Shown here: positions 1 to 64,000 of the stretch, in pieces
How the letters are laid out: each line of letters begins with the position of its first letter
Position numbering within the stretch: the first letter of the stretch is position 1
Assembly: GCA_041576165.1 (NCBI GenBank)
Contig: JBFGLM010000003.1
Span: 32,001 to 96,000 of the forward strand
Reading direction: 5' to 3'
Length of the DNA: 64,000 nucleotides
Origin: Acidimicrobiia bacterium
GTDB taxonomy: Bacteria > Actinomycetota > Acidimicrobiia > Spongiisociales > Spongiisociaceae
The notes under the pieces: model-generated
Databases searched by the model: none
What the model saw: the letters and a program-made list of their open reading frames with translations, nothing else
Told to the model about the DNA's origin: nothing
Position numbers and translations under genes: made by a program

Positions 1-1430
1 GCAACTGCCACCGGCATCGCCAGCGCAACCGTGGCAGCGGCAACGGCGGCGCCGGTGCGGCGGGCGTGGCGGGCGGTATCCCGCGCGGCCAGCCGTCCGG
101 CGGTGGGGAGCCGGTGGGCGCTGTCTCCCAACACCTTGACCATGGTCGGGATCAGAACCAGGAATCCGCCCATGAGAATGACGAGGCCGATGGCCTGAAC
201 CACACTCTCGAACTTGACGGTGCCCCAGCCGGTGATCACGCCACCGATGATCAACGCCGCCAGACCCCAGCGAGCCAGCCTGGCCGGGGGAGGGGGCGGA
301 GCGGTGCGTCCCGCCAGTGCGTCGGTCGGGTCGAGGCGGGCTGCCGCTTTCGCCGGGGTGAGCGCGGCCAGCGTGGCCGCCGTGGTGCCCAGCACGACCG
401 CGCCCAGCAGGAAGAGCGGGGATGGGTCGAGCGGGCCGGTCACGCGGCCGGCGATCGTGTCGAGGTGCGGCTGGACCAGCAATGCACCCACCACCCCGAT
501 CGCAACACCTGTCAAGGATCCGACCAGACCGAGCACCAATCCGCCCGCAAGGACGGTCAGCCGGGTGTGGCGGGCCTCCCCGCCGGCGGCGGCCAGCAGG
601 CCCAGTGCCCGAAGCTGGCGCCGGGCCCCGACAGTGAAGGCGGCCGCAGCGATGAGACCTGTCTCGACCAGCGCCAGCGCCGCAATGGCGAAGCTGGCGC
701 CCATGGCTTCGGTTGCACCGCTCAGCTCCACGATCGATCGCCGGTCGACGGTCGAGACCGGTTGCGCCGCCTGGATCTTGGCGACCGCATCCTGGATCGA
801 CGTTTCGTCCGGGAGGTCGATGAAGAGGTTGACGGCGGTGTCCTCGTAGCCGGCGAGCGAACCCGGAGCCAGCAGCCCTATCGGGTCCCAGACTGCCTCC
901 GGCGCAACGGCCACACCGACGACGGTGAGCTCCAGCAGCGGCTCGTCCACGACGAACGTGTCACCGATCTCCAGGCCACGCCGCTCCAGCAGGCGTGGAT
1001 GGACCGCAACCTCGTTCTTGGCATTCGGCGCGCGGCCTTCCAGCACCTGGTACATGCCGACCGTGGCGCCAATGGTGGGCCCGTCGGTCAGATTCACATA
1101 GTCGTAGGCACCCCCCAGCGTGGACTCGCCCGCCAGGTTCCGCTGCACCGCGAATTGTGTCCCCGCGGGCAGCACCTTTTGATACGAGGCCGGATCCGTG
1201 AGCGCCGGATCGTCGCTGCTGAATCCCATGATCGCCAGCTCAGCCCGGCCCATCAGGCCGGTCGCTCGCTCCTCGAACGAGGGTGAGGCGGTTCGAATCG
1301 AGATGGCAGCAGTGGTCAATCCGGCGACGGGCAGGGCGATCATGGCCACCACCAGCAGGCTGCGCCAGCGATTGCGTTTTGCCTCCCGCCACGCCATACG
1401 GGTGGCGGCCTTGAATTCGGCCGCCTTCAT
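1..1430 (-). CDS. FtsX-like ABC transporter permease (5' part; runs off the window start)
   Basis: ATG at 1430 overlaps the ATPase stop (ATGA). Reads MKAAEFKAATRMAWREAKRNRWRSLLVVAMIALPVAG..., with further hydrophobic segments near 200-720. It has no stop inside the window, so it is absent from the ORF track. Confidence 0.8.
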   Translation of the reverse strand, partial: MKAAEFKAATRMAWREAKRNRWRSLLVVAMIALPVAGLTTAAISIRTASPSFEERATGLMGRAELAIMGFSSDDPALTDPASYQKVLPAGTQFAVQRNLAGESTLGGAYDYVNLTDGPTIGATVGMYQVLEGRAPNAKNEVAVHPRLLERRGLEIGDTFVVDEPLLELTVVGVAVAPEAVWDPIGLLAPGSLAGYEDTAVNLFIDLPDETSIQDAVAKIQAAQPVSTVDRRSIVELSGATEAMGASFAIAALALVETGLIAAAAFTVGARRQLRALGLLAAAGGEARHTRLTVLAGGLVLGLVGSLTGVAIGVVGALLVQPHLDTIAGRVTGPLDPSPLFLLGAVVLGTTAATLAALTPAKAAARLDPTDALAGRTAPPPPPARLARWGLAALIIGGVITGWGTVKFESVVQAIGLVILMGGFLVLIPTMVKVLGDSAHRLPTAGRLAARDTARHARRTGAAVAAATVALAMPVAV

Positions 1431-2140
1431 TGCACGGTTGCCAGCAGCGTGGCGGGTGAATCCCACTCGTTGGCCTCGTCGACGATGCGGCCGTCCCGCA
1501 GGAACACGATGCGGTCGGCCCAGGCGGCGAGCCGGCTGTCGTGGGTGACCAGGATGCCGCAGCCTCCCATCTCGCAGTGCCGGCGCATGACCTGGAGCAC
1601 GGTCTCGCCGGTCGTTGTGTCGAGCGCGCCGGTGGGCTCGTCGGCCAGCAACAGCGTGCGTGTACCAACGATGGCCCGGGCGATCGCCACCCGTTGTTGC
1701 TCGCCGCCCGACAGTTCTTCCGGGAATCGATCCGCCAGCTCACGAATCTCGACCCGGTCCAGGGCTTGAAGTGCTTGTTGCGTGGCGATCCGGTGGCTGA
1801 TGCCATCCAGTTCCAGCGGCAGTGACACGTTCTCGGCCGCAGTCAGGCCTTCGATCAGGTTGTACTGCTGGAACACGTAGCCGATCCGCCGGCGGCGCAG
1901 CGCGGCGCGCGCCGCGACCGACAGCGTGGCTAGGTCGACGTCGTCGACGAACACCTTGCCCGCCGTGGGTTGATCGAGACCGCCGGCCAGCGCCAGCAGT
2001 GTCGACTTGCCTGAGCCGGACGGGCCCATGACGGCCACCAGCTCCCCGCGGTCGAGAGACAACTTGGCATTCACGAGGGCGGCCACCCGTGTGTGGCCTT
2101 CCCCGTGGATGCGGGTGACGTTGTGCAGTTTCAGGATCAT
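1427..2140 (-). CDS. ABC transporter ATP-binding protein (LolD/MacB type)
   Basis: Walker A GPSGSGKS, signature LSGGEQQRVAIARA, Walker B LLLADEPTGALD, H-loop VTHD. Confidence 0.95.
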   Translation of the reverse strand: MILKLHNVTRIHGEGHTRVAALVNAKLSLDRGELVAVMGPSGSGKSTLLALAGGLDQPTAGKVFVDDVDLATLSVAARAALRRRRIGYVFQQYNLIEGLTAAENVSLPLELDGISHRIATQQALQALDRVEIRELADRFPEELSGGEQQRVAIARAIVGTRTLLLADEPTGALDTTTGETVLQVMRRHCEMGGCGILVTHDSRLAAWADRIVFLRDGRIVDEANEWDSPATLLATVQ

Positions 2141-2724
2141 TGAGATGCCTCGGGAATGACGGACTGCTGCTCAATGGCCGCAGTCGGTTGGATGGGACTG
2201 CGAGTGATCCGGCCGGCGCGAGCGATTCGTTCTTCACACGCGTCCAGCCAGCGCACCCGCGATTCGGTCTTGAAGATCAGCGAGTCGACGGCCATGAGCC
2301 AGCCCAGATCGGCCTGGTCGCCGGCGTCGGTTTTGAGTTTCGTGTACTCCTGGAGGCGCCGTAGTGCTGCCCGTCGTTCGGTCTGGAGGATCGCAGTGAT
2401 TTCGGCATCCGGATTGGCGGCAGCCAGCACCAGCTTGAGCACGATCTCGTCCCGGGCGGGGATCACGTGCCGGGTGGGCCGGCTGAACCAGCTGTTGAGG
2501 CTGGCCCGACCCGACTCGGTGATCTCATAGACCTTGTGGGTGTCGTCGTGCTCGACCTGCATCAGCACCAGGCCGTCCCGCTCGAGCCGGTTGAGGGTGG
2601 TGTACACCTGGCCGACGTTCAGCGGCCACACGCCGCCGGTGCGGACCTCGAACTCCTCTTTGAGTTGCAGCCCATACATGGGTCGCTCGTCGAGCAGGGC
2701 GAGGATGCTCATCGGGACAGACAC
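2137..2724 (-). CDS. PadR family transcriptional regulator
   Basis: ILALL..PMYGLQLK..F..RTGGVWPLNVGQVYTTLNRLERDGLV..YEITESG winged helix, followed by a C-terminal helical domain. Confidence 0.92.
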   Translation of the reverse strand: MSVPMSILALLDERPMYGLQLKEEFEVRTGGVWPLNVGQVYTTLNRLERDGLVLMQVEHDDTHKVYEITESGRASLNSWFSRPTRHVIPARDEIVLKLVLAAANPDAEITAILQTERRAALRRLQEYTKLKTDAGDQADLGWLMAVDSLIFKTESRVRWLDACEERIARAGRITRSPIQPTAAIEQQSVIPEASQ

Positions 2725-2742
2725 TGAGGATCTCCTCCCAGA

Positions 2743-2779
2743 TCTACTGGGTATAATACTCAGTATAATACCCAGTAGA
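2743..2779. promoter_or_regulatory. Palindromic operator upstream of padR (probable autoregulatory site)
   Basis: TCTACTGGGTAT-AATACTCAGTATA-ATACCCAGTAGA: perfect 12-bp arms around an internally palindromic core, forming an AT-rich island just upstream of the padR start. Confidence 0.75.
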
Positions 2780-2816
2780 ATGGTCCGTCAAGTGGAGAGC
2801 CCACACATTGCGACGG

Positions 2817-3404
2817 TCAGGGGAGCGGCGGCAGATCGTCGAGATCCGCCGGTCCGATCGGTCCGATTTGCCAGGTGACCGCAACCGTCTCGGGGTTGGT
2901 GCCAAGAGACCACCGGACCACCCGACCCTCAGAGGACAGCCAATACGTGAGGAACAGGTCGGTTCCCAGGCCGAACTCGGGGAGATTCACCCCTGAGGCG
3001 GTGAACCGGTACCGCCCATCCTCTTCCCCCTGCGGCTGGGCCGCGGCCGCGGCCACCAGCACGTCGGCAAAGGAGGGAACCAGCAACGCAGTTGGCCAGG
3101 TAGGGGCGGCGGCGTCGACCGGGGTCCACGGGCGATCGCCAATCCGTTGAAAGCCGCGACTCCCGGCCGTTGTCTCGATGTGAACGAGCGTGGTATCGCC
3201 TTCCGTCGATCGCAGAACGGTTTGGTCGCCGGTAGCGGTTAGTTTGACGCGTGCATCACCAAGCTCCAGGCTCGCGCTGTAACCATTCCCATCGAGCACA
3301 TCGGCCGGCGCCACCGACGCCCCCCATGGCTCGTGAGTCGGTGGTGGGCTACCGCAGGACACCAGCACCGCCAATGCCAGAACGGACGTCAGTACGAGCC
3401 ACAA
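2817..3404 (-). CDS. Hypothetical lipoprotein (start uncertain)
   Basis: Hydrophobic stretch ending in lipobox-like LVSC-G. A TTG at 3404 follows GGGGA. The longer track ORF overlaps the divergent small gene. Confidence 0.55.
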   Translation of the reverse strand: MWLVLTSVLALAVLVSCGSPPPTHEPWGASVAPADVLDGNGYSASLELGDARVKLTATGDQTVLRSTEGDTTLVHIETTAGSRGFQRIGDRPWTPVDAAAPTWPTALLVPSFADVLVAAAAAQPQGEEDGRYRFTASGVNLPEFGLGTDLFLTYWLSSEGRVVRWSLGTNPETVAVTWQIGPIGPADLDDLPPLP

Positions 3405-3470
3405 GCGGTCCCCGCCGGCGGGGGCGTCGGTCCCGTTGTGGCAGACCCCGGGGTCGCCTACATTGGAGTC

Positions 3471-3653
3471 ATGTTTGGACCGCTCAATGGCGTACGGGTG
3501 GCGCTGGTCGTGTGCGCAGCGGTCGCCGCCGTCTTGGCCGCGTTCCTTGGTCAGTGGGCGGTCACGGTCGTATTGGGGGCGGGAGTGGCCCTGCATGGTG
3601 CCGGCTGGTGGTACCTCTACCGGCAAGCTCAACGGGAATCGATCGACTCCTGA
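3471..3653 (+). CDS. Small membrane protein with two TM helices (60 aa)
   Basis: MFGPLNGVRVALVVCAAVAAVLAAFLGQWAVTVVLGAGVALHGAGWWYLYR... A -10-like TACATT lies 6 nt before the ATG. Confidence 0.6.
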   Translation: MFGPLNGVRVALVVCAAVAAVLAAFLGQWAVTVVLGAGVALHGAGWWYLYRQAQRESIDS

Positions 3654-3721
3654 GGGGACGGCGGCTGTCATCGCCGGCGCCGGCCTGACGCACCCGCCCT
3701 CAGAACGCCCGCGTCGCCCAT

Positions 3722-4621
3722 TCAGAAATGCCAGGGGAACTCGCTGTAGTCCTGGGGCCGCTTCTCGAGAAAGGCATCGCGACCCTCCTGGGCCTCATCG
3801 CTTGCGTAGGCGAGCCGGGTTGCCTCGCCGGCGAAAACTTGCTGGCCGACCAACCCGTCGTCGATGAGGTTGAAAGCGAACTTCAGCATCCGTTGCGCGG
3901 TTGGGCTCTTGCGGTTGATGATGTCGGCCCATTCGAGGGCGGTTGTTTCCAACTCGGCGTGGGGGACGGCCCGGTTCGCCATCCCCATCGCCACCGCCTC
4001 CTCAGCCGAGTAGTCGAATCCGAGGAAGAACAGCTCCCGGGCGCGCTTTTGACCCATCTGGCGAGCTAGATACGCACTACCGAAACCACCGTCGAAGCTG
4101 GCCACGTCAGCGTCGGTCTGTTTGAAGACTGCGTGTTCCCGGGAGGCAAGCGTGAGATCGCACACGACGTGGAGGCTATGTCCGCCGCCCACTGCCCAGC
4201 CCGGCACAACCGCGATGACGATCTTGGGCATGAAACGTATCAGCCGCTGGACCTCCAGGATGTGGAGCCGCCCCACCCGGGCCGGATCGATCGCCTCCGC
4301 ACTATCCCCTTCCGCATATTTGTATCCGTCCCTGCCGCGGATGCGCTGGTCGCCGCCGGAACAGAACGCCCAAATCCCGTCTTTGGGTGAGGGCCCGTTA
4401 CCGGTCAGCAGGACCGTTCCCACGTCGGTCCACTGGCGGGCGTGATCGAGTGCCCGGTACAGCTCGTCGACAGTGTGGGGCCGGAACGCGTTGCGAACCT
4501 CTGGCCGGTTGAAAGCAATCCGCGCCGTGCCTTGGTCGACTGCACGGTGATAGGTGATATCGGTGAAATCGAAGCCGTCGACTGCGCTCCACCGGTCCGG
4601 GTCGAAGAGTTCAGACACCAT
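3722..4621 (-). CDS. menB: 1,4-dihydroxy-2-naphthoyl-CoA synthase
   Basis: AFNRPEVRNAFRPHTVDEL, FCSGGDQRIRG, LHILEVQRLIRFMPK, GWAVGGGHSLHVVCDLT, QTDADVASFDGGFGS: actinobacterial MenB motifs. Confidence 0.96.
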   Translation of the reverse strand: MVSELFDPDRWSAVDGFDFTDITYHRAVDQGTARIAFNRPEVRNAFRPHTVDELYRALDHARQWTDVGTVLLTGNGPSPKDGIWAFCSGGDQRIRGRDGYKYAEGDSAEAIDPARVGRLHILEVQRLIRFMPKIVIAVVPGWAVGGGHSLHVVCDLTLASREHAVFKQTDADVASFDGGFGSAYLARQMGQKRARELFFLGFDYSAEEAVAMGMANRAVPHAELETTALEWADIINRKSPTAQRMLKFAFNLIDDGLVGQQVFAGEATRLAYASDEAQEGRDAFLEKRPQDYSEFPWHF

Positions 4622-4722
4622 CAGCGCCGACCTTCCATCTACGTCGGCGCAGAACGATACCGCCGTGACCGGCCAGCGATGAAGACGGGAAACGCCTGGC
4701 CAATTGGGGACGTCTAAGGAGC

Positions 4723-4851
4723 ATGAAACGATTGATGGCCGCAGCCCTGACCGTCGCCGTCATCTGGGCTGCCTGCGGACAGAATCCAACGGCGTTGGGC
4801 GAGTACGAGATAGAACCGGCCGACGCCGCGCATGTGATCGAACTGACGTGA
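4723..4851 (+). CDS. Small putative lipoprotein (42 aa, below the ORF-track cutoff)
   Basis: AAGGAG RBS, then MKRLMAAALTVAVIWAAC-GQNPTALGEYEIEPADAAHVIELT*: basic N-terminus, hydrophobic core, lipobox-like WAAC. Confidence 0.5.
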   Translation: MKRLMAAALTVAVIWAACGQNPTALGEYEIEPADAAHVIELT

Positions 4852-4861
4852 TGCTGCGCAG

Positions 4862-5797
4862 TCAGTGAGTGGGTACTGCTTCCGGTTCACACACGCCACA
4901 GGCGACCGAATCGCCGTGGGCAACCACCGCCGCCAGACGGTCCTGCTCCGTTTGGTACTGGGGGGTGTCGTGCCGCGGGGTGCGGTGGTCGATGAGCTCC
5001 CGCGCCTGGTCCTTCCACGGCGTTCCCCAGGAATAGGTCAGTGGCAGGATCGTGCCCGGCTCAGAGATCGATGCGAAAGCGGCGAGCGCGTCGCGCATGA
5101 TCGACACCTGCTCCGCGGGCCGGCCCGGCCGCCCGGTCGTGTGGCCGAGCGGGAAGTCGAGGAAGACGGCGCGGGGAGGGTGCGCGGCTGCCGTGATCGA
5201 CCACGCGCTCGTCATACAGAGAGTGGGGATACCGGCGGCCTCGATCTCGCGTGCGATCAGCCCAACTGACTGATGGCAAACCGGTCAGACCGGCACCAGC
5301 AGCACCACATCGGCGGCCATTTGTTGGACCTCGCCGACGAGGCGGGGGATCAGCTCCGACCGAAGCCGTCGCTGCGAGTAGATCCCGCCCATGAAGGTCA
5401 GCGCGTGCGGAGTGAGGCTGCCCAGCTCTCCCGACTCAACCATGAAACGGAGCGGCTCGATCGGGAAGACGACGTTGGGGTCGCGGCGGGCGTCGGTCTG
5501 GTCGTAGGCGAAGTGGGTGACTCTCAGATCGGTCACCGCGATGGATGTCTCCACCCTTCGGTAGCTCACGTCGTCTTTGTGAGTGAATGCAACCTGGCCG
5601 GATCGGTAGATCCCGCCTGAGGCGATCAGGGCCAGGCGCGCCTGGGCCATCGGAAACGCCATGGGCACGAGCGCCGGCGGGTCGGGGTTGGCGGCCCAGC
5701 GGTATTCGCCATAACCGAGACTGTTGTACGTGGCTCGGGTTTGGGCGATGTAGTCGACCACATCAAGTTCAGCAGGTGCCGGGCGCGGGAACATCAC
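4862..5797 (-). CDS. Selenoprotein of the glycine/betaine/D-proline reductase selenoprotein B (GrdB/PrdB-like) family; Sec at TGA 5287-5285
   Basis: Track ORFs 5285..5797 and 4862..5215 are in the same frame and separated only by one TGA: ...DVVLLVPV-U-PVCHQSVGLIAREIEAAGIPTLCMTS. Family motifs RLALIASGG, DPNVVFPIEPL and PPRAVFLDFPLGHTTG are present. Confidence 0.85.
5252..5278 (-). other. Putative bacterial SECIS hairpin
   Basis: mRNA after UGA-CCGGUU reads UGC-C-AUCAGUC-[AGUUG]-GGCUGAU-C-GCA. The apical loop starts 17 nt after the UGA and has G at loop position 2. Confidence 0.65.
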
Positions 5798-6240
5798 GCG
5801 TCCTCAGGCGGTGGCCAGGCCGGGTCGAGCTGGCGCAAGAATTGTTCCACCCGTTCGTGCTCGTTGTGTTCCCCGATGCGCTGCGCGAGGCGGCCCAGTC
5901 CGGCGAGGCACGACAGGAAGCCCCGGTTGGCCTCATGGTCCCACCGAACGTAGCCACTCCCGCGCCAGCCGTTCTTACGCAGAGCGTCCAGCCCCCGGTG
6001 GTACCCGACCCGGAACGCGCTGTAGGCGTGAACCACGTCCACAGCGGAGGTCGCAGCTGCTTCGGTTGCCCGTCCCAACGCCGCCCAGGCGGCGAGGCTG
6101 GCGGGATGTTCGGCGATCACGCCGGCTAGACCCTCGGGGTCGGATCCGGCTGCAGCCAGCCGGGCGTGGAGATCGGCGTCCTCAGCCGGGAGGACGGTAT
6201 CGGGTGGCCCCTCGGCGGAGAGGTCGACTGGCTGGCTCAT
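5794..6240 (-). CDS. DUF3151 family protein
   Basis: AYSAFRVGYHRGLDALRKNGWRGSGYVRWDHEANRGFLSCL matches the actinobacterial DUF3151 motif as I recall it. Its stop overlaps the selenoprotein start. Confidence 0.8.
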   Translation of the reverse strand: MSQPVDLSAEGPPDTVLPAEDADLHARLAAAGSDPEGLAGVIAEHPASLAAWAALGRATEAAATSAVDVVHAYSAFRVGYHRGLDALRKNGWRGSGYVRWDHEANRGFLSCLAGLGRLAQRIGEHNEHERVEQFLRQLDPAWPPPEDA

Positions 6241-6273
6241 CACCCCAGCCTAAACGCCTGCCGGGCGGCGCTG

Positions 6274-7200
6274 TCATCCGGCGATCATCCCGGCATGAAC
6301 GTGGAGCACCGGGCGTCCGGCCTGTACCTCGAGCTGCGTAGCCCAGCCCGAGAACGCCACAGGGGCGCCGAACCAGATCGTCAGGTTGACGCCCAGCGGC
6401 CCCCGGGTGGGCCACCGGCTCTCCGCACGACCCATATCCCTGCGAAGGTCCATAGGGAAAGGCAAGATCGGCGATTACCGCGGGCGATGAGTGATTCCAT
6501 GTCGTCACTCGCCAGCTCGGGCTCGATCCGGCGGTCCCATGCAAACTGCATGTCGGCCGGCCATTGCCGCCGCGTCGCGCCTGACCCTTCGATGCCGGGC
6601 GGCGGTTGCGGATCGAGCTCCGGCATCGGCGCGATCCCGCGGATCCTGATGGTGAGGTCGGAATCGAGCGGGATTCGGATGACGTGCTGGTCGTGCCAGT
6701 CGACGCCCAGTTCATCCCCGCCGAAATCCGGGACGCAGAGATCCGGACGATCTGCGGTGAAACGACTGACCGAAATTAAGAGACCCCAGCCTGGGCGCCC
6801 GTGGTCAGGTCGGCGAAGTAAACGCCGTCGGCCGGAAGCCGGTGGTCGGAAAGGGAGCGCCGGGCGACTCCGGCCCGACATAGTTGGTGCCGCAGCCCCG
6901 CCGGCAACGGGCAGGTCGACATCGGCAGGTGCCAACCCGTATCCATGTGGATGGTGGGATACGCGGTTCGGTGACGTAGCCGTGATTGATGTAGATCCAA
7001 ACCGGGTCAGCCATGCTCGGTGTCCATTCGTCCCGAGCCAGACGGGAACCGTCGGCCAAATGGACGACCCAGGGGGGCCAGTGCGAGCGTTCGCAGCTGC
7101 GGATTCGCGTTGACTGAGCCGGGGCCGGCAACGTTTCGGTTTCCGGTGGTCGTGTATCTGGCGACCCGCAACTCGCCACCAGGGCAGTTACCAGAAGCAA
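6274..7200 (-). pseudogene. Multiply frameshifted lipoprotein gene (pseudogene or assembly indels)
   Basis: Lipobox-like LVASC-G near 7170. Protein-like segments then move between frames (PVWIYINHGYV / RLPADGVYFADL / DLCVPDFGGDELGVDW / WATQLEVQAGRPVLHVHAGMIAG*). Confidence 0.45.
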
Positions 7201-7357
7201 CGAAAGTCAGCGCGCCAGCGGGGAGCCGGCCAGTTGCTGCAACACAGCGACTCCGTTTTCGGCGTGACCGCTCCCCTGTCAGCGTTGCGCCGGCGGGGGA
7301 CGTTGCCTCGAGAGCCCAACGTCACCGTGTGTCAGGTTTTACGCGCTGTGCGTTCGA

Positions 7358-9931
7358 TCAGACGAAGCGAATCTCGCCGTCACCGGCATCTACCGTCACG
7401 GTGTCACCGTCGGTGAAGTTGCCGGCCAGCAGTTCGACCGCCAGCCGGTCCGCGACCTCCTTTTGCAACACTCGCTTGAGCGGCCGGGCCCCGTAGCTGG
7501 GGTCGTACCCCTGCTCCGCCAACCATTCTTTCGCGACGTCGGTGAACTCCAGCTCGATGTTCCGCTGCCGCAACCGGCCCGCCAGCATCGCAGCCTGGAT
7601 GCCGACGATTTGGCGCAAGTCGTCTTTCGACAGCCGGTGGAACACGATCAGCTCGTCGACCCGGTTGAGGAACTCGGGGCGAAAATGCGACTGGGCTGCG
7701 TTCAGCACGCGTTCATTGACCACCTCGTCGGGCAGATCAGGCTGGATGAACTCCGAGCCCAGGTTGGAGGTCATGATCACCACTGCGTTGGTGAAGTCGA
7801 CCGTCCGGCCCTGACCGTCGGTCAAGCGCCCGTCGTCCATGAGTTGCAGCAGCACATTGAACACATCCGGATGCGCCTTCTCGATCTCATCGAGCAGGAT
7901 CACTGCATAGGGACGGCGCCGGACGGCCTCGGTCAGCTGGCCGCCCTCGTCGTACCCCACATATCCGGGCGGCGCTCCGATGAGACGGCTGACCGAGTGC
8001 TTCTCCATATATTCCGACATGTCGATTCGAACCATCGCCCGTTCGTCGTCGAAGAGGAACGCAGCCAGCGCCCGTGCCAGCTCGGTCTTGCCGACGCCCG
8101 TCGGCCCGAGAAACAGGAACGTCCCGATCGGTCGATTCGGATCGGAGAGGCCCGACCGGCTGCGCCGCACGGCATTGGCTACTGCCTCGACAGCGGCCTC
8201 CTGCCCGACGACCCGGGTATGGAGGTGATCTTCGAGCTTGATCAGTTTTTCGATCTCGCCCTCCATGAGACGCGAGACCGGGACTCCGGTCCAGCGGCTG
8301 ACAACCTCTGCCACATCCTCCTCATCCACCTCTTCGGTGAGCATCCGGGTGGTGGCTTGTAGCTTCTCGAGCGCCTCTTGATGTTCGGCAAGCTCCTTCT
8401 CGAATTCCCGGGTCCGCCCATAGCGAAGCTCGGCCGCCCGCTCGAGGTCACCTTCTCGTTCGGCTCGCTCGGCTCCGGTGCGCGCCTCCTCCAGCTGGAG
8501 CTTCACGTCCCGGATGTCGGCTATGGCAGACTTCTCCAGCTGCCAGTGAGCTTGCAGCCCTTCGGCGTCCTCGCGGAGGTTGGCCAGCTCCTCATCGAGG
8601 GCCGCCAGTCGCTGCTTGGAAGCTTCGTCCGTCTCTTTGGCGAGCGCGGTCCGTTCGATCTCCAGCTGCTGGATGCGCCGTTCGAGTTCGTCGATCTCCT
8701 CGGGCATCGAGTCGATTTCGATACGAAGCCGGCTGGCGGCTTCGTCGATCAGGTCGATCGCCTTGTCCGGCAGGAAGCGGGCGGTGATGTAACGGTCGGA
8801 CAAAACGGCCGCCGCCACCAGCGCCGAGTCGGTGATGCGCACACCGTGGTGGATCTCGTAGCGTTCTTTCAGCCCGCGCAGGATGCCGACCGTGTCCTCC
8901 ACCGACGGTGGTTCAACCAGCACTGGAGCGAACCTGCGCTCGAGCGCCGGATCCTTCTCAACGTGCTTGCGGAACTCGTCCAGGGTGGTAGCGCCGATCA
9001 TGCGCAGCTCGCCGCGAGCGAGCATCGGCTTGAGCATGTTGGATGCGTCCATCGAGCCTTCGGCCGCCCCGGCCCCGACGATCGTGTGCATCTCGTCGAT
9101 GAAGGTGATGATCTGACCTTCAGATGCTTTGATCTCGTTGAGGACGGCTTTGAGGCGCTCCTCGAATTCGCCCCGGTATTTGGCGCCGGCCACCATGGCC
9201 GATAAGTCAAGGGCCACTATCCGCTTGTTCTTCAGTCCTTCCGGCACGTCGCCATCTGCGATCCGGCGGGCGAGACCTTCTACGATGGCGGTCTTACCGA
9301 CTCCGGGCTCGCCGATCAGCACCGGGTTGTTCTTGGTGCGACGCGACAGCACCTGGATCACCCGACGGATCTCCTCGTCGCGCCCGATGACCGGATCGAG
9401 CTTCTGCTGGCGGGCGGCCTCGGTCAGATCGCGGCCGTACTGTTCGAGTGCATCGAACGTGGCCTCCGGGTCCTGACTGGTAACCCGTTGGTTCCCGCGC
9501 AGCTCGCTCAGAGCACCCAGAACGGCGTCTCGCGTCACGCCCAAATCGCGGAAGGCATCGCCAGCTTCGCCGGCGCTCTCGGCCAGGGCCAGGACGAGGT
9601 GCTCGACCGAGAGGTAATCGTCCTTGAAGTCGGCTCGGGCGTTGTCGGCTGCCTCCAGCATCTTGAATGCCTCGGAGGAGAAAGCTGGCTCTTCGCCCCC
9701 ATAGACCTTGGGCTTGCGGTCGAGGATTTGTTCGATCCGGCGCTTGAGCTCCGGCGGTTGGACCCCGAGCGCAGACAGCAGCGGATACACGATGCCCTCC
9801 GTCTGGGAGAGCAACGCCACCGCCACGTGCGCCGGGTCGACCTGAGTGTGGTGACGGACTTCGGCGACCTCCCGGGCCGTCACGAGCGCCGATTGCGATT
9901 TGTGTGTCAGTTTGTTGAAGTCGAAAGCCAT
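7358..9931 (-). CDS. clpB: ATP-dependent disaggregase ClpB
   Basis: N-terminal Clp repeats, NBD1 GEPGVGKT, coiled-coil M-domain, NBD2 [25 protein letters not shown]. Confidence 0.98.
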
Positions 9932-10059
9932 CTGGTCGAAATCTCCCCTGATCCTCTGCTCACGGGGCCGTGCCTAACGCCGGCGATGTTTGCGCGCCTG
10001 TATGGCGTCAGCCAGTACAACCTACCCACCTCCGATATTGTTCCAAACATACCAGATAA

Positions 10060-10080
10060 TATGAGTACATATATATCAGA
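10060..10080. promoter_or_regulatory. Degenerate HAIR-like (HspR) operator upstream of clpB
   Basis: TATGAGT-N7-TATCAGA versus canonical CTTGAGT-N7-ACTCAAG. The same TGAGT-N7-TATCA core occurs upstream of dnaK. Confidence 0.6.
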
Positions 10081-10154
10081 TTTTGCGCGGGCGAGTGGGA
10101 GTGAACGGGACCGGGTCGATGGCTCCAGGGACTCGGTTGAAGGTCGGCCCGGGC

Positions 10155-10556
10155 TCAGGCCTCTGTGGGCCCAGACAGCACGATCTCCAGTTTGCGGTTG
10201 ACGGCGTCGAGTACCGCTCGGGCGGTGGCTTTGGCCGGGTCATTCTCGCGAATCATGGCGGAACCGACCAGGCGGTCGGCTGCGGTGCCGGTCTGCACCT
10301 GGGCCATGGCGATCCGGGTGTCGCCCAAGTCGGTGGTGGCCACTGCGGTGAGGTCGAGCAATAGGCGTCCGGCGGCGACTCGCTCCACTGCGCGCAATGT
10401 TGCTTCGCCGACGAGGCGCGGACGCAGCGTGTCATCCGAACCTCCGAGCGCCTCACCTTCGAAGGCTCGGTCCTGCCAGCCGAGCACGACGGTCACACGA
10501 ACTTCGTCGTCCTCCATCTCCTCATCGATCATGGCAAGCAGCGGTCGATTACGCAC
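10155..10556 (-). CDS. Hypothetical protein (133 aa)
   Basis: AGGAGG RBS before the GTG. Compact alpha/beta protein ending GSAMIRENDPAKATARAVLDAVNRKL. Confidence 0.7.
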   Translation of the reverse strand: MRNRPLLAMIDEEMEDDEVRVTVVLGWQDRAFEGEALGGSDDTLRPRLVGEATLRAVERVAAGRLLLDLTAVATTDLGDTRIAMAQVQTGTAADRLVGSAMIRENDPAKATARAVLDAVNRKLEIVLSGPTEA

Positions 10557-10694
10557 GTTGACGCCTCCTTGGCGGCCAAGGGAACGAGATAAGTATCGGC
10601 TGGCGTCGGGGGCGCTTGAGTTGTTGCGGCCGTCGTCGCCCGGTGACGCAGCCTGACCTTAGAGGGTCACCGGTCAGGAGGCGCGCCAAGGTGG

Positions 10695-12161
10695 TCAGGC
10701 GGCGCGGGTCCGCTCCCGCGCCCAGGCACGCAACGCTGAGATCTCCTCGGCCCGGGACTCGGTCAGGGGCACGGTGTTGCGGATTTCGTCGAGCAATCCG
10801 CTCGTGGTCAGGTCAGCGTCTTCCGCGAAGGCTTTGTAGAGGGCACCGACGACGACCGTCTCCAGTTCGGCTCCCGAGAACCCCTCGGTGGCCTTGGCCA
10901 GGGCGGCGGTGTCGATCCCGGCCGGCTCCTGGTCCCGGACCCTCAGGTGGTATTCGAGGATGCGCCGGCGATCTAACACATCTGGCACATCGACAAAGAA
11001 CACGTCGTCGAACCGGCCGCGGCGCAAGAACTCCGGTGGCAGCGACCGGACGTCATTGGAGGTTGCGACCAGAAAGACTCGAGCGGTGCGCTCCTGTAGC
11101 CATCGCAGAAAGGTACCGAGAACTCGGGCGCTCACCCCGCCATCGCCGTCGCCTCCCGACGCGAAACCCTTCTCAATCTCGTCCACCCACAGCACAGCCG
11201 GGCTCAGCGCTTCCACCACCCGTAGCGTTTGGGCAAGGCGCTGCTCCGACTCGCCGACGTATTTGCCATAGAGGCGGCCGGGGTCCAGCAGGACCAGTGG
11301 CAGTGCCCAGGTATGCGCGATCGCTTTCGCGACCAGCGACTTTCCACACCCGGGTATGCCGGTCAGGAGAATCCCGCGAGGCGAATCCAAGTGGACGGCC
11401 GAGGCCGGGTCGCGAAACACTGCCCTCCGGATCTGCAGCCACTGTTTCAGATCCTGCAGGCCTCCCACGTCCTCGATCCCGACGCCGGGTGACTCGATCA
11501 ACTCCAGGATCCCGTCCTGGTTGAGAATCTCTGCCCGGGCGTGACGCATACGAGGCAGGTCACCAGCGTCAATCCGACCGTCCTCCATGGCCGCTCGTTG
11601 CAGTGTTCGCTCTGCTTCGTTCATCGTCAGGCCCACGAGGTCGCCGACCATCCGGCGGAAGTCATCGGGGCCGATGGCCACGGTCAACCCGCGGGCGGAG
11701 AGATCCTCCAGCGTTCTGCGGGCCATCCGCTCCAGTTCGACCTCCGACGGCGGCGTGAGGTGCCACTCGTGTGCAACGTCGAGCAGGTCCTGTGATATCT
11801 GGATGCTGGGACCGGTGATGACGATTGACTGGCCGGCCGGCGCGCGTTGCACGGCTTCGCGCAGGCGGCGGCGAGCCGCGAGATCCTCCAGCATGGGGTT
11901 GGCGTCCCGGAAGACGAACACGCCCTGGGCGCGTCGATCCTGGATGAAATCGATCGCGGCGTGGATCGACTCGGTCCCGTATTGGCTTTCTCCGCCGGCA
12001 AGGTGTAGTCCCTCGGTGACCGACCACAACCAGACCGGCACATCCAGGGCAGCGGCCGCGTCTTGGATGAGGCCGATCGCACGTGTCTCTTCTCTGGTCT
12101 CGACGAAGATCAAGGGATGGTTGGATCCGAGAAGGAGCCGCAGGTCACGGGTATTGTCCAC
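10695..12161 (-). CDS. AAA+ ATPase (Ycf46-like: degenerate N-terminal AAA plus active C-terminal AAA)
   Basis: DVGGLQDLKQWL, Walker A GIPGCGKS, Walker B VLWVDEIEK, SRH ATSND..LPPEFLRRGRFD, GFSGAELE. Confidence 0.9.
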   Translation of the reverse strand: MDNTRDLRLLLGSNHPLIFVETREETRAIGLIQDAAAALDVPVWLWSVTEGLHLAGGESQYGTESIHAAIDFIQDRRAQGVFVFRDANPMLEDLAARRRLREAVQRAPAGQSIVITGPSIQISQDLLDVAHEWHLTPPSEVELERMARRTLEDLSARGLTVAIGPDDFRRMVGDLVGLTMNEAERTLQRAAMEDGRIDAGDLPRMRHARAEILNQDGILELIESPGVGIEDVGGLQDLKQWLQIRRAVFRDPASAVHLDSPRGILLTGIPGCGKSLVAKAIAHTWALPLVLLDPGRLYGKYVGESEQRLAQTLRVVEALSPAVLWVDEIEKGFASGGDGDGGVSARVLGTFLRWLQERTARVFLVATSNDVRSLPPEFLRRGRFDDVFFVDVPDVLDRRRILEYHLRVRDQEPAGIDTAALAKATEGFSGAELETVVVGALYKAFAEDADLTTSGLLDEIRNTVPLTESRAEEISALRAWARERTRAA

Positions 12162-12235
12162 TCCAGCCGTATCGGCATGTCATCCACCCGCCCAAAGCGA
12201 CAATGCCGCCCGTACGGCCCGGCCAGAATGGCATC

Positions 12236-12646
12236 ATGACCTACCGTATCCTCGAGGACGGTCCGCGGGTTGTCGCCGTCGTGCACGGTGCGACGCTGCC
12301 CGAGTTGTTCGAGCATGCAGTCATTGCGGTGTTCGACATCGCCTACGACGTCGGCCGGGTTCGGGTTGAACGCGATGTGCCGGTCATGGCCGTGGGCGAC
12401 ACGCCCGAGGCACTGCTGAGCGACTGGCTGATCCAGACCATTGCTGCTGCCGCCACCACCCACCGCCTGGTCGTGACGACCGCGGCGGTGGATCGGTTGG
12501 AGATGGGCGGAGCCCAGGGCGCGGTCGGCGGCTATCGCTGTTCCGAGGCGACGCTGCGTCGCTTCGTGCCGGGTACGGCTGGTCTGAGCGGGGACATCGT
12601 CGACGTGCCGGGTGGTTTCTGGGTGCGGCTGGTGATCGATCCCTGA
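12236..12646 (+). CDS. Archease-like protein (degenerate)
   Basis: MTYRIL..V.VHGATLPELFEHAVIAVFDI, GDTPEALLSDWL and a C-terminal VRLVID resemble archease. The HTAD motif is missing. Confidence 0.55.
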   Translation: MTYRILEDGPRVVAVVHGATLPELFEHAVIAVFDIAYDVGRVRVERDVPVMAVGDTPEALLSDWLIQTIAAAATTHRLVVTTAAVDRLEMGGAQGAVGGYRCSEATLRRFVPGTAGLSGDIVDVPGGFWVRLVIDP

Positions 12647-12741
12647 GATGTCAGAGTCCGTGGTTGCAGGCCTCGAATCATCTATGCTGCCCGTCTTGCA
12701 GGGGGGGCGGAAGCATCCTGTAACGGGAAGGGAGTCCCCCC

Positions 12742-13122
12742 ATGCTGAAGGGGTTCAAAGAGTTTGCCTTCAAAGGCAACTTGATCGAAACGGGTATTGC
12801 CCTAGTAATGGCCCTGGCCGTCGCGGCCCTGATCACGGCGCTGGTCGAGAACGTGTTGATGCCGCTCATCGGCGCGCTCACCGGGGGTGCCGGTGACGGC
12901 ATCGCCGAGCTGTGGGCGGCCGAGGTCAACGGGTCGACCATCATGTTCGGTGCATTTGTGTCAGCCCTCATCACCTTTGTGGCCATCGCGGCTGCTGTGT
13001 ATTTCTTCATCGTGAAGCCGTACGAGGCATACAAGGCGCGCACCGAGGGTCCGGCGGAAGAGGAAGGTCCGTCCGAAGTGGAGCTGCTCGCCCAGATCCG
13101 GGACGCGTTGGTCCGCGCATAG
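12742..13122 (+). CDS. mscL: Large-conductance mechanosensitive channel
   Basis: MLKGFKEFAFKGNLIET..., LVENVLMPLI, FGAFVSALITF, EVELLAQIRDAL. Confidence 0.93.
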   Translation: MLKGFKEFAFKGNLIETGIALVMALAVAALITALVENVLMPLIGALTGGAGDGIAELWAAEVNGSTIMFGAFVSALITFVAIAAAVYFFIVKPYEAYKARTEGPAEEEGPSEVELLAQIRDALVRA

Positions 13123-13142
13123 CAAGTGTCCTATTTCGTGCA

Positions 13143-13168
13143 ATGGGGCCGGTCGGGACCGGCCCCAT
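13143..13168 (+). terminator. Intrinsic terminator-like hairpin after mscL
   Basis: ATGGGGCCGGTC-GG-GACCGGCCCCAT perfect inverted repeat 20 nt after the stop. Confidence 0.65.
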
Positions 13169-13360
13169 CGCATTAGTGCGGCGTTATGCCAGCATCCTGG
13201 ACCTTTCCGTGGCTATGCTCCTGGACCATTCGTTGAGATACGCAACGAGGGAGCGGAGAGAAGGGGCATAGGTCGGGTTCCGGTCGCCCGAGACGGCGCA
13301 CGTGCTGGCGCGCCTGCTCCTCTTGATCCGCCCGTGTGGGCGCTCGAAAGGGGAAGCACC

Positions 13361-16300
13361 ATGAAGCGATGGCAGCCGAGGCTGGCGCTCGTGGTCGCGT
13401 TGGCGATGATGACGAGCTTGCTGGGAGCCTCGAGTGCGCTGGCGGATGACATCGCCATCGACGGACCGTTCATCGAAAGGGCCAGTTTCACTGGCAACGT
13501 CGATGTGGTGTACGCACAGATGGGCCTTTACCGGGATGTCCAAGACGGTCAGCTGACCGTCACAGTTCCCGGAACGGCCACCGGCGTGGTGGCGGCTTAC
13601 CTGTGGTGGAGTGGCCGGATAGGCGATTCGTTCGGGCCACCTCCGGACTCGGGGGACGACACCGTCGACATCACCATCAACGGCGGCACCACCCAGACCA
13701 TCACCGCCACCGACACGTTCTACTCAGACGCGGCCAACCCGTTCATTCACTACAACTATTGGTACGACCTGACGGGCCAGGTCGGGCTCGGCTCGACCAC
13801 GATCCTGCTGGAGGGTTTCGACCTCCAGGTTCCGGCCAACGTCAACAACCGCCACAACGGGTTCGGCGTCGCCGTCGTCTATGAGGACCCAACCGTTCCC
13901 GAAACGACATTGATCATCAAAGACGGCAACGACCGGGGCTACTGGGCATGGCCGTCGCCGGCCGGCCCGGATTCGGCCGTCCAGTGTTTCGACGTGGTGC
14001 CGTCTCCGGTGGCCCAGCAGTTCGAGATCACCGTCAACATCACGGCCGTCGACTCCAATGACTCGTTTGTGCGGCCCCAGACTCTGTGGTGGCTGACCGG
14101 CACCGGCGCACAACCCTCCGGTGACAACGCCGACACCTCTGGGATGAAGGCATTGGGGACTCCGAGAGTGAACCCGGTGTTCCCGGGGACCGGCAACACC
14201 GACCCGTACGGTTTCGAGTGGGTGAGTTTTGACGTCACCGTCCCGGCCGGCGACGAATGGGTGTGCATGCAGCTGGAGTCGGTGACCGAGAATCCGGGCC
14301 AGATCGGCGCCACCACCGGCTGGAGCGCCCTCGGTTTTGGAGCGCCCACCCTGCACCGGCTCGGCAACCTGGTGTGGTTCGACACCGACGACAACGGGCT
14401 GGCCGACGCAGGAGAGCCCGGCATCGCCGGTGTCACGGTCGAACTGTACGACGCCGGGGGTGCACTCGTTGCCACCACGGTCACCGACGCCGACGGCAAA
14501 TACGAGTTCCCCGGCTTGCCGGCCGGTGACTACAGGGTCCTGATCCCCGCCGGACAGGTGGTTCTGGACGGTCTGTTCTCGTCCTCGATCGAGGTTTCGG
14601 ATCCCAATACGGACCTCGACAACGACGACAACGGCCTGGCCGACCCGGCCGGCATCCGTTCGGGAGTTGTCACGGTCGGCGACGCGGTTGGCCCCGACTT
14701 CTCCGACGACGCCTCGAACGAGCCAACCGACGAGATACTGCGGTCGAACGATGCCACCGACGACGATCCAATCGATCCGCCGTATGAGGACGTCCGCTCG
14801 AACTACTCGGTCGATTTCGGCTTCTCGGGCGAGATCCTGCAGACATTCTCGATCGGCAACCAGGTTTGGTTCGACGACGACGGTGACGGGCTCCGCGACC
14901 CCACTGAGGGCGGCGTACCCGGCGCGGTGGTCCTGTTGATCGACGCCGGCGGCACCACGGTGCAGACCACCACGACCGACGCCGACGGCCTCTATCTGTT
15001 CACCGAGGTACCGGCCGGCAACTACGCGGTCAAGATCGCCGACGAGAACTTCGTGGCCGGAGCCGTGCTGGACGGCTACAACCCGACTCCCTTCATGGAA
15101 GCCGACCCGAACACCGACGTGGACAACGACTCGAACGCGATCGTCGTCGACGGCATGGTGGTGTCGGGCACGGTGACGGTGGGCGACGGCGAGCCGACCG
15201 GGGAGGATCCCAACAACGATCCCGCGACACCTGATGTCGACTCCAACCTGACGGTCGACTTCGGCTTCGTCCTCGGCGGGGAAAACCTGGTTTCGATCGG
15301 GAATCTCGTCTGGGAGGACGTGAACGACAACGGTCTCGTCGACACGGGCGAGCCGGTCTTCGCTGGCGTTGATGTCAACTTGTGGTCGGCGGCCGGCGAC
15401 GGCACCCCGCTCGCGTTGGTCGCAACAACTGCGACGGACGCCGATGGGCACTACGCCTTCCTGGTCGACGAAGGCACGTATATCGTCCAGATCCCACCCG
15501 AGGAATTCGCCCCCGGCGGACCGCTCGAGGGCTATGTGTCCTCGACCCCGACCTTCGACCCGACCAACGGCGTCGACAACGATGACAACGGCGACGACGA
15601 CCCAACGCTCGGGATCATCACCGCCTCCATCACTGCGGCGGTCGGAACCGCACCGACGGGTGAGGCCGATCCTGATCCGTTCGGTGTACCCGACGCCGAC
15701 AGCGACCTGACGATCGACCTCGGACTGGTGGACACCTTCGCCGGGATCGGCGACTTTGTATGGTTCGACGAGAAGACACCCGAAGGCGGCCCAGGCAACA
15801 ACGTCCAGGATCCGGGTGAGCCCGGCATCCCGGGCGTCACGGTCCGGCTGTACGACATGGACGGCGTGGTGGTCGGCACCACGGTGACCGACGCCACCGG
15901 GTTCTATGAGTTCCGGGTGCCACCCGGCGATTACTGGCTCGAGTTCGAGTGGGATCCCACCACGCAGGTCCCGGTGTCGAACCCGTCGCTGTACAACCCC
16001 GGTGATGCGCTGATATTGGTGAACCCTGATGTGGGAACCGACGACACGATCGACTCGGACGGGTCAAAGACGAAGACGGCGGACAACATCGCTCGAACTG
16101 AAGCCACGACGCTGGACCCCGGGGAGTTCGATCCGACCTGGGACCTCGGTCTCAGCCGGTCTCTCGAAGTCCAGGACGAAAGGATCGCCATCGGCAATCT
16201 GGTTTGGTGGGACTTCGATTTCGACGGCATTGCCGATCCCGGTGAGCCGCGACTGGACGGGGTGACCATCGAGGTGTGGCTGTCGGACGCGGTCGGCAAC

Positions 16301-16840
16301 ATCGTGGGAACTGCTCCGGAGGCCACCACAATCACCGACGCCAACGGTCATTACTACGTGTCGTTCGATCAGGACGTGCTCAATGTCCGGGTGAGGGTGG
16401 CGCCCTCCAACTTCGCGAACGGCGGCCCGCTGCGGGACGCATCCGGTCAGATCATGTTCTCAACTACCGGCACGTTCGGCTCGGACGACGGGGTGGACAA
16501 CGACGACAACGGTCGGGACGTGGCGACGCCACAAAATGGCGGCGTCTGGTCGGACGTGATTCAACTGCAATTCGACACCGAACCGGTCGGAGAGGCCGAC
16601 CCGATCCCGCCAGGGGTCGACTTCGACGAACTCGACGACAACGACGCCGACTTCACCGTCGACTTCGGGTTCATCGGCTGTGACGGTGTCTCCCAGACCC
16701 ACCCGGTGACCGGTGCTCTATGTGTGGTGACCGGCCATGAGAGCAGCGAACAAGCCGGATTCGGTCTGATGCTGCTGGGCTTTGGGATGCTGATGGTGCT
16801 GTCGGCCAATGACTGGGACCGCCGGCGGTCGAGCGAATAG
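13361..16840 (+). CDS. Large secreted surface protein with five SdrD B-like (Cna-B) repeats and a C-terminal anchor
   Basis: Signal peptide MKRWQPRLALVVALAMMTSLLGASSALA. Five [IL]G[ND]xVWxD...E..G.xV.L units, very Asp-rich. C-terminus CVVTG + TM + RRR. Confidence 0.88.
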   Translation: MKRWQPRLALVVALAMMTSLLGASSALADDIAIDGPFIERASFTGNVDVVYAQMGLYRDVQDGQLTVTVPGTATGVVAAYLWWSGRIGDSFGPPPDSGDDTVDITINGGTTQTITATDTFYSDAANPFIHYNYWYDLTGQVGLGSTTILLEGFDLQVPANVNNRHNGFGVAVVYEDPTVPETTLIIKDGNDRGYWAWPSPAGPDSAVQCFDVVPSPVAQQFEITVNITAVDSNDSFVRPQTLWWLTGTGAQPSGDNADTSGMKALGTPRVNPVFPGTGNTDPYGFEWVSFDVTVPAGDEWVCMQLESVTENPGQIGATTGWSALGFGAPTLHRLGNLVWFDTDDNGLADAGEPGIAGVTVELYDAGGALVATTVTDADGKYEFPGLPAGDYRVLIPAGQVVLDGLFSSSIEVSDPNTDLDNDDNGLADPAGIRSGVVTVGDAVGPDFSDDASNEPTDEILRSNDATDDDPIDPPYEDVRSNYSVDFGFSGEILQTFSIGNQVWFDDDGDGLRDPTEGGVPGAVVLLIDAGGTTVQTTTTDADGLYLFTEVPAGNYAVKIADENFVAGAVLDGYNPTPFMEADPNTDVDNDSNAIVVDGMVVSGTVTVGDGEPTGEDPNNDPATPDVDSNLTVDFGFVLGGENLVSIGNLVWEDVNDNGLVDTGEPVFAGVDVNLWSAAGDGTPLALVATTATDADGHYAFLVDEGTYIVQIPPEEFAPGGPLEGYVSSTPTFDPTNGVDNDDNGDDDPTLGIITASITAAVGTAPTGEADPDPFGVPDADSDLTIDLGLVDTFAGIGDFVWFDEKTPEGGPGNNVQDPGEPGIPGVTVRLYDMDGVVVGTTVTDATGFYEFRVPPGDYWLEFEWDPTTQVPVSNPSLYNPGDALILVNPDVGTDDTIDSDGSKTKTADNIARTEATTLDPGEFDPTWDLGLSRSLEVQDERIAIGNLVWWDFDFDGIADPGEPRLDGVTIEVWLSDAVGNIVGTAPEATTITDANGHYYVSFDQDVLNVRVRVAPSNFANGGPLRDASGQIMFSTTGTFGSDDGVDNDDNGRDVATPQNGGVWSDVIQLQFDTEPVGEADPIPPGVDFDELDDNDADFTVDFGFIGCDGVSQTHPVTGALCVVTGHESSEQAGFGLMLLGFGMLMVLSANDWDRRRSSE

Positions 16841-16861
16841 GCCAGTACGCATTCATACGAA

Positions 16862-16889
16862 AAGGGACCGGCCGTGAGGCCGGTCCCTT
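16862..16889. terminator. Terminator hairpin after the surface-protein gene
   Basis: AAGGGACCGGCC-GTGA-GGCCGGTCCCTT: 12-bp stem with a GNRA loop. Confidence 0.75.
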
Positions 16890-16936
16890 GCGTTGGCCGG
16901 TCGCTACGTTGGTGCCAACGCCGAAGAGAGGACGTC

Positions 16937-17518
16937 ATGATCCGGGTGCTGGAATCGAGATGGACAACGCTGGCGCTCGGCTTTCTCACGCTGGCGGCAC
17001 TGGCCGCGGCGCTCGTCGCAGTCAACGCAGCGAGCAACCTCCAGGACGAGTGGTCGGCGTTCCAAGCCGATCTGAACACCGTGACTGGGGAGACGGCCGA
17101 CGCGCTCCGGCTTGCGTCGCTGCAATTGGACGCTCTGGCCTCTAGCACTTTCGTATTCGAAGTCGATGTGGATGAGACCATTCCGGTCGACGCCAGCATT
17201 CCGTTCAGCCGGGAGCTCACCATCCCGGTGAACACGGCTATTCCGATCAATCAAGCCATCGATACCACCATCGAGGTCGATGGGCCGCTCGGCCTGACTG
17301 TGCCGGTTGACGTCCGGGTGCCGATCGACCTGACGGTACCGGTGAACCTCGAGATTCCCTTCACGGTGGACGAAACCATCGACGTGTCGACCACCACCCG
17401 CATCCGATTGGCGGTTCCGATCGAAATCGATGTCTCGCAGACCGACCTGGCGCCGCTCGCCACGTCGTTCAGCGAAGATCTGGCCGATTTGGCGGGAACA
17501 ATCGAAAGCGCCGGATAG
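16937..17518 (+). CDS. Membrane-anchored hypothetical protein with [IV]P[IVF] beta-repeats
   Basis: GAGAGG RBS, N-terminal TM, a helical segment, then repeated TIPV/SIPF/AIPI/TVPV/RVPI/EIPF motifs. Confidence 0.75.
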   Translation: MIRVLESRWTTLALGFLTLAALAAALVAVNAASNLQDEWSAFQADLNTVTGETADALRLASLQLDALASSTFVFEVDVDETIPVDASIPFSRELTIPVNTAIPINQAIDTTIEVDGPLGLTVPVDVRVPIDLTVPVNLEIPFTVDETIDVSTTTRIRLAVPIEIDVSQTDLAPLATSFSEDLADLAGTIESAG

Positions 17519-17519
17519 G

Positions 17520-17978
17520 TCAGGTTTCGAGGAGCTCTTTGAGCCGGTGATAGTCGCCGCGGACCGATCGTTGTGCCACAACGCGTAGCAAAGGGCCGAA
17601 CACACGAAAGAACCCGCCCGGCTCACCCGCCACGTCGGCGGTCACCCGGCAGCGGTCCGGTGAGAGTGGTTCAACGGCCCGGGTGACCCGGATCGGAAAG
17701 CTGGACTGCCTGGATTCGATCGTGACAGATCGTCCGGGATCGAGGGCCACCAGTTCGAACGAGGTAACGACCTCGCGACCTAGAAAACGGGCGACCTGCT
17801 CGTAGGTCGAGCCAATCCGCAGCGGTGGGTCGCTGGTCCAAACGGCGCTCTGCATGCCGCTTTGCCACTCGGGGTTTCGCGAAAAGTCGGAAATGACTGC
17901 GAAGACGTCTGCGGCGGGCCGGTCGATCTCGATCGAGGACTGCATCCGCACGATTCCTCCACTATTTGGTACCGTCAT
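17520..17978 (-). CDS. SRPBCC (polyketide cyclase/START-like) family protein
   Basis: SIEIDRPAADVFAVISDFSRNPEWQ..., typical length and pattern for the family. Confidence 0.85.
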   Translation of the reverse strand: MTVPNSGGIVRMQSSIEIDRPAADVFAVISDFSRNPEWQSGMQSAVWTSDPPLRIGSTYEQVARFLGREVVTSFELVALDPGRSVTIESRQSSFPIRVTRAVEPLSPDRCRVTADVAGEPGGFFRVFGPLLRVVAQRSVRGDYHRLKELLET

Positions 17979-18028
17979 GATGCCAGTTGGAACCGCGTGC
18001 CTCTAACCCCGGCCGGCGCCCGCTCGAC

Positions 18029-18676
18029 TCACGCTGGTGTGAGATCGACGATCAGCGCCTTGTGGTCCGATCCCCGAACCTTGACGACGTCGGCCCCCGT
18101 TGCTCGATAGCCATGGGCGAAGACGTGATCGATCCGTAACATGGCCGGCCAGCCCGGTCGCCATCCCCAGGTAGCCCGCGGTCTCCAGCCCTCGGCAGCG
18201 GCGAGATCCGCAACCGTATCATCGACGTGGCGCACGATGCGCCGGTACGCCAGCCAGGCGGGGGTCGAGTTGAAGTCACCGCCCACAATGCGGCGCCGAG
18301 GGTCAGAAATGAGGCCCTCGAGCACCCTGACCTGCGCGCGCCTCTCTGGCAGCCGTCCACGCCAGCCGTCAATCGGGTTGGCCAGGTGCACGGCGAGCAC
18401 CTCTAGATCGAGATCGCTCGAGTGGCCGCGCAGGATCGAACGGTAAGGAAAATCGAGCTCTTCGACTGCGATGGGGAAACTGGCCGCAATGGCCTTGCCC
18501 CGATAGTCCAGCGTCGGTTTCACCACGCCGTGAGAGAAGTGGCGCTCGATCACTTCGCCGGAGTTCGGAGCAAGCTCTTGGGCCAGCAGCAGGTCGGGCT
18601 CATACCGAGCGAGCGACCGCTCGAAGTCGCTGGGCGACGCGTCGCCGTTGAGAAGGTTGATGGTCATTACCCGCAT
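18029..18676 (-). CDS. Endonuclease/exonuclease/phosphatase family protein
   Basis: RVMTINL, DLLLAQEL, VHL, GGDFNS, RIDHVF, GSDHKAL. Confidence 0.9.
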   Translation of the reverse strand: MRVMTINLLNGDASPSDFERSLARYEPDLLLAQELAPNSGEVIERHFSHGVVKPTLDYRGKAIAASFPIAVEELDFPYRSILRGHSSDLDLEVLAVHLANPIDGWRGRLPERRAQVRVLEGLISDPRRRIVGGDFNSTPAWLAYRRIVRHVDDTVADLAAAEGWRPRATWGWRPGWPAMLRIDHVFAHGYRATGADVVKVRGSDHKALIVDLTPA

Positions 18677-18817
18677 TCGTCTACCCCTGGCGGCGTCAAT
18701 CGCTCGTCACGCCGTGAAGCCGGAATTCTTTGCCTCGGCCCGGGTCTGGGCCGAGGTCAAATCCACACCCGTGGGGCCGGAGCCGCTGTGCCCGATATCC
18801 AAGCACACTCATAGTTC

Positions 18818-19243
18818 TTAGTCTGAGAAGAGGTCGCGTCGAACGTCGGGCAGTGCGCGGCTACGGAGCACGATGTCGCGACGATACGACTGGTGGATCC
18901 GTCGGATTTCCTCGTCGGCTTCTTGGGCGGTGAGCGCTACCTTGGCCCTGAGCCGTTTCACCTCGGCGCGGAGTCGATCGACCTCGTTCTGGAGCTCCAT
19001 GATCCGCTTGACACCCTCCAGATTGATACCCTGGTCGGTCAGATCTTGGATCAGCCCCAGGCGCTCGAGGTCGTCATCGGAATAGCGGCGAGTACCTCCC
19101 GGGGTGCGGTAAGGATCGATCAGCCCCCGTCGCTCGTAGATGCGGAGCGTCTGAGGGTGCATGCCGGCCAGCGAGGCGGCCACTGAGATGACGTATACCG
19201 CTTTCGTTTCTTGCTCTTGGGACTTCTTCGCCATTTCGATCAC
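18818..19243 (-). CDS. hspR: Heat-shock repressor HspR (MerR family)
   Basis: VYVISVAASLAGMHPQTLRIYERRGLIDPYRTPGGTRRYS, GINLEGVKRI. Last gene of the dnaK operon. The start may instead be the ATG at 19234. Confidence 0.93.
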   Translation of the reverse strand: MIEMAKKSQEQETKAVYVISVAASLAGMHPQTLRIYERRGLIDPYRTPGGTRRYSDDDLERLGLIQDLTDQGINLEGVKRIMELQNEVDRLRAEVKRLRAKVALTAQEADEEIRRIHQSYRRDIVLRSRALPDVRRDLFSD

Positions 19244-20373
19244 ACCTTGAGATGAGCTCGCGGATCTTCAGTTTCGTATTGTTCTTTGAATTCTTCGAGC
19301 ATTCGCTTGGCCTCGCGCGACAGCCGGGACGGCACCGCTACCTCGACCGTGACCAGCAGGTTCCCCGGTCGCCCTTTCTCCTTCTGGACTCCTCGCTTGG
19401 GAATCCGGAACGTCTTGCCCGAGTTGGTGCCTGCCGGGATCTTCAACGTCACCGGCTCGTCGAGAGTCGGCACTGGAACCTTCGCCCCGAGCGTCGCCTC
19501 GGTGAACGTAATGGGCAGTCGCAGGGTCAGATCGTCACCCTTGCGCCCAAACAACGGGTGACGCCCGACCTTCACCTTCACGATCAGATCGCCCGCCGGT
19601 CCGCCGTCGCTGCCCGGGGCCCCCTTTCCCCGCAGCCGGATGTTGTCTCCGTCTTTCACACCCGCGGGAATCTTCACCTTGATGTTGCGGACGCGCCGTT
19701 CCCGACCGGTTCCACGGCAGCGGTCGCACGGATGCGGGATCAACCGGCCGTTGCCCCGACACTGGGGGCAGGGCTCCGAGAACGAAAAGACACCCTGATT
19801 GCTGGCAATGGTTCCGGCGCCGGCACAGGTCGGACAGACATCGACCGATGTACCCGGCTGAGCCCCTGACCCGCGGCACAGGCGGCAGCGAGCCTCGCCG
19901 TCGACGGCCACGGTCGTCGTTGCCCCCTTGACCGCGTCCTCGAAAGATATGTTGAGTGTTGAAGTGAGATCTGCACCCCGCCTCGGACCACGGCTACGCG
20001 TGCGCGCCGTCCGGCCAAATCCTCCGAAGAGGTCGCCGAGGCCCCCTTCTCCAAAGAGATCGGACAAGTCCTCGACCCGCACGCGCCGGCCATTGCCGAA
20101 TCCCCCGAACCCTCCCGGTCCTCCCGTGAAGTCTCCCGAGTCGACCATCTGCCGCACCTGGTCGTATTCCTTGCGCCTCTCCGGGTTGGAGAGGGTGGCG
20201 TAGGCCTCCGAGACCTCTTTGAAGCGCGCCTCGGCGGCTGGATCGTCCGGTTTGGTGTCCGGGTGATTCTCCTGGGCGAGCTTGCGATACGCCTTCTTTA
20301 TCTCGGCTTCGCTCGCCGTAGGCGATACCCCGAGTGTCTTGTAGAAGTTCTTCTCGACCCATTCGCGGTTCAT
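19240..20373 (-). CDS. dnaJ: Chaperone DnaJ (class A)
   Basis: J-domain with HPD, G/F region, four CxxCxGxG motifs (CRLCRGSG, CPTCAGAG, CPQCRGNG, CDRCRGTG) and C-terminal domains. Confidence 0.97.
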   Translation of the reverse strand: MNREWVEKNFYKTLGVSPTASEAEIKKAYRKLAQENHPDTKPDDPAAEARFKEVSEAYATLSNPERRKEYDQVRQMVDSGDFTGGPGGFGGFGNGRRVRVEDLSDLFGEGGLGDLFGGFGRTARTRSRGPRRGADLTSTLNISFEDAVKGATTTVAVDGEARCRLCRGSGAQPGTSVDVCPTCAGAGTIASNQGVFSFSEPCPQCRGNGRLIPHPCDRCRGTGRERRVRNIKVKIPAGVKDGDNIRLRGKGAPGSDGGPAGDLIVKVKVGRHPLFGRKGDDLTLRLPITFTEATLGAKVPVPTLDEPVTLKIPAGTNSGKTFRIPKRGVQKEKGRPGNLLVTVEVAVPSRLSREAKRMLEEFKEQYETEDPRAHLKV

Positions 20374-21404
20374 AGCGGGTCCCCCTCATCGATCGGGGAT
20401 TCGAGTGACGGTCCGACCTGGCTGTACGCCACCGTTACCAAGGCCGGGCGAATCACCTGGCCCCGGATTCGGTAGCCGCGACGTACCTCGCCGGTCACGA
20501 CCAGCGAACCATGGCCCCCCGGGGCGACCCGGACGGCTTCGTGGACGGCCGGGTCATAGGGGTGCCCGACCGTCGGGATGATCTCCATCTGGCCCTCGAG
20601 TGCTTCAACCAGGCCAGCGAACGAGCCGCGGGTGGCGTCGGGCCGCATCGTGTCGTTGGAATGCGGCTCCAGGATGACGAACAAGTCGCCAGCCCGGCCG
20701 TCCGGCGTGATGATCCCGCGTCCTTCGATCTTGAATCTGGAGCCGATCGTCGTTCCAGGCGGGATGGTGATCGTCACTGGACCGGTGAGAGTGGGAACGA
20801 GTACGTCGGCTCCCATGGCTGCGTCGGACAGCGCAACCGGGACGCGGGTCGTGAGGTGATGGCCGTCCCGCTCGAACGTTTCGTGCCGGGGCACGTGGAT
20901 GATGACGATGAGGTCGCCGGGCGCGCCCCGATCTTCCGGCCGGCGTCCCTGTCCCTCGATCCTGACGATGTCGCCGTCGTCGACGCCGGCAGGCAGTTTC
21001 ACGGTGATGCGGCTGCCGTCGTCGAGCGTGACAACCACGCTTGCCCCCCGGGCGGCCTGTTCGAGCGGGAGAGTGGCACTGGTGATGATGTGCCGGCCGA
21101 GCACAGCTCCGGCAACCGACGCGCTGAATCGCTCCTCGTCCTCGACCCCGTCAGCGCCGGCTTTCGGGGCCGTCTTGTCGATCTGCATCCGGTCGTACAG
21201 ATCGCGCTGGATCGGATCCGACAAGACCCCGTACGCGACGGCGATCGCTTTGAAGCGTTCCTCCGCCAAAGGGTCGTCGGGGTTGGCGTCGGGATGATGC
21301 TGCTGAGCCAGGCGGCGATAGGCGTGTTTGATCTCGGCGGCGTCGACGTCAGGCGCCACCTCCAAGATCCCGTAGAAGTCGTGAGCGGCCCATCCCCGGC
21401 TCAT
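20370..21404 (-). CDS. Chimeric J-domain / DnaJ_C / GrpE-head protein
   Basis: N-terminal J-domain (YRRLAQQHHPDANP), DnaJ CTD (VKLPAGVDDGDIVRIEGQG..PGDLIV; VPTLTGPVTITIPPGT), then a GrpE C-terminal motif (GHPYDPAVHEAV..VVTGEVRRGYRIRGQVIRPALVTV). Confidence 0.88.
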   Translation of the reverse strand: MSRGWAAHDFYGILEVAPDVDAAEIKHAYRRLAQQHHPDANPDDPLAEERFKAIAVAYGVLSDPIQRDLYDRMQIDKTAPKAGADGVEDEERFSASVAGAVLGRHIITSATLPLEQAARGASVVVTLDDGSRITVKLPAGVDDGDIVRIEGQGRRPEDRGAPGDLIVIIHVPRHETFERDGHHLTTRVPVALSDAAMGADVLVPTLTGPVTITIPPGTTIGSRFKIEGRGIITPDGRAGDLFVILEPHSNDTMRPDATRGSFAGLVEALEGQMEIIPTVGHPYDPAVHEAVRVAPGGHGSLVVTGEVRRGYRIRGQVIRPALVTVAYSQVGPSLESPIDEGDPL

Positions 21405-21997
21405 TCTGGCTGATCCGCCTCCTCGTATCCCACTGACACCAGCGCTGCGCGCAGAACCCGGTCCTGGAACTGGTATCCCCGGCGCAGTTCGGCTGTTACC
21501 ACCATGGTGCCTGATCCTTCATCGATTTGTATGGCCTCATGCATAGCCGGATCAAACGGCAGCCCGATGGACTCGATGGGCGTCAGGCCCTCTTGGGCCA
21601 GAACCCCGAGCAACTGGTCTCGGGTGCCGCGCATGCCCTCGAGTAGCTTCTCTGAGGCCTCACCGTCCGGTTCTACCGCCATTGCTGCGTCCAGGCTGTC
21701 CAATACAGGCAGCAGGCTCATAACCACTCGTTCCGAGGCGCGAGCGACGAGCTCGGCCTGGTCGCGCTGGGATCGCTTGCGGAAGTTGTCGAACTCGGCG
21801 GCCATGCGCCGGTAATCGTCGAGATATCGCGTGGCATCAGCACGCGCGGCCGCCAGTGCCTCCTGCAGCACAGCGATCGCCTCCTGCGGATCGTCGGGCA
21901 GGACGATCGGCTCGGTGAATTCGGCGTTGCCCGTGATCACCTCAGTCGAGGCGACCACGTCTTCCGACAGATGTTCGTTCGGTGCGTCGTTAGCCAT
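21401..21997 (-). CDS. grpE: Nucleotide exchange factor GrpE
   Basis: RMAAEFDNFRKR, LLPVLDSL, GLPFDPAMHEAI, RRGYQFQDRVLRAALVSV. The start could extend to 22027. Confidence 0.95.
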   Translation of the reverse strand: MANDAPNEHLSEDVVASTEVITGNAEFTEPIVLPDDPQEAIAVLQEALAAARADATRYLDDYRRMAAEFDNFRKRSQRDQAELVARASERVVMSLLPVLDSLDAAMAVEPDGEASEKLLEGMRGTRDQLLGVLAQEGLTPIESIGLPFDPAMHEAIQIDEGSGTMVVTAELRRGYQFQDRVLRAALVSVGYEEADQPE

Positions 21998-22023
21998 GCT
22001 GGATCCGCCTTGATGACGACGCA

Positions 22024-23859
<1,836 letters not shown>

Positions 23860-23980
23860 GTGGTCTGCTCCTTGTTCCCGTTCGTTGGTTCCCCATCTGC
23901 CGGGGCCGGCAGGTGCAGGCGCGCACCATGCTCATAGCCACCCTCTGCGGCCCCTCTCCGGCGCAGGTTACACAACTTTC

Positions 23981-24020
23981 ATTGACTTAATAGCTATAAC
24001 CTGAGTCAACCCATATCATA
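23981..24020. promoter_or_regulatory. Tandem degenerate HAIR-like operators in the dnaK promoter
   Basis: CCTGAGT-N7-TATCATA (24000-24020) and ATTGACT-N7-TATAACC (23981-24001) lie in an AT-rich island upstream of dnaK. Confidence 0.6.
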
Positions 24021-24289
24021 TTTCCACAATCTCAGGATAATTCAAGAGGGTTTGTCGATCGACGCCAAAACGGCTGCACCGCCGGCGTCTCGGCCCCGGC
24101 AACAGCTACGGCCACGGCTGCCACGGCCGGTGCAGAACCGGAGCAAGCCGAGCCAACGGGCGTGTGCGAGGGGATAGCGGATGCGCCGTCCCCCCTCGTG
24201 GTGGACGGCAGCGACCCGTGCGGTGCGATCCAGCGAGTGACAGGCCAGGGCCTCAGATGGTGCTCGGCGGCGGCATGCCGCCGGCGCTA

Positions 24290-25438
24290 TCACCCGTAGC
24301 TGCGCTTGGCCACCTCTTCCAGCATCACTTCGGTGGCGCCGCCGCCGATGGAGAGGATGCGCGCGTCGCGGGACATCCGCTCCACCGCAGTCTCCGTCAT
24401 GTAGCCCATGCCGCCGTGGAACTGAACGCATTCATACATGATCTGATTGATCGCTTCAGCCCCCCAGGCCTTGACACCGGAGATCTCTTTGGTGGCATCA
24501 ACACCCTGCTCCATCAGCCAGGCCGCGTGGTACAGCGCCGCCCGGACTGCGTCGAGCTTGGCCTGAGCCATGGCGAGGCGCTGCCGGATCGCACCCAGGT
24601 CGAAGAGGGTTGCTCCAAATGCTCGACGATTCCGTGCGTGTTCGAGGGTGAGGTTGATGGCGACCTGCGCGGCCCCCACTCCCATTCCCACGAGGACCAT
24701 CCGCTCGTTCTGGAAGTTCCGCATGATCTCGGTGAAACCCTGATGCTCCATGCCGAGCAGATTCTCGTTCGGAACCCACACGCCGTCGAGGGCTAACTCG
24801 GCGGTGTCGGAGCTCCGCCACCCGGTCTTCTCGAGTTTCTTCGAGACTGTGAACCCCTCCCGGTCCTTCTCGACTATGAACATCGACAGGCCGTAGCGGT
24901 CTTCCGTGTTGGTCCGGGCGGCGACGATGACGAGGTCGCCGTACACCGCATTGGTGATGAACAGCTTGTTGCCGGTGATCCGCCATCCGTCGCCGTCTCG
25001 AACTGCCCGGGTACGCATCCCGGCTACATCCGAGCCGGCGTCGGGCTCGGTCACGCCGATAGCCGTGATGGTATCGCCGCTGAGGATGCCCGGCAGCAGT
25101 CGCTGCAGCTGGTCCTTGGTGCCCGAGTGGATGAGATGCGGCGTCGCCATGTCGGTATGTACGAGGACGGTCACGTCGAAACCGCCGAAAGTGGACGACC
25201 CGAGGGCCTCAGAGAAGGTCGCCGAAGCCAGCGGACCGAGACCCAGGCCCCCGTGTTCTTCCGGCACCCGTGGGCCGAACATCCCCAGCGCACCCATCTT
25301 CTGCAAGACGTCGCGGGGGACAAATCCTGCTTCCTCCCACTGGTGAGCGTGGGGCGTCACTTCCTTGGCGACGAACTCGACGGTTTGGTCGTAGATCGCC
25401 TGCAGTTCGTCGGTCATATAGATGTTGCGAAGAGTCAT
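24290..25438 (-). CDS. Acyl-CoA dehydrogenase
   Basis: AIGVTEPDAGSDVA, GNKLFITNA, KTGWRSSDTAEL, RRAFG, QFHGGMGY, IGGGATEV. Its ATG overlaps the tetR stop. Confidence 0.95.
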   Translation of the reverse strand: MTLRNIYMTDELQAIYDQTVEFVAKEVTPHAHQWEEAGFVPRDVLQKMGALGMFGPRVPEEHGGLGLGPLASATFSEALGSSTFGGFDVTVLVHTDMATPHLIHSGTKDQLQRLLPGILSGDTITAIGVTEPDAGSDVAGMRTRAVRDGDGWRITGNKLFITNAVYGDLVIVAARTNTEDRYGLSMFIVEKDREGFTVSKKLEKTGWRSSDTAELALDGVWVPNENLLGMEHQGFTEIMRNFQNERMVLVGMGVGAAQVAINLTLEHARNRRAFGATLFDLGAIRQRLAMAQAKLDAVRAALYHAAWLMEQGVDATKEISGVKAWGAEAINQIMYECVQFHGGMGYMTETAVERMSRDARILSIGGGATEVMLEEVAKRSYG

Positions 25439-26043
25439 CGAGCGTCCTCCTGGTCTGAAGTCCGAATGCCGTGCCACGTGGTCTGTGCGAAGTGATCGAT
25501 GAGAGCCTCGAGCGGGCGTTGCCTCCCCGGCACAAACCACTCGAGCGAGCTGTTCATCGATCCCAGCAAGGTGAGGCGCGTCAAGTGCAGGTCGACCCCC
25601 GGGCGGATGGAGCCGGTTGCGCCGAGCGATCGAAATAGGTCGGCCCATCGACCCTCGTATTCGTCCCGGATCGGGACAATCGTGTCACGGACCGCAGCCG
25701 GGGCCCGGCTGAACACCGTCACGTGGGCGGCGGTGAACGGGCCGTATGCGAACAACGCCCGCAGGTGCGCGGCGATGGCGGCACGCAGACGAACCTCCGG
25801 CGGCGCTTCGCTGGTCTCGGCTACCGCGTCCTCGTGCGCTGCGGTGATCCGTTCCATTCCCAGACGGAGGATGTCGGCCAGCAAGACGTCCTTCGAGTTG
25901 AAGTGGTAGTAGATGGAGGCTGCCTTCAATCCCGCCCGATCTGCAATCGTCCGCAGGCTGGTTTCGGTATAACCGAGCTCGATGAACAGGTCGGCTCCGA
26001 TCTGCAACAGGCGGTCGCGGGTGTCGACCTGAGTGTCGGTCAT
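25435..26043 (-). CDS. TetR/AcrR family regulator (KstR2-like)
   Basis: LFIELGYTETSLRTIADRAGLKAASIYYHFNSKDVLL HTH, with a C-terminal LLGSMNSSLEWF. Confidence 0.92.
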   Translation of the reverse strand: MTDTQVDTRDRLLQIGADLFIELGYTETSLRTIADRAGLKAASIYYHFNSKDVLLADILRLGMERITAAHEDAVAETSEAPPEVRLRAAIAAHLRALFAYGPFTAAHVTVFSRAPAAVRDTIVPIRDEYEGRWADLFRSLGATGSIRPGVDLHLTRLTLLGSMNSSLEWFVPGRQRPLEALIDHFAQTTWHGIRTSDQEDAR

Positions 26044-26054
26044 GCTCCGCAGTT

Positions 26055-26074
26055 TACCTAACTAACGTTAGGTA
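26055..26074. promoter_or_regulatory. TetR operator palindrome overlapping a leaderless promoter
   Basis: TACCTAAC-TAAC-GTTAGGTA with perfect 8-bp arms. The minus-strand -10 TAAACT lies 7 nt before the tetR ATG. Confidence 0.75.
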
Positions 26075-26535
26075 GAACACTCCCGCCCGACCATGTCCGG
26101 AGCGCGATCGCGTCTGCACTACCTGAAAAGGCGCGACGCCCCTCGCATCAGATCGGCCAGGAGCCCGCACCCGTATGTCTTCCTGATGGTTCGGTCGTCG
26201 TTCCATCGAGCGATGAGCGCCAGCATGCCAACCTGAGCGCGGTGGGGCAGGCGTGATACCGGCGATATGTCCAGTGGGACCAACGCCGCGCCCGGTGCCG
26301 TCAGCAGCGACGCTCGCGAGATCACAGATGTGCAGTGCCCACTGGGCGGTACCGACCGAGTGCCGAGTCGCCGGTTGGCAGGATGGTCGCAGTAGCTGAG
26401 GTGGCGTGGCGGGGTTCGGGGATAGCGCAGAGATCCCTCGATCTAGGCCGTACCCTCTGGGCGGGTTTGGGCGTTTACCCCTTTGTGAAAGACTCCGAGG
26501 TCGCATGGCGGCTCCGCTACCCGGGGAGGATCAAG

Positions 26536-26796
26536 ATGGCGATGACGGCTCAAGCCTGGCAGGACCGACGACTGGCGGTCAGCGGGCGTGATCAGGAGGG
26601 AGCCGTCCGGTGTGGCGGCGACGAGTACCCACACGATTTCGTGACCGAACAGGCCGGCGCCGCGCTGTCCCGCATCGTCTGCACGATGTGTGGCACCGTG
26701 CGCATCGAGCAACAAATGGACCGAAACCTGGTCATGTCCTGGTCGCGGACCGACTACGAGATCGCCGACCGTTTCTACCGGGAGCTGGTCAGCTGA
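26536..26796 (+). CDS. Small hypothetical protein, possible zinc ribbon
   Basis: GGAGGA RBS; C-x6-H...CxxC (RCGGDEYPHDF...IVCTMCG); followed by a terminator. Confidence 0.6.
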   Translation: MAMTAQAWQDRRLAVSGRDQEGAVRCGGDEYPHDFVTEQAGAALSRIVCTMCGTVRIEQQMDRNLVMSWSRTDYEIADRFYRELVS

Positions 26797-26817
26797 AGAG
26801 ATTCCCCGTTGCAGAAT

Positions 26818-26851
26818 GCAAAAGGCGGCCCTCGCAGGGCCGCTTTTCTGC
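26818..26851. terminator. Bidirectional intrinsic terminator
   Basis: GCAAAAGGCGGCCCT-CGC-AGGGCCGCTTTTCTGC between convergent genes, with A/T tracts on both sides. Confidence 0.8.
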
Positions 26852-26865
26852 GGACAACCGGTCGC

Positions 26866-27102
26866 TCACACCTTGATTCCACGCTTGCGCATGTCGGCCA
26901 GCACGGCATCGATCCCTTTGCTGTCGATCGTCTTCATGCCTTTGGTGGAGACACGCAGCGTCACATAGCGCTTCTCGGACTCGACCCAGTACCGCTTCTT
27001 CTGGACGTTCGGTGTCCAGCGTTTGCTCGAACGCTTGTGGGAGAACGAGACCTTCTTGCCGAATGAGGGTTTCTTACCCGTGACCTGACAGATGTTGGAC
27101 AT
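26866..27102 (-). CDS. rpmB: 50S ribosomal protein bL28 (78 aa, form lacking CxxC)
   Basis: [57 protein letters not shown]. Confidence 0.95.
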
Positions 27103-27138
27103 GCGTGACTCCGCAGAGGTGTGGCTGGAATGGCCGGG

Positions 27139-27167
27139 ATTGTACCCGACCTGCCTCGGTACGGCAA
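27139..27167 (-). promoter_or_regulatory. Sigma-A-like promoter of rpmB
   Basis: Minus strand TTGCCG-17 nt-TACAAT. Confidence 0.6.
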
Positions 27168-27201
27168 TGTCACCGCACCCGGCGGCCGCTACCATCGCAG
27201 G

Positions 27202-27960
27202 GTGGAATACGCGCCGTTCTCGCCAGACGATACTGAGGTTTGCCTCGACGATCCCGGGGAGGAACGAGAGCGGCGGCGCCGCCAGCTGGCGATGGGTTAC
27301 CGTCTCTTTGGAGCGCTGCGCTACGGCGACCTCGGCGACGGACATATCTCGGTGCGTGATCCCGAACGGACGGAGTGCTTCTGGATGCTTCGATTCGGCG
27401 TGTCGTTCCATGCGGCGTCGGTAGCCGACACGGTACTGGTGGGTCCCGACGGCAATGTGATCGACGACCCGGGCATCGGGGCGGCCGTGGCGCCCATCAA
27501 CGTCACCGCCTACTACATCCATCATCCGATCCACGCTGCCCGTCCCGACGTCACAGCCGCCGCCCACGTCCACACACCTTGGGGCACGGCGTTCTCGACC
27601 CAGCGATGCCTCCTCCAGCCGATCAATCAGGAAGCGACTCAGTTCTTCGAGACCCACGCCCTGTTTGATGACGAAGAGGTCCAGGTGCTCTCGACCGAGG
27701 GCGGCAAACGGATCGCGGCCGCGCTGGGTGACCTGCGCTCGGTCATTCTGGCAAACCATGGGTTGCTGACGACAGGAGTCAGCGTGGCCGACGCAGTCGG
27801 CTGGCTGGTCACTATGGAGCGTGTGAGCGAAGTGCAGCTGAAGGCCCGTGACCCGGTTGCGTTGTCGGCCGAAGCGGCACGGATCGCTCGCGACGATCTG
27901 GTCCGGCCCAACCTGGGGTGGCAGACCTTCCAGTATTTGATCCGCCGCCACCTCGTCTGA
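27202..27960 (+). CDS. Class II aldolase/adducin family protein
   Basis: [42 protein letters not shown]. The GTG start is preceded by -10-like TACCAT. Confidence 0.9.
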
Positions 27961-27983
27961 CCCCATCCGGCAGGTCCCGCCGC

Positions 27984-28337
27984 TCAGGCGTCCTTCCAGT
28001 CGCACCACGCCCGGATCGCGGCGGCGAGCGAATCGCCGTTGGCCTCGACGTCTGCCACGTCCTGAAAGCGCATGGTGCGCGCCAGTTTCCCATCTCCCTC
28101 CAGCCTGGGGTGGTTGCCCGGGATTTCAGCCCCTCGGTGGAAGAGCAGACTGACCAACTTCTTGGCAGGGTTGAAGGAAAAGATGTTGCCGCAGTAGGAG
28201 TACGTGGGCGTTTGCCATTTGATGGTCTCCTCGACACGTGGATCGGAGAGCGCAATATGCCGAACGGCTTGCATGGCCTCTTCCATCGGGTGGTTCTTGG
28301 CCGCGAACCAGTCATCGACCTCCGGATTACGTGACAT
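27984..28337 (-). CDS. DUF1801 (YdhG-like) protein
   Basis: [34 protein letters not shown]. Confidence 0.8.
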
Positions 28338-28505
28338 GGCCCTCCGTTCTGTCCACGCCGGCAGCTTCGTCGAGCGGGCCGCGGGGTGCATACGTCGCTA
28401 GCCGGTTCCCCACGCAACCCACCTCAAATCCTCACGTCATCGGCGACACGTCGATTCTCGACTTTATAGGATCGGCTCCGAAGACCCGGGAGAGGAGCCC
28501 CGACC

Positions 28506-29795
28506 GTGGAATACATCAAAGCTCCCGTCCGCCCGCCGGATCAGGTCACCGACGAGGTGCGGTCGACGGTGTCGCAGATAATCAGTGAGGTCGAACGGGA
28601 CGGCGACAAGGCGGTTCGGCGCTACTCCGAGCGGTTCGACAACTGGAGTCCAGAGTCTTTCCGAGTGCAGCAGCCGACGATCGATCGGGCCTACGAGGAC
28701 ATGCACGCCGACGATGAGGTGCACAACGCGTCCCGTTTCCTGATCGAACAGGTGCGCAACTTCGCCCAGTTGCAGCGCGACACCTTGGTCGACTTCGAAA
28801 CCGAAACCCTGCCCGGCGTCTTCCTCGGGCAGAAACACATACCCATCAACAACGTCGGTGCCTACTCGCCCGGCGGCCTCTACCCGCTCATTGCCTCGGC
28901 GGTCATGACGGTCGCCACCGGTAAGGTCGCCGGAGTGCCGCGGGTGGTGGCAGCTGCGCCGCCCAAGGACGCCAAGGGCATCCATCCGCCGCAGCTATGG
29001 GCGATGGCCGAGTCCGGCGCCGATGAGATCTTTTGTGTAGGCGGTGTACAAGCACTGGCCGGCATGGCTTTCGGCCTCGAGGACAGTGAACCGGTCGACA
29101 TGATCGTGGGTCCGGGCAACGCCTACGTCGCTGAAGCGAAACGCCAGCTTTTCGGTCTAGTTGGGATCGACCTCCTCGCCGGACCCACCGAAATCATGAT
29201 CATCGCCGACGAAACCGGCGACCCCGGGATCCTGGCGTGTGATTTGCTGGGCCAGGCAGAGCACGGTCCCACCTCACCCGCCATCCTCGCTACCACCAGC
29301 GAAGAGGTCGGCCGGGAGACCATCAAAGAGGTCGAGAGGTGGCTCGAGTCGTGGCCGACGGCCGACGTCTCCCGCCGGGCCTGGGAGGACTACGGCACCG
29401 TCATCCTCGTCAACGACCACAGTGAGCTGGCCCGGGTTGCCGATGACATTGCGCCCGAGCACCTGGAGGTCCATACGTCGAATGATCAGTGGTTTGTCGA
29501 CAACCTCAAGAACTACGGGTCGCTGTTCATCGGTACTCAGGCGACTGTTGCGTTCTCGGACAAGGGCATCGGGACGAATCACACCCTGCCGACGATGCGG
29601 GCCGCCAGATATACCGGTGGACTATGGGTCGGCAAATTCCTGAAGACCGTGACGACCCAGCGGTGTACGCCGCAGGGTTCCAGCATCGTGGCGGAGCCCA
29701 CCGCGGTAGTGGCCGATGCAGAGCTGATGTTCGGACACGCGGTCAGCTCCCGTCTTCGCCTCAATCCGGAGTATTTCCCGGACGCCGTGCGATGA
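28506..29795 (+). CDS. Histidinol dehydrogenase-family alcohol dehydrogenase (HpsN-like branch)
   Basis: GAYSPGG, GGVQALA, GPGNAYVAEAKRQL, AGPTE, DLLGQAEHG, APEHL, DKGIGTNHTLPT. Not in a his operon. Confidence 0.85.
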   Translation: MEYIKAPVRPPDQVTDEVRSTVSQIISEVERDGDKAVRRYSERFDNWSPESFRVQQPTIDRAYEDMHADDEVHNASRFLIEQVRNFAQLQRDTLVDFETETLPGVFLGQKHIPINNVGAYSPGGLYPLIASAVMTVATGKVAGVPRVVAAAPPKDAKGIHPPQLWAMAESGADEIFCVGGVQALAGMAFGLEDSEPVDMIVGPGNAYVAEAKRQLFGLVGIDLLAGPTEIMIIADETGDPGILACDLLGQAEHGPTSPAILATTSEEVGRETIKEVERWLESWPTADVSRRAWEDYGTVILVNDHSELARVADDIAPEHLEVHTSNDQWFVDNLKNYGSLFIGTQATVAFSDKGIGTNHTLPTMRAARYTGGLWVGKFLKTVTTQRCTPQGSSIVAEPTAVVADAELMFGHAVSSRLRLNPEYFPDAVR

Positions 29796-30562
29796 GCGGA
29801 GTAACGATCGTCACGGGTGCCAGTCAGGGGATCGGTCGGGCCATTGCTCTCGGGTTTGCCCGCCAAGGCGGTGCGGTGGTGCTGGCTGCGCGCAACCGCG
29901 ACAACCTGCACACTGTGTCGCGAGAAGTTGTTGAGGCGGGTGGCACACCGATGGTCGTGCCGACCGACGTCTCGGATCGGGACAGCGTGGAGCACATGGT
30001 CGCTACGGTGATCGAGGAACACGGACGCGTTGACACGATGGTCAACAACAGCGGGATCGGTGGCCCGTCGGCCTGCCTGTGGGAGATAGACGAGTCCGAT
30101 TGGGACCGGACGATGGATGTGAACGTGAAGGGCGTGTTCCTGGGCTGCCGGGCGGTGATCCCGCACATGATCCGTCAGAGCAGCGGTTCCATCATTGTGA
30201 TCGGATCAATCAGCGGGAAGCGGCCTCTGTACGGGCGTACCCCCTACACGACTTCCAAGATGGCGCTGGTGGGACTGGTCCGGACTCTCGCAATGGAGGT
30301 TGGCGAGTATGGGATTCGGGCGAACCTGATCTCGCCCGGGTTCGTGTCCGGACCCCGCATCGATTGGGTCATCGGCGCTCAGGCGGAGGCACGCGGCATC
30401 ACCGAGGCGGAGGTGCGGGCGGAGTTCGAGAATCAAAGCCCGCTGCAACAGTTGACCGAGGCCGGCGACATCGCGGACATGTGCGTGTTCCTGGCCTCCG
30501 ATCGGGCCAAAGCGATCACCGGAACGGACATGAACGTGAATGCCGGTGTGGTGATGTATTGA
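29792..30562 (+). CDS. SDR family oxidoreductase
   Basis: TGASQGIG, NNSGI, YTTSK catalytic YxxxK, ISPG. Confidence 0.93.
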   Translation: MSGVTIVTGASQGIGRAIALGFARQGGAVVLAARNRDNLHTVSREVVEAGGTPMVVPTDVSDRDSVEHMVATVIEEHGRVDTMVNNSGIGGPSACLWEIDESDWDRTMDVNVKGVFLGCRAVIPHMIRQSSGSIIVIGSISGKRPLYGRTPYTTSKMALVGLVRTLAMEVGEYGIRANLISPGFVSGPRIDWVIGAQAEARGITEAEVRAEFENQSPLQQLTEAGDIADMCVFLASDRAKAITGTDMNVNAGVVMY

Positions 30563-30587
30563 TCGAAGCGGACGGAGGAGGCACAAC

Positions 30588-31274
30588 ATGTCGCGACTCG
30601 TAGATCTTTCCCAGCCCATATACGAAGGGATGATGGTTTATCCGGGACACCTCAAGACGGTGACGTTCCAGCACGCGACCCATGAAGAGACCGCCCCCCG
30701 GTTCGAAAGCGACTTCAGCTTCCAGACCTGGGGTTTCATTCTCAACGACAACGGACCGACGCACGTGGATGCTTGGTCGCATCTCGATCCGGATCCCAAC
30801 GCCGACTCGATCGAGAAGATGCCACTGGAGTTGTTCTACGGCCCGGCGCTGTGCCTCGACGTGTCCCAAGCTGCCCCGCGCACCGACATCACCGCCGAAC
30901 ACTTGGATGAGGCCCTCGACAAGTCCGGTCTGGCGCTGAACGAGGGCGACATGTGCTTCTTCTACACGGGGACGTACGACCGCTACGCCGGAAAACCCGA
31001 GTATCTGACGGATTTCGCCGGGATCGGTGAAACGGGTGCCCGCTGGATCGTAGACAAGGGCATCAAGACTTTCGGGGTGGATTCACCCACGCCGGACAAT
31101 CCGGCGTCAACGACCTATCCGGTGCATCTGATGAGCCGGGATGAGCGCATCACGCACTATGAGAATCTGGTGCTCACCGAGGTGGTGGGGACCCGTTTCA
31201 CGTTCGTGGGCTTTCCCCTGAAGGTGGTCGGAGCGCATGGCGGCCCCACTCGGGCGGTAGCGATCATCGACTGA
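30588..31274 (+). CDS. Cyclase family (kynurenine formamidase-like) metal hydrolase
   Basis: LVDLSQPI, GPTHVDAWSH, FGVDSPTPD, HYENL, GGPTRAVA. Confidence 0.9.
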   Translation: MSRLVDLSQPIYEGMMVYPGHLKTVTFQHATHEETAPRFESDFSFQTWGFILNDNGPTHVDAWSHLDPDPNADSIEKMPLELFYGPALCLDVSQAAPRTDITAEHLDEALDKSGLALNEGDMCFFYTGTYDRYAGKPEYLTDFAGIGETGARWIVDKGIKTFGVDSPTPDNPASTTYPVHLMSRDERITHYENLVLTEVVGTRFTFVGFPLKVVGAHGGPTRAVAIID

Positions 31275-31335
31275 GTCGCCGCGAGGACGGTGGTGGCCCC
31301 GGACCGTTCGAGAGCGACTCCACCTCCGCCGGGCC

Positions 31336-32691
31336 TCAGGGCGACCAGGTTGCGTTGATCCCGTCGGCGATCAGTATGGGTGATCCTGAGTCAATTGGTT
31401 GGACCCAGATGCCGGCCGCTCCGCCGTGGGTGCCTCCGGCGTAGACGAAGGCAGACGAGTCGGGCGACCAGAGAGAAACGCTGCGCTCGTACTGGTCGAA
31501 GAAGCTGAGGTAGCCGTTGCCGAACCGCGACGTCGGTGTGAACGCTTCGTAAGTGGTGGCGCCCGATCCATTCCACTCGTGCCATTGAATCTTCTGTATC
31601 CCGTCCATGAATGCGATGGTGCTGAACAGCAAGTGCTCGCCGTCGGGGCTCCAGGCCCATGAGACCGCCCGACCTTCGGCCACCGGAGTGACCGCGCCGT
31701 CCTCGAGGTCGATCACCACCAGATTCTCCGGCACCAGGATGGGGAGATCGGACAGGGTGGATTCGCTGATTTCGACGCCTTCGGGGGTCCAGGTGCTCAT
31801 CACTGCCAGCCGGTCAGTGTGTTCGTGGGTGACGACCGCCGCCGGGGCACTGAATCGGATCAGAGGGAGAGGATTGACCCCATTGGGACTGGCCACGGTG
31901 AGTATCTCTCCTACCTCACCGCCGTCGACCGAGTAGATGATGCGTTCGCCGGTGTGAGTTCCCACCCGGAACTGTCCATCCGTGGGGATGGTGGTCAGCG
32001 TCTCACCGGTGAGCGCGATCAACTCGAACCGCTCCTCGATGTGTACGAGAAGTGCGTCGCTGTCTGGTGCCCAGTCGACGTACATAGGTGCGCCAGTGCC
32101 GATGATGGCCGCCGCCTGGCCGGCCTGAGCTACCGCCAGCTGCATCTCGCCCCAGAAATCGTTACCCATGAACGCGACCGACGCACCGTCCGGTGACCAG
32201 GCGAGGTACTGGGCTTGGATCGGGGAATCAGCACGGCTTTGCTCGGCGCCGTCGGCCGACGCGATCACCAGCTGGTAAGAGTCCTCGCCGATCTCTTCGG
32301 TCCATGCAATCCGACTGCCGTCCGGCGACCACGTCGGCTGCGCGCGCCGGACATCGTTGGCCGGAGCGATGACCACCGGCCGGCTGCCGTCGGGTTGTAC
32401 GGTGAAGATGGACCAGTCCCTTCCCAAAACCAGAATCCGCCCGGCGACATCTCGCACCCGCATGTGGTCGGCTTCAGACACGACATCAAGGCTCGGGGTA
32501 GTTGTCGGCGCCGGCGTTGTCGCCGGCGGATCGAAATCCGGCAGCGCCGTCTGTTCAGGAGGGCGCTGGTTCGTGCAAGCGGCCGCGGCGAGGGCAACGA
32601 CGAGGATGGCGGCGCTGATCCTCGAGCGCGGTCGGGGGCGGCCACCGGACGAGGTGGGGACGCCCAACCCGGGAATGGTCTGGCGCTCCAT
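31336..32691 (-). CDS. TolB-like beta-propeller lipoprotein
   Basis: Lipobox AAAC and repeated W[SA]PD motifs. Confidence 0.8.
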   Translation of the reverse strand: MERQTIPGLGVPTSSGGRPRPRSRISAAILVVALAAAACTNQRPPEQTALPDFDPPATTPAPTTTPSLDVVSEADHMRVRDVAGRILVLGRDWSIFTVQPDGSRPVVIAPANDVRRAQPTWSPDGSRIAWTEEIGEDSYQLVIASADGAEQSRADSPIQAQYLAWSPDGASVAFMGNDFWGEMQLAVAQAGQAAAIIGTGAPMYVDWAPDSDALLVHIEERFELIALTGETLTTIPTDGQFRVGTHTGERIIYSVDGGEVGEILTVASPNGVNPLPLIRFSAPAAVVTHEHTDRLAVMSTWTPEGVEISESTLSDLPILVPENLVVIDLEDGAVTPVAEGRAVSWAWSPDGEHLLFSTIAFMDGIQKIQWHEWNGSGATTYEAFTPTSRFGNGYLSFFDQYERSVSLWSPDSSAFVYAGGTHGGAAGIWVQPIDSGSPILIADGINATWSP

Positions 32692-32693
32692 GG

Positions 32694-33758
32694 TCAAGCT
32701 ATCGGCACCGGAGCGCCGATCCGTACGGATTCGTCGATGGCGAGCGTCACGGCCAGCGTGCGTCGGGCCTCGGCGGCGGTCGGAATGTGACAAGGGCCGC
32801 CGGCGGTCAAATGATCGAGCCATGCCCTGGTTTCGTCTGCCACGCGTCCGAACATTGTTCCCCCCGCCCATTCACCCGAGGTCCGGCTGCCCAGGTACGC
32901 CAGGTTGAGCCGTTGATCGACATAGTCGTTCGAATAGCCGTGCTCGGTGTACAGCACCTGATCCCCGTGGTCCTCTGTAATGAACAACGCGCCGTCGGTA
33001 CCGATTAGTTCAATCCTCGTGGCGAGGCCCGCGATCGGATAGCCGGCCGGAAGCGAATAACTGGTGCCGAAACTGACCACAGCCCCGTCCTCGTACGTCA
33101 CGAGTGCAAATGTGGCGTCGTCGGCCGCGTAGCCCTCACTTCGCAGAATCTTTCCGTGGCCGCGGGCAACGACCTCGACCGGCGGCGCAGGGTGATACCA
33201 GCCGAGCACGTCGATCAGATACGTCAGGATGTCGGCTGCCGGGGTGGCGGACGGTGACCGGTCGAGAATCGCTCGTCCGACCGCAATCGTGTCGTAGGTT
33301 CGGGCCAGACCGCCAACGATCTGACCGACCCTGCCTGCCGACAGCTGTTCTTTCGCCACCGCGTAGCGCTGTGCGTAACGCATGGAGTACGCCACCCGAA
33401 GCTGGCCGTCGTCGGCCGCCTGCAGCAGGCGGTCGGCGTCCTCGAGGGTGAGCGCCAGCGGCTTTTCGACGAGAGTCACACATCCGGCGCTGAGCGCCGC
33501 CAGCACCGGCTCAACGTGGCGGCCTTCCGGTGTGGACACGATCGCAACCCTGATGTCGGGCAGGCTGAGGGTCTGGTGCACATCGGCACTCCAGTGATCG
33601 GCTCTGATCTCCTCGGCCAGGCGGCGGGCCGCAGCGGGATCGACGTCGACCACGGCCAGGAACCCGACCCCGGCGTGCTGGGCGGCCAATCGAGCGCGAT
33701 GACGCCCGATCTTGCCCGCTCCCACCACTGCCAGACCGACCGGGGCGGACCTCTCCAT
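32694..33758 (-). CDS. Gfo/Idh/MocA family oxidoreductase
   Basis: VVGAGKIG, VSTPEGRH, LVEKPLA. Confidence 0.92.
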   Translation of the reverse strand: MERSAPVGLAVVGAGKIGRHRARLAAQHAGVGFLAVVDVDPAAARRLAEEIRADHWSADVHQTLSLPDIRVAIVSTPEGRHVEPVLAALSAGCVTLVEKPLALTLEDADRLLQAADDGQLRVAYSMRYAQRYAVAKEQLSAGRVGQIVGGLARTYDTIAVGRAILDRSPSATPAADILTYLIDVLGWYHPAPPVEVVARGHGKILRSEGYAADDATFALVTYEDGAVVSFGTSYSLPAGYPIAGLATRIELIGTDGALFITEDHGDQVLYTEHGYSNDYVDQRLNLAYLGSRTSGEWAGGTMFGRVADETRAWLDHLTAGGPCHIPTAAEARRTLAVTLAIDESVRIGAPVPIA

Positions 33759-33803
33759 GGTCAGAAAACCGGCGAACGGCCCGACATCGGCCGGTTGATC
33801 ATT

Positions 33804-34868
33804 TCAGTGGGCCGCCGCTCGGTGGGCCCGCAGCGGGTCACGCCCGAAATCTCGTTTCGGGTCCCGCCAGACTGCGTGTACATGATTTCCCGCGTCCTGC
33901 ACGCAGTCGTATTCAACGAGAAGGGTGGGCCCGTGCAGGCGGTAGTAGTGGGGGTCTTCCTCGACATCTGAGCCAGCCCAGGCGAAATGGATCTCGTCGA
34001 GGCCGGCGGCTTCGAGCTTGGCCATCTCACGTTCGGCGGCAGGTTCCGGCAGTCGGGTCACGTAGATCGCGATCAGATCGTCGAGCAACGCCCGCTGCCC
34101 GTCAGCGAGATCCCGGCGGGGTAGGCCGGTGGGAGCGGCGAGATCGAGCGTGAGTGCGTCCTTTTCGTGATCGGCCAAGGAGGAGATCAGCTGCTGGAAG
34201 ATCCCCAGCGGGTGGACATGGTCGCCCGGGCGCATCACCTCCGGCAACTCGGGCAGGCGCTGCGCCACGATGTCGATCGGAGCCGGCGCATCGAGCACCG
34301 CCCGGTCGCGCTGGTCGAGATCGAGCGAAGCGAGCAATGCCCGCGCCGCATCCTCCTCCGGGGCGCAGGCTCGGGTGACGGGATACCCGCCCTTCGTCAC
34401 CCGGGCCGGGTTGGCTCCCAGGAACAGCGGAGTCGACGACACCAGTTCGCCGTCGATGATCACGTTGTTGAGCGAGACGTGGTGGCCCTCGAACTGCCAT
34501 GACCAAGTCCCGGATTCCCCAGGCTCCCCGAAGACCGTGATCCAGTAGCGGAGCGGATCCCGCAGCGAGGTGCGCGTGTATTGCTCGTGGGCGTCGAGCG
34601 GAATATCGAGAGCCATGATGGCCGCGATCTGGGCCAGCGTTGCGTAGTCAACACCGGTCGCGACGAGACGCATTGCCAGTTTCCGTTGCTCGAAGCCCAG
34701 CAGATGCAGTCCGATGCCCGGATAGCTGTCTCCGCTCATTTCACGCGGCCAGTACATCCACAGCTCCCGGCGCCTGTCGTCGAACGGGAGCAGAACCAAC
34801 GCCCGCTCGGCGTCGGTCAGCTCCTCCAAGAACGCCAGCGCCGCGTGCGTCATCGCTGAGGCCGTCAT
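33804..34868 (-). CDS. DUF3500 domain protein
   Basis: YWITVFGEP..WSWQFEGHHVSLN, TPLFLGANP, HYYRLHGP..VEYD..NHVHAVWRDP..DFG. Confidence 0.85.
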   Translation of the reverse strand: MTASAMTHAALAFLEELTDAERALVLLPFDDRRRELWMYWPREMSGDSYPGIGLHLLGFEQRKLAMRLVATGVDYATLAQIAAIMALDIPLDAHEQYTRTSLRDPLRYWITVFGEPGESGTWSWQFEGHHVSLNNVIIDGELVSSTPLFLGANPARVTKGGYPVTRACAPEEDAARALLASLDLDQRDRAVLDAPAPIDIVAQRLPELPEVMRPGDHVHPLGIFQQLISSLADHEKDALTLDLAAPTGLPRRDLADGQRALLDDLIAIYVTRLPEPAAEREMAKLEAAGLDEIHFAWAGSDVEEDPHYYRLHGPTLLVEYDCVQDAGNHVHAVWRDPKRDFGRDPLRAHRAAAH

Positions 34869-35038
34869 GCACTTCCTCCGCCTTCACGCCGGCCGGCTAC
34901 AGCTCCAAATGCCGCACCGGCGCCGGCCCCGAGGCCAATCCAGCCCGGCTGGTTGGTGACGGCAAACAGCGCCGCCCCAACTCCCGCACCGACCGCGACC
35001 GCAACGCCGATCTTTTTGGTCCGTTTTGCATCCGACAT
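34865..35038 (-). CDS. Small glycine-zipper membrane protein
   Basis: MSDAKRTKKIGVAVAVGAGVGAALFAVTNQPGWIGLGAGAGAAFGA. Its stop overlaps the DUF3500 start. Confidence 0.6.
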   Translation of the reverse strand: MSDAKRTKKIGVAVAVGAGVGAALFAVTNQPGWIGLGAGAGAAFGAVAGRREGGGSA

Positions 35039-35087
35039 CTCAGCCACCTTGGTTACACGCCCGCCGCCGGCACCCTACCGACCCCAC

Positions 35088-36833
35088 TCAGGTCGCGGGA
35101 GGGATCACCGGGGCGAGCACAAATGCCGGGTGGTCGGGTCCGAGGTGCAAGGTCGTCGTGCCTCCAAAGATCTCCTTGGGGCGATCGCGGGGATCGTCGT
35201 GCAGGAACGGACCGCACCCCTTCAGCTCGTTCTTGAAGTTCGACAACCGCAGTCCGCTGGTGTCACCATCCCATTCGTAGTCGCGGCCCAAAACGCTGAG
35301 TGCAATGGTGTATCCGGCCGGGACCACGATCGACGTCGGCCAGATCTCGACGTCTAGCTCGTACACGTCTCCCGGCGTCAACGGCTGGTGTTCGTCATGC
35401 GTGTGATACGGGCGCCATGGCTCGCTCAAATCGAGGTCCAATTTGCGATGCGAAGCCCGCAACCAGCCCTGCGCAACCGGCGTGTGCGGATCGATCGCGC
35501 CCTGGAACACCACTTCCTCCCCGGCGGGATCGAAAACCCGGAATACCAGGAACAGGTCGGCGTCTTCCGTCGACGAGGAAACCCACAGCTTGGCTGCCAA
35601 CGGGCCCGTGAACTCGGTGGCAGCTGCCAGCGGTTCACTTCGGAAAGTGACGCCCTCTCCGAGCGCCTCGAAGCTCACGCTGGTGCCGGACGCCGGCGGC
35701 TCGCTGCTGAGACGCATGCCATCCGGCTCGAGGTAATAGCGGGTCCACTCGGTCCTTGGGATCGGCCAATCGACCTCGGCCCGACCTTCAAACCGCCCCC
35801 CTGGATGGCGGATCTGGAGATACACGCGCGGTTGGTCGCTCCAGCCGCTGGCGTCGCCTCTCAGGAAGTGGTTGAAGAATCGCAGCTGGATTTCCCGGCC
35901 GTAATCGGTGTAGAAGTGTGTCCAGTGCTCAATCCCGTGGGCCTCTAGCCACTTCTCTTCGGACGCAGCTCGGTAGTAACCCTCGAAGTTGCCCCGCGGG
36001 TGCAGTCCCTGGCCGCCCCAGTTGGCCGCCGACAGGAATGGGACAGTGATCTTGTCCCACTGTGGCGAGCGATCCTGGTGGTACTGATCGTCCAACGGAT
36101 GCGCCAGGATTTCGTCGCCAAACGCCGCGCGGTTGGCGGCCAGTTCCTCCTCCGGCAGCATTTCGTCGCCGCATATCAACTGGCCGGTTATGGGGTTGCG
36201 CCCGCCCCCTTCGCCGCGCCCGTATTGCACCGTCTTGACCTGCATGTCATACCAGTTGGCCCAGAACGTGCAAAGGATCCCACCGTGATGCGTCATGTCG
36301 CGATACCAATCGGCTGCCCCCTCCCAAATGCACATCGCAGTCAGACTCGGCGGTTGTAGTGACGCCACGTGCCACTGGTTGATGCCGTAGTAGCTGATGC
36401 CGCTGAGGCCAACCCTGCCATTCGACCACGGCTGGACGGCCGTCCACTCGATGCAGTCGTAGAAGTCCTTCGTCTCCCGGGGCGAAAAGTGGTCGATGTG
36501 ACCGGGAGAGCGGCCCGTCCCCCGGGAGTCGACCCGGACACACGCATAGCCGTGCGGTACCCATTTTTCGGGATCGACCACTTCCCAGTTCTGATATTGG
36601 TTGGTGGAGCCGGCGGTCACATCGGGATGTTGCTCCGCCATGCGCTCCCACGCGCTGGGATAACCGACCTGGAAGGGCAAGCCTTTGGCATAGGGCCCAT
36701 ATGAAAGCAACGAGGGGTAGGCGGCGTCGTCGTCTGGTCGGAAGATGTCAGCGCGCAGCACGAGGCCGTCATCCATCTCGATCTCGACGTCCCAGTCGAT
36801 GCGCATCCCATCTCGGACTTCGGACTTGAACAT
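35088..36833 (-). CDS. CocE/NonD family serine hydrolase (peptidase S15)
   Basis: DGLVLRADIFRP, VDSRGTGRSPG, WSNGRVGLSGISYYG nucleophile elbow, PepX_C domain. ATG follows GGAAGG. Confidence 0.92.
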   Translation of the reverse strand: MFKSEVRDGMRIDWDVEIEMDDGLVLRADIFRPDDDAAYPSLLSYGPYAKGLPFQVGYPSAWERMAEQHPDVTAGSTNQYQNWEVVDPEKWVPHGYACVRVDSRGTGRSPGHIDHFSPRETKDFYDCIEWTAVQPWSNGRVGLSGISYYGINQWHVASLQPPSLTAMCIWEGAADWYRDMTHHGGILCTFWANWYDMQVKTVQYGRGEGGGRNPITGQLICGDEMLPEEELAANRAAFGDEILAHPLDDQYHQDRSPQWDKITVPFLSAANWGGQGLHPRGNFEGYYRAASEEKWLEAHGIEHWTHFYTDYGREIQLRFFNHFLRGDASGWSDQPRVYLQIRHPGGRFEGRAEVDWPIPRTEWTRYYLEPDGMRLSSEPPASGTSVSFEALGEGVTFRSEPLAAATEFTGPLAAKLWVSSSTEDADLFLVFRVFDPAGEEVVFQGAIDPHTPVAQGWLRASHRKLDLDLSEPWRPYHTHDEHQPLTPGDVYELDVEIWPTSIVVPAGYTIALSVLGRDYEWDGDTSGLRLSNFKNELKGCGPFLHDDPRDRPKEIFGGTTTLHLGPDHPAFVLAPVIPPAT

Positions 36834-37147
36834 GACGCCTTCCCTCTCTCGACGGCCAGCGAACTCCCAGCCCGCCGGTAGCACGCTACCCGCCATCCGC
36901 GGCAGCGGCACGGGCTCGCCCTGTCAACAACGGTGACAGGGCGACTTCGGACTAATTGAGGGAGGTCGCGTATATTTGAGTAACAGTAATGAAGGTTGCC
37001 CCTGCCATCCGGCGAACGCGGATCAATCGGACAAGTGGGAGCGATCCGTCGCGTTGGTGCGGTGTGCCCCGCGATGCACAGGCACCGCCGGAACAGCAGC
37101 CTGGGTCCAGCCGCCCTCAGGGCCCATCGAGGGAAAGGTAGGAGAGT

Positions 37148-37771
37148 ATGGCCGAAATCGAGTGGGCCGATACGGAGCGCGCGCTGGATGCGGGCGAAGC
37201 CGAGCTGGCGAGCGACGCGGACACGACGGTGCAGGCGATTGGTATGCGGATCCGCCAGCTGCGTATGCAACGCGACAAAACCCTGCAGGCCCTCGCCGAC
37301 ATGACCGGGCTCAGCGCATCCCTGTTGAGCTTGGTGGAGCGCGGTAAGACGAGTCCGTCGATCGGCACCCTCGTCTCGGTATCCAGGGCGCTCGGCGTCC
37401 ACATGAGCGACCTGATCACGACCGCCCCTCCGGCCACCAAAGAGCCCATTGTCCGTGCGGAGGACCAGTCGGTTTACCACACCGCCGAAGGCGGCCAGCG
37501 CCGGGTGGTGGCTGACGATCGGGTGCGGGGCCTGGAGATAGCGCTCAATGATTTCAAGCCGGGCGGATCGAGCGCGGACTCTTCATTGCACCACGGTGGC
37601 TACGAATACGGCATCGTGCTCGACGGGGAGCTCACCGTCACATTGGACGGGCAGGAGTACGTCCTACGACCGGGTGACATGATCTCTTACGAATCGACCC
37701 GGCCTCACCGTATCCGCAACACCGGAAAGCGAGCCGCGAAAGCCGTCTGGGTGAACCTCGACCGATCTTGA
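37148..37771 (+). CDS. XRE-HTH + cupin transcriptional regulator
   Basis: TLQALADMTGLSASLLSLVERGKTSPSIGTL, then a cupin (HHGGYEYGIVLDG...PHRIRN). Confidence 0.92.
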   Translation: MAEIEWADTERALDAGEAELASDADTTVQAIGMRIRQLRMQRDKTLQALADMTGLSASLLSLVERGKTSPSIGTLVSVSRALGVHMSDLITTAPPATKEPIVRAEDQSVYHTAEGGQRRVVADDRVRGLEIALNDFKPGGSSADSSLHHGGYEYGIVLDGELTVTLDGQEYVLRPGDMISYESTRPHRIRNTGKRAAKAVWVNLDRS

Positions 37772-37828
37772 TTTCATTTAGATCAAAGGCGTTTGACCCA
37801 TACTGCGGGCAGCTGGCACACTCGCAGC

Positions 37829-38683
37829 GTGAAGCCGGCACCCTTTGCGTACTTTGCACCTGACAGCCTCGAGGGGGCAATAGAGCTCCTCGAGCAACAT
37901 GCGGATGCGAAGATCCTGGCCGGTGGCCAGAGCCTCGTGCCCACGATGAACTTTCGCCTGGCGCGTCCGCCGGTTCTCGTAGACATCAATCGGATCGCCG
38001 GACTCGACTTCGTCGAACCGCGCAATGGGAGTCTTGAGATCGGAGCCCTTGCCCGCCACGCCCGTTTTGAGACCCCAGTTGCTGCCGGTCTATTGGGTTC
38101 ATCCCTGGCACAGATCGCGCGGTATGTGGGCCACCACCCGATCCGCGTGCGGGGGACCTTCGTTGGGAGCCTTGCCCATGCCGACCCGGCGGCAGAATGG
38201 TGTGTGGTTGCGTCGACTCTCGATGCAACCATGGTGGCGCATGGACCGGCGGGCGTCCGGGAGATCCCAGCGGTCGAATTCTTCGAGACCATGTTCTCGA
38301 CGTCGCTGCAGGAGAACGAGGTCCTCGGTTCGGCGCGAATCCCACTCCTGGGCGATGAGCAGCGCGCGGGCTTCGCCGAATTCGCCCGACGGGCCGGTGA
38401 CTTTGCGCTGGTAATGGCGATGGTCGTGCTCACGGCCCAGGATGGCATAGTGTCCGAGGCGCGCATCGGGCTCGGCGGCGTTGCCGACAGGCCGGTTCGG
38501 GCCCACGCGGCCGAGGCCGCCGTCACCGGATTGCCGCTCGACAGGGAGATTGCCCACGCCGCTGCCGCGGCCGCGGCTGAGTCGATCACGCCGCTGGGCG
38601 ACATTCATGGGTCGACGGAATACCGCACCGACCTGATCCGGGCCATGGTGCGCCGGGCGACGCAGCAGGCCGTCGCGTCATGA
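37829..38683 (+). CDS. Molybdenum hydroxylase FAD-binding (medium) subunit
   Basis: KPAPFAY, AGGQSLVP, RVRGTFVGSLAHADPAAE, RRAGDFA, DIHGSTEYR. Confidence 0.93.
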   Translation: MKPAPFAYFAPDSLEGAIELLEQHADAKILAGGQSLVPTMNFRLARPPVLVDINRIAGLDFVEPRNGSLEIGALARHARFETPVAAGLLGSSLAQIARYVGHHPIRVRGTFVGSLAHADPAAEWCVVASTLDATMVAHGPAGVREIPAVEFFETMFSTSLQENEVLGSARIPLLGDEQRAGFAEFARRAGDFALVMAMVVLTAQDGIVSEARIGLGGVADRPVRAHAAEAAVTGLPLDREIAHAAAAAAAESITPLGDIHGSTEYRTDLIRAMVRRATQQAVAS

Positions 38684-40992
38684 CCTGGGTGGGCTCATCG
38701 ATCAAGCGCAGAGAAGATCGGCCGCTGCTCAACGGCGAAGCCCGATTCAGCGCAGATATCGCCGGGGCCACGGACGCAGTCGCCTTTGTGCGTTCGCCGG
38801 TGCCGGCTGGGGCCATCACAGATGTGGAGGTGCCCGAAAGTGTCGTCGTTTTCACGGGTAACGACTTGGCCGAAGTCGCACCGATCACCCCAATCCTGCA
38901 CCGGCCCGACTACGTGCGCGTACCCCAGCCTGTCATAGCGCGTGATCGGGTCAGCTATGTCGGCGAACCCGTAGCGATGGTGGTGGCGCCCAGCCGGGAG
39001 ATGGCCGAGGACTGGGCAGAAATGGTGTATGTCGACATCGACGAAACCCCACCAGTGCTGGGGCTCGATGCGGCCGAACGGGCTGCGGCAGTTGCACACC
39101 CGTTCCTCGATTCGAACGTGGTCGTGGAGGGCGTTTTCGACACGGGCGATGTCGACTCGCGGGTGGCCGATGCCGCCCGCGTGGTTGACGTTGAGATTCG
39201 CTCACATCGCCAGAACGCCATGCCGCTGGAGACGCGCGGAGCGACCGCCGTATACGACCCGGCCTCTAGTCGCATCACGCTGTGGGCATCTACTCAGATG
39301 CCGCACGTGGTCCGGACCGTGATAGCGGATCTAGTGGGTATGCCCGAATCGCTGCTGCGGGTCGTCGCTCCCGCAGTCGGCGGCGGCTTCGGCCAGAAGG
39401 TCCCGCTACCACCCGAGTACGTTGCGGTGGTGTGGGCTGCCCGAAAGATGAAGCGTTCCGTGGCGTGGGTTGAGGATCGGCGCGAGAACTTCATGTCCTC
39501 GTTCCACGCTCGCGATCAGCGCTACCGGGTGCGCGCGGCCTTTGACGAGGATGCGCGACTGACGGCGCTCGACGCGGAAATTGCCTGTGACGTTGGCGCC
39601 TTCTCGTGCTACCCGATCACCTGGGGGGTCGAACCGCTGATGGCGATGGGTGAGTTGCCAGGTCCCTACGACGTGCAGAGCTACCGGGTACGGTCACGGG
39701 CACTCACCACCAACACCTGCCCGATGTCGCCGTACCGAGGCGTCTCGCGACCGGTGTTGACGCTCACGATGGAGCGCATCATGGATCTGGCCGGAGAGCA
39801 GTTTGGCCTCGGCCCGATCGAGGTGCGAAGGCGCAACCTCGTTGACCGGTTTCCGTACACCTCAGTGACGGGCGTGACGTACGACGAAGGCACCTACGTC
39901 CAAACCATGGACCTTGCGGCCGAGAAGATTGCCCTCGACCGTTTTCGCGAGCGGCAACGGGCGGCCCAGGCCGATGGGCGATACCTCGGGATCGGCTTCT
40001 CGGTCTTCTCGGAGCGAACTGGTTATGGAACCCCCACTTTCGCGGCCCGGGGGATGGACGTTACGCCGGGCTACGAGTCCGTCGACTTGGGGATGGACCC
40101 GTCCGGGCACGTCGAGGTGCGGATCGGGGCGAGCCCCCACGGACAGGGGCTGGTGACCACGCTGAGCCAGCTCGTGGCCGACCGTCTCGGCGTGACCCCC
40201 GAAGATGTGACGGTGGTCCATTCTGACACCGACCGGACACCCTACGGTTGGGGAACCTTTGCTTCCCGCTCGATGGTGATCTCGGGCGGCGCCGCCCGCA
40301 TTGCGGCCGACCGGATGTCGCAGCTGCTGGGCTCGATCGCGGCGGAGCTCCTCGAGGCGAGCGAGGCCGATATCGAGCTGGTCGACGGCCATGCCGTGGT
40401 GCGTGGCACCGACGTCCGGATGCCCATAGCGGATCTCGCTCGAGTGGCGTATCACCAGAGCCACCGGCTCCCGGCCGGAGTCGGGCCGGGCCTGGCGACG
40501 CAGGGCGCGTACGACCCGGCGGGCACATTCTCGAACGCGTGCCACGTGGCGACTGTAGAGGTGGATATCGAGACCGGTGGGGTCAGGTGTGAGCACTTCT
40601 TGGTGGTGGAGGACGCCGGACTGCTCATCAATCCGATGATCGTCGACGGACAGGTGGCCGGCGGCGTGACACAGGGCATCGCCAATGCCCTCTATGAAGA
40701 GGTCGTCTACGACGACGGCGGGAACATCCTCACCACGTCATTGCTCGATTATCTGCCGCCGACCGCGTCCGAAGTGCCGCCGATCGAAATCGTGCACCTC
40801 GAGACCATCACCGACGCGTCACTCACCGGCGCCAAGGGTCTCGGGGAGGGAGGAACCATCGGCGCTCCGGCAGCGGTCATCAACGCTGTCTCCGATGCGC
40901 TCCGGCCGCTGGGAGTGGAGGTATTCGAAATGCCGATAACCCCCGATCGGATTCTCGATCTCATCCGCAGTGCTCGCGGTGCCGAGTCATGA
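38680..40992 (+). CDS. Molybdenum hydroxylase large subunit 1 (xanthine oxidase family)
   Basis: GGGFGQK, active-site loop PYRGVSR, PHGQG, FASRS, GAKGLGEGG. Confidence 0.92.
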   Translation: MTWVGSSIKRREDRPLLNGEARFSADIAGATDAVAFVRSPVPAGAITDVEVPESVVVFTGNDLAEVAPITPILHRPDYVRVPQPVIARDRVSYVGEPVAMVVAPSREMAEDWAEMVYVDIDETPPVLGLDAAERAAAVAHPFLDSNVVVEGVFDTGDVDSRVADAARVVDVEIRSHRQNAMPLETRGATAVYDPASSRITLWASTQMPHVVRTVIADLVGMPESLLRVVAPAVGGGFGQKVPLPPEYVAVVWAARKMKRSVAWVEDRRENFMSSFHARDQRYRVRAAFDEDARLTALDAEIACDVGAFSCYPITWGVEPLMAMGELPGPYDVQSYRVRSRALTTNTCPMSPYRGVSRPVLTLTMERIMDLAGEQFGLGPIEVRRRNLVDRFPYTSVTGVTYDEGTYVQTMDLAAEKIALDRFRERQRAAQADGRYLGIGFSVFSERTGYGTPTFAARGMDVTPGYESVDLGMDPSGHVEVRIGASPHGQGLVTTLSQLVADRLGVTPEDVTVVHSDTDRTPYGWGTFASRSMVISGGAARIAADRMSQLLGSIAAELLEASEADIELVDGHAVVRGTDVRMPIADLARVAYHQSHRLPAGVGPGLATQGAYDPAGTFSNACHVATVEVDIETGGVRCEHFLVVEDAGLLINPMIVDGQVAGGVTQGIANALYEEVVYDDGGNILTTSLLDYLPPTASEVPPIEIVHLETITDASLTGAKGLGEGGTIGAPAAVINAVSDALRPLGVEVFEMPITPDRILDLIRSARGAES

Positions 40993-41468
40993 GCGAATCG
41001 CGGTTCGACGTCGTCTTGCACGTGAACGGAACCGACTATTCGGTGCGGGTGCCGGCACGGCGCACGCTGGCCGACGCCTTGCGGGATGATTGTGGACTTA
41101 CCGGCACCCACCTCGGCTGCGAGCACGGCGTGTGCGGGGCATGCACGGTCCTGATCGATGATGCCCCCGTGCGGGCCTGTCTCATGTTTGCCGTGCAAGC
41201 GGAGGGCACGTCTATCCGCACGGTCGAGGGACTAGCCGACGGCGAGGAGCTACATCCGATCCAGCAGGCGTTCTGGGAGCATCACGGACTGCAGTGTGGC
41301 TTTTGCACACCAGGCTTTCTGATGCTGGCCGTTGGGTTCCTCGAGTCGGAACCTGATCCCAGCGATGAGCGCCTGGTGGAGATTCTGTCTTCGAATCTCT
41401 GCCGCTGCACCGGGTATCAGAACATCATCACGGCCGTACGCGCCGCCGCCGCCGTCATGCGGGAGTGA
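40989..41468 (+). CDS. Molybdenum hydroxylase 2x[2Fe-2S] (small) subunit
   Basis: GCEHGVCGACT..AC, QCGFCTPG, NLCRCTGY. Confidence 0.96.
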   Translation: MSESRFDVVLHVNGTDYSVRVPARRTLADALRDDCGLTGTHLGCEHGVCGACTVLIDDAPVRACLMFAVQAEGTSIRTVEGLADGEELHPIQQAFWEHHGLQCGFCTPGFLMLAVGFLESEPDPSDERLVEILSSNLCRCTGYQNIITAVRAAAAVMRE

Positions 41469-41471
41469 GCG

Positions 41472-43748
41472 GTGGCCCTCATCGGGAGCTCCGTCAAACG
41501 GGTGGAGGACCGGCCGATGTTGCGCGGCGAGGCGCGATTTGCCGCCGATGTCTCGTTGCCGCATCAGCTCCACATGCGAGTCGTCCGCTCACCGCTCGCC
41601 GCGGGGCGTTTGCTGTCTGTCGAGATGGAGGACGCGCTGGCGCTCCACGGCGTGGTCGCAGTCTGGGCGTCTCCAGACGTGGCCGACCTGGGGGTCATCG
41701 ATTTCCGGATGACGAAGGTCGGCGGGCTCGAGCCGTACCGCCAGCCGGTGCTCGCCCGCGACTTCGTTCGATATGTCGGCGAACCCCTCGCGGTGGTATT
41801 TGCCGATGATGCGTACGTGGCGGAGGACGCCGCCGATCTGGTGTTTGCCGACATCGAACCACTGGAAGCGGCCACGGATGCGCGCCGGGCGGCGCCGTTC
41901 CTGCCCGACCTATCTCCTGAGGTAGCGCTCATCGAAAAGTCGTACGGCGACGTCGAGGCTGCCTTTGCCGCAGCGGACAGCGTGGTCGAGCTCGAGCTGA
42001 TCGTCGGGCGCCACACCGGCGTGCCCATGGAGACCCGGGGGAGCCTGGCCGCGTGGGACGGCACCATGCTGCGGGTGTACGGGGCCGCCAAGGTGCCGCA
42101 CTACAACCGCCAGGCCCTGAGTCGCATGCTCGGGATCCCACCCCCTCAGGTGCATCTCCACGAGGGGCATGTGGGCGGTGGATTCGGGATCAGAGGCGAG
42201 TTGTATCCCGAGGACGTCCTGGTGGCGGCGGCCGCGATACGGCTGGGCCGGCCTGTGAAATGGATCGAGGATCGACGCGAGCACCTGCTGGCCGCCAACC
42301 ACTCGCGGGATCAGGTTCACCGCGTTCGGGCGGCGGTACGCAGCGACGGATTCGTGCTGGCGATCGATGACGAGTTCTGGCTCGATCAGGGTGCCTACGT
42401 CCGTACCCACGCGGTTACGGTGCCCGATCTGACGGCCGCCATGCTGCCCGGACCGTACCTGGTCCCCGCCTACCGGGCCCGCGGTCACGTTGTGCTCACC
42501 AACAAGACGCCGGCGGGTACTTACCGGGCACCGGGCCGGTACGAAGGAACGTTCGTCCGGGAGCGACTCGTCGATGCGATCGCGGCCGAACTGGACATCG
42601 ACCCGATCGAGGTCCGCCGGCGCAACTTGATCCCAGCGGACCAGATGCCGTATCACCGCGAGCTGATGGCGCTCGGGACCGAGGTCACGCACGATTCGGG
42701 CCGGTACCACCACCTGCTGGATCAGACGCTCGCCCACCTCGACCACCCGGCGCTAGAGGCCGAACTGGCCGGGCGGCGGGCGGCGGGCGAGCTGGTGGGG
42801 TTGGGCCTCGCGTGCTTTGTGGAAAAGAGCGGCCTGGGTCCCTACGAGGGGGTGACGGTGACGGTCGACGAAAGCGGCGCAGTCGAGGTGGTGACCGGAG
42901 CGGCGTCGGTCGGACAGGGGGTGGAGACCGTCATCGGTCAGATCTGTGGCGACGAGCTGGGTGCCGGTCTCGACGCCATCCGAGTGATCCATGGGCAGAC
43001 CGACCGGATCTCGCACGGAATGGGCGCTTTCGCGTCCCGGGTCACCGTGATGACCGGGGCCGCCACCCAGATGGCGGCCCAGACGGTGCGGCGGAAGCTA
43101 CTCGACGTGGCCAGCACGCTGCTCGAGGCCGACCCGACCGATCTCACCGTCCGGGATGGAGTGGTCTCGGTAAAAGGATCGCCTGGCACCCCGTCAGTCT
43201 CTTTCGCGGAAGTGGCCCAGGCCGTAGCTCCCGGTACGCCGGGAGGCGCCGCGCACGGTCCGGGACTGTCGGCGACCGAGTGGTTCACGTCCCAACACAT
43301 GAGCTACCCGTACGGAGTACACGCCGCGATCGTACGGGTCGATCCCGACACCGTGGCCGTGACCGTCGAGCGGTATGTCATCGCCTATGACATCGGGCGG
43401 GCCGTCAATCCCCAACTCGTCGACGGCCAGTTGGTGGGAGCCGCCGCCCAGGGCATAGGCGGAGCGCTGTACGAAGAGTTCCGCTACGACGAACACGGCC
43501 AGCCGCTGGCGGCCTCATTCATGGACTATCTGATGCCGACTGCTTGCGAGATGCCGGTTGTAGAAACCCTCGTCACCGAGGACGCACCGAGCCCTCTCAA
43601 TCCGCTGGGTCTCAAGGGGGCGGGCGAGGGCGGCATCACGGCCGTTGGTGCGGCTGTCGCTGCGGCCATTGACGCTGCCGTCGGACGGCCAGGCACCGTC
43701 GTGCGCATCCCGGCGACACCCGACCGGCTCCGGGCTGCGCTGGGCTAG
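41472..43748 (+). CDS. Molybdenum hydroxylase large subunit 2 (KdhL-like from recall)
   Basis: GGGFGIRGE, TNKTPAGTYRAPGRYE, SVGQG, QGIGGALYEEF, GLKGAGEGG. Confidence 0.9.
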   Translation: MALIGSSVKRVEDRPMLRGEARFAADVSLPHQLHMRVVRSPLAAGRLLSVEMEDALALHGVVAVWASPDVADLGVIDFRMTKVGGLEPYRQPVLARDFVRYVGEPLAVVFADDAYVAEDAADLVFADIEPLEAATDARRAAPFLPDLSPEVALIEKSYGDVEAAFAAADSVVELELIVGRHTGVPMETRGSLAAWDGTMLRVYGAAKVPHYNRQALSRMLGIPPPQVHLHEGHVGGGFGIRGELYPEDVLVAAAAIRLGRPVKWIEDRREHLLAANHSRDQVHRVRAAVRSDGFVLAIDDEFWLDQGAYVRTHAVTVPDLTAAMLPGPYLVPAYRARGHVVLTNKTPAGTYRAPGRYEGTFVRERLVDAIAAELDIDPIEVRRRNLIPADQMPYHRELMALGTEVTHDSGRYHHLLDQTLAHLDHPALEAELAGRRAAGELVGLGLACFVEKSGLGPYEGVTVTVDESGAVEVVTGAASVGQGVETVIGQICGDELGAGLDAIRVIHGQTDRISHGMGAFASRVTVMTGAATQMAAQTVRRKLLDVASTLLEADPTDLTVRDGVVSVKGSPGTPSVSFAEVAQAVAPGTPGGAAHGPGLSATEWFTSQHMSYPYGVHAAIVRVDPDTVAVTVERYVIAYDIGRAVNPQLVDGQLVGAAAQGIGGALYEEFRYDEHGQPLAASFMDYLMPTACEMPVVETLVTEDAPSPLNPLGLKGAGEGGITAVGAAVAAAIDAAVGRPGTVVRIPATPDRLRAALG

Positions 43749-43884
43749 CCCGGACGCGAGCGCTTGCACCATTGGGCGGGGTCGACGGCGGTGTCCAGCC
43801 AATATCACTCAGATTGAAGAGACTTGAGCATGGCTCGATGGAGCTGGCTAGAGTCCTTGCGATCGGCTTCGAGGAGGATCGAAC

Positions 43885-45147
43885 GTGACGGCTGAGCTGA
43901 TCACCTCCAGCGCCCCGCGACCCCTGGCCAACTACAGCGAGGCATACCGGGTGGGCGACCTCGTTTTCGCTGCCGGCCAGCTGGCATCTGACTTCGTGAC
44001 GGGTGTGCCGCCCGAGGCCTCGACAAACAAGGCTTTTCCCTTCTACGGCTCGGAGATCAAGGCCCAAACCCGCTACATCCTCGACAACCTAGGCGCGACC
44101 TTCGAGGCCGCCGGATCTTCGCTCGAGAACATCGTGAAGGCGCAGGTGTTCATGACCGACATGCGCGACTTCAACGCGTTCGACGAGGTCTGGAAGGAGT
44201 ATTTCGGAGCCAACGTGCCGGCTCGGACCACCGTGGGCACCACCGAGCTGCTCGGGGCAGGGCCCGCCCAGCTCATCGAGATCGATCTGATCGGTCACAC
44301 GAACGACATCGAGGGTGAGGTGATCAGCTCGTCCGCTCCCAGTCCGCTTGCCAACTACACAGAGGCGATCCGGGTTGGAAATCTCGTATTTGCAGCCGGC
44401 CAGCTTGCGAACGACTTCGTCACCGGGGTCCCGGCTGAGGCGAAGGTACATCCGAACTTTCCGTACTACGGATCGGACATCAAACTGCAGACCCGCTACA
44501 TCCTCGACAATTTCATCAAGACGTTCGAAGCCGCCGACTCGTCGCTGGATAACGTGGTCAAAGCACAGGTGTTCATGATGGACATGGCGGACTTCAACGG
44601 ATTCGACGAGGTGTGGAGGGAGTACTTCGGCGACAATCCGCCGCCGCGGACCACCGTCGGGACGACCGAGCTGTTGGGCTCCGGCCCGGAGCAGCTGCTC
44701 GAGATCGACCTGATCGCGCACACCAACACCACCTCCAAACGGGTCGTTACCTCCGATGCCCCCCAACCGCTGGCCAACTATTCAGAAGCTGTCATCGTGG
44801 ACGGACTGGTGTTCGCAGCGGGTCAGCTGGCGTCGGACTTCGAGACAGGGGTCCCGCCCGGAGCTCGAGCCAATCCGGCCTTCCCGTTCTATGGCTCCAA
44901 CATCAAGGCGCAAGCCCGCTACATCCTGGACAACCTCAGGAAGACCTTCACGGCCGCCGGTGGTTCGTTGACCAGCGCTTTCAAAGCCCAGGTCTTCATG
45001 ACCGACCTGCGCGACTTCAACGCGTTCGACGAGGTCTGGAAGGAGTACTTCGGTGATCAGCTCCCGGCCCGAACCACGGTCGGTACCAGCGGTCTCCTGG
45101 TAAAGGACACGCTCGTGGAAGTAGATCTCATCGGCGCCGTCGACTGA
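43885..45147 (+). CDS. Triple-domain Rid (YjgF/YER057c/UK114) protein
   Basis: Three ~141-aa repeats, each with PLANY[ST]EA, LVFAAGQLA, DFNxFDEVW, P[AP]RTTV and E[IV]DLI. Confidence 0.92.
   Translation: MTAELITSSAPRPLANYSEAYRVGDLVFAAGQLASDFVTGVPPEASTNKAFPFYGSEIKAQTRYILDNLGATFEAAGSSLENIVKAQVFMTDMRDFNAFDEVWKEYFGANVPARTTVGTTELLGAGPAQLIEIDLIGHTNDIEGEVISSSAPSPLANYTEAIRVGNLVFAAGQLANDFVTGVPAEAKVHPNFPYYGSDIKLQTRYILDNFIKTFEAADSSLDNVVKAQVFMMDMADFNGFDEVWREYFGDNPPPRTTVGTTELLGSGPEQLLEIDLIAHTNTTSKRVVTSDAPQPLANYSEAVIVDGLVFAAGQLASDFETGVPPGARANPAFPFYGSNIKAQARYILDNLRKTFTAAGGSLTSAFKAQVFMTDLRDFNAFDEVWKEYFGDQLPARTTVGTSGLLVKDTLVEVDLIGAVD
44162..45047 (+). repeat. Intragenic triplication with a 423-nt period; identical 40-nt blocks at 44162-44201 and 45008-45047
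   Basis: TGCGCGACTTCAACGCGTTCGACGAGGTCTGGAAGGAGTA occurs twice, 846 nt apart, with a diverged copy in between. Confidence 0.85.
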
Positions 45148-45186
45148 CGGTGCCAACGGAAATCAGCCGAGACAGAAGGGGCACGC

Positions 45187-46506
45187 ATGAGGAGGAAATG
45201 GCCGAGGTATGCGGTCGCGCTGTTGGTGTTCACCCTGGTGGCTGCCGCATGCGGCGACGGCGATGATGAAACGGCCGACACGGCCGCAGACGCAGGAACG
45301 GAAACGACCGCAGCCGGCGATACCGGAGCAGCGCCCAGCGGTGAGCCGATCAAGCTGGGCATGCTCATCGGCGTGACCGGCGACTACTCACCTTGGTACG
45401 ACCCGAGCAAAGCCGGCGCCGATGTAGCTATTGACGAGATCAACGCCGCCGGTGGCGTGCTCGGTCGTCCGGTCGAGCTCGTCGTGGTCGACAACCTGTC
45501 GACCCCAGAAGGCGCCGTTCAGGGCTTCAATCAGATCGTGGACGTCGAGGCGGTTGACGCCCTCGGCGGCGTGGAGTCAGACGGCGCGGTCGCCAACCTG
45601 CAAACGATCAAAGAGCTAGAACTGCCGACGATGTGTCCTGCATGCGGTACGTCGGAGCTCGACGAGGCCGGGGGCGATTACATCTTCCGCATCACCGGCT
45701 CCGACACGGATGGCGGCATCATCGCTGCGCAGTTCGCCCGCGACTCCGGGTTCACCAGCGTGGCGATGCTGGTACAGAACACCGAGGGCGCCTCGGCTCC
45801 GGCCGACGTCTTCAAAGAGGTGTTCCAGTCGACAGGTGGTGAGATAGTCGCGGACGTACGCTTCGATCCGGGCCAGGCGTCATACCAGGCGCAGGTGGAT
45901 CAAGCCTTCGCGGACGAACCCGATGCGGTATACCTGGGAGCAGGATTCGAAGCCGGTGGGATCATCCTGCAGGAGTGGCAACGGCGCGGTTACGGCGGGA
46001 ACTGGTTGTTTTCGCCCGACCTCATCGTCCCCGAGATCGCCAGCCTGGTGGATCAAGGCGTGGAGATCGGCGATGGCGTGGCCCGTGCTGCCATCCCGTC
46101 CTATGACACCAGCAGCAACGCGTACACCTCGTATGCGCCGCGTTATGAGGCGATAACAGGTGAGCCTCCCTCACCCGGCTTGTATGACGCCAACCAATAC
46201 GACCAGTACATCGTGCTGGCGCTGGCAATGGCCGCTGCCGGCTCCACTGACGGAGCTGCAGTCTCCGAACAGATACCGGCGATCCTGAATCCGCCCGGAA
46301 CGGTGGTTTACACCTACGCCGACGGTCTGGCGGCGCTGGAAGCCGGTGACGACATCGACTTCCACGGCGCGTCCTCGTCGCTGGACGTGAATCAGTTCGG
46401 CAATCTGTCCAGCCCGACCTTCGGCGAACAACAGATCATGGACGGCGAGTGGACCCAGGTCGGCGAGGTGACCCTGGATCCCGCTTTGAAGGAGGCGCTC
46501 AGCTAG
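45187..46506 (+). CDS. ABC transporter substrate-binding lipoprotein (LivK/HAAT family)
   Basis: Lipobox AAAC-G, PIKLG, EINAAGGVLGRPVELVVVD. Confidence 0.92.
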   Translation: MRRKWPRYAVALLVFTLVAAACGDGDDETADTAADAGTETTAAGDTGAAPSGEPIKLGMLIGVTGDYSPWYDPSKAGADVAIDEINAAGGVLGRPVELVVVDNLSTPEGAVQGFNQIVDVEAVDALGGVESDGAVANLQTIKELELPTMCPACGTSELDEAGGDYIFRITGSDTDGGIIAAQFARDSGFTSVAMLVQNTEGASAPADVFKEVFQSTGGEIVADVRFDPGQASYQAQVDQAFADEPDAVYLGAGFEAGGIILQEWQRRGYGGNWLFSPDLIVPEIASLVDQGVEIGDGVARAAIPSYDTSSNAYTSYAPRYEAITGEPPSPGLYDANQYDQYIVLALAMAAAGSTDGAAVSEQIPAILNPPGTVVYTYADGLAALEAGDDIDFHGASSSLDVNQFGNLSSPTFGEQQIMDGEWTQVGEVTLDPALKEALS

Positions 46507-46517
46507 TAGACGGCGGA

Positions 46518-46547
46518 CCCGGGGGGCGGTACCGCCCGCTTCCCGGG
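46518..46547 (+). terminator. Intergenic hairpin after the SBP gene (partial terminator or mRNA stabiliser)
   Basis: CCCGGGGGGCGG-TACCGC-CCGCTTCCCGGG. Confidence 0.5.
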
Positions 46548-46567
46548 GCCCTCGACGCAGCTGTCAC

Positions 46568-47431
46568 ATGCAGAACATCATCTTCGGCCTCATCACGGGC
46601 AGCATCCTCGCGATTGCCACCGTCGGCTTCTCGATGATTCGCCAGACTGAGGGATTCATCAACATTGCCCACGGCCAGTTCCTGACACTTGGTGCGTTCA
46701 TGGGGTTCTTTTTCGTGTCCACCGTGGGGGTCAATGTGTTCTTGGCCGGGCTACTGGCGGCAATCGTCGTGGGGGTCTCAGGGGTGGTGATTTCGCGCAT
46801 TGTTTTCCGGCCGATCGCCCACTCGGGGCCGCTGGCGCAGCTGTTCACATCGATCGGCCTGGCGTTTCTCATGTTCGGCCTCATCCGAGTCGTGTTCGGT
46901 GCCAGCGTGAAGTTCTTCCCGACCAGCTTTGGGACCCGGTTCGATCTCGGTCCGGTCAACGTCACGGTGGGCGAGATACTCATCGTGGCGGTCGCCGGGG
47001 TGAGCGTGGCGGCGCTTGCCCTGTTCCTCACCCGCACCCGGTTGGGAACCTCGATACGAGCCACTGCCTCCAACCCGTCACTCGCAGAGGTGCGTGGCAT
47101 CCCGGTCGAACGGGTTTCGGCGGCGGTGTGGTTCATCGCGTCGGGCCTCGCCGGCCTGGCGGGCGTGATGGTCGGGTTGATCAGCAACGTCAATTCTGAG
47201 ATGGGTTTCCAGCAGATCCTCATAATCCTGGCCGCCGCGGTGTTGGGAGGGCTGGGCTCGATCTATGGAGTGCTCGCGGCGGGCCTGCTCCTGGGCCTGG
47301 CGATGGACCTGTCCGCCCTCGTCATCCCGACCGCCTATCGCTCCGTTGTCGCCTTCGGGCTCTTGATCGTGGTACTGGTGGTGCGCCCCCAGGGTCTGTT
47401 CGCGATCGCAGCCCGCAAGGAGGCCGCATGA
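46568..47431 (+). CDS. HAAT ABC permease (LivH-like)
   Basis: INIAHG, TRLGTSIRA, AVLGGLGSIYG; multi-pass membrane protein. Confidence 0.92.
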   Translation: MQNIIFGLITGSILAIATVGFSMIRQTEGFINIAHGQFLTLGAFMGFFFVSTVGVNVFLAGLLAAIVVGVSGVVISRIVFRPIAHSGPLAQLFTSIGLAFLMFGLIRVVFGASVKFFPTSFGTRFDLGPVNVTVGEILIVAVAGVSVAALALFLTRTRLGTSIRATASNPSLAEVRGIPVERVSAAVWFIASGLAGLAGVMVGLISNVNSEMGFQQILIILAAAVLGGLGSIYGVLAAGLLLGLAMDLSALVIPTAYRSVVAFGLLIVVLVVRPQGLFAIAARKEAA

Positions 47432-48381
47432 CGGGGGTGTTCTTCTTCTTCGTTGGTGTGCTGACGCTGGCCGGCATATTCGCGGTATTCGCCATGATCC
47501 TGAACCTCGAGGCCGGATGGGCCGGCATGTGGGATCTGGGCATCGCCGGGTTGCTGGCCGTCGGCGGTTACACGTTCATCATCTTCACGCAAACCCAATC
47601 CGACGACGTGGCGTTCGCTCCCGGCCTGCCGATGTGGGTGGGAGTGATTCTGGGGAGCCTCGCCGGCGGCGTTGCGGCGCTGATCATCGGCGTCCCTTCG
47701 TTGCGTGTGCGCGGCGAGTACTTCTTGATAACCACGCTGGCGTTCGCCGAGGTGATCCGCCAGCTGGCGGTGAATCTCAGCTCCATCACCCGTGGCACCG
47801 TCGGGTTCAACCAGTTCGACCGGCCGTTTGAGTTTGTTGCTACCGGTCGCGGATACCGGGTGCTTCTCCTCGTTCTCGTATGGGTCGCAGCCGGACTCAT
47901 ATACCTGTTCATGCGCCGGTTGGTTCATGCTCCATACGGTCGTGTTCTGCGTGCGTTTCGCGACAACGATCCCGTGGCTCTCTCGCTCGGTAAGCACACC
48001 AACCGGCATCGGATTCAAACCTTCGTCCTGGCCGGTCTGCTGTACGGGGCGGCAGCACCGTTGTATCTATGGTTCTTGCGTATAGCGACGCCGTCGGTCT
48101 TCAGCGCGGAGGTGACCTTCGTGGCCTGGACGGCGCTCGTGATCGGCGGCATCGGGTCGAAAGCTGGACCGATCCTGGGAGCTGTCGTGCTCCTCGTTGT
48201 CACAGAAGTCGTTTCGCTGACACAGGGATCGGCCGAGCTGGCCGTACTACTCGCCTCGGCACGCTTCGTGGTGCTCGGCCTCGTTCTCATCCTGGTGATG
48301 CGCTACCGGCCCGCCGGGATCATCAGCGAGCAGAGGTCCCTTGCGGGGGCGTCACAACGCGTTGCGGAAACGGTGCCATGA
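47428..48381 (+). CDS. HAAT ABC permease (LivM-like)
   Basis: LRVRGEYFLITTLAFAEVIR, YGRVLRAFRDN, IGGIGS. Confidence 0.92.
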   Translation: MTGVFFFFVGVLTLAGIFAVFAMILNLEAGWAGMWDLGIAGLLAVGGYTFIIFTQTQSDDVAFAPGLPMWVGVILGSLAGGVAALIIGVPSLRVRGEYFLITTLAFAEVIRQLAVNLSSITRGTVGFNQFDRPFEFVATGRGYRVLLLVLVWVAAGLIYLFMRRLVHAPYGRVLRAFRDNDPVALSLGKHTNRHRIQTFVLAGLLYGAAAPLYLWFLRIATPSVFSAEVTFVAWTALVIGGIGSKAGPILGAVVLLVVTEVVSLTQGSAELAVLLASARFVVLGLVLILVMRYRPAGIISEQRSLAGASQRVAETVP

Positions 48382-49133
48382 GCATCCTCGACGTCCAGCA
48401 GGTAACCAAGCGGTTCGGGGGCGTTGTCGCAGTCAATCACGTGGATCTTGCGGTTGCAGAAGGCCAGATAGTGGCCGTCATCGGGCCCAATGGTGCCGGC
48501 AAGACGTCATTGTTCAACGTCGTGTCCGGGTTCGAGACCCCGGACGAAGGCACCGTCACTCTGGACGGCCGGCGCATCGACCGCCAACAACCCTGGCAGA
48601 TCGCCCGGCTTGGCTTGGTCCGGAGTTTTCAGACCCCCGTGGGGTTTCCGGAGCTGAGCGTGTGGGAGAACCTGATGGTGGCGGGGACGGTGCGTGACAC
48701 CGAGCCGGTGCTTTCGGCGCTGAGTGGACGGTGGCGGCGGTCCGAGACCGACGCCAACCGCCGGGCGCTGGATCTGCTCGAACGGCTTGCGTTGGAGAAT
48801 CACTTGGATACTCGTCTGGCTGATCTCACGCCGGGCGACATCAAGCTGGTCGATTTCGCCCGCCAGCTCATGATGCGACCGAGGATGATGTTGCTCGATG
48901 AACCGGCCAGCGGCGTCGATCCCGCCAGCATTGGCCGGTTGAGCGAGCTGATTGCAGACGTCCGGCGAGATGGAATCACGGTGCTGGTGATCGACCACAA
49001 CATCGGGTTCGTGTTGGGCGTCGCCGACCATGTTCACGTCATGGCGCTCGGCGAAGTGATCGCATCCGGTACGCCGGGCGAGATCGTGGCGGACCAGGCC
49101 GTGATCGAGATCTACCTCGGGAAGCGCGCCTGA
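48378..49133 (+). CDS. HAAT ABC ATP-binding protein (LivG-like)
   Basis: KRFGGVVAV, GPNGAGKT, LLDEPASG, IDHN. Confidence 0.92.
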   Translation: MSILDVQQVTKRFGGVVAVNHVDLAVAEGQIVAVIGPNGAGKTSLFNVVSGFETPDEGTVTLDGRRIDRQQPWQIARLGLVRSFQTPVGFPELSVWENLMVAGTVRDTEPVLSALSGRWRRSETDANRRALDLLERLALENHLDTRLADLTPGDIKLVDFARQLMMRPRMMLLDEPASGVDPASIGRLSELIADVRRDGITVLVIDHNIGFVLGVADHVHVMALGEVIASGTPGEIVADQAVIEIYLGKRA

Positions 49134-49849
49134 TGCTGCTCGACGTCAAAGACCTGCGAACCGGGTACGGAACCCTGCCCGTCGTGCACGGGGTGTCCCT
49201 GTCGGTCGATCCGAATGAGGTCGTCGCGATCGTGGGGCCGAACGGGGCGGGCAAAACCTCGATAGTGAAGGCAATCATGGGCCAGCTGCCGCTGATGGGC
49301 GGCTCGGTCACGTTTGATGGCCGGGATCTCAGGCAGATTCGCCCGGCGGCGAGGCACCGGCTGGGTATGTCGACTGTTCCCCAGATCGGAAGCACATTTC
49401 CGGATCTCACCGTGGAGGACAATTTGCGGGTTTCGTTCTCGTCTCTGCCGCGTGACGAGATTGGCGGGGCCATCGAAGCGATCTATGAGATGTTCCCCGT
49501 CCTCAGCGAGCGACGCCGCCAGCTGGCGCGGACCCTGTCCGGCGGCGAACGGCAGATGCTGGCGTTTGGCTCCGGGGTCGGGACCCGCCCACGCTTCCTG
49601 GCGCTCGACGAGCCCACCACCGGGCTAGCCCCGACGATCATCGACAGTCTGGTTGAGAAGATCCTGGAGTACCGGCAGAGCGGCGCCTCCATACTGTGGG
49701 TCATCGAGGAAGAGCCGCTGTTGATTCTGCCCCACGTAGACCGGGTGTACGTCCTGAACTCGGGGGCCGTACAGGCGGAGATGCCGGCCCAAGAGCTCCT
49801 GGCAGACCGCTCGCTTCAATCGCTGTTCTTCGGCACGGAGACGATGTGA
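49133..49849 (+). CDS. HAAT ABC ATP-binding protein (LivF-like)
   Basis: GPNGAGKT, TLSGGERQML, LDEPTTGLAP. Confidence 0.92.
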   Translation: MLLDVKDLRTGYGTLPVVHGVSLSVDPNEVVAIVGPNGAGKTSIVKAIMGQLPLMGGSVTFDGRDLRQIRPAARHRLGMSTVPQIGSTFPDLTVEDNLRVSFSSLPRDEIGGAIEAIYEMFPVLSERRRQLARTLSGGERQMLAFGSGVGTRPRFLALDEPTTGLAPTIIDSLVEKILEYRQSGASILWVIEEEPLLILPHVDRVYVLNSGAVQAEMPAQELLADRSLQSLFFGTETM

Positions 49850-51054
49850 GTGCTTCCCTCCAGCCGCCGGTCTACCTCACGCCCTCCCGGATCGGCCCGC
49901 TGGAGGTAAAGAACCGCCTCGTCCGGGCCTCGACATCGGAGACCATGGCCACCGCTGCGGGCGACGCCACGGACATGCTCGCCGACCTCTATGGCGACCT
50001 GGCTGCCGGTGGTGCCGGGCTGCTGCTCACCGGCCACATCTATGTCGAGCCGCGAGGTCAGGCCAGCGCCGACCAGCCCGGCCTGTACGACGACCGCCAA
50101 ATCGCGCCGATGCAGAAGGTGACGGAGGCGGTTCATTCCAGCGGAGGTCTCATCTTTGCCGAGCTCGGCCACGCGGGGAGCCAGACGATGCTGCCGGAGG
50201 TCGGACCGATCGCTCCGTCGCCGACGGCCAACGAGATGTACGGTCTCCAACCCCGAGAAGCTACCGAGGATGACATCCAGGCGGTGATCGCTGCATTCGG
50301 AGATGCCGCCCGGCGCGCTCTAGCCGCAGGTTTCGATGGGATCCATATCCACGGCGGCAACGGGTACTTGATCTCGGAGTTCTCGTCGCCTTTGACCAAT
50401 CAGCGAGCCGACGCCTGGGGAGGGGATGGGCGCCGGCGTGGCCGGTTCCTGGGGGCTGTGTACGACGCAGTGCGGGCGGCTGTAGGCCCCCGCATGCCGG
50501 TGACCGCCCGGATCGGGATCGCCGACTCGATCCCGGGTGGTCTCGAGGTCGGTGAGAGCATCGATCGGGTCCGGGACCTGGCCGGACGCGGGCTGGATGC
50601 GGTCGAAGTGTCGTACGGCATCATGCGCAGCTACCTGGAGAACATCCGCCGCTATGTAGCGGTCGGGGCCAAGCAGGCAGCGGCCAATGGACTGGTCCAG
50701 CGGCTGTTCAGACCGAAGGGTGCCGAGGCGTACTACCGGGGGTTCGCCCACGCTGTCAAAGCCGCAGTCGAAATCCCGGTTATTCTCGTTGGCGGCATCC
50801 GTACCACCGAGACGATGACGGACGTACTCGAGTCGGGAGACGCCGATTTCCTGGCTATGGCGCGGCCCTTCATTCGAGAGCCGGATCTGCCCAACAAGCT
50901 TGCCGCGGGACGGACGGGGATGGTCGAATGTGTGTCCTGCAACATGTGTCTGGTGCACGACGGTTTCGACCCGCTCAGGTGTTGGAGGACCAGTCCGGCA
51001 GCGGTCGCCGCCCACGTCTATACACATTACGTGCGGGACCGGATCAAGCGCTGA
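49846..51054 (+). CDS. NADH:flavin oxidoreductase (Old Yellow Enzyme family)
   Basis: KNRLVRA, ELGHAG, AGFDGIHIHGGNGYLI, NQRADAWGG, ARPFIREPDLP, C-terminal CVSCNMC. Confidence 0.92.
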   Translation: MSASLQPPVYLTPSRIGPLEVKNRLVRASTSETMATAAGDATDMLADLYGDLAAGGAGLLLTGHIYVEPRGQASADQPGLYDDRQIAPMQKVTEAVHSSGGLIFAELGHAGSQTMLPEVGPIAPSPTANEMYGLQPREATEDDIQAVIAAFGDAARRALAAGFDGIHIHGGNGYLISEFSSPLTNQRADAWGGDGRRRGRFLGAVYDAVRAAVGPRMPVTARIGIADSIPGGLEVGESIDRVRDLAGRGLDAVEVSYGIMRSYLENIRRYVAVGAKQAAANGLVQRLFRPKGAEAYYRGFAHAVKAAVEIPVILVGGIRTTETMTDVLESGDADFLAMARPFIREPDLPNKLAAGRTGMVECVSCNMCLVHDGFDPLRCWRTSPAAVAAHVYTHYVRDRIKR

Positions 51055-51130
51055 TCACCGAATGGCGCGACCCTGCCGATGGTCCGGTACGAGAGAGCGT
51101 GGGTGCGGTGGTATGAGCCGGCGGCCCCGC

Positions 51131-52657
51131 CTACGAGTCGATTTCGCGGCCCGCCATCGCCATTGCCAGTGAGTCCTCGCTGATGGACTCGGCCGGCCCG
51201 CTCAGCATGGCCCGTCCGCGATACATGACCACGATCCGATCGGCGAGTTTGAACAACTCCTCCAGGTCGAGCGACAGCAGGAGAATCGATCCGCCGCGAT
51301 CGCGCAGCCCCAACAGCCGGCGATGCACATAGTCGATCGCACCGACATCGAGGCCCCATGTTGGGTTGTCCGCCACGAGGATCGTGGGGTCGCGCGACAT
51401 CTCTCGAGCCAGCACCACCTTCTGCTGATTCCCTCCGGACAGGCTGCCCGCGGTGACGGTGGGGTCGGGTGGGCGCACGTCATACTGCTCGAGCAGGTCC
51501 GTCGCAGTCCGCCGCACCTCCGACCAGTTGATCATGCCGCGGCGCCGGAACCGGCCGGCCGCGAGGTCGCTGATCGTCACGTTCTCTGCCAGCGTCATGT
51601 CGAGTATCAAACCGAGGCCCTGGCGGTCCTCAGGGATGGCTCGCAGACCTGCCAGCCGGCGGTCAACCGGGCTCATCGCCGACACCTCCCGGCCGGAGAT
51701 CACGATTGTGCCGGCGTCCACTTCGCGAATTCCGAGTAAGGCGTCGACCAGTTCTCGCTGGCCGTTGCCTTCGACGCCGGCGATCCCCAGAATTTCACCG
51801 GCGCGTACTTCGAGGGCGAGACCATCGACGGCCACGCCATGCCCGTGGGCGGCGGCCACCACGAGACCGTCGATCTGCAAGACCGGTGGTGAGGAGTCGG
51901 CCTCGGTTTCGGCCCGGGGAGGTAGCGCCTCCCGCTCTCGCCCCGTCATCGCCCGCGCCAGGCTTCGCTCATCGAATTCACCCCGGCTCAGCGACGCCAC
52001 CCGCTCGCCGCGGCGCAGTACCGTCACCCGATCGGCCACCTCCATCACCTCGGCCAGCTTGTGAGTGACGAGGATGATCGAGTTACCCCGATCACGCAGC
52101 TGGGCCAGGATCGACAACAGGTTCTCGATCTGAGTCGGACCAAGCAGCGACGTTGGTTCGTCCATGATCAGAGTCTGCGCGCCCCGGAACATGGCTTTGA
52201 TGATCTCGACCCGCTGCTGGAGGTCGACGGGCAAATCCTCGACCGGTGTGGCCGGCTCGATCGGCATGCCCAGCTCCGTTGCCCGAGCCGCCACTTGCTC
52301 CTCGATGTCGGAGGCACGCAACCGGAAATCGGTGACACGACCGACACCCAACATCACGTTCTCGGCGACCGTGAAGGACGGCACGAGACTGAAGTGCTGA
52401 TGGACCATCCCGATTCCGCGATCAATTGCATCGTGAGGGGTGTTGATCGTGACCGTCTCGCCACCGATGGCGATGGTGCCGGCATCCTGGCGAATGTGTC
52501 CGAACAGGATGTTCATGAGCGTCGTTTTGCCTGCGCCGTTCTCACCCAGGAGGACGTGGATTTCGCCCGGCATGAGGTCGAAATCCACGTTGTGGTTCGC
52601 CACTGTGTCGCCAAAGCGCTTGTTGATACCCCTCATCCCGACGATGGCAGCGGTCAT
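51131..52657 (-). CDS. Nucleoside/sugar-type ABC ATP-binding protein (two fused domains)
   Basis: LLGENGAGKTTLM, GMVHQHF, IAGVEGNGQ, LSGGNQQKVVLARE, PTWGLDVGA. Confidence 0.93.
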   Translation of the reverse strand: MTAAIVGMRGINKRFGDTVANHNVDFDLMPGEIHVLLGENGAGKTTLMNILFGHIRQDAGTIAIGGETVTINTPHDAIDRGIGMVHQHFSLVPSFTVAENVMLGVGRVTDFRLRASDIEEQVAARATELGMPIEPATPVEDLPVDLQQRVEIIKAMFRGAQTLIMDEPTSLLGPTQIENLLSILAQLRDRGNSIILVTHKLAEVMEVADRVTVLRRGERVASLSRGEFDERSLARAMTGREREALPPRAETEADSSPPVLQIDGLVVAAAHGHGVAVDGLALEVRAGEILGIAGVEGNGQRELVDALLGIREVDAGTIVISGREVSAMSPVDRRLAGLRAIPEDRQGLGLILDMTLAENVTISDLAAGRFRRRGMINWSEVRRTATDLLEQYDVRPPDPTVTAGSLSGGNQQKVVLAREMSRDPTILVADNPTWGLDVGAIDYVHRRLLGLRDRGGSILLLSLDLEELFKLADRIVVMYRGRAMLSGPAESISEDSLAMAMAGREIDS

Positions 52658-54939
52658 GGCCGCTCGCTCTCGTCGGGCCGGTTGTGGATGGCCCGCCAGA
52701 CTCTTTCCGGCCGCAGGGGCAGGTCGAGATGCCGTACGCCGAAGGGGCGGAGGGCATCGATGACGGCGCTGTGGATGGCCGGCGTGGAGCCGAGGGTTCC
52801 CGCCTCCCCGACGCCTTTGGCGCCCAGGGGATTGTGCGGTGTCGGGGTCACGTGACTGATAGTACGGAGGTTGGGCAGATCGGTGGCGGCGGGAACGAAG
52901 TAGCTGATCAGGTTGGTGGTCAATGGTTGGCCCTCGGAGCCGAAGCGGGCGTGCTCGAAGAGCGCCTGGCCGGCTCCTTGCGCCACACCGCCGTGTTGCT
53001 GGCCTTTGACGAGCATCGGATTGATAACGGTGCCGCAGTCGTCGACCGCGGTGTGTTCTACCAGCCGGACCCACCCAGTTTCGGTGTCCACTTCGACGAC
53101 TGCGACATGCGTCCCAAATGGATAGGTCGCCGCGCCTTGAGGGTGTTCGACTTCCGCTGCCAGCGGGGAAGAATCTTTTTCGGTGGCTGCCTGGGCGAGG
53201 TCCCCCCACGCAATGGCAGTATGCGGCGCTCCCGCCACCCCGAGGCCGACGCCGGGCACGACCGTGATGTCGGCGACCGCCGCCTCCAGCAGATCGGCAG
53301 CAAGCTCGCGCGCCCGATCCACGACCGCATTGCTGGCGACAAACAGCGAGCTACCCGCAAGTTGCACCGTACGAGACGCGTACGTGCCTCCACCGCGCGG
53401 GACCTGGTCGGTGTCTCCCTGCACAACAGTGACCCGATCGAGCGGTATCTCGAAGCGGTCCGCCACGATCTGCGCGAATGCGGTGGCATGGCCCTGTCCG
53501 TGGTTGGCGCCGCCGGCCCGGGCGACGATCGTTCCGTCCCGGGCGACCTCGACGGATCCCAACTCATGTAGCGGGGTCTTGCCAACGGTCACCTCCACGT
53601 AGCAGCCAACACCGACGCCGAGTTGGAGCCGGTCGCCATGGGCGCGACGGGCGTCCCGCTCCGCTATCCATGCTCGATGTGACGACCGGTCCAGCGCAAG
53701 ATCCAATGCCGAGCCGTAATCACCCGAGTCGTACTCAGTTCCGATGGCGGTGGTGACCGGATCCGTGAAAGGCGGCTGCAGGTTCAATCGTCGCAGTTCC
53801 ACCGGATCCATTCCTAGCTCCAGCGCCAGCAGGTCCATCGCTCGTTCGATGGCCTGGATCGCTTCGGGCCGGCCAGCGCCACGATACGGTCCGGTTGGTG
53901 TCGTGTTCGTGACCACGGACCGAAACGAGGCTGCGGCCCGCGGTATGTCGTAGCAGCCGCACGCCATCTCGAGGGTGTAGCGCGGCAGCCAGGTCGCAAC
54001 GCCTGGATAGGCGCCCAGGTCGGCGACGACATCGAGCTGAAAGCCCCGCAGCCGGCCCTCCTGCGTCGCCCCCAGCCGGATGCGCTGGACCTGCGCCCGG
54101 CCGTGCACCATGTTGATGAAGTTCTCCGTCCGCCGTTCGACCCATCGCACCGGCCGGCCGAGCCGGCGCGCCGACTCCGCAACCACCGCATGTTCCACGA
54201 GCAGGTCGCCCTTGGCCCCGAAACCCCCGCCGACGTCCGGCGCTATGATCCGCAGCTGGTCCGAGTCGATCCGCAACATGGCGGCGAGGCTCGTGCGGGT
54301 GTTGAACACATCTTGGGTCGAAAGCCACACGGTGAGGCGCCCATCTGCGTCGACAGTCGCCAAGCAGCCGGAGCCTTCCAGCGGCACTGGCGCCAGCCGC
54401 TGGTTGACGAGCCGGTGCTCGACCACGACCTCCGACCCGGCCAGTGCATCCCCGTCGAACCCGGACCGCTCTTCCAAAGCGATGTTGCTGCCCAAGTCCT
54501 CAAAGAGGATGGGCGCATCTGCGGCCATGGCGGCGATCGGGTCCACGGTGGCCGGCAGCTCGTCGATCTCGGCATAGATGAGACCGGCCGCGTCCGCCGC
54601 GATCCGCTCGCTCTCGGCGATGACCACTGCGTAGGGATCACCCACGTAGCGGACGGTGGCCGCGAGCGGCGGACGGGCGCATTCCGGTGGCGCTCCCCAG
54701 ATCTGCAAGGGCGCCAGATCGAGTTCGTGGGCCGTGAGAACCGCGACGACACCGTCGGCAGACCGGGCCGCCTCGACCTCGACCGAACGGACCCGGCCGT
54801 GGGGAAGGTCGGAACGGGCGAACACCGCGTGGAGCACGCCCGCTGGAGTCATGTCGCCGACATAGGCGCCGGCGCCCCGTATGAGTCGAGGGTCTTCGCG
54901 GCGAGTCACGGCTCGCCCGAGAATGCTGCCGCCCGTCAT
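52654..54939 (-). CDS. Molybdenum hydroxylase large subunit 3 (no adjacent M/S subunit)
   Basis: DVGGGFGAK, PYRGAGRPE, HGQGH, YASRT, GAKGVGEAG. Confidence 0.92.
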   Translation of the reverse strand: MTGGSILGRAVTRREDPRLIRGAGAYVGDMTPAGVLHAVFARSDLPHGRVRSVEVEAARSADGVVAVLTAHELDLAPLQIWGAPPECARPPLAATVRYVGDPYAVVIAESERIAADAAGLIYAEIDELPATVDPIAAMAADAPILFEDLGSNIALEERSGFDGDALAGSEVVVEHRLVNQRLAPVPLEGSGCLATVDADGRLTVWLSTQDVFNTRTSLAAMLRIDSDQLRIIAPDVGGGFGAKGDLLVEHAVVAESARRLGRPVRWVERRTENFINMVHGRAQVQRIRLGATQEGRLRGFQLDVVADLGAYPGVATWLPRYTLEMACGCYDIPRAAASFRSVVTNTTPTGPYRGAGRPEAIQAIERAMDLLALELGMDPVELRRLNLQPPFTDPVTTAIGTEYDSGDYGSALDLALDRSSHRAWIAERDARRAHGDRLQLGVGVGCYVEVTVGKTPLHELGSVEVARDGTIVARAGGANHGQGHATAFAQIVADRFEIPLDRVTVVQGDTDQVPRGGGTYASRTVQLAGSSLFVASNAVVDRARELAADLLEAAVADITVVPGVGLGVAGAPHTAIAWGDLAQAATEKDSSPLAAEVEHPQGAATYPFGTHVAVVEVDTETGWVRLVEHTAVDDCGTVINPMLVKGQQHGGVAQGAGQALFEHARFGSEGQPLTTNLISYFVPAATDLPNLRTISHVTPTPHNPLGAKGVGEAGTLGSTPAIHSAVIDALRPFGVRHLDLPLRPERVWRAIHNRPDESERP

Positions 54940-54963
54940 GGTGCCGGAACCGGGCGCCGCCGC

Positions 54964-56337
54964 TCAGTCAGGGCAATAACCAATCAGATCGAGCAGCACC
55001 TTCGCGCCGGGCACCAGCAGCGGTCCGCCGATCTCCAGGGTTGTCGAGGCTGGCTTGTCACCGTCGAAATGAGCCGCCCACTCCTCGATGCTCTGCGCGA
55101 ACCACTGAAAATCGGCATGAAACGCCTGCCGCCGGCAGATCTGGTCGAGGCTGGTCCCGGCCGCCTCACAGATCTTGGCGACGTTGTCCAGCATGTAGCG
55201 CATCTGCAGCTTGGGCGGCTGTCCATACCACGGGAAGTTGGGATGGCGCTCTGTCGACTCTTCCAACGACCCTTTGTGGTTGAACGGCAGGGTGGTCGAG
55301 AAGAACAGGAACTTCCCGGCCTTGACCGCCTGCGGTTCGTGCCCCAACCCTGGGGGCGCCTTGGTTGTTTCGATGGTTTCGATCTCCAGGTCGGAGTCGC
55401 CGGCCAGCAACTTGAAGGCGATCTCGATCCGGCTGCCTTTCCCGCCGAGTCCCATGTAGGGGATCACTACCCGGGCCGGTGGGTTCTCCGGAAACCAGTG
55501 ACGCCACACCTTGTCCATGCCTTCGAAATCACGCGGGTGCCCCAGATAGACCGTGGCCTTCACGGCTCGATCGAGCGACGTGCCGGCGGCATCCGCGATC
55601 GCCGCCTGTTTCTTGAGCACGTAGTCGGTGTGCGTCTCGATGTCGGAGTGGTACCAGAACAGCGGGTTGCGGCGTGCCTCCAGGGCGATGCCGCTCGGCT
55701 CGCCGTAATACTCGGACCTACCGAAATCGCCTACCCAATCGACCGGGATCTCGCCCGCCAGGAAGACCCAGTCGCCGCGGCGGATCGCCGGGCTGTACCC
55801 CGCCAACGGTGACGGCGTCCCTTCGGGAACCTCATAGCCGATGCTCGGGCCGGGATGCACCTCCGGGTCCATCCCGATCATGTCCACCTCGAGGATCGTG
55901 TCTTTCACCAGCAGCCCGGTTTCCCGAATGCCCATCCCGGTTGACGCAGGGCGCGGCTCCTCGATGAACTCGTTGCGGGTCAAGAGGTAGGGCATGATGT
56001 CGATGCGGGGCCAGGTGTTGCCCTGATCGAACTCGTCCATCGTGGGATACGGAGACGTGAACCACTGGTAGATGCGAACGATATCGGAGCTGATGTCTAT
56101 ACCGGCGGCTTCCGCCGTCCTCTGCAAGTTCTGCAGGACGTAGCGGGACTGGATCTCCAGCTGGTTCTCCACATAGCGGTTGCGCCCATCGCCGCCTGCC
56201 TCGGGCGCCAGCCCGGTCTCGAAATCAGACGCGAGCTGGCCGGCAAAGAACACCCAACCTCCCGCCTTGATGGCTGGGCTATACGGCATCAACGGCTTCG
56301 GCTCATCTCCCCATACTGCGGTGCGGTCGCTCGCCAC
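54964..56337 (-). CDS. Divergent triple-domain Rid-like protein
   Basis: Three units: PYSPAIKAGGWVFFAGQLA..RPASTG; GYSPAIRRGDWVFLAGE..PPARVV; EPQAVKAGKFLFFS..KPASTT. Confidence 0.85.
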   Translation of the reverse strand: MASDRTAVWGDEPKPLMPYSPAIKAGGWVFFAGQLASDFETGLAPEAGGDGRNRYVENQLEIQSRYVLQNLQRTAEAAGIDISSDIVRIYQWFTSPYPTMDEFDQGNTWPRIDIMPYLLTRNEFIEEPRPASTGMGIRETGLLVKDTILEVDMIGMDPEVHPGPSIGYEVPEGTPSPLAGYSPAIRRGDWVFLAGEIPVDWVGDFGRSEYYGEPSGIALEARRNPLFWYHSDIETHTDYVLKKQAAIADAAGTSLDRAVKATVYLGHPRDFEGMDKVWRHWFPENPPARVVIPYMGLGGKGSRIEIAFKLLAGDSDLEIETIETTKAPPGLGHEPQAVKAGKFLFFSTTLPFNHKGSLEESTERHPNFPWYGQPPKLQMRYMLDNVAKICEAAGTSLDQICRRQAFHADFQWFAQSIEEWAAHFDGDKPASTTLEIGGPLLVPGAKVLLDLIGYCPD

Positions 56338-56365
56338 AGCACGCCTCCCTTCTGTTGTCGACTGT

Positions 56366-57169
56366 TCAGACCGAAGCCGCGTCGAGCAGCCCTGTCGCCT
56401 CGGTGATCTCGGTTATGCCGCGCAGGTCGTCGGGCAGCTCCATTCCCCTACGGGCGTAGTACTCGGCGAGAAGCGCCGGGGCGTCGACTACCAGGCCGAG
56501 GTGGAGCGAGATGACTTGAAGCGCCGCGTTCTCCGCGATCTCGGAGTAGCCGGCGACAATGTCGCGCGGCACGATGACCCGGAAGTCCAGGTTGGCCGCG
56601 TCGAACGCCGTCGACAGAACGCAGGCGTCGGTGTAGGTGCCGGTCAGGATGACGTTGTGAACATCGAGGTTCCGTAGCAAGAATTCCAGGTCGGTCGGGT
56701 AGAAAGCCGATAGCCGCTTCTTGGTCCGGATGTAGTAGTCGCCCTCGATCTCCTCGGTCATCAGGTCGAGCCATTTCGTGCCCTCCCACGAGTGCTCGTC
56801 CATCAGCTCGTTGTCCTCGATATAGAGGTAATAGAGCACCCGCCAGTTGGCCATGCGGTTGTGTTTGCGGTTGTTCAGATCGTCAATACCGCCGTAGCGC
56901 TGCCAGTGCTGAACGTGAATCACGGGCATGCCGAGGTTGCGGCACTCGGCATGGAAGCGATCGTGGGCGGGGATACGGGCGCGGGCGCGTGGTGCCGGAA
57001 GCGTCAACCGCTCGTCGGGACCGACATGGCCCCGGTGCATGTCGATCTCGACCACCGCAGTCTTGTCGGGGTCGAGCCAGGTTTCGAACGCGTCGTCGTA
57101 GTCAGGGACGCCGCTCGGGAGGACCAGCTTGCGCCCGTCCTCCATGTAGCAGTACAGCTCGGTTTGCAT
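56366..57169 (-). CDS. Isochorismatase-like cysteine hydrolase
   Basis: AVVEIDM (Asp), KKRLSAFYPTDL (Lys), TGTYTDACVLSTAFDA (Cys) catalytic triad. Confidence 0.9.
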   Translation of the reverse strand: MQTELYCYMEDGRKLVLPSGVPDYDDAFETWLDPDKTAVVEIDMHRGHVGPDERLTLPAPRARARIPAHDRFHAECRNLGMPVIHVQHWQRYGGIDDLNNRKHNRMANWRVLYYLYIEDNELMDEHSWEGTKWLDLMTEEIEGDYYIRTKKRLSAFYPTDLEFLLRNLDVHNVILTGTYTDACVLSTAFDAANLDFRVIVPRDIVAGYSEIAENAALQVISLHLGLVVDAPALLAEYYARRGMELPDDLRGITEITEATGLLDAASV

Positions 57170-57184
57170 TCGTGATCTCCGTTC

Positions 57185-58372
57185 TCAGGCGGCGCAGCCG
57201 ATCGAAGCCGGGTCGATCGCCTCGCCATCGCCCTGCAGACCGATGGTCGGGCTGCCGGCCGTCTCGTCAGGGATGGTGATTGACCCGGACCGGACCGCCT
57301 CCACGATCGAGTCGTAGGTGGCACGTTCCTCGTCAGACAGCAGACCGGCGATGTTCTCGTACAGCGGCGCCGCGATTTCCGGGTTGTTGGTGGCGTCGAA
57401 CTCGATGAAGTCTTTCGCTCCGATCTCGCCGTTGGCGGCTCGTTCGATCACTTGCTGGGAAGTGAAGGTGAGCCCGTGGATCGCAGATGTCAACACCACG
57501 TCCGGGCCGAGTTCCTGGCTCTCGTAGTAGGACGGTATGACCCAGACCTGGCTGTCTGACTGTTCGGCTGCCTCCAGGATGCCGAAGACCGCCGAGTCGG
57601 TGGCAGACAAGATCACGTCTGCACCTCCGGCGATTTCGGACTGGGCCGCCGACTTGGCAATGGCTGTGTCGATCCACGTGTCGATGTATTGCTGGCTGAA
57701 CTCGATGTCCGGGTTCACGCACCGCGCACCGAGCACGAACGCCTCGGGTTGACGGGTCAGTCCGGGGAACTCGAACCCGTTGAGCGAAGCAATGTGGCCG
57801 GTGTCGGTCACCAGTGCGGCCAGCACCCCTGCGAAGAAGTTGGCGTTGTGTTGAGCCGGGTCGACCCAGCACAGATTGTCCGGCTGGTTATCGCCTCCGG
57901 TCGCGTCGCCGGGGTGGTGTGGAGCGAGGCACACCTGGACGTCCGGGAACTGCTCCGCCAGCGTGATGGCGGGATCCACCATGGCGCCGTGGGCGATGAG
58001 GATGAAGTCGAAGCCTTGCCCGGCAAAGGCTGCTCCCTGCTGCACCACGGCGTCGGGATCGTTGAGCAGATCGACGGACTCGACCACGATGTTCGGGTTG
58101 TTGGCCATGGCCTGCTTGGCCCCGTCGAACCAGGCATTCGACCAGGAGAGGTCGTCCTCGGTGCCCGGGTAGATCAATGCCACCCGGAAAGGCTCGCCGC
58201 TCGGTTCGGCTTCGGTCGCCGCCGTCGTTTCCTCCGGCGCGGTGGTGCCTTCGGGTGCGGCGGTAGTCGCGGTTTCCTCGTCGCCGTCGCCACAAGCCGC
58301 CAGCACCATCACCAGGGCCGTGGCAAGGGCAAGTAGGCGGAGGAACCCGTCGATTGACCGTAGGTCGCCCAT
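57185..58372 (-). CDS. BMP/PnrA-family ABC substrate-binding lipoprotein
   Basis: Lipobox LAAC-G, DDLSWSNA, FFAGVLAA, GADVI. Confidence 0.9.
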   Translation of the reverse strand: MGDLRSIDGFLRLLALATALVMVLAACGDGDEETATTAAPEGTTAPEETTAATEAEPSGEPFRVALIYPGTEDDLSWSNAWFDGAKQAMANNPNIVVESVDLLNDPDAVVQQGAAFAGQGFDFILIAHGAMVDPAITLAEQFPDVQVCLAPHHPGDATGGDNQPDNLCWVDPAQHNANFFAGVLAALVTDTGHIASLNGFEFPGLTRQPEAFVLGARCVNPDIEFSQQYIDTWIDTAIAKSAAQSEIAGGADVILSATDSAVFGILEAAEQSDSQVWVIPSYYESQELGPDVVLTSAIHGLTFTSQQVIERAANGEIGAKDFIEFDATNNPEIAAPLYENIAGLLSDEERATYDSIVEAVRSGSITIPDETAGSPTIGLQGDGEAIDPASIGCAA

Positions 58373-58453
58373 GATCTCCTCCCAAGTCGATCTGATGTCT
58401 TTGAGTCAGACAAAAGGCACTTTACTGAAGATGAATGCCGCGTGCCCGGGTGG

Positions 58454-59383
58454 TCAGGCAGACTCGCTCTGGGCCCGGTACGGAATGCCGACCGCGGCCG
58501 GGTAGGTGGATCCCGGAGCGAACACCACGGCGACGGTGGTGACCAGGTAGGGCAGCGCCACCCACAGTTGGGTCGGGATCGATGCCAAGGCGTCCAGCTG
58601 GTTGGCCAGAAACTGGAGCCCCTGCGTGAGTCCGAAGCCGAGCGCATAGATGACAACCCACTTCGGTCGCCATTTGGCGAGGACGACCACGCCCAGTGCG
58701 ATGAACCCGCGGCCGGCGGTCATTCCCGGGATGAATCCACCAGAGGTGCTGAGGACGAGGGCGGCCCCGCCGAGAGCGGCGAATACGCACCCGATGACGA
58801 CGGCTGGATACCGTAGGCGACGGACGTCGAGGCCGCCGGATTCGGCGGCCAGCGGGCGCTCACCGGCCGAGCGGGCGTAGAGCCCCCACCAGGTGCGGTT
58901 GAGGAGCCAGTGCACCCCGACTGCTAGTCCGAGCGCCAGGTAGAGCATGATGTTCTGGTCGCCGAGGACGTCGCCGATCCAGCGGATGTCCGTGATCAAA
59001 GGCAGTTCGATCGATCCCAGCGTCTCGCCGTTCTGGCCGGCGAGGTACCGCGAGTGGAGGGTGGCCGTGAAACCGAGCGCGAATATGTTGAACATGAGGC
59101 CGGTCACGATCTGATCGGTGCCTCGTCGGACGTAGAGGTAGGCCAGGATGGCACCGCTGAACAACCCCGACCCGGCTCCGGTGACGATGGCCAGGGGCAC
59201 GTTGCCGATCTGAATCCCGATGAAGGCGGTGAAGAGAGCTCCGATCAGCATGGCGCCTTCGATCCCGACGTTGAGGACCCCGGCCTTTTCTGCCACGGCC
59301 TCGCCCAGCGCAGCCAGCAGAATCGGCACCGCGAGCTGGATCCCGATGACGAAGAACGCGATCACGAGCGCTTCAGTGAGCAT
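58454..59383 (-). CDS. Nucleoside-type ABC permease
   Basis: EKAGVLNVGIEG, GRGFIAL, ALPYLVT. Confidence 0.92.
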   Translation of the reverse strand: MLTEALVIAFFVIGIQLAVPILLAALGEAVAEKAGVLNVGIEGAMLIGALFTAFIGIQIGNVPLAIVTGAGSGLFSGAILAYLYVRRGTDQIVTGLMFNIFALGFTATLHSRYLAGQNGETLGSIELPLITDIRWIGDVLGDQNIMLYLALGLAVGVHWLLNRTWWGLYARSAGERPLAAESGGLDVRRLRYPAVVIGCVFAALGGAALVLSTSGGFIPGMTAGRGFIALGVVVLAKWRPKWVVIYALGFGLTQGLQFLANQLDALASIPTQLWVALPYLVTTVAVVFAPGSTYPAAVGIPYRAQSESA

Positions 59384-60443
59384 CGGGGTTCTCTGGGTAC
59401 TGGAACTTTATGAGCCCGCCGACCATCAACAGGATGACGAACACTGCGACGATGATCTCGCCGACACTCGGTGATAACCCGGCTCCCGCCTGCAGGCTGT
59501 TGCTCCCCACCCGCAGGATGGCGAAGAATCCGGCCGACGCGATGATCCACAACGGGTGAAGCCGGGCGACCAAGGCCACGCCGATCCCCACAAAACCGAA
59601 ATTCGCCGAGAAGTTCTGGAGCAGGGAGTGATCTCGACCTTGGACGATCAACGCCCCGGCCAGACCGGCGAATGCACCGGCGATGAGGAACGCTTGCACG
59701 GTGACCCGCTCGGTGCGAATACCGGCGAGTCGGGCCGTCCGCTCATTTGCTCCGATCGCTCGGATCGAAAACCCGAGCCGGGTCCGGCTGATGGCGATGA
59801 ACGCGATCACGGCCGAGGCGAGCGCGAGAAAGATCCCGATGTCAACCAGGGAACCCGACCAGGGTCGAGCGTACTCGGCGTTGACGGCGATGCTCTCTGT
59901 TCGCTGGACAAAGCCCTCCGGAAAGACGTCGAAGATCACCCACGCGGCCGTGAAGGTTGCCACGAAGTTCAGCATCAGCGTGGTCACGATCTCGCTGGCG
60001 TCGAACCGCGCCTTCAGCCAGCCGGGAATCGCGGCCCAGACGGCACCGGCCGCGATCGCCCCTGCCGTCACGGCTGCGATCAAGAGGACCCGGGGCCAGG
60101 TGTCGGGTAGGGCGATGCCCAGGACGGCTGCGGCCATGGCACCCGCGGTCATCTGGCCCTCGCCGCCGATGTTCCACAGCCGGGCTGAGAACGGGATGGC
60201 GGCCGCGAGCGCTACCAGGATCAGAATCCCCGACACCACGATCGTCTGACTCAGGTTGAATGTATTGCCGATCGAGCCGCTGATGAGTGTCCGGCCGACG
60301 TCGATGGGGCTGGCCCCGAGAATGGCGACCAGCACGGCCATTACGGCGAGCGTGCCGGCCAGCGCCAGCAGGGATCGCACCCAGCCGGGAAGCGTCCGGC
60401 CGGCGCCGGCCCGAACGAGGTTGGCGGGAACCGGCGTATCCAT
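59373..60443 (-). CDS. Nucleoside-type ABC permease
   Basis: WNIGGEGQ, SEIVTTLMLNF, GFVGIGVAL. Confidence 0.92.
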   Translation of the reverse strand: MDTPVPANLVRAGAGRTLPGWVRSLLALAGTLAVMAVLVAILGASPIDVGRTLISGSIGNTFNLSQTIVVSGILILVALAAAIPFSARLWNIGGEGQMTAGAMAAAVLGIALPDTWPRVLLIAAVTAGAIAAGAVWAAIPGWLKARFDASEIVTTLMLNFVATFTAAWVIFDVFPEGFVQRTESIAVNAEYARPWSGSLVDIGIFLALASAVIAFIAISRTRLGFSIRAIGANERTARLAGIRTERVTVQAFLIAGAFAGLAGALIVQGRDHSLLQNFSANFGFVGIGVALVARLHPLWIIASAGFFAILRVGSNSLQAGAGLSPSVGEIIVAVFVILLMVGGLIKFQYPENPDAH

Positions 60444-61424
60444 CTATGGCAGGAAGGCGCCGACGCCTTGAATCTCAGCAAGGCGCTTGCGATAGGCAAT
60501 TCCGGATGCGTCCGGCACTTTGAGGTGCAATTCGTCCCGAAGATCGGTCGGGATCTGCTCTGGACGCTGGCTCTCGACGACCGCCCGGTCCTGTTCCATG
60601 ATCGTGTGGGTGAAATCGATGAAACCTTGATCGTGGATTGGGTCCAGGTCGTAGTTGCGGGCGATCCAGAGGAACATGTGGGTCGTGGTGTCGTTGGTGG
60701 GGGAGGACGCCATTGAGATAAGTGTGCGGTCGCCGCTGGGGATGGTCTTGCGCAGATGGATCGTGAACGGGCCGGTCAGCCAGTACTCCCATTTGACTAT
60801 GTCATCTTCTCCTGAATGCAGGGTCGACGGCTCGGGCGCCTCGTACCAGTAATAGAGCATGCGACCCAGATTCTCGACGGTGTGCTCCGCGACCACCGTT
60901 CTCTCCCGGGAGCCGAGGATCCCTTCGTGAACGTATGGGAAGTGGGACAAATCCATGAAGTTCTCCACCGAACGGCCCGCGGACGTATTCCAGACGTAGT
61001 GATGAGACACGAACGTCCTGTATCCGGGGTCATCCCATTCATCGTTCGGGAAGGGCGGGATGTCTTCGACCGGTTCATCGAGCGCCAACCACACCAAGCC
61101 GAAACGCTCGGCCGTCCGGTAGACGATCGCCCTCGCCTTGGAGGGGATGGGCGAACCGGGTGGGAGCGACGGAATGTGAACGCAGGCACCGGTCTCGTCA
61201 TACGCCCAGCCGTGATAGCCGCTACGCAGGATGCCGTCTTCGATGAAACCACGCGACAGGGCAACGCCGCGGTGAATGCACAGGTCCTTGAATACCCGCA
61301 CCTCCCCTGACGGGGCGCGAAAGGCAACTAGGTCGTCGCCGAGCAGAGTGAACCGCTGGGGCTGGTCTCCGACGGCGGACGACTCGGCGATCGGGTGCCA
61401 GTAGTTCGCCAGGGTTGCTGCCAT
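60444..61424 (-). CDS. Rieske non-heme iron oxygenase, alpha subunit (VanA/NdmA-like demethylase type)
   Basis: YWHPIA, CIHRG...SGYHGW (second Rieske Cys is Ser), ENFMDLSHFPYVH, EQDRAVVESQ. Confidence 0.88.
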   Translation of the reverse strand: MAATLANYWHPIAESSAVGDQPQRFTLLGDDLVAFRAPSGEVRVFKDLCIHRGVALSRGFIEDGILRSGYHGWAYDETGACVHIPSLPPGSPIPSKARAIVYRTAERFGLVWLALDEPVEDIPPFPNDEWDDPGYRTFVSHHYVWNTSAGRSVENFMDLSHFPYVHEGILGSRERTVVAEHTVENLGRMLYYWYEAPEPSTLHSGEDDIVKWEYWLTGPFTIHLRKTIPSGDRTLISMASSPTNDTTTHMFLWIARNYDLDPIHDQGFIDFTHTIMEQDRAVVESQRPEQIPTDLRDELHLKVPDASGIAYRKRLAEIQGVGAFLP

Positions 61425-61441
61425 TGGACGACCCTCCTCGC

Positions 61442-61527
61442 CGGGCGATTGCCCCCGGACGCTACCAGTTATCATTGACCAGAGTGAAGAAGCATGCAGT
61501 GTCATTGAAGTCCGCGGGCGATTGCCC
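61442..61527. promoter_or_regulatory. Divergent promoter region flanked by a 13-bp direct repeat
   Basis: CGGGCGATTGCCC at 61442-61454 and 61515-61527, with an AT-richer core between them. Confidence 0.5.
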
Positions 61528-61557
61528 AGCGGCGTGTCGGTCCATGGAGCTCGCTCG

Positions 61558-61971
61558 ATGAGCGGAGGACCCGGCTACGAGCCGGTCATTCCGTCCCGGG
61601 CGCGGATCCTCCCCGACGACGACACGTGTCCAGAACTCCCGATCGTGGTCGAAAGCGGTAGAGCATGGGCCGTGGCCTGGCCAGGCTCGGGCGCTCACCT
61701 CCGTTCCATGCATCGCATCTCGCTGCCGGCCTCGGCTTCGACCGTCCCGCTCCGGCACCCGATGGAATCGGTCTACTACGTCATGGCGGGCGCGGCGGTG
61801 GCGCATGACCTCGATCTGCAGCAAGAACATCCGCTCACTCTCGGTTCGATGATCTTGATCGATCCGGGAACGCGTTACGAACTGGTGGCAGGTGATGAAG
61901 GGGCCGAGCTCGTCGGCGGACCTTGTCCACCCGACCCGGGCATGTACACACATTTGGGAGAGGGTCACTGA
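61558..61971 (+). CDS. Cupin domain protein A
   Basis: LRHPMESVYYVMAG, LIDPGTRY, VGGPCPPD. Confidence 0.8.
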   Translation: MSGGPGYEPVIPSRARILPDDDTCPELPIVVESGRAWAVAWPGSGAHLRSMHRISLPASASTVPLRHPMESVYYVMAGAAVAHDLDLQQEHPLTLGSMILIDPGTRYELVAGDEGAELVGGPCPPDPGMYTHLGEGH

Positions 61972-62372
61972 TGGCCATACACGTGCTGCACAAGGATGAA
62001 CCGGATCTCATGATGCCCATGAGTGCGGCGGACGCCCGCCTCATCGTGTGGGCGGGCCGCGGGTCGCAGACCGCCAACATGAACTACGTGGACATGCAGC
62101 CCGGTGAGCGGAACATCCCGCATACCCATAAGGGCTCGGAGGACACGCTGTATGTGATCGAGGGCCGCGGCACCATGGAGGATCTCAGTAACGGCCTCGA
62201 ACTTGCATTCGAGGCGCCGTGCGCAGTGCACGTGCCGGTCGGCCTGTGGCACGCCGTCAAGGCGGACCGGGGCAGCAACATCGAGAGTGTTGGCGGACCT
62301 TCGCCGGCCGACTGGAACATGCTGGTGCGGGTCGGCGGCTACCAACGGCTCACGATCGGGGACTCGCCGTGA
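61971..62372 (+). CDS. Cupin domain protein B (metal-binding)
   Basis: PHTHKGSEDTLYVIEGRG, VPVGLWHAV, VGGPSPAD. Confidence 0.88.
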   Translation: MAIHVLHKDEPDLMMPMSAADARLIVWAGRGSQTANMNYVDMQPGERNIPHTHKGSEDTLYVIEGRGTMEDLSNGLELAFEAPCAVHVPVGLWHAVKADRGSNIESVGGPSPADWNMLVRVGGYQRLTIGDSP

Positions 62373-63223
62373 GACATGAGATCACCATCGGACTCGCTCA
62401 GATCAGCGCTGAGCCTTACGAAGTCGAGGCAAACCGCAAGCTATGCGCGGACACCATCAGGGACGCCTTCGGACAAGGGGCCGACCTCGTGGTCCTGCCC
62501 GAGCTGATCATTCCCGGCTATGTAGCCGACGCCGCCCGGCTGTTTCCCATCGCCGAGCCGGTCGGTGGTGAAACGGTCCGCGAATGGACCGACCTGGCAG
62601 CCGAGGCCGGCGGCTACGTTGTCGGGGGCCTGGCCGAACGCGCCGGCGAGTCTCTGTACAACACCGCAGTTGCGGTCGGCCCGCAAGGACTGATCGGGCA
62701 TTACCGCAAAACCCACCTGTTCGCCGATGAGAAGGTGGCCTTCGCACCCGGCGATATGGGGTTCCCGGTGGTGCGGACCCGATTTGGGACCATCGGAATC
62801 TGCGTCTGCTACGACCTGAGGTTCGTGGAAGTCGTGCGGTTGATGGCTCTGCAGGGAGCCGACCTGATTTGTGTCCCGACCGCCTGGCTCCCCGGCTATG
62901 ACCAGCAGCGGTGGGACGCCGACGGCATGTCGCCCCAGGGTCGAGGCGCTGAACTCCAAGCCAATCTCAACCAGGTATTCATAGCCTGCGCCTCCCAGGC
63001 CGGCATCCACGGGCAATGCGACTTCCTTGGTTCGTCGATCCTCATCGACCCGTTCGGAAAGCGGCTGGTGGGCCCGCTGTCCGGCTCGGACGACGAAGTG
63101 GTGCTGGCCACGGTGGACATTGCCGATGCCAAGCGCTCCCAGGTACGGGGGGAGATGATCTCTCCGAGAGCGGACCGCCGCACGGACATCTACCAGATCG
63201 CAGTCGACGAGCAGCTGCTCTAA
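62369..63223 (+). CDS. Nitrilase-superfamily carbon-nitrogen hydrolase
   Basis: E-K-C triad: VVLPEL, YRKTHL, VCYDLRF. Confidence 0.92.
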   Translation: MRHEITIGLAQISAEPYEVEANRKLCADTIRDAFGQGADLVVLPELIIPGYVADAARLFPIAEPVGGETVREWTDLAAEAGGYVVGGLAERAGESLYNTAVAVGPQGLIGHYRKTHLFADEKVAFAPGDMGFPVVRTRFGTIGICVCYDLRFVEVVRLMALQGADLICVPTAWLPGYDQQRWDADGMSPQGRGAELQANLNQVFIACASQAGIHGQCDFLGSSILIDPFGKRLVGPLSGSDDEVVLATVDIADAKRSQVRGEMISPRADRRTDIYQIAVDEQLL

Positions 63224-63318
63224 TTCGTACGTCCACTCTGCCGTAGGCGAGGTGTCGCCGCGCTCGCTGGGCCGACCACCTAGCTTTGGCGGAGAGGTGG
63301 GACAGGAGGAGGCCGAGC

Positions 63319-63924
63319 ATGACCACCCCGGAGCAGCCCTTCTACCGGCGACGAGGATTCGTCATCGGCGCGATCGTCGTAGCGATTCCCGTGATCGCGG
63401 TCGGCTGGTACCTGTTGTCGCCCCTTTTCATCAACCGCACGGTCGAAGAAGAGTTTCCACGGGCGGCAATGGCGGCCGTACCGGCCGACATGACGGCAGA
63501 ACAGGTGGAACAGGAGATGATCGACGCCGAGGGGGACAATGTCGAGTCCACCGAGGATATGCCCGAGGCCGATCCCGTAGCGATCGTGACCGGAACCATC
63601 ATGGGAGCCGACTCGTTCCACCGTGGCTCCGGCACGGCCACCATCTACGAACTGGCTGATGGCTCGCGCATCCTCCGGCTCGAGGATCTCGATGTGACCA
63701 ACGGCCCGGATCTGCACGTCTTGCTCTCGCCGGTTGCAGCTCCCGAGAGCCGAGAGCAGGTAACGGCTGAGGGTTATGTCGACCTGGGAGGTTTGAAGGG
63801 CAATCGCGGGTCACAGAACTACGACATACCGGTGGATTTCGAGATCGGCGGAGAGCTAAGCGTGGTCATCTACTGCCAGCCTTTCCACGTCATATTCTCG
63901 ACCGCGACGCTCGACCCTGCCTGA
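63319..63924 (+). CDS. DM13 domain membrane protein
   Basis: TM + SPLFINRTVEE, HRGSG, NGPDLHVLL, DLGGLKGNRGSQNY, VVIYC..F. Confidence 0.88.
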   Translation: MTTPEQPFYRRRGFVIGAIVVAIPVIAVGWYLLSPLFINRTVEEEFPRAAMAAVPADMTAEQVEQEMIDAEGDNVESTEDMPEADPVAIVTGTIMGADSFHRGSGTATIYELADGSRILRLEDLDVTNGPDLHVLLSPVAAPESREQVTAEGYVDLGGLKGNRGSQNYDIPVDFEIGGELSVVIYCQPFHVIFSTATLDPA

Positions 63925-63957
63925 CGGCGGCAATTCTTCGTCGCTAGGGTCTCCCGA

Positions 63958-64000
63958 ATGCCGCGCCGATTGCGCTTCGCCGTCGTGGTCTTCGTCGTGA
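63958..64000 (+). CDS. Probable start of the next gene (partial)
   Basis: TAGGGT -10-like element 7 nt before the ATG; MPRRLRFAVVVFVV resembles a signal peptide. Confidence 0.35.
   Translation, partial: MPRRLRFAVVVFVV

Follow-up and report, generated by a model that had tools for sequence, protein, structure and literature searches.

The subunit PrdB reportedly comes from the D-proline reductase that Kabisch et al. described in Clostridium sticklandii in 1999. The related subunits GrdB, GrdF and GrdH belong to glycine, sarcosine and betaine reductases. In the available text of two papers, the PrdB motif is given as UxxC (PMC1088965, PMC13188914), and PrdB-type UxxC selenoproteins are counted in the available survey text from 2005 onward. 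As far as the accessible portions of two such surveys go, selenoproteins named 'proline reductase PrdB' carry UxxC and a pfam07355 domain and are abundant in oxic marine samples (PMC1088965, PMC2398784), with 42 Sec genes of the PrdB family in the Sargasso Sea survey (PMC1088965) and 235 Sec forms plus 110 Cys homologues in the GOS survey (PMC2398784). Those portions class such proteins as D-proline reductase and are silent on the absence of a PrdA partner. The counts fit a widespread family with alternating Sec and Cys forms, as in the family described here, although this likeness is one of description and not of sequence.

The window is the whole 64,000-nucleotide stretch of an Acidimicrobiia contig that was analysed, and it holds a real selenoprotein of a family already known as common in marine microbes. 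We estimate at roughly 90% the probability that positions 4862-5797 form a single 311-residue selenoprotein gene of the GrdB/PrdB superfamily, with its decoding, chemistry and standalone placement as proposed below. On the minus strand this interval is one frame of 170 codons, TGA (5287-5285), 140 codons and a stop. The 170-aa ORF (5797-5288) closes at the internal TGA within ...LLVPV*PVCHQSVGLIAREIEAAGIPT..., and the frame beyond stays open for 140 codons to the terminal TGA at 4864-4862, giving 311 residues with the internal TGA as residue 171. A first-pass annotation had claimed that the two apparent ORFs are one 311-aa protein, and the frame geometry confirms it; homology does not end at the TGA, as the match to the PrdB model TIGR04483 (residues 40-256) spans it. 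The features of the locus are collected in Table 1.

Table 1. Features at and around the selenoprotein gene, with positions counted in the window.
Feature	Position	Strand	Basis
Complete selenoprotein gene	4862..5797	-	311 codons + terminal TGA stop 4864-4862; frame, PrdB model, colinear orthologues, coding-type substitution
Gene start	GTG 5797-5795 or ATG 5794-5792	-	Overlaps stop of upstream DUF3151 gene
Internal UGA, predicted selenocysteine codon (residue 171)	5285..5287	-	Conserved TGA; Cys at column in homologues
Cys174 codon TGC, putative resolving cysteine of U-P-V-C	5276..5278	-	C174 invariant; role from UxxC redox motifs in the available text of PMC1088965
SECIS-like hairpin	5256..5274	-	5' arm AUCAGUC 5274-5268, loop AGUUG 5267-5263, 3' arm GGCUGAU 5262-5256
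Upstream gene, DUF3151 family	5794..6243	-	PF11349, 131 bits; TGA stop overlaps selenoprotein start; adjacent in 14/80 related loci
Downstream gene, enoyl-CoA hydratase/MenB-like	3722..4621	-	PF00378, 162.5 bits; adjacent in 19/80 related loci

The orthologues support the same reading. Twenty-three of them, all from the same family and sharing 58-67% identity, are colinear with the 311-residue product over residues ~7-310, and every one carries TGA at the identical codon. The same holds for 80/80 wider loci of the genome collection (Acidimicrobiia, Binatia and others), a set that overlaps with the first. Divergence at third codon positions is 0.463 before the TGA and 0.453 after it, with positions 1 and 2 at 0.14-0.21 (0.213 and 0.181, respectively, downstream of the TGA). 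By this pattern of substitution, the stretch after the TGA evolves as coding sequence in the same frame. Runs of three different studies have contigs that cover 5285-5287, and no letter differs there, although one of these studies may be that of the source sample; no RNA runs were listed as containing the 4862-5797 stretch. Standard gene calling yields one 170-aa and one 117-aa ORF at the locus and many database entries are fragments of this kind, as would be expected if the TGA were a true stop and the locus a pseudogene or a pair of short genes encoding 170 and about 117-140 aa. However, this is extremely improbable in light of the retention of TGA at one codon across phyla, the coding-type selection that continues past it, the invariant PVCHQ right after it, the distance of 24 codons to the nearest downstream ATG, and the existence of full-length Cys homologues. 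The fragments themselves were anticipated by the first-pass annotation, which had forecast that automated annotation would split the gene: halves cut at the TGA make up 38 of the best 150 cluster representatives (16 ending there and 22 starting just after).

Uninterrupted database proteins cannot display Sec, by construction, and in 26 aligned full-length homologues of this type the Sec column holds Cys in 23 and Thr in 3. The 88 TGA-spanning cluster representatives among the best 150 hold Cys (66), Ser (6), Gly (6), Trp (3), Thr (2) or another residue (5) at the same column. Given the Thr, Ser and Gly forms, members of the wider superfamily do not all have a redox-active residue in this column. 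Moreover, tblastn aligns a TGA to position 171 in 4/4 GrdE-adjacent B-subunit genes of relatives, where it is followed by an IExxGIP segment. The alignment of Cys or Sec to the TGA that had been called for is therefore observed, as is the 'IEXXGIPT'-type segment expected after it, in its shared form IExxGIP. The claimed U-x-x-C motif is present as U171-P-V-C174, and C174, H175 and Q176 are invariant in an alignment of 27 sequences.

The three representatives with Trp could be taken to suggest that near-cognate or code-variant decoding inserts Trp or Cys at the UGA in place of Sec, but their simplest source is gene calls made under a TGA-as-Trp code. TGA closes 1384/1807 long ORFs with a complete stop in the source genome, where it is the commonest stop and thus a normal stop codon. 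Further arguments against such read-through are the full Sec machinery of the genome, the hairpin at the SECIS position, and the Cys of the homologous column, which is the usual counterpart of Sec; we consider it to have next to no likelihood. Decoding of UGA 5287-5285 as selenocysteine is strongly supported by these comparisons, and selenium would be inserted at this residue by SelB together with tRNA-Sec.

The hairpin directly after the UGA is a candidate SECIS, a stem-loop at the position expected of the bacterial element. It comprises a 7-bp stem and a 5-nt loop, the stem starting 10 nt after the UGA, and a possible 3-bp lower stem would lengthen it to about 5278-5252. The fold is found in most orthologues, with 96.6% of alignment cells paired, a share that reaches no more than 45.7% in slid controls. 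Covariation is confined to one pair (CG 11, UA 6, UG 2, unpaired 6), such that 1/7 stem pairs changes on both sides, with 6/25 sequences mispaired at that pair. Because the stem overlies the conserved peptide HQSVGLI, coding constraint accounts for some of its conservation. In the loop, the codons UCA and GUU do not vary among the 23 orthologues, although the genome as a whole uses them rarely (6.9% and 12.6%). Analogous hairpins are present in the paralogues and in the selD gene of the source genome, while a permissive Rfam scan of positions 4800-5900 in the window returned no SECIS family and one chance sRNA match (E 7.3). It is probable that the hairpin, which carries an xGUxG apical loop, recruits SelB and tRNA-Sec to the UGA.

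The source genome encodes selA, selB, selD and tRNA-Sec, all above model cutoffs, in agreement with the expectation that SelA, SelB, SelC and SelD would be found. More specifically, it carries two selA genes (422.9 and 421.9 bits), two selB genes, two tRNA-Sec genes that both have the anticodon TCA, and a selD with an in-frame TGA of its own. The accompanying assertion that such machinery is uncommon among actinobacteria did not hold: selA exceeds the cutoff in 39/41 relatives, including single-contig genomes that bear the orthologue, and occurs in 202/301 sampled genomes of the phylum, a sample that includes nine unpublished genomes. Contamination, whereby the contig of the window and the Sec genes would stem from different organisms, was also considered. 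Composition lends it no support (tetranucleotide r = 0.986-0.997 between the contig of the window and three contigs with Sec genes), and the idea is moot because single-contig relatives carry both the orthologue and selA.

With respect to family placement, Pfam GRDB (PF07355) scores 26.8 bits against a gathering cutoff of 22 bits, in a partial match of residues 49-140 to profile positions 222-318 of 347. Among curated models, PrdB (TIGR04483) scores highest, with 140.4 bits and an E of 6.3e-41, residues 40-256 matching positions 17-233 of 238, although this score falls below the 300-bit equivalog cutoff. The B-subunit subfamily model TIGR01918 reaches 40.1 bits against a cutoff of 65.45 and is matched only over positions 221-397 of ~431. 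The GrdB/PrdB-like identity proposed in the first-pass annotation thus stands as superfamily membership (PF07355, TIGR04483), whereas assignment as a true PrdB or GrdB subunit fails at the cutoffs, and for that reason 'PrdB-like' is the limit of naming. The protein is a member of the GrdB/PrdB superfamily and is no canonical subunit of D-proline or glycine reductase.

The protein resembles PrdB in having Sec within UxxC, in matching nearly the whole 238-position profile, and, in the predicted structure, in placing Sec at the strand-to-helix junction of an alpha/beta domain. Unlike PrdB, it is longer by ~40 residues at the N terminus and 55 at the C terminus, with conserved motifs in these additions (W257, W261, R275, Q282, D286), no PrdA was found in the source genome or adjacent to the gene in relatives, and it comes from a clade of marine and sponge-type Acidimicrobiia MAGs rather than from amino-acid-fermenting clostridia. 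Its likeness to GrdB, GrdF and GrdH (PF07355; TIGR01917, TIGR01918, NF040794, NF040795) lies in the Pfam match over the gathering score and in the TGA and IExxGIP segment that align with the four GrdE-adjacent B-subunit genes of relatives. However, only the C-terminal part of the ~431-435-position models is matched (profile 220-400, 39-42 bits), the motif is U-P-V-C where the GrdE-adjacent genes of relatives have U-G-T-G-T-R-C, and the GrdA and GrdE of those systems were not found in the source genome.

Canonical subunits of this kind have a pyruvoyl proprotein partner, with the PrdA gene as a rule next to prdB, and a profile search for PF09338 (PrdA/GrdE) gave no match in the source genome, a 96.5% complete MAG. 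The same search was positive in 10/301 genomes of the phylum and in 17/41 relatives. The absence is not proof, because the MAG is in 161 contigs, and its incompleteness leaves slight doubt. Of the 23 orthologue-bearing genomes, 6 are without a PF09338 match and two of these are single-contig. GrdA (PF04723) was not matched in the source genome either, with a model that also matched none of the control genomes and had no positive control. Where PF09338 genes are present, their distance to the orthologue ranges from 95 kb to over 1 Mb and the two are never adjacent, whereas the 8 distant GRDB paralogues in relatives, at 26-29% identity, all sit within ~2 kb of a PF09338 gene. PF09338 genes do occur elsewhere in the genomes of 17 of the 24 same-family relatives, and a partner acting in trans is therefore possible in those relatives. 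These relatives, the best curated model, the name 'D-proline reductase (dithiol) PrdB' that JGI gives to several truncated homologues, and the alignment of the Sec column and IExxGIP with GrdE-adjacent B subunits would all favor a PrdB of canonical D-proline reductase, or a GrdB, GrdF or GrdH subunit, with a pyruvoyl partner. We nevertheless consider such a subunit very unlikely in view of the failed cutoffs, the partner searches, the contrast in gene position with the distant paralogues, and the additional conserved stretches at both termini, to which the PrdB model does not extend. To judge from these genome comparisons, the protein most likely works without a pyruvoyl PrdA or GrdE partner, on a substrate yet to be named.

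The surroundings of the gene were also compared. A conserved neighbor was sought in the 80 loci, and no gene cluster was common to more than 19 of them. Synteny follows clades and is uninformative on function, and the DUF3151 and MenB-like neighbors are context only, DUF3151 having no demonstrated role as a partner. ClpB is also among the neighboring genes, and the surroundings are of housekeeping type.

The AlphaFold2 model (mean pLDDT 92, pTM 0.92) predicts a strand at residues 164-168 followed by a helix at 172-187. Against the PDB, a single-sequence search gave no match at E up to 1, a profile search gave just two chance-level matches (E 0.46 and 0.72), and Foldseek with the model gave TM of 0.32 or less. 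A wide fold search with VIA-align reached Z 7.7 at best, 140-143 residues being aligned at rmsd 3.7-6.0, values in the range of common arrangements, its best matches being to folds of the LacI or periplasmic-binding-protein type and of short-chain dehydrogenases (generic Rossmann-like). Structure searches with the predicted model gave no lead on chemistry or function.

We propose that Sec171 and Cys174 of U-P-V-C-H-Q are positioned at an N-terminal helix cap after a beta-strand in a three-layer alpha/beta fold. By homology to PrdB and GrdB, the selenol of Sec171 would be the catalytic nucleophile of a reductase and would attack either a disulfide or a small substrate bound by the protein. The adduct may then be resolved by Cys174 into a selenenyl-sulfide that a thiol system such as thioredoxin could re-reduce. 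It is also possible, although we consider it unlikely, that this genuine selenoprotein is a thiol/selenol redox carrier or sensor engaged in thioredoxin-like disulfide exchange and not a substrate-cleaving reductase. UxxC at a helix N-cap is the arrangement of thiol-dependent redox selenoproteins in table 3 of PMC1088965, as far as its available text goes, and both the housekeeping-type surroundings and the failure to find a conserved metabolic neighbor in the 80 loci would suit such a role. However, the nearest characterized relatives are substrate-cleaving enzymes, and the 311 residues contain 43 columns that are invariant in the 27-sequence alignment, where identity falls to 38%. These columns are spread along the chain and many are polar (D75, D76, R80, H95, R183, R209, D214, R275, Q282, D286), which resembles a small-molecule pocket more than a simple carrier. 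We favor a reductase that would belong to a distinct standalone subfamily of ~300 residues, whose members extend past the ~238-position PrdB model at both termini.

We put at even odds the broader proposition that the ~300-residue U-P-V-C-H-Q proteins are a separate selenoenzyme family, free of a PrdA or GrdE pyruvoyl partner and with a substrate yet to be named, that is present in most genomes of the host Acidimicrobiia family, in Binatia and in other lineages, and that marine surveys may have counted as 'D-proline reductase' since 2005. If this is correct, a family that ranks among the most abundant marine selenoproteins still awaits the assignment of its chemistry. A literature search found no paper pairing 'PrdB-like' with selenoprotein and nothing on Spongiisocius, and the available portions of the literature on Acidimicrobiia and selenocysteine held no mention of PrdB. 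The subfamily, which scores well below the equivalog cutoff and is present in genomes where no PrdA or GrdE was found, is probably misnamed when it is called 'D-proline reductase PrdB'. In that case, metabolic reconstructions would go astray wherever they deduce Stickland-type proline reduction from the subfamily. At the level of annotation, gene callers that treat TGA as a stop divide or shorten this gene and its three paralogues in the source genome, as they have done with many database entries.

The window gene encodes a genuine selenoprotein, and the first-pass annotation was right both in its observation and in its core interpretation, as homology across the TGA, TGA conservation, Cys counterparts, a downstream hairpin and the Sec machinery all attest. 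This is unsurprising, as Sec use is the rule in the lineage. A standard ORF list presents the locus as ORFs of 170 and 117 aa, and re-reading of the minus-strand frame placed the internal TGA within LLVPV*PVCHQSVGLIAREIEAAGIPT, with coordinates and peptide exactly as first quoted. The PrdB equivalog model TIGR04483 matches residues 40-256 as one unbroken stretch (profile positions 17-233 of 238, E 6.3e-41, 140.4 bits), so homology spans the TGA, and Pfam GRDB exceeds its gathering score (26.8 bits vs 22) with a match limited to residues 49-140; the proposal of one GrdB/PrdB-family protein therefore holds. At codon positions 1/2/3, the 23 orthologues diverge pairwise by 0.198/0.142/0.463 over the 150 codons ahead of the TGA and by 0.213/0.181/0.453 beyond it, so that the two parts of one frame share an equal coding constraint.

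A six-frame search of 40 relatives recovered orthologues at 58-67% identity from 22 of the 24 same-family genomes, the remaining two being 72% and 78% complete, and every match contained an in-frame TGA. Counting the window, all 23 loci carry it at the identical codon within V-U-P-V-C-H-Q. Scanning the species-genome collection gave 234 confirmed relatives, the best 80 of which (Acidimicrobiia, Binatia and others, 54-67% identity) all have TGA at codon 171; this set overlaps the 23 orthologues and the counts are not additive. Contigs from runs of three studies, one perhaps the source sample, cover 5285-5287 with no differing letter, and the TGA is thus no assembly slip. Genome-wide reassignment of TGA is rejected, since TGA terminates 1384 of the 1807 ORFs of at least 400 aa with a complete stop.

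Uninterrupted predicted proteins cannot, by construction, contain Sec. Alignment of such homologues, as had been proposed, placed Cys at the residue-171 column in 23 and Thr in 3 of 26 near-full-length sequences (a subset of 38 near-full-length rows among the 120 matches listed by a word-indexed protein search), with C174, H175 and Q176 invariant. When 1.84 billion cluster representatives were searched exhaustively, 1456 matched at E<=0.001, 516 at <=1e-10 and 36 at <=1e-30. Position 171 is spanned by 88 of the best 150 representatives (66 Cys, 6 Ser, 6 Gly, 3 Trp, 2 Thr, 5 other), and the three Trp cases probably stem from Sec genes predicted with a genetic code in which TGA means Trp. The same 150 include 16 N-terminal pieces that stop at the TGA, 22 C-terminal pieces that begin just past it and 24 other partial sequences; automatic annotation does split this gene, as was predicted. 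Some full-length homologues (proteins P0007, P0014 and P0015 of the alignment, and some cluster representatives) replace Sec/Cys by Thr, Ser or Gly and keep the P-V-C-H-Q that follows.

There is good support for the hairpin 3' of the UGA as a structure. In an alignment of the 23 orthologues with two paralogues (25 sequences), 96.6% of its cells are paired, and shifting the 3' arm by one, two or three columns as a control leaves 5.7-45.7%. Covariation is seen at one pair (C-G 11, U-A 6, U-G 2, mispaired 6), one-sided variation at two pairs and no variation at four. The loop codons, Ser UCA and Val GUU, are rare in this genome of 65% G+C (6.9% of its Ser codons and 12.6% of its Val codons, respectively) and yet invariant across the 23 orthologues; in the wider set the loop reads CGUGG, CGUAG, CGUUG, CGUCG, GGUCG or GAUCG. 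Hairpins of matching architecture occur in the C78 and C15 paralogues, an equivalent one that is not the minimum-free-energy fold was found by eye in the C7 paralogue, and selD has a GU-loop hairpin at a similar distance from its own TGA. No Rfam family matched the hairpin region, and bacterial SECIS elements are scarcely covered by Rfam according to the Actinomarina preprint. With so little covariation, and with a conserved peptide encoded by the stem region, we regard the hairpin as a candidate SelB site and not more.

The genome is a 5.1-Mb MAG of 161 contigs (96.5% complete, 7.5% contamination), and the selA, selB, selD and tRNA-Sec genes that had been expected were all found in it: two selA (422.9 and 421.9 bits), two selB above cutoff, two tRNA-Sec genes with anticodon TCA, and one selD. 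Their contigs resemble that of the window in G+C (65.0-65.9%) and in tetranucleotide composition (r of 0.986-0.997 for C1, C24 and C100; 0.913 for the 3-kb C145). Above-cutoff selA occurs in 39 of 41 relatives (unpublished G028 and G039 included), among them single-contig genomes with the orthologue, which supports the machinery independently of binning. The earlier remark that such machinery is uncommon among actinobacteria does not stand, given these relatives and selA in 202 of 301 genomes of an even phylum sample (nine unpublished genomes included). A 2006 survey lists Actinobacteria among three selenoprotein-rich phyla (PMC1794560), and a 2026 preprint describes the machinery as universal in Actinomarinales, a different order within this class. 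At 53% identity and with zero nucleotide match, the two SelA proteins are not strain duplicates; they may reflect two divergent Sec systems in one organism, or else C100 and C145, both small contigs, may be part of the estimated 7.5% contamination. Relatives have one strong selA apiece.

Coordinates of the features of the window gene, its paralogues and the Sec machinery
Feature	Location	Strand	Description
170-codon ORF	window, GTG 5797 or ATG 5794 to TGA 5287-5285	minus	frame reading
Continuation, same frame	window, to terminal TGA 4864-4862	minus	140 codons past TGA; frame reading
Hairpin	window, 5274-5256	minus	7 bp, AUCAGUC-AGUUG-GGCUGAU; starts ten nt past UGA; possible 3-bp lower stem
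selD (L011)	C1:171385-172317	minus	own in-frame TGA, HGAG-U-ACK
selA-selB pair	C24:55512-58621
selA-selB pair	C100:605-3619
tRNA-Sec	C1:33376-33466		differs from C145 gene
tRNA-Sec	C145:1292-1382		differs from C1 gene
PrdB-like paralogue (L045)	C78:3760-4542	minus	~260 aa, one in-frame TGA, G-U-P-M-C-H-R
PrdB-like paralogue (L046)	C15:13809-14603	minus	~260 aa, one in-frame TGA, G-U-P-M-C-H-R
PrdB-like paralogue (L047)	C7:43394-44566	minus	390 aa, one in-frame TGA, V-U-P-L-C-T-R, long C-terminal extension

The window protein scores below half of the PrdB equivalog cutoff, and against the GrdB, GrdF, GrdH and subfamily models it reaches 39-42 bits, confined to their C-terminal parts. A profile search of the 96.5% complete MAG did not find the pyruvoyl proprotein PrdA/GrdE (PF09338), which served as its own positive control in 10 of 301 phylum genomes (unpublished G184 among them) and was above cutoff in 17 of 41 relatives, every one of the same family. 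The search gave no PF09338 match in six of the 23 orthologue-bearing genomes (the window's own, G002, G004, G008, G011 and G014), and G002 and G008 are single contigs. In the relatives that do have PF09338, the orthologue lies 95 kb to >1 Mb from the nearest PF09338 gene; all 8 distant GRDB paralogues (26-29% identity to the window protein) lie within ~2 kb of one. GrdA was not found in the MAG by a search run without positive control. In the GrdE-adjacent B-subunit genes, a TGA aligns to position 171 in 4/4 and is followed by the IExxGIP-type segment that the first-pass annotation had described, but their motif is U-G-T-G-T-R-C where the window protein has V-U-P-V-C-H-Q. The homology to true B subunits is real, yet the window protein is not a canonical reductase subunit.

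Unbiased clustering found no neighbouring ORF cluster common to more than 19 of 80 loci: a MenB-like gene is adjacent in 19, and the DUF3151 gene that overlaps the window gene's start codon in 14. NuoF-like and NuoG-like clusters, identified by eye from example sequences, occur in 18 and 19 of the 80, and both genes lie upstream of the orthologue in loci L099-L130 (Binatia and similar). The ~1.1 kb (6244-7357) that separates clpB (7358-9931, minus) from the DUF3151 gene holds only ORFs without a Pfam match, those searched being 6381-6935, 6805-7200 and 6166-7113. Many same-family relatives (G003, G009, G012, G013, G015, G016, G019, G023 and others; e.g. loci L131-L134) have GrdE/PrdA-type genes adjoining Sec-containing GRDB genes with U-G-T-G-T-R-C. 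These clusters resemble canonical reductase clusters of the glycine, sarcosine or betaine type; none was found in the window's genome.

An AlphaFold2 model (mean pLDDT 92, pTM 0.92) predicts an alpha/beta fold in which Sec171 follows strand 164-168 and caps helix 172-187. A helix cap after a strand is the usual place of redox-active CxxC or UxxC pairs, as in thioredoxin-type sites. No solved relative emerged from searches by sequence or by fold, and 43 invariant columns, many of them polar, among 27 sequences reaching down to 38% identity suggest a substrate pocket. The mechanism we propose builds on a single gene with a conserved UGA, the hairpin, the Sec machinery, and a helix-capping Sec/Cys pair in a PrdB-related domain. 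SelB would bring Sec-tRNA(Sec) to the UGA; the U171 selenol could then attack a bound substrate or disulfide, C174 would resolve the adduct to a selenenyl-sulfide, and a thiol system may regenerate the selenol/thiol pair. By analogy with PrdB and GrdB (PMC13188914), one would expect a reductive cleavage, which here would run without a pyruvoyl partner.

A Sec-containing PrdB homologue is an already known kind, as marine and genome surveys count such forms. The marine surveys place 'proline reductase PrdB' (UxxC, pfam07355) with the most abundant selenoprotein families of the sea, the Sargasso Sea data yielding 42 Sec genes and GOS 235 Sec forms plus 110 Cys homologues (PMC1088965, PMC2398784), and table 3 of a 2016 genome survey gives proline reductase selenoproteins in 110 organisms (PMC5029168). 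The 'PrdB' sequences of these surveys may or may not belong to the subfamily of the window protein. No paper found in a literature search of main texts sets a standalone PrdB-like family apart, and the remaining interest lies in the chemistry of this widespread, apparently partner-less subfamily. The three paralogues in the same genome score 118-160 bits on the PrdB model, under its 300-bit cutoff. Neighbours common to the C78 and C15 copies are an LVIVD-repeat protein, an aldo/keto reductase and an alpha/beta hydrolase of divergent sequence, and the C7 copy has two flavin amine oxidases flanking it.

Follow-up and report, generated by a model that had tools for sequence, protein, structure and literature searches.

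In the Hsp70 cycle, J-proteins and nucleotide-exchange factors work at opposing stages, and as a rule each is a protein of its own. In the 64,000-nucleotide stretch of DNA from an Acidimicrobiia bacterium analysed here (the window), a dnaK operon contains a gene whose product carries the J-domain and C-terminal domains (CTDs) of DnaJ together with the beta-domain head of GrpE. The locus raises the question of whether such a gene is real, how it arose, and how the Hsp70 cycle would run with both co-chaperone contacts tethered together. Positions of the open reading frames and of the Pfam matches agree with the preliminary description, which had placed a chimera between grpE and dnaJ within the operon (Table 1). 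Judged by its domains, the gene product is a natural fusion of two Hsp70 helper proteins and a predicted co-chaperone.

Table 1. Positions in the window of the genes of the operon and of the segments of the fusion protein
Feature	Position	Strand	Basis or remark
dnaK	22024..23859	-	611 aa; at the head of the operon
grpE, intact	21401..22027	-	208 aa as longest ORF; PF01025 E 9.8e-38
Fusion gene	20370..21404	-	ATG start, 344 aa + stop; ORF list, three Pfam domains
J-domain, residues 9-71, HPD 37-39	21192..21380	-	PF00226 E 5.2e-23; AF2 pLDDT about 90
Short acidic linker, residues 73-105, replacing the G/F region	21090..21188	-	Alignment with DnaJ1; 42% mean identity
DnaJ CTD I-II, residues 109-245, Zn-finger hairpin excised	20670..21080	-	PF01556 E 1.2e-33, one stretch; alignment
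Fusion junction, residues 248-262	20619..20663	-	Aligned to last GrpE bundle helix, predicted disordered; 47% mean identity
GrpE-derived stub helix (263-272) and beta domain (273-327)	20424..20618	-	PF01025 E 5.8e-9; matches to solved GrpEs
Variable disordered C-terminal tail, residues 328-344, and stop	20370..20423	-	AF2, alignment
dnaJ, intact class A (DnaJ1)	19240..20373	-	377 aa, with Zn finger; TIGR02349 384 vs cut-off 377
MerR-family regulator at the hspR position	18818..19243	-	PF13411 E 4.2e-20; last gene of the operon; position kept in relatives

As described earlier, the start of the fusion gene overlaps grpE, and its stop codon overlaps the start of dnaJ, by ATGA in each case. Overlaps of 4 nucleotides at both junctions are also seen in two related loci (L003 and L004), and in a third (L002) the downstream junction overlaps and the start codon of the fusion is unclear. 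A whole-genome scan showed that the grpE of this operon encodes the sole full-length GrpE of the genome. Using a consensus for the HspR operator, no site was found near dnaK; the sole match with up to 3 mismatches was at position 2332, and 68 of 100 shuffled sequences did equally well. No inverted repeat upstream of dnaK was common to the four loci scanned.

The gene could be a misassembly, or a functionless by-product of a recent duplication that is now decaying, and the state of the source genome, which is a draft in 161 contigs and has 7.5% contamination, would allow for this. However, single contigs from runs X1 and X3 extend across the fusion gene (X1, 20232-21803; X3, 20422-21438), and contigs of X5, a run from a different study, cross each of the junctions (20428-20687, 20231-20432 and 21113-21431); the fusion junction itself is crossed by contigs from X1, X3 and X5. 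The frame is intact in 26 protein clusters that have the three-domain architecture in common at 47-100% identity, and omega is far below 1 (see below). The fusion gene is not an assembly artefact: the contigs, the 26 clusters, the related loci and the omega of the closest pair rule out misassembly or non-functional decay, which we regard as having next to no chance of being correct.

Matches above the Pfam cut-offs were obtained for all three domains that had been proposed, namely the J-domain with an intact HPD, the DnaJ C-terminal domains and the GrpE head. The GrpE match (PF01025), which had been singled out earlier as a check, spans residues 274-326 with 36.3 bits against a gathering cut-off of 25.8, and covers only positions 111-164 of the 165 in the profile. 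BLASTP matched the fusion tail to the neighbouring GrpE, as noted before (38.8% over 98 aa, E 1.4e-15), and the tail also matched five solved GrpE sequences (4ani, 1.8e-8; 8gb3; 3a6m; 1dkg; 9blt). An alignment of the fusion with the neighbouring GrpE begins at residue 125 of the latter. The reported absence of a Zn finger and of a G/F region was borne out: a Pfam search found no match to PF00684 in the fusion and one in the neighbouring DnaJ, and the columns of both elements are gaps when the fusion is aligned with DnaJ1. In the AF2 model, the J-domain, CTDs and beta domain were folded confidently (pLDDT 73-89 for the beta-domain strands), with disordered linkers between them (pLDDT <50 for residues 78-94 and 251-262). 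Residues 252-264, which align with the helix 117-129 of Escherichia coli GrpE, are predicted to be disordered and are variable, and the first bundle helix of GrpE (E. coli 94-106) is missing from the fusion. What the fusion retains of GrpE is the beta domain and, from the bundle, a poorly predicted stub of a single helix.

By its sequence and predicted structure, the product is a class-B-like J-protein, in which an HPD-containing J-domain is followed by a disordered linker, CTD I-II and a tethered GrpE beta domain. The J-domain with its HPD (PF00226) identifies it as a J-protein, and the fold that matched best was that of Thermus thermophilus DnaJ, which has no Zn finger (4j80_A, E 1.3e-22, 34% identity). 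The layout of J-domain and CTD I-II is that of Zn-less class-B J-proteins such as T. thermophilus DnaJ (4j80) and CbpA; unlike these, the fusion is without a G/F region, and a GrpE domain stands in place of the C-terminal segment. Profiles of the established classes gave scores below their cut-offs: 183.1 bits vs 377.2 for class-A DnaJ (TIGR02349), the G/F region and Zn finger being absent; 154.9 bits vs 403 for class B/CbpA (NF007618), the G/F region and C-terminal segment being absent; and at most 41.6 bits vs cut-offs of at least 137 for the NCBIfam GrpE equivalogs. The protein resembles GrpE in its Pfam score above the gathering cut-off and in a beta domain with conserved DnaK-facing residues, and lacks the long dimerising helix and the four-helix bundle. 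The GrpE piece occupies the exact place of the DnaJ1 segment after CTD II (about residues 346-377). Dimerisation through DnaJ_C, as suggested earlier, is not supported, this segment being what the GrpE piece replaces.

The search of related genomes for the fusion and its synteny, as proposed in the preliminary description, showed that relatives carry the gene and that the order grpE-fusion-dnaJ agrees in eight distinct DNA loci, all consistent with dnaK-grpE-fusion-dnaJ-hspR wherever flanks are visible. The gene directly upstream was grpE in 7/7 loci with visible upstream sequence, and the gene directly downstream was dnaJ in all six with a visible downstream flank. Carriers amounted to 4 of the 401 genomes of the order and belong to three genera of one family; the distribution of the fusion is thus limited to one small group of Acidimicrobiia, all uncultured. 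A database search with the tail alone, covering proteins of 189-602 aa, gave 26 matches among 260 candidates, of which 22 were fusions and 4 were ordinary GrpEs, with no other architecture. Among the clusters of the ESM Atlas, which have at least 50 members, the nearest were CbpA-like, a weak lead (score 0.80), and none containing a GrpE domain came up. Full-text searches of the open literature, and term look-ups in PMC8215388 and PMC12874294, found no mention of a DnaJ-GrpE fusion.

The J halves of the fusions formed one clade (100/100), as did the GrpE halves (100/100), and the same three subclades were present in each; the fusion therefore had one origin. A tandem duplication involving the 3' part of grpE and the 5' part of dnaJ predicts that the J half should resemble the operon DnaJ rather than DnaJ2, and this is what we observed. 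All 18 J halves scored higher with the DnaJ1 profile than with that of DnaJ2 (means of 186.8 vs 153.1 bits). The N-terminal extension M-x-R-[DE]-W...[FY]-Y, whose resemblance between fusion and DnaJ proved real on alignment, and two indels in CTD II are found in the fusion and the operon DnaJ and are absent from DnaJ2. In the maximum likelihood tree the fusions grouped with the operon DnaJ (82/59), and a tree constrained to the fusions with the family's own DnaJ1 was 1.8 lnL better (p-AU 0.605). Placing the fusion with DnaJ2 (AU p 0.195), or the fusion tail with the family's GrpE (AU p 0.277), was not rejected by this test of low power. Besides the J-domain with HPD, CTD I-II and this extension, the fusion has its operon position in common with DnaJ1, from which it differs in lacking the G/F region, the Zn finger and the segment after CTD II, and in its long stem branch (0.88).

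Most likely, then, the fusion arose once, by a tandem duplication that started midway through grpE and stopped shortly before dnaJ ends, an origin proposed earlier from the gene order and compatible with the loci, the clades and the DnaJ1 profile scores. Such a duplication would create a gene at its junction made of the 5' part of dnaJ and the 3' part of grpE; from this gene both the G/F region and the Zn finger would have disappeared later. The fusion would represent a clean case of a new gene born at a tandem-duplication junction inside an essential operon.

The earlier suggestion that the diverged copies with their intact frame are under selection was upheld by the substitution pattern. Codon-model trees had lengths of 6-25 substitutions per codon, with synonymous sites saturated except in the closest pairs. 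We therefore relied mainly on the closest-pair dN/dS, which was 0.046 for the beta domain of the fusion, 0.142 for that of true GrpE and about 0.05 for DnaJ1; the maximum likelihood omega of 0.03-0.05 in every region of the fusion rests on saturated synonymous sites. The GrpE beta domain of the fusion is under purifying selection, and neutral evolution of the tail is contradicted. The beta domain is also the most conserved region (71% mean identity, with 20 of 55 columns invariant), ahead of the J-domain (63%) and the CTDs (53%). H37, P38 and D39 are invariant in 26/26 rows. Within the beta domain, the GrpE signature H288, E289, R308-R309-G310-Y311 and I318-R319-P320-A321 is invariant in the fusions, and R308 aligns with R169 of Mycobacterium tuberculosis (Mtb) GrpE; one subclade out of the three has D/N-S where the F-D-P motif has D-P. 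The domain is homologous to the beta domain of GrpE (1dkg, 4ani, 8gb3), sharing HEA, RRGY, IRPA and the aligned Arg, and unlike GrpE the fusion has no disordered N-tail, long dimerising helix or four-helix bundle.

Other residues set the fusions apart from true GrpEs: T278, G305 and E306 are invariant, T304 is present in 25 of 26 rows, and I276 and a G-S-F-x-G motif are invariant or nearly so. Since these residues differ from those of true GrpEs, the surface of the beta domain may serve a changed partner. They could mean that the domain no longer addresses DnaK and has become a new oligomerisation or client-binding domain in place of the lost DnaJ C-terminal segment; the position of the domain, exactly at that former segment, and the long stem branch leading to a conserved clade (0.86) would fit such a change in function. 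The invariant residues, however, make up the general GrpE signature (HEA, RRGY, IRPA) and not only the core that keeps the fold, and we know of no GrpE beta domain that self-associates. We consider a domain that has abandoned DnaK improbable.

What the tethered beta domain would do bears on whether the GrpE beta domain alone binds DnaK or opens its cleft, and so on the current debate about the surfaces through which GrpE acts (PMC10825016). In the structural reports, the beta domain is described as inserting into the cleft and making most of the GrpE-DnaK contacts (PMC4753570); contact region I is called 'major', Mtb GrpE R169 forms a salt bridge with DnaK E236, and the long helix makes further contacts with DnaK (PMC10803776). 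For the E. coli protein, PMC10825016 reports that productive opening requires contact between the IIB hairpin of DnaK and the four helices of the bundle (residues 94-106 and 117-129), and that G122D GrpE, which is without the bundle contact, binds weakly and gives no exchange. The long helix and the four-helix bundle have been linked to dimerisation, additional DnaK contacts and productive exchange.

The fusion is without the long helix and nearly the whole bundle, and we therefore favour a second module for docking on the nucleotide-binding domain (NBD) of DnaK, from which alone at most weak or partial exchange would be expected; full nucleotide-exchange activity may be possible. We hold with moderate confidence that the fusion is a real, selected third co-chaperone of the dnaK operon, of single duplication origin, and a J-protein with a GrpE-derived DnaK-docking module. 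Its J-domain would engage DnaK-ATP and trigger hydrolysis like that of any J-protein, and the GrpE-derived domain would bind the DnaK NBD on its IB/IIB face while this is empty or ADP-bound, in a manner resembling the proximal beta domain of GrpE. Thus placed, as a flexibly tethered replacement of the DnaJ C-terminal segment, it would keep the fusion, and any client on the CTDs, attached to DnaK throughout the cycle, and the fusion would occupy the GrpE site. A complex prediction with DnaK NBD residues 1-358 (4-row alignment) and residues 256-330 of the fusion (26 rows) scored 0.17, against a mark of 0.32, and was given no weight for or against docking.

The same contacts could be taken further. 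If the tethered beta domain were enough by itself to open the cleft of DnaK, acting in cis, one chain would be both J-protein and nucleotide-exchange factor, as proposed earlier, driving hydrolysis as well as ADP release. Insertion of the beta domain into the cleft and its share of most contacts (PMC4753570), the invariance of R308, RRGY and IRPA, and purifying selection no weaker than that on the beta domain of true GrpE are in keeping with this, and tethering through the J-domain and CTDs might offset a low intrinsic affinity. Against it are the loss of the long helix and four-helix bundle, the weak and inactive complex that results from losing the bundle face (G122D; PMC10825016), the disorder of residues 251-262 in the AF2 model, and the retention of a full grpE next to the fusion in all seven loci with visible upstream sequence, so that the cell has not replaced GrpE. 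We think exchange in cis rather unlikely. Equally doubtful is the behaviour that would follow from it, in which a monomeric co-chaperone would have ADP released in cis right after the J-domain fires, would remain on DnaK, and would drive cycle after cycle on a single client with no part played by the thermosensing GrpE dimer. If true, the two opposing activities of Hsp70 co-chaperones would here be fused in nature for the first time, and the smallest module capable of exchange would be defined.

With docking as the preferred role, the fusion places a J-domain and a putative DnaK-contacting GrpE head on one strongly constrained chain, beside intact copies of both parents. BAG proteins are multi-domain exchange factors in which a module binding the Hsp70 NBD is combined with domains that recruit Hsp70 for a purpose (PMC4753570), and All4144 is a GrpE with an added HTH domain (10.1101/2025.04.14.648684). 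Like these, the fusion would join an Hsp70-NBD-binding module, in this case predicted from its GrpE-like sequence, to other functional domains. It has no sequence relation to BAG, and unlike both BAG proteins and All4144, its added module is the other Hsp70 co-chaperone and its exchange-factor part is truncated.

Five closely spaced minus-strand genes, dnaK, grpE, the fusion gene, dnaJ and a MerR-family gene, lie together in the window, and ATGA overlaps were found at both the grpE/fusion and the fusion/dnaJ junctions. The fusion protein matched the Pfam profiles DnaJ (residues 9-71, E 5.2e-23) and DnaJ_C (residues 109-245 in a single uninterrupted stretch, E 1.2e-33) above their curated cut-offs, as well as GrpE (residues 274-326; E 5.8e-9; 36.3 bits, the cut-off being 25.8), the last being confined to profile positions 111-164 of 165. 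No Pfam zinc-finger match was present in the fusion, unlike in the adjoining 377-aa DnaJ (DnaJ1). The fusion failed all full-length NCBIfam equivalogs (scores of 183 for DnaJ with a cut-off of 377, 155 for CbpA with a cut-off of 403, and no more than 41.6 for GrpE, whose cut-offs start at 137). A genome-wide scan of the host detected one full GrpE in addition to the partial copy in the fusion, and three J-domain genes, encoding DnaJ1, the fusion and, on a different contig, DnaJ2.

Features of the dnaK operon and its surroundings in the window
Feature	Coordinates	Strand	Basis or remark
dnaK	22024-23859	-	ORF list
grpE	21401-22027	-	ORF list
Fusion ORF, 344 aa	20370-21404	-	ORF list
dnaJ, 377-aa product (DnaJ1)	19240-20373	-	ORF list; zinc-finger match present
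MerR-family gene, hspR position	18818-19243	-	ORF list
Acyl-CoA dehydrogenase	24290-25648	-	operon neighbour
Endonuclease/exonuclease/phosphatase-family	18029-18676	-	operon neighbour
SRPBCC/polyketide-cyclase-like	17520-17978	-	operon neighbour
1168-aa protein	13334-16840	+	predicted secreted
Region 5' of dnaK	23860-24080		AT-rich; short inverted repeats, e.g. 23997-24005 with 24031-24039

We aligned the fusion with DnaJ1, DnaJ2 and operon DnaJs lacking the zinc finger. The J-domain and both C-terminal beta-sandwich domains (CTDs) are retained, a short acidic linker takes the position of the G/F region, and the zinc-finger hairpin is cleanly missing. The preliminary description of a chimera with these parts was thus borne out in every element by the ORF, the Pfam matches, the overlaps and the alignment. 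Because DnaJ homology stops directly after CTD II, the C-terminal segment of about 30 residues in DnaJ1 (about 346-377) has no counterpart in the fusion. We take this segment to be the dimerisation element of DnaJ-type proteins, consistent with 'dimerization domain' entries among the fold matches. Dimerisation through DnaJ_C, as had been suggested, is therefore unsupported, since the segment after CTD II is the part replaced by the GrpE piece. The GrpE-alignable part begins at fusion residue 251, equivalent to residue 125 of the neighbouring GrpE in the loop just before the final helix of its helical part, and extends as far as the beta domain does (GrpE residue 201). Mapped via the neighbouring GrpE onto the 1dkg E. 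coli chain, fusion residues 252-264 correspond to the E. coli helix 117-129.

An AlphaFold2 model built from 26 family members (mean pLDDT 78.7, pTM 0.45) gave a confident J-domain (pLDDT about 90), confident CTDs (80-93) and a beta domain at 273-327 (73-89) preceded by a helix of two turns at 263-268; residues 78-94, residues 251-262 and the tail from residue 331 were disordered. Relative domain placement is not predicted, because the pTM is low. The top fold match to the whole model was the zinc-finger-less DnaJ of Thermus thermophilus (4j80_A, E 1.3e-22, 34% identity), while the tail alone matched five solved GrpE sequences (4ani, 8gb3, 3a6m, 1dkg and 9blt).

To check the assembly, contigs from public sequencing runs were placed on 19900-21900. 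Single contigs of runs X1 and X3 spanned 20232-21803, which covers the entire fusion gene, and 20422-21438, respectively, these runs possibly deriving from the same sample as the assembly and so not being independent of it. Separate contigs of run X5, from a different study, crossed the junction with dnaJ (20231-20432), the one inside the gene (20428-20687) and that with grpE (21113-21431); none differed by more than one letter. The fusion gene is not an assembly artefact.

The fusion also occurs in related genomes. A protein search returned 26 clusters (329-344 aa, 47-100% identity) with all three Pfam domains, below which scores fell to ordinary DnaJs. A tail-only search of proteins of lengths 189-602 retrieved 22 fusions and then four ordinary GrpEs, and no other architecture with such a tail within that range. 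Counting the window's own, 4 of 401 genomes sampled from the order carry the fusion; they fall in 3 of 107 genera, within a single family (f1, 4 of its 29 genomes), and are 72-96.5% complete. Three record titles of fusion bearers name Acidimicrobiia MAGs. Two unpublished genomes (G028, G039) served only as two comparison rows and two fusion-less genomes. In the eight distinct DNA loci obtained, grpE lies directly upstream (7/7) and dnaJ directly downstream (6/6) without exception where flanks are visible, whereas fusion-less relatives have the order dnaK-grpE-dnaJ-hspR. On one metagenome contig (L039:941-1919) the dnaJ 3' of the fusion is broken into two frames, which reflects a frameshift or else an error in sequencing. 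A 239-aa cluster (P0027, five member sequences, 43.7-kb contig) has DnaJ_C and GrpE without a J-domain and begins at a position matching about residue 95 of the fusion, which may reflect either a wrongly called start or a variant lacking the J-domain.

The fusions formed one clade (100/100) on a long stem in both the J/CTD tree (51 rows, 282 columns; stem 0.88) and the GrpE-part tree (40 rows, 78 columns; stem 0.86), with the same three subclades, so the two halves were joined once and have stayed linked from then on. The J half clustered with operon DnaJs and not with DnaJ2 (82/59), scored higher with the DnaJ1 than with the DnaJ2 profile in 18 of 18 cases (means 186.8 and 153.1 bits), and has in common with the operon DnaJ an extension at the N-terminus and two indels in CTD II. 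Constraining the fusions with f1's own DnaJ1 slightly improved the likelihood (+1.8, p-AU 0.605); in tests of low power, neither grouping them with DnaJ2 (p 0.195) nor grouping the tail with f1's GrpE (p 0.277) was rejected. The order grpE - dnaJ'::'grpE - dnaJ, in which the grpE-stop/dnaJ-start type of overlap occurs twice, is what would be expected from a tandem duplication that began in mid-grpE and ended late in dnaJ, an origin that is well supported but not proven. Zinc-finger-less operon DnaJs of other families in the order still have their G/F region as well as the DnaJ C-terminus, and their profile (167.2 bits, four training rows only) fits the fusions worse than that of DnaJ1. Such genes, of 299-312 aa, occur in four genomes (L011, L012, L034, L035; G032, G033, G025, G036), which suggests repeated losses of the zinc finger among operon DnaJs of the order. 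DnaJ1 of the fusion-bearing genomes formed a basal grade of f1, not one clade (J/CTD tree, supports 88-98); if this branching holds, f1 had the fusion ancestrally and its crown genera lost it.

Across 26 members, conservation is highest in the beta domain (mean pairwise identity 71%, 20 of 55 columns invariant), followed by the J-domain (63%, 21 of 72), the CTDs (53%, 17 of 142), the junction (47%, 1 of 15) and the linker (42%, 3 of 33). Selection on the GrpE segment, as anticipated, was evident in the fusion's beta domain from L002 and L003, the most similar pair for which DNA was available (Nei-Gojobori dN 0.026, dS 0.553, omega 0.046); corresponding omegas were 0.142 for the true GrpE beta domain and about 0.05 for DnaJ1. 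Codon models on five genomes put omega at 0.03-0.05 in each region of the three genes; as tree lengths exceed 10 substitutions per codon in most partitions, these values establish no more than that omega lies far below 1.

According to PMC4753570, most contacts of GrpE with DnaK come from the beta domain, wedged between the IB and IIB subdomains. In a report on the M. tuberculosis complex (PMC10803776), the proximal beta domain on IB/IIB forms the 'major' contact region I, including a GrpE R169-DnaK E236 salt bridge, and the long helices supply regions II and III. R169 aligns with invariant R308 of the fusion, and the general GrpE signature (H288-E289, R308-R309-G310-Y311, I318-R319-P320-A321) is among the residues that never vary in the tail; that the domain has been repurposed and no longer addresses DnaK appears improbable. 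The fusion might instead be a full exchange factor acting in cis, a predicted activity that we consider unlikely. An E. coli re-analysis (PMC10825016) describes contact of the IIB hairpin with the four bundle helices as needed for productive opening, and GrpE G122D, which loses this contact, as binding weakly without exchange. The first bundle helix is missing from the fusion and the counterpart of the second is variable and predicted to be disordered; a single-chain fusion cannot form the four-helix bundle. On balance, we favour a J-protein equipped, through its GrpE-derived part, with a putative second grip on the DnaK nucleotide-binding domain. Its J-domain would act on DnaK-ATP, and its beta domain would hold DnaK-ADP or empty DnaK, filling the GrpE site, with exchange at most partial.

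Source records name the fusion only 'molecular chaperone DnaJ', and no description of a DnaJ-GrpE fusion was found in the main text of the openly readable papers searched. It is a variation on known kinds, J-protein and GrpE, and does not amount to a system of a new type; what makes it interesting is that nature has tethered both Hsp70 co-chaperone contacts on one chain, providing a naturally occurring GrpE construct of the 'beta domain only' type.

The region 5' of dnaK contained no match, within three mismatches, to an HspR operator consensus, and its inverted repeats had none in common with three other loci scanned. The operon neighbours listed in the table have no evident link to the dnaK operon. 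The 1168-aa protein carries an N-terminal DUF3344, five SdrD B-like repeats and carboxypeptidase-regulatory-like domains.

Follow-up and report, generated by a model that had tools for sequence, protein, structure and literature searches.

A conserved gene cluster in Acidimicrobiia with a putative role in the catabolism of an N-heteroaromatic compound

We analysed a window of 64,000 nucleotides from an Acidimicrobiia bacterium (contig JBFGLM010000003.1, positions 32,001 to 96,000). Every protein family listed in the original prediction for this DNA was found by Pfam at the place given for it, together with two open reading frames that it had left unmentioned, a PD40 beta-propeller and a DM13-domain protein (Table 1). 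The boundaries drawn at that time, 28.5 and 63.2 kb, have to be moved: the conserved cluster comprises about 25 genes, begins with a CocE hydrolase gene at 35.1 kb and extends about 2 kb beyond the window end, where genes for a cyclase and an EamA transporter lie. The GC content is even over the whole window and the window contains no tRNA gene; that the "island" is a mobile insert is not shown.

Table 1. Features of the locus, by position in the window unless another contig or locus is named
Feature	Position	Strand	Evidence
Left module, outside conserved cluster (HisD-like, SDR, cyclase, PD40 beta-propeller, Gfo/Idh/MocA, DUF3500)	28506..34868	.	Pfam
HisD-like dehydrogenase	28506-29795	+	Pfam
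Cyclase of left module	30588-31274	+	Pfam
PD40 beta-propeller ORF	31336-32871	-	
CocE/NonD-family serine hydrolase, left end of conserved cluster	35088..36911	-	Pfam Peptidase_S15 + PepX_C
XRE-HTH + cupin regulator, PuuR-like architecture	37148..37771	+	Pfam HTH_3 + Cupin_2
Mo-hydroxylase FAD subunit M	37793..38683	+	Pfam FAD_binding_5 + CO_deh_flav_C
Mo-hydroxylase catalytic subunit L1, quinoline 2-oxidoreductase-like	38680..40992	+	Pfam Ald_Xan_dh_C + MoCoBD_1 + MoCoBD_2
Mo-hydroxylase 2x[2Fe-2S] subunit S	40989..41468	+	Pfam Fer2 + Fer2_2
Mo-hydroxylase catalytic subunit L2, 6-hydroxypseudooxynicotine dehydrogenase/KDH-like	41472..43748	+	
3x-RidA (Rid3a), three tandem RidA domains, conserved Arg in each	43885..45147	+	Pfam Ribonuc_L-PSP, 3 stretches
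HAAT-type ABC importer: binding protein, two permeases, two ATPases	45187..49849	+	Pfam Peripla_BP_6, BPD_transp_2 x2, ABC_tran x2
OYE-family FMN protein, CxxCxxC...C ([4Fe-4S]-type) motif	~49870..51054	+	Pfam Oxidored_FMN
BMP-type importer ATPase, double cassette	51131..52657	-	Pfam ABC_tran x2
Third Mo-hydroxylase catalytic subunit L3, without own M or S gene	52654..54939	-	Pfam
3x-Rid (Rid3b), three Rid domains	54964..56337	-	Pfam, 3 stretches
Isochorismatase-like cysteine hydrolase (amidase)	56366..57169	-	Pfam Isochorismatase
BMP-family binding protein + two permeases	57185..60443	-	Pfam Bmp, BPD_transp_2 x2
Rieske/VanA_C oxygenase alpha subunit	60444..61505	-	Pfam Rieske + VanA_C
Cupin 1, partner cupin without HxH metal motif	61522..61971	+	Sequence
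Cupin 2, metal-site cupin	61971..62372	+	Pfam Cupin_2
Nitrilase-superfamily C-N hydrolase, amidase or carbamoylase type	62369..63223	+	Pfam CN_hydrolase
DM13-domain ORF	63286-63924	+	Pfam DM13
Conserved cyclase, beyond window end	G000:C3:96131-97081 = L005:1131-2081		Pfam Cyclase
EamA transporter, beyond window end	G000:C3 ~96979-97962 = L005:1979-2962		Pfam EamA

The suggestion that 28.5–35 kb might form a separate module is borne out. Its HisD-like, PD40, Gfo/Idh/MocA and DUF3500 genes have no match in 80 related genome loci, where the SDR finds only generic matches of 25–37% and the cyclase a single match at 23%, and a long contig of a related genome (G186) carries no left-module gene in the 20 kb left of the cluster. 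The DM13 frame, which lies between the nitrilase gene and the conserved cyclase and EamA genes, is seen in this genome only; no DM13 match stands between nitrilase and cyclase in loci L014, L008 and L102 or in Rhodococcus ruber.

The cluster encodes a single M subunit, and the whole genome has 7 M versus 14 L subunits. The top solved relative of L1 is QorL (1t3q, E 1e-161). That of L2 is 7dqx (E 7e-178), and L2 is 42% identical to annotated kdhC on Paenarthrobacter plasmids and about 36% identical to both L1 and L3. L3 is closest to CoxL (8uem) and CutL among solved proteins (E ~1e-136); it has copies at 59–65% in L015 and L122 and is accompanied by its own M or S gene in no cluster version seen. 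The AYRCSFR loop of CO dehydrogenase (CODH) is missing from all three catalytic subunits, L3 reading SFRSVVTN at this place. The S subunit is 70–77% identical in distant loci.

Translation of the Rieske protein probably starts at Met28 (61424), which has GGAGG upstream. Its second cluster Cys is replaced by Ser (codon AGC at 61221-61223), where eight of eight homologues have Cys, and contigs from four runs give no alternative letter at this position. The solved relatives are SxtT/SxtDIOX, NdmA and NdmB (E 1e-43 to 1e-34), and annotated HpxD proteins are 35–37% identical. A VanA/NdmA-type demethylase had been predicted here, and NdmA and NdmB are indeed among the relatives; however, one cluster Cys is missing, and since the annotated HpxD relatives are ring hydroxylases, the protein may have another function than demethylation. 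This genome has no gene for a reductase partner in the vicinity; in the R. ruber and Pantoea loci a VanB-type reductase is present.

The three-domain architecture of the first Rid protein was already named 3x-RidA in 2015 (PMC4433059). In Rid3a, R114, R255 and R396 are invariant in an alignment of 16 sequences; in Rid3b the RidA Arg is kept in domain 2 only, with PAS instead of PAR in domains 1 and 3. Rid3a-type proteins form at least 1646 clusters (90% identity) at E≤1e-20 among the best 7999 candidates scored, and Rid3b copies (83–87% identity) occur in four of five related genomes that hold Rid3a loci. Neither 150 genomes sampled from the class nor 40 relatives yielded Rid3a; the distribution of the cluster is therefore patchy.

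Cupin 1 gives no Pfam match at E≤1e-5. Of 80 metagenome loci, 76 have it next to cupin 2, and the two are fused into one protein, a bicupin, in R. ruber. The metal residues of cupin 2 (H51, H53, E57 and H94) are invariant in 24 aligned sequences. A ring-opening role for the pair is a guess, because no solved protein is related in sequence to cupin 2 at E≤0.01 and the cupin model (mean pLDDT 64) yields only generic cupins in Foldseek. The nitrilase-type protein has its Cys motif, with PH0642 and the Pyrococcus nitrilase (E 1e-40) and Nit2 (E 3e-23) as solved relatives; carbamoylases and entries labelled beta-ureidopropionase are also among its relatives. The conserved cyclase bears an HxGTHxDxPxH motif and is 81, 76, 70 and 64% identical in L014, L008, L102 and R. 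ruber, respectively, in all of which it adjoins the nitrilase gene or lies one gene (EamA) away.

Among the other hydrolases, the CocE protein exceeds the TIGR00976 cut-off (237 versus 66 bits). A copy 81% identical adjoins the XRE-cupin gene in L015, copies at 77–79% occur in 5 of 11 close metagenome loci, and copies at 55–63% adjoin 3x-RidA in L017, L064 and L077. The XRE-cupin regulator stays below the PuuR cut-off (79.5 versus 211 bits); relatives are found in L009, L010 and L015 (60–64%) and on the R. ruber plasmid (46%). The isochorismatase-like protein, present in 10 of 38 cupin loci from metagenomes, has weak solved relatives at E 1e-10 to 1e-7 (nicotinamidase, biuret hydrolase, RutB and N-carbamoylsarcosine amidase). 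The OYE protein, whose start codon is uncertain (49846-49879), lacks an NAD(P)H/FAD domain and has YqjM-class ene-reductases and 2,4-dienoyl-CoA reductase as solved relatives; its Cys motif is present in all 11 orthologues.

The HAAT importer is conserved at 61–80% in L007-L015. The BMP ATPase scores 450 bits against its nearest NCBIfam model, "putative B6 ABC transporter ATP-binding protein" (cut-off 670), and the BMP binding protein and permeases likewise match "putative B6 ABC transporter" models with scores under the cut-offs. BMP binding proteins typically bind nucleosides or purines. Since the importer type varies among cluster versions (HAAT, BMP or NMT1/THI5), the substrate may vary between them too.

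From 35.1 kb on, the genes recur together in other genomes and on metagenome contigs, in agreement with the gene unit that was predicted, and their grouping is therefore more than chance. Other Acidimicrobiia MAGs carry the same gene set at about 49–87% identity, in some with a changed order. The G186 contig (L015 + L102) keeps the window order throughout: CocE, XRE-cupin, M, L1, S, L2, Rid3a, five HAAT genes, OYE, BMP ATPase, L3, Rid3b, isochorismatase, BMP binding protein, two permeases, Rieske, cupin 1, cupin 2, nitrilase, EamA and cyclase. A contig of G182 (L008/L104) has the same genes rearranged, within its length; it breaks off behind Rid3b, and neither L3 nor the BMP ATPase is seen on it. 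R. ruber has the Rieske, bicupin, nitrilase and cyclase part on a megaplasmid, with malate synthase G, DUF1116 and formate dehydrogenase genes as neighbours. Among cultured bacteria, none was found to carry the cluster complete.

A cupin 2 relative occurs in 38 metagenome loci that are 6 kb or longer. All 38 contain cupin 1, 27 a nitrilase, 25 a cyclase, 17 the S subunit, 16 each M and L2, and 12 L1; both L1 and L2 are present in 11. The 27 distant loci, with cupin 2 below 70% identity, hold M and S (16 each), L2 (14), L1 (11), nitrilase (17), cyclase (16) and XRE-cupin (8), and Rieske, OYE and Rid3 once each. Of the one large set that had been predicted, a smaller core thus persists on distant contigs, namely Mo-hydroxylase M-L1-S-L2, the cupin pair, nitrilase-type amidase, cyclase-type hydrolase and XRE-cupin regulator, whereas Rid, OYE, Rieske and HAAT come in addition, mainly in close Acidimicrobiia-like loci and in a few partial cross-phylum cases.

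We consider it somewhat better than even (probability about 0.55) that 35.1-63.2 kb and the following ~2 kb are one conserved catabolic cluster of a soil and sediment Acidimicrobiia lineage, made of a core with additions and directed at an N-heteroaromatic compound. Such a cluster would most likely enable a soil or sediment actinobacterium to take up and degrade a ring compound that contains nitrogen. The N-heterocycle originally predicted agrees with the closest solved or annotated oxidoreductase relatives (QorL, KDH, NdmA, SxtT and HpxD), which act on N-heteroaromatic rings. The class of substrate, like the order of steps and the sharing of subunits, is what we infer from gene content, homology, conserved motifs and co-occurrence.

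In the mechanism that we propose, a small N-heteroaromatic would be imported, preferably one whose single ring is of the pyridine or pyrimidine type and unsubstituted at both carbons beside the nitrogen. One FAD and one iron-sulfur subunit would serve two catalytic subunits, so that L1 and then L2 could hydroxylate beside the ring nitrogen to give a 2,6-dioxo (glutaconimide-like) ring. The cupins with and without metal site and the cyclase-family metal amidohydrolase would open or process this ring, and the nitrilase-superfamily amidase would release the last amide nitrogen as ammonia. The XRE-cupin regulator completes the core. In this genome, a CocE-type hydrolase and an FMN/[4Fe-4S] ene-reductase, which may reduce a ring C=C bond, are added; the two 3x-Rid proteins could convert enamine or imine intermediates to carbonyl compounds and ammonia, and the HpxD/NdmA-like Rieske oxygenase might carry out a hydroxylation or an N-demethylation. 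A related compound, for example a carboxamide, may enter through a side module made up of the BMP importer, the isochorismatase-like amidase, Rid3b and L3, which would borrow the M and S subunits encoded in the main operon.

An unlikely alternative is a cluster of the same kind whose substrate is a methylated purine or a bicyclic base resembling purines or pteridines. The Rieske protein would then be a xanthine-type hydroxylase or N-demethylase, the Mo enzymes would hydroxylate several ring carbons, the isochorismatase-like, nitrilase-like and cyclase amidases would dismantle ureido and amide fragments, and Rid would deaminate aminoacrylate-like products as in the Rut pathway. SxtT, NdmA/B and annotated HpxD are closest to the Rieske protein, and their purine-like rings, together with the ligand type of the BMP importer, point away from pyridine. 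The labels among the nitrilase relatives and the R. ruber neighbours fit as well, and isochorismatase beside Rid resembles RutB beside RutC; yet Rid3a scores 154 bits against a RutC cut-off of 169, and the RutA and RutB models find no match. Uricase, allantoinase, HIU hydrolase and XDH equivalogs (NCBIfam) are all absent, the best relative of L2 hydroxylates a pyridine ring, and Rieske, BMP and Rid belong mainly to the close loci.

Still less probable is that independent operons merely lie side by side: a Mo-dependent enzyme oxidising aldehydes or aromatics, an importer of amino acids together with a housekeeping 3x-RidA, an importer of nucleosides, and hydrolases of various kinds. Most proteobacterial loci do have 3x-RidA beside the HAAT importer only, usually without other cluster genes, the HAAT permease cluster is present in 43 of 80 loci and the ATPase cluster in as many, modules vary in combination and order, and the 14 L subunits make Mo enzymes common in this genome. 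Nevertheless, the gene set holds together despite rearrangement in G182, G186 and several metagenome contigs, L3 lacks M and S genes of its own in every version seen, and one type of XRE-cupin regulator accompanies the core even in Rhodococcus. It is very improbable that the Mo enzymes, as form-II CoxL-type or aldehyde oxidoreductases, serve energy supply or detoxification by acting on CO or aldehydes: the top NCBIfam models (glyceraldehyde dehydrogenase, aerobic CODH group 5) and the relatives of L3 lean that way, but all these models score under their cut-offs, no L subunit has the CODH loop with its Cys, coxDEFG-type accessory genes are absent from the cluster, QorL and KDH match L1 and L2 better than CoxL does, and amide and C-N hydrolases are conserved neighbours.

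For the favoured N-heteroaromatic cluster, the view that it matches no nameable pathway stands: neither curated family models nor the literature searched gave a described match. None of the cluster proteins scores high enough for an NCBIfam equivalog, and curated models therefore assign no step; the cluster contains no ring-cleavage dioxygenase of known type, flavin monooxygenase or decarboxylase. Single elements do have precedents. As outlined in PMC9304392, the fungal nicotinate pathway employs ring reduction by an OYE-type enzyme followed by an imidase and an amidase, and in the THON route one enamidase accomplishes both ring opening and deamination; in nicotine breakdown, a Rid protein is combined with a deformylase and an amidase (PMC8552603).

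The gene families that the original prediction had named across positions 28506-63223, which it read as a catabolic island, probably for an N-heterocycle or alkaloid, are all present where it had placed them (six-frame ORFs and Pfam). Three transcription units make up the region: the minus-strand unit converges on unit 1, and unit 3 is divergent from the Rieske gene. Within unit 3, the genes for cupin 1 and cupin 2 overlap at TGATG. In the following, L1, L2 and L3 denote the catalytic subunits, M the FAD subunit and S the FeS subunit of the Mo-hydroxylase, and Rid3a and Rid3b are the two 3x-Rid proteins. No protein scores above an NCBIfam equivalog cut-off; the models that are passed are general ones (e.g., CocE_NonD, the hisD equivalog-domain model and the Rid family).

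Positions of the features discussed (window numbering, except where a contig, locus or plasmid is named; G000:C3 is the source contig and L005 the DNA past the window end)
Feature	Position	Strand	Content
Surface protein	13334-16840		1168 aa; five SdrD_B repeats, CarboxypepD_reg domains
Heat-shock operon	19240-23859		dnaK-grpE-dnaJ, second DnaJ-like ORF, MerR (HspR-like) regulator
Left part	28.5-34.9 kb		HisD-like, SDR, cyclase, PD40, Gfo and DUF3500 genes, left of CocE
CocE	35088-36911	-	left of the three units
Unit 1	37148-51054	+	XRE-cupin regulator, M, L1, S, L2, Rid3a, five-gene HAAT-type ABC importer, OYE-family
OYE-family gene	49870-51054	+	last gene of unit 1
Unit 2	61505-51131	-	Rieske/VanA_C, two permeases, BMP binding protein, isochorismatase-like, Rid3b, L3, double-cassette ABC ATPase
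Rid3b	54964-56337	-	in unit 2
Isochorismatase-like gene	56366-57169	-	in unit 2
Codon of second [2Fe-2S] ligand, Rieske gene	61221-61223	-	AGC (TGC = Cys)
Unit 3	61522-63223	+	cupin 1, cupin 2, nitrilase-superfamily hydrolase
DM13 ORF	63286-63924		between nitrilase and conserved cyclase
Operon of third three-domain Rid gene	L005:5212-13996 (= G000:C3:100212-108996)	-	PPDK_N-like, M24 (creatinase/prolidase-like), HMGL-like, alpha/beta-hydrolase and amidohydrolase genes
Rhodococcus ruber module (L098)	82750-111706 of pmega_2		

We placed the limits of the cluster by comparison with a related genome, G186, in which a 633-kb contig (loci L015 and L102) has the gene order of the window at 49-87% identity. 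The first half of this version runs through a 3x-Rid-like gene, CocE, XRE, M, L1, S, L2, Rid3a, the five HAAT genes, OYE and a HAD-family gene, and the second half through the BMP ATPase, L3, Rid3b, isochorismatase, BMP binding protein, two permeases, Rieske, cupin 1, cupin 2, nitrilase, EamA and cyclase. Nothing similar to the HisD-to-DUF3500 genes lies in the 20 kb to its left. The same genes are absent from 80 genome loci gathered with the Rid3a alignment, where only generic SDR matches (25-37%) and one cyclase match (23%) occur. Since the G186 order is shared and the left-hand genes are missing from related loci, the conserved unit begins at 35088 and extends over some 31 kb, to about G000:C3:97962, and is not 28506-63223 as first proposed; the 28.5-35 kb part is a separate module, as the original prediction had itself allowed.

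Besides the DM13 ORF, the DNA reaching past the window end encodes a protein of the cyclase family, an EamA transporter, a kinase of the PfkB type and a ribosome hibernation factor. The cyclase is conserved in four related loci (81% identity in L014, 76% in L008, 70% in L102 and 65% in L077), and in each of them it adjoins the nitrilase gene or is one gene (EamA) away from it. The DM13 ORF is an insert encountered in this genome alone: in the related loci examined, no DM13 match stands at that spot, and the cyclase or EamA comes after the nitrilase. Past the ribosome hibernation factor follows an unrelated-looking operon headed by the gene for a third three-domain Rid protein, which has the RidA arginine in two of its three domains. 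This operon may be a further nitrogen-compound catabolic unit.

The window corresponds to G000:C3:32001-96000, and the assembly (5.1 Mb, 161 contigs) is 96.5% complete and 7.5% contaminated. The contig bears ClpB and the dnaK-grpE-dnaJ operon, and its DnaK is 73-85% identical to those of 24/24 sampled same-family genomes, indicating that the contig fits the bin. GC content is even across the window (0.62-0.69), which has no tRNA gene. The 40 kb upstream of dnaK in six same-family genomes have no flank genes in common with the cluster borders, and therefore no empty site can be defined for an island test. Elsewhere in the window, the second DnaJ-like ORF of the heat-shock operon weakly matches GrpE at its C-terminus, and a large predicted surface protein, unrelated to the cluster, adjoins mscL.

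That these genes co-occur in other genomes, as the original prediction presupposed, is borne out by G182 and G186, which keep the set, and by metagenome contigs carrying the core. Close homologues and related loci bear Acidimicrobiia source labels. Loci L006-L014 (Acidimicrobiia-labelled MAGs) and L015 ('uncultured bacterium') contain Rid3a at 75-83% identity, with its neighbour genes arranged in modules; the genome of L010 (G183) is unpublished, and the statements on conservation hold without it. G182 has the same set in a new order (OYE, Rieske, cupins, nitrilase, cyclase, EamA, BMP permeases, BMP binding protein, isochorismatase, Rid3b), its contig stopping after Rid3b, so that L3 and the BMP ATPase were not seen there. 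Rid3b is present in 4/5 genomes with L008, L009, L010, L014 and L015, with no match in G184.

A metagenome scan with the cupin 2 alignment gave 80 loci; we counted those of 6 kb or longer (38) and left out 42 shorter ones. Cupin 1 is present in all 38, followed by nitrilase (27), cyclase (25), S (17), M (16), L2 (16) and L1 (12), with L1 and L2 together in 11; the other families are isochorismatase (10), XRE-cupin (8), Rieske (7), OYE (6) and Rid3a (2). Where cupin 2 is below 70% identity (27 loci), the counts are M 16, S 16, L2 14, L1 11, nitrilase 17 and cyclase 16, next to XRE-cupin 8, isochorismatase 7 and Rieske, OYE and Rid3 1 each. The M-L1-S-L2 order, divergent from the cupins, recurs in several metagenome loci. 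Extra families in these loci are an NMT1/THI5-type binding protein (6), CMD (4), XdhC (3), Amidohydro_1 (3) and Amidohydro_2 (2).

The distribution of the cluster is patchy. At E<=1e-60, Rid3a has no match in 150 other sampled genomes of the class or in 40 relatives (24 of the same family), which are samples and not a census, and among the genomes and loci examined no cultured organism has the cluster in full. Partial cross-phylum versions are L045, from a Hyphomicrobiales MAG (OYE, Rid3, Rieske, HAAT, L2, S), L017 (HAAT, OYE, Rid3, L, S, CocE) and L026 (HAAT, Rid3, M, L1, S). The Hyphomicrobiales MAG has three copies of a Rid3-HAAT-Rieske module (L043, L044 and L045), two of them with OYE, and DDE transposase genes adjoin the module in L045, which suggests that it is mobile in that MAG. 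Proteobacterial relatives of Rid3a stand mostly beside a HAAT importer only, the permease and ATPase clusters each occurring in 43/80 loci; importers vary between cluster versions.

Part of the cluster is found on plasmids of two cultured strains. On plasmid pmega_2 of Rhodococcus ruber MSA14, a bicupin unites cupin 1 (35%) and cupin 2 (49%) in one fused gene; the plasmid also has the cyclase (64%), a nitrilase-type gene (44%), an XRE-cupin regulator (46%) and two genes for Rieske proteins (39% and 33%), each of which comes with a VanB-type reductase. Neighbours of this module are an operon for a Mo-type formate dehydrogenase, two DUF1116 genes and the gene for malate synthase G, which hints at formate and glyoxylate as products in the R. 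ruber host. Plasmid pPAT9B02 of Pantoea sp. At-9b has both cupins (cupin 1 at 40%, cupin 2 at 44%), two genes for Rieske proteins (39% and 33%) and a VanB reductase; it also encodes a flavin monooxygenase, a member of the isochorismatase family and a protein related to nitrilase. Since both strains carry the Rieske and cupin part, that part is testable in culture. The Rieske loci of Caballeronia and Niallia are uninformative.

All five subunits of the Mo-hydroxylase have full-length Pfam matches to the xanthine oxidase/Mo-hydroxylase family: the a/b-hammerhead and two MoCo-binding domains in L1, L2 and L3, FAD_binding_5 and CO_deh_flav_C in M, and two [2Fe-2S] domains in S. The catalytic subunits are about 36% identical to one another. 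The closest solved relative of L1 is the quinoline 2-oxidoreductase subunit QorL (1t3q; E 1e-161, full length), and that of L2 is 6-hydroxypseudooxynicotine dehydrogenase, KDH (7dqx; E 7e-178). Qor places the first hydroxyl at the carbon adjoining the ring nitrogen, and KDH adds a second hydroxyl to an already 6-hydroxylated pyridine. L2 shares 42% identity with annotated kdhC, and the neighbouring genes differ; Qor and KDH are thus the closest relatives of L1 and L2 and not the same enzymes. The best L2 match in the plasmid collection, from Neorhizobium (50%), is accompanied by M, S and L only.

The closest solved relatives of L3 are CoxL and CutL (E about 1e-136). The active-site loop of form I CoxL is AYRCSFR with a Cu-binding Cys; the corresponding loops are SYRVRSRA in L1, AYRARGHV in L2 and SFRSVVTN in L3, and as all three are without the Cys-containing loop, we rejected the reading as a CO dehydrogenase. 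TIGR02416 gives 404-515 bits, under its cut-off of 991. Neither M nor S stands beside L3 in any version seen, and the cluster has three L per one M and one S, so it is likely that L3 draws on the M and S subunits of the main operon. Genome-wide, L genes number 14, against 7 for M and 9 for S, indicating that orphan catalytic subunits are common in this organism.

Cupin 2 has the invariant residues H51, H53, E57 and H94, and no solved sequence relative of it was found; cupin 1 has no HxH motif. The AlphaFold model of the cupin has a mean pLDDT of 64 with a disordered N-terminus, and Foldseek returns generic cupins only. The two cupins are probably partners, to judge by their adjacency in 76/80 loci and their fusion in R. 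ruber, and what they do in the pathway is a guess. The family comprises 414 protein clusters and is unstudied.

The cyclase past the window end matches Pfam Cyclase and carries LHAGTHLDGPMH, the HxGTHxDxPxH metal motif of the kynurenine formamidase/isatin hydrolase type of this family; with the arylformamidase model it scores 40 bits, under the cut-off of 223. The nitrilase-type protein is a member of its superfamily (CN_hydrolase, 168 bits) with the catalytic Cys motif ICVCYD, and it stays under the cut-off of every branch-specific model. Its nearest relatives are Pyrococcus PH0642 and nitrilase, followed by Nit2 and carbamoylases. The isochorismatase-like protein has weak solved relatives in nicotinamidase, biuret hydrolase, RutB and N-carbamoylsarcosine amidase.

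Rid3a and Rid3b each contain three Pfam Rid stretches and score above the TIGR00004 cut-off. The RidA subfamily of imine/enamine deaminases has a conserved active-site arginine in each domain. This residue is found in 3/3 domains of Rid3a, where it is invariant in 16 sequences, and in 1/3 of Rid3b (domain 2 only). The plasmid collection holds no 3x-RidA match at E<=1e-40. The OYE-family protein has an FMN TIM-barrel (Oxidored_FMN, 208 bits) of the YqjM/DCR-like type. Its C-terminal motif CxxCxxC-x10-C, kept in 11/11 orthologues, is similar to the FeS site in enzymes of the 2,4-dienoyl-CoA reductase type, although the protein is without their NAD(P)H/FAD domains.

The Rieske protein is related to SxtT/SxtDIOX, NdmA and NdmB (E 1e-43 to 1e-34) and is 35-37% identical to the products of genes annotated as HpxD, a Mo-independent xanthine hydroxylase. 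On the strength of these relatives, it could act either as a ring hydroxylase or as an N-demethylase. The catalytic domain matches Pfam VanA_C, and N182, D185, H188 and H193, which we take to be the iron-site residues, are invariant in the Rieske alignment. The cluster motif reads CxH...SxxH in place of CxH...CxxH, the Cys being present in 8/8 homologues. We found no variant of the Ser codon in contigs of four runs from four studies; in two of these the site is covered by a contig end alone, and one of the runs may be that of the source sample. With Ser in place of the second cluster Cys, the Rieske step may be altered or lost in this genome. By Pfam, the window cluster has no gene for a reductase partner, whereas the R. 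ruber and Pantoea loci have a VanB-type reductase.

We propose that the cluster encodes a Mo-hydroxylase-led breakdown of an N-heterocycle, with a probability of about 0.55. After import, the substrate would be hydroxylated twice in succession, at positions flanking the ring nitrogen, by L1 and L2, as suggested by their relatives Qor and KDH, which add a first and a second ring hydroxyl. The cupin pair, together with the cyclase-type amidohydrolase, would act on the resulting 2,6-dioxo ring, opening it, removing a formyl or lactam bond, or both, and the nitrilase-type enzyme would deamidate the product. The BMP importer, isochorismatase, Rid3b and L3 appear to form a side entry for a related compound. 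Against this mechanism stands that curated models identify none of the steps, and that the cluster is without a classical ring-cleavage enzyme, a flavin hydroxylase or a decarboxylase.

Within this mechanism, a monocyclic pyridine- or pyrimidine-type substrate is our tentative choice. A purine or pteridine, to which the Rieske and BMP proteins point, is rather improbable, since these parts are peripheral to the conserved core. It is possible, though on balance doubtful, that the core (M-L1-S-L2, the heteromeric cupin, the cyclase-type and the nitrilase-type enzymes) is a widespread undescribed route that mineralises a common pyridine- or pyrimidine-type metabolite. One FAD/FeS pair would then be common to interchangeable Mo subunits for successive hydroxylations, the two-protein cupin would perform the ring-processing step, and the Acidimicrobiia 3x-Rid proteins would be dedicated partners for enamine/imine hydrolysis. 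Candidate substrates for such a route are vitamin or cofactor fragments: nicotinamide/nicotinate, isonicotinate and a B6- or thiamine-pyrimidine-like ring.

Mo-hydroxylases are well known to initiate the breakdown of quinoline, picolinate, purines, nicotine and nicotinate. For the later steps proposed here, the enzymes would come from families unseen in those pathways, namely 3x-Rid proteins, an OYE of the FeS type, two paired cupins, a hydrolase of the cyclase type and an amidase of the nitrilase type. Many contigs from soil and sediment carry the core. Should the substrate be a common metabolite, the cluster would be a missing piece of soil nitrogen or vitamin turnover carried by poorly cultured Acidimicrobiia. 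The proposal, if true, would also give a first physiological setting to 3x-RidA, to a Mo-hydroxylase with swappable catalytic subunits and to the cupin family. In the literature searched (few subscription journals), the combination of families, the M-L-S-L layout with a remote third L and the cupin/cyclase/nitrilase lower part are undescribed.

Several known systems share parts of the cluster. The Rieske protein aligns over its full length, including VanA_C, with those of HpxDE, NdmABD and SxtT (about 35-39% identity), from which it differs in the second Rieske Cys and in having no adjoining reductase gene. Like Rut, the cluster has an isochorismatase-like gene adjoining a Rid gene, with RutB as a solved relative (E 1e-8). 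Unlike Rut, it is without the RutA, RutD, RutE and RutF families; no RutA or RutB model matches, and RutC scores 154 and 78 bits, under its cut-off of 169. L1 matches QorL of Pseudomonas putida 86 full length, but the cluster is without the downstream quinoline genes, and the OxoO-type 2-oxoquinoline monooxygenase (1z01) is a weak match to the Rieske protein (E 4e-9).

The nicotine pyridine pathway of pAO1 (Paenarthrobacter nicotinovorans) shares the three-subunit M/S/L design, a KDH akin to L2 and a nitrilase-superfamily amidase at its end. Identities are far under orthologue level, however, and the cluster is without a nicotine dehydrogenase equivalog at cut-off, an amine oxidase or a flavin hydroxylase family. 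It has instead two L on one M/S pair plus a third L, the cupin pair, 3x-Rid proteins, OYE and ABC importers. The nic cluster of Pseudomonas putida comprises NicAB, the flavin monooxygenase NicC, the dioxygenase NicX, the alpha/beta-hydrolase deformylase NicD and NicF. By Pfam families, our cluster has no flavin monooxygenase or alpha/beta-hydrolase, and it has the cupin pair, the cyclase-family and the nitrilase-type enzymes where nicotinate pathways have NicX, NicD, NicF or HxnM and HxnN.

The likeness to nicotinate pathways (nic, B. niacini, THON and Aspergillus Hxn) is one of logic, by analogy only. According to PMC9304392, Mo-hydroxylases attack next to the ring nitrogen in nicotinate routes, twice in Bacillus niacini; OYE-type reduction of the hydroxylated pyridine ring precedes an imidase and an amidase in Aspergillus; an enamidase both opens the ring and deaminates in the THON route (Eubacterium/Azorhizobium); and an omega-amidase acts after KDH in the nicotine pyridine pathway. 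In nicotine breakdown, a Rid protein aids an imine-forming step, and a deformylase and an amidase (Nfo, Ami) finish the route (PMC8552603). The 3x-RidA architecture was named, and a covalently linked trimer proposed, by Niehaus et al. (2015), the available part of which (PMC4433059) gives no biochemical role for it; our proteins share the three RidA domains per chain, and Rid3b differs in having the arginine in one domain only. A catabolic cluster for N-heterocycles initiated by a Mo-hydroxylase is of an already known kind and 3x-RidA an already named protein, and the additions in this lineage, OYE and Rid, would by analogy fit the known chemistry of the Aspergillus, THON and nicotine routes.
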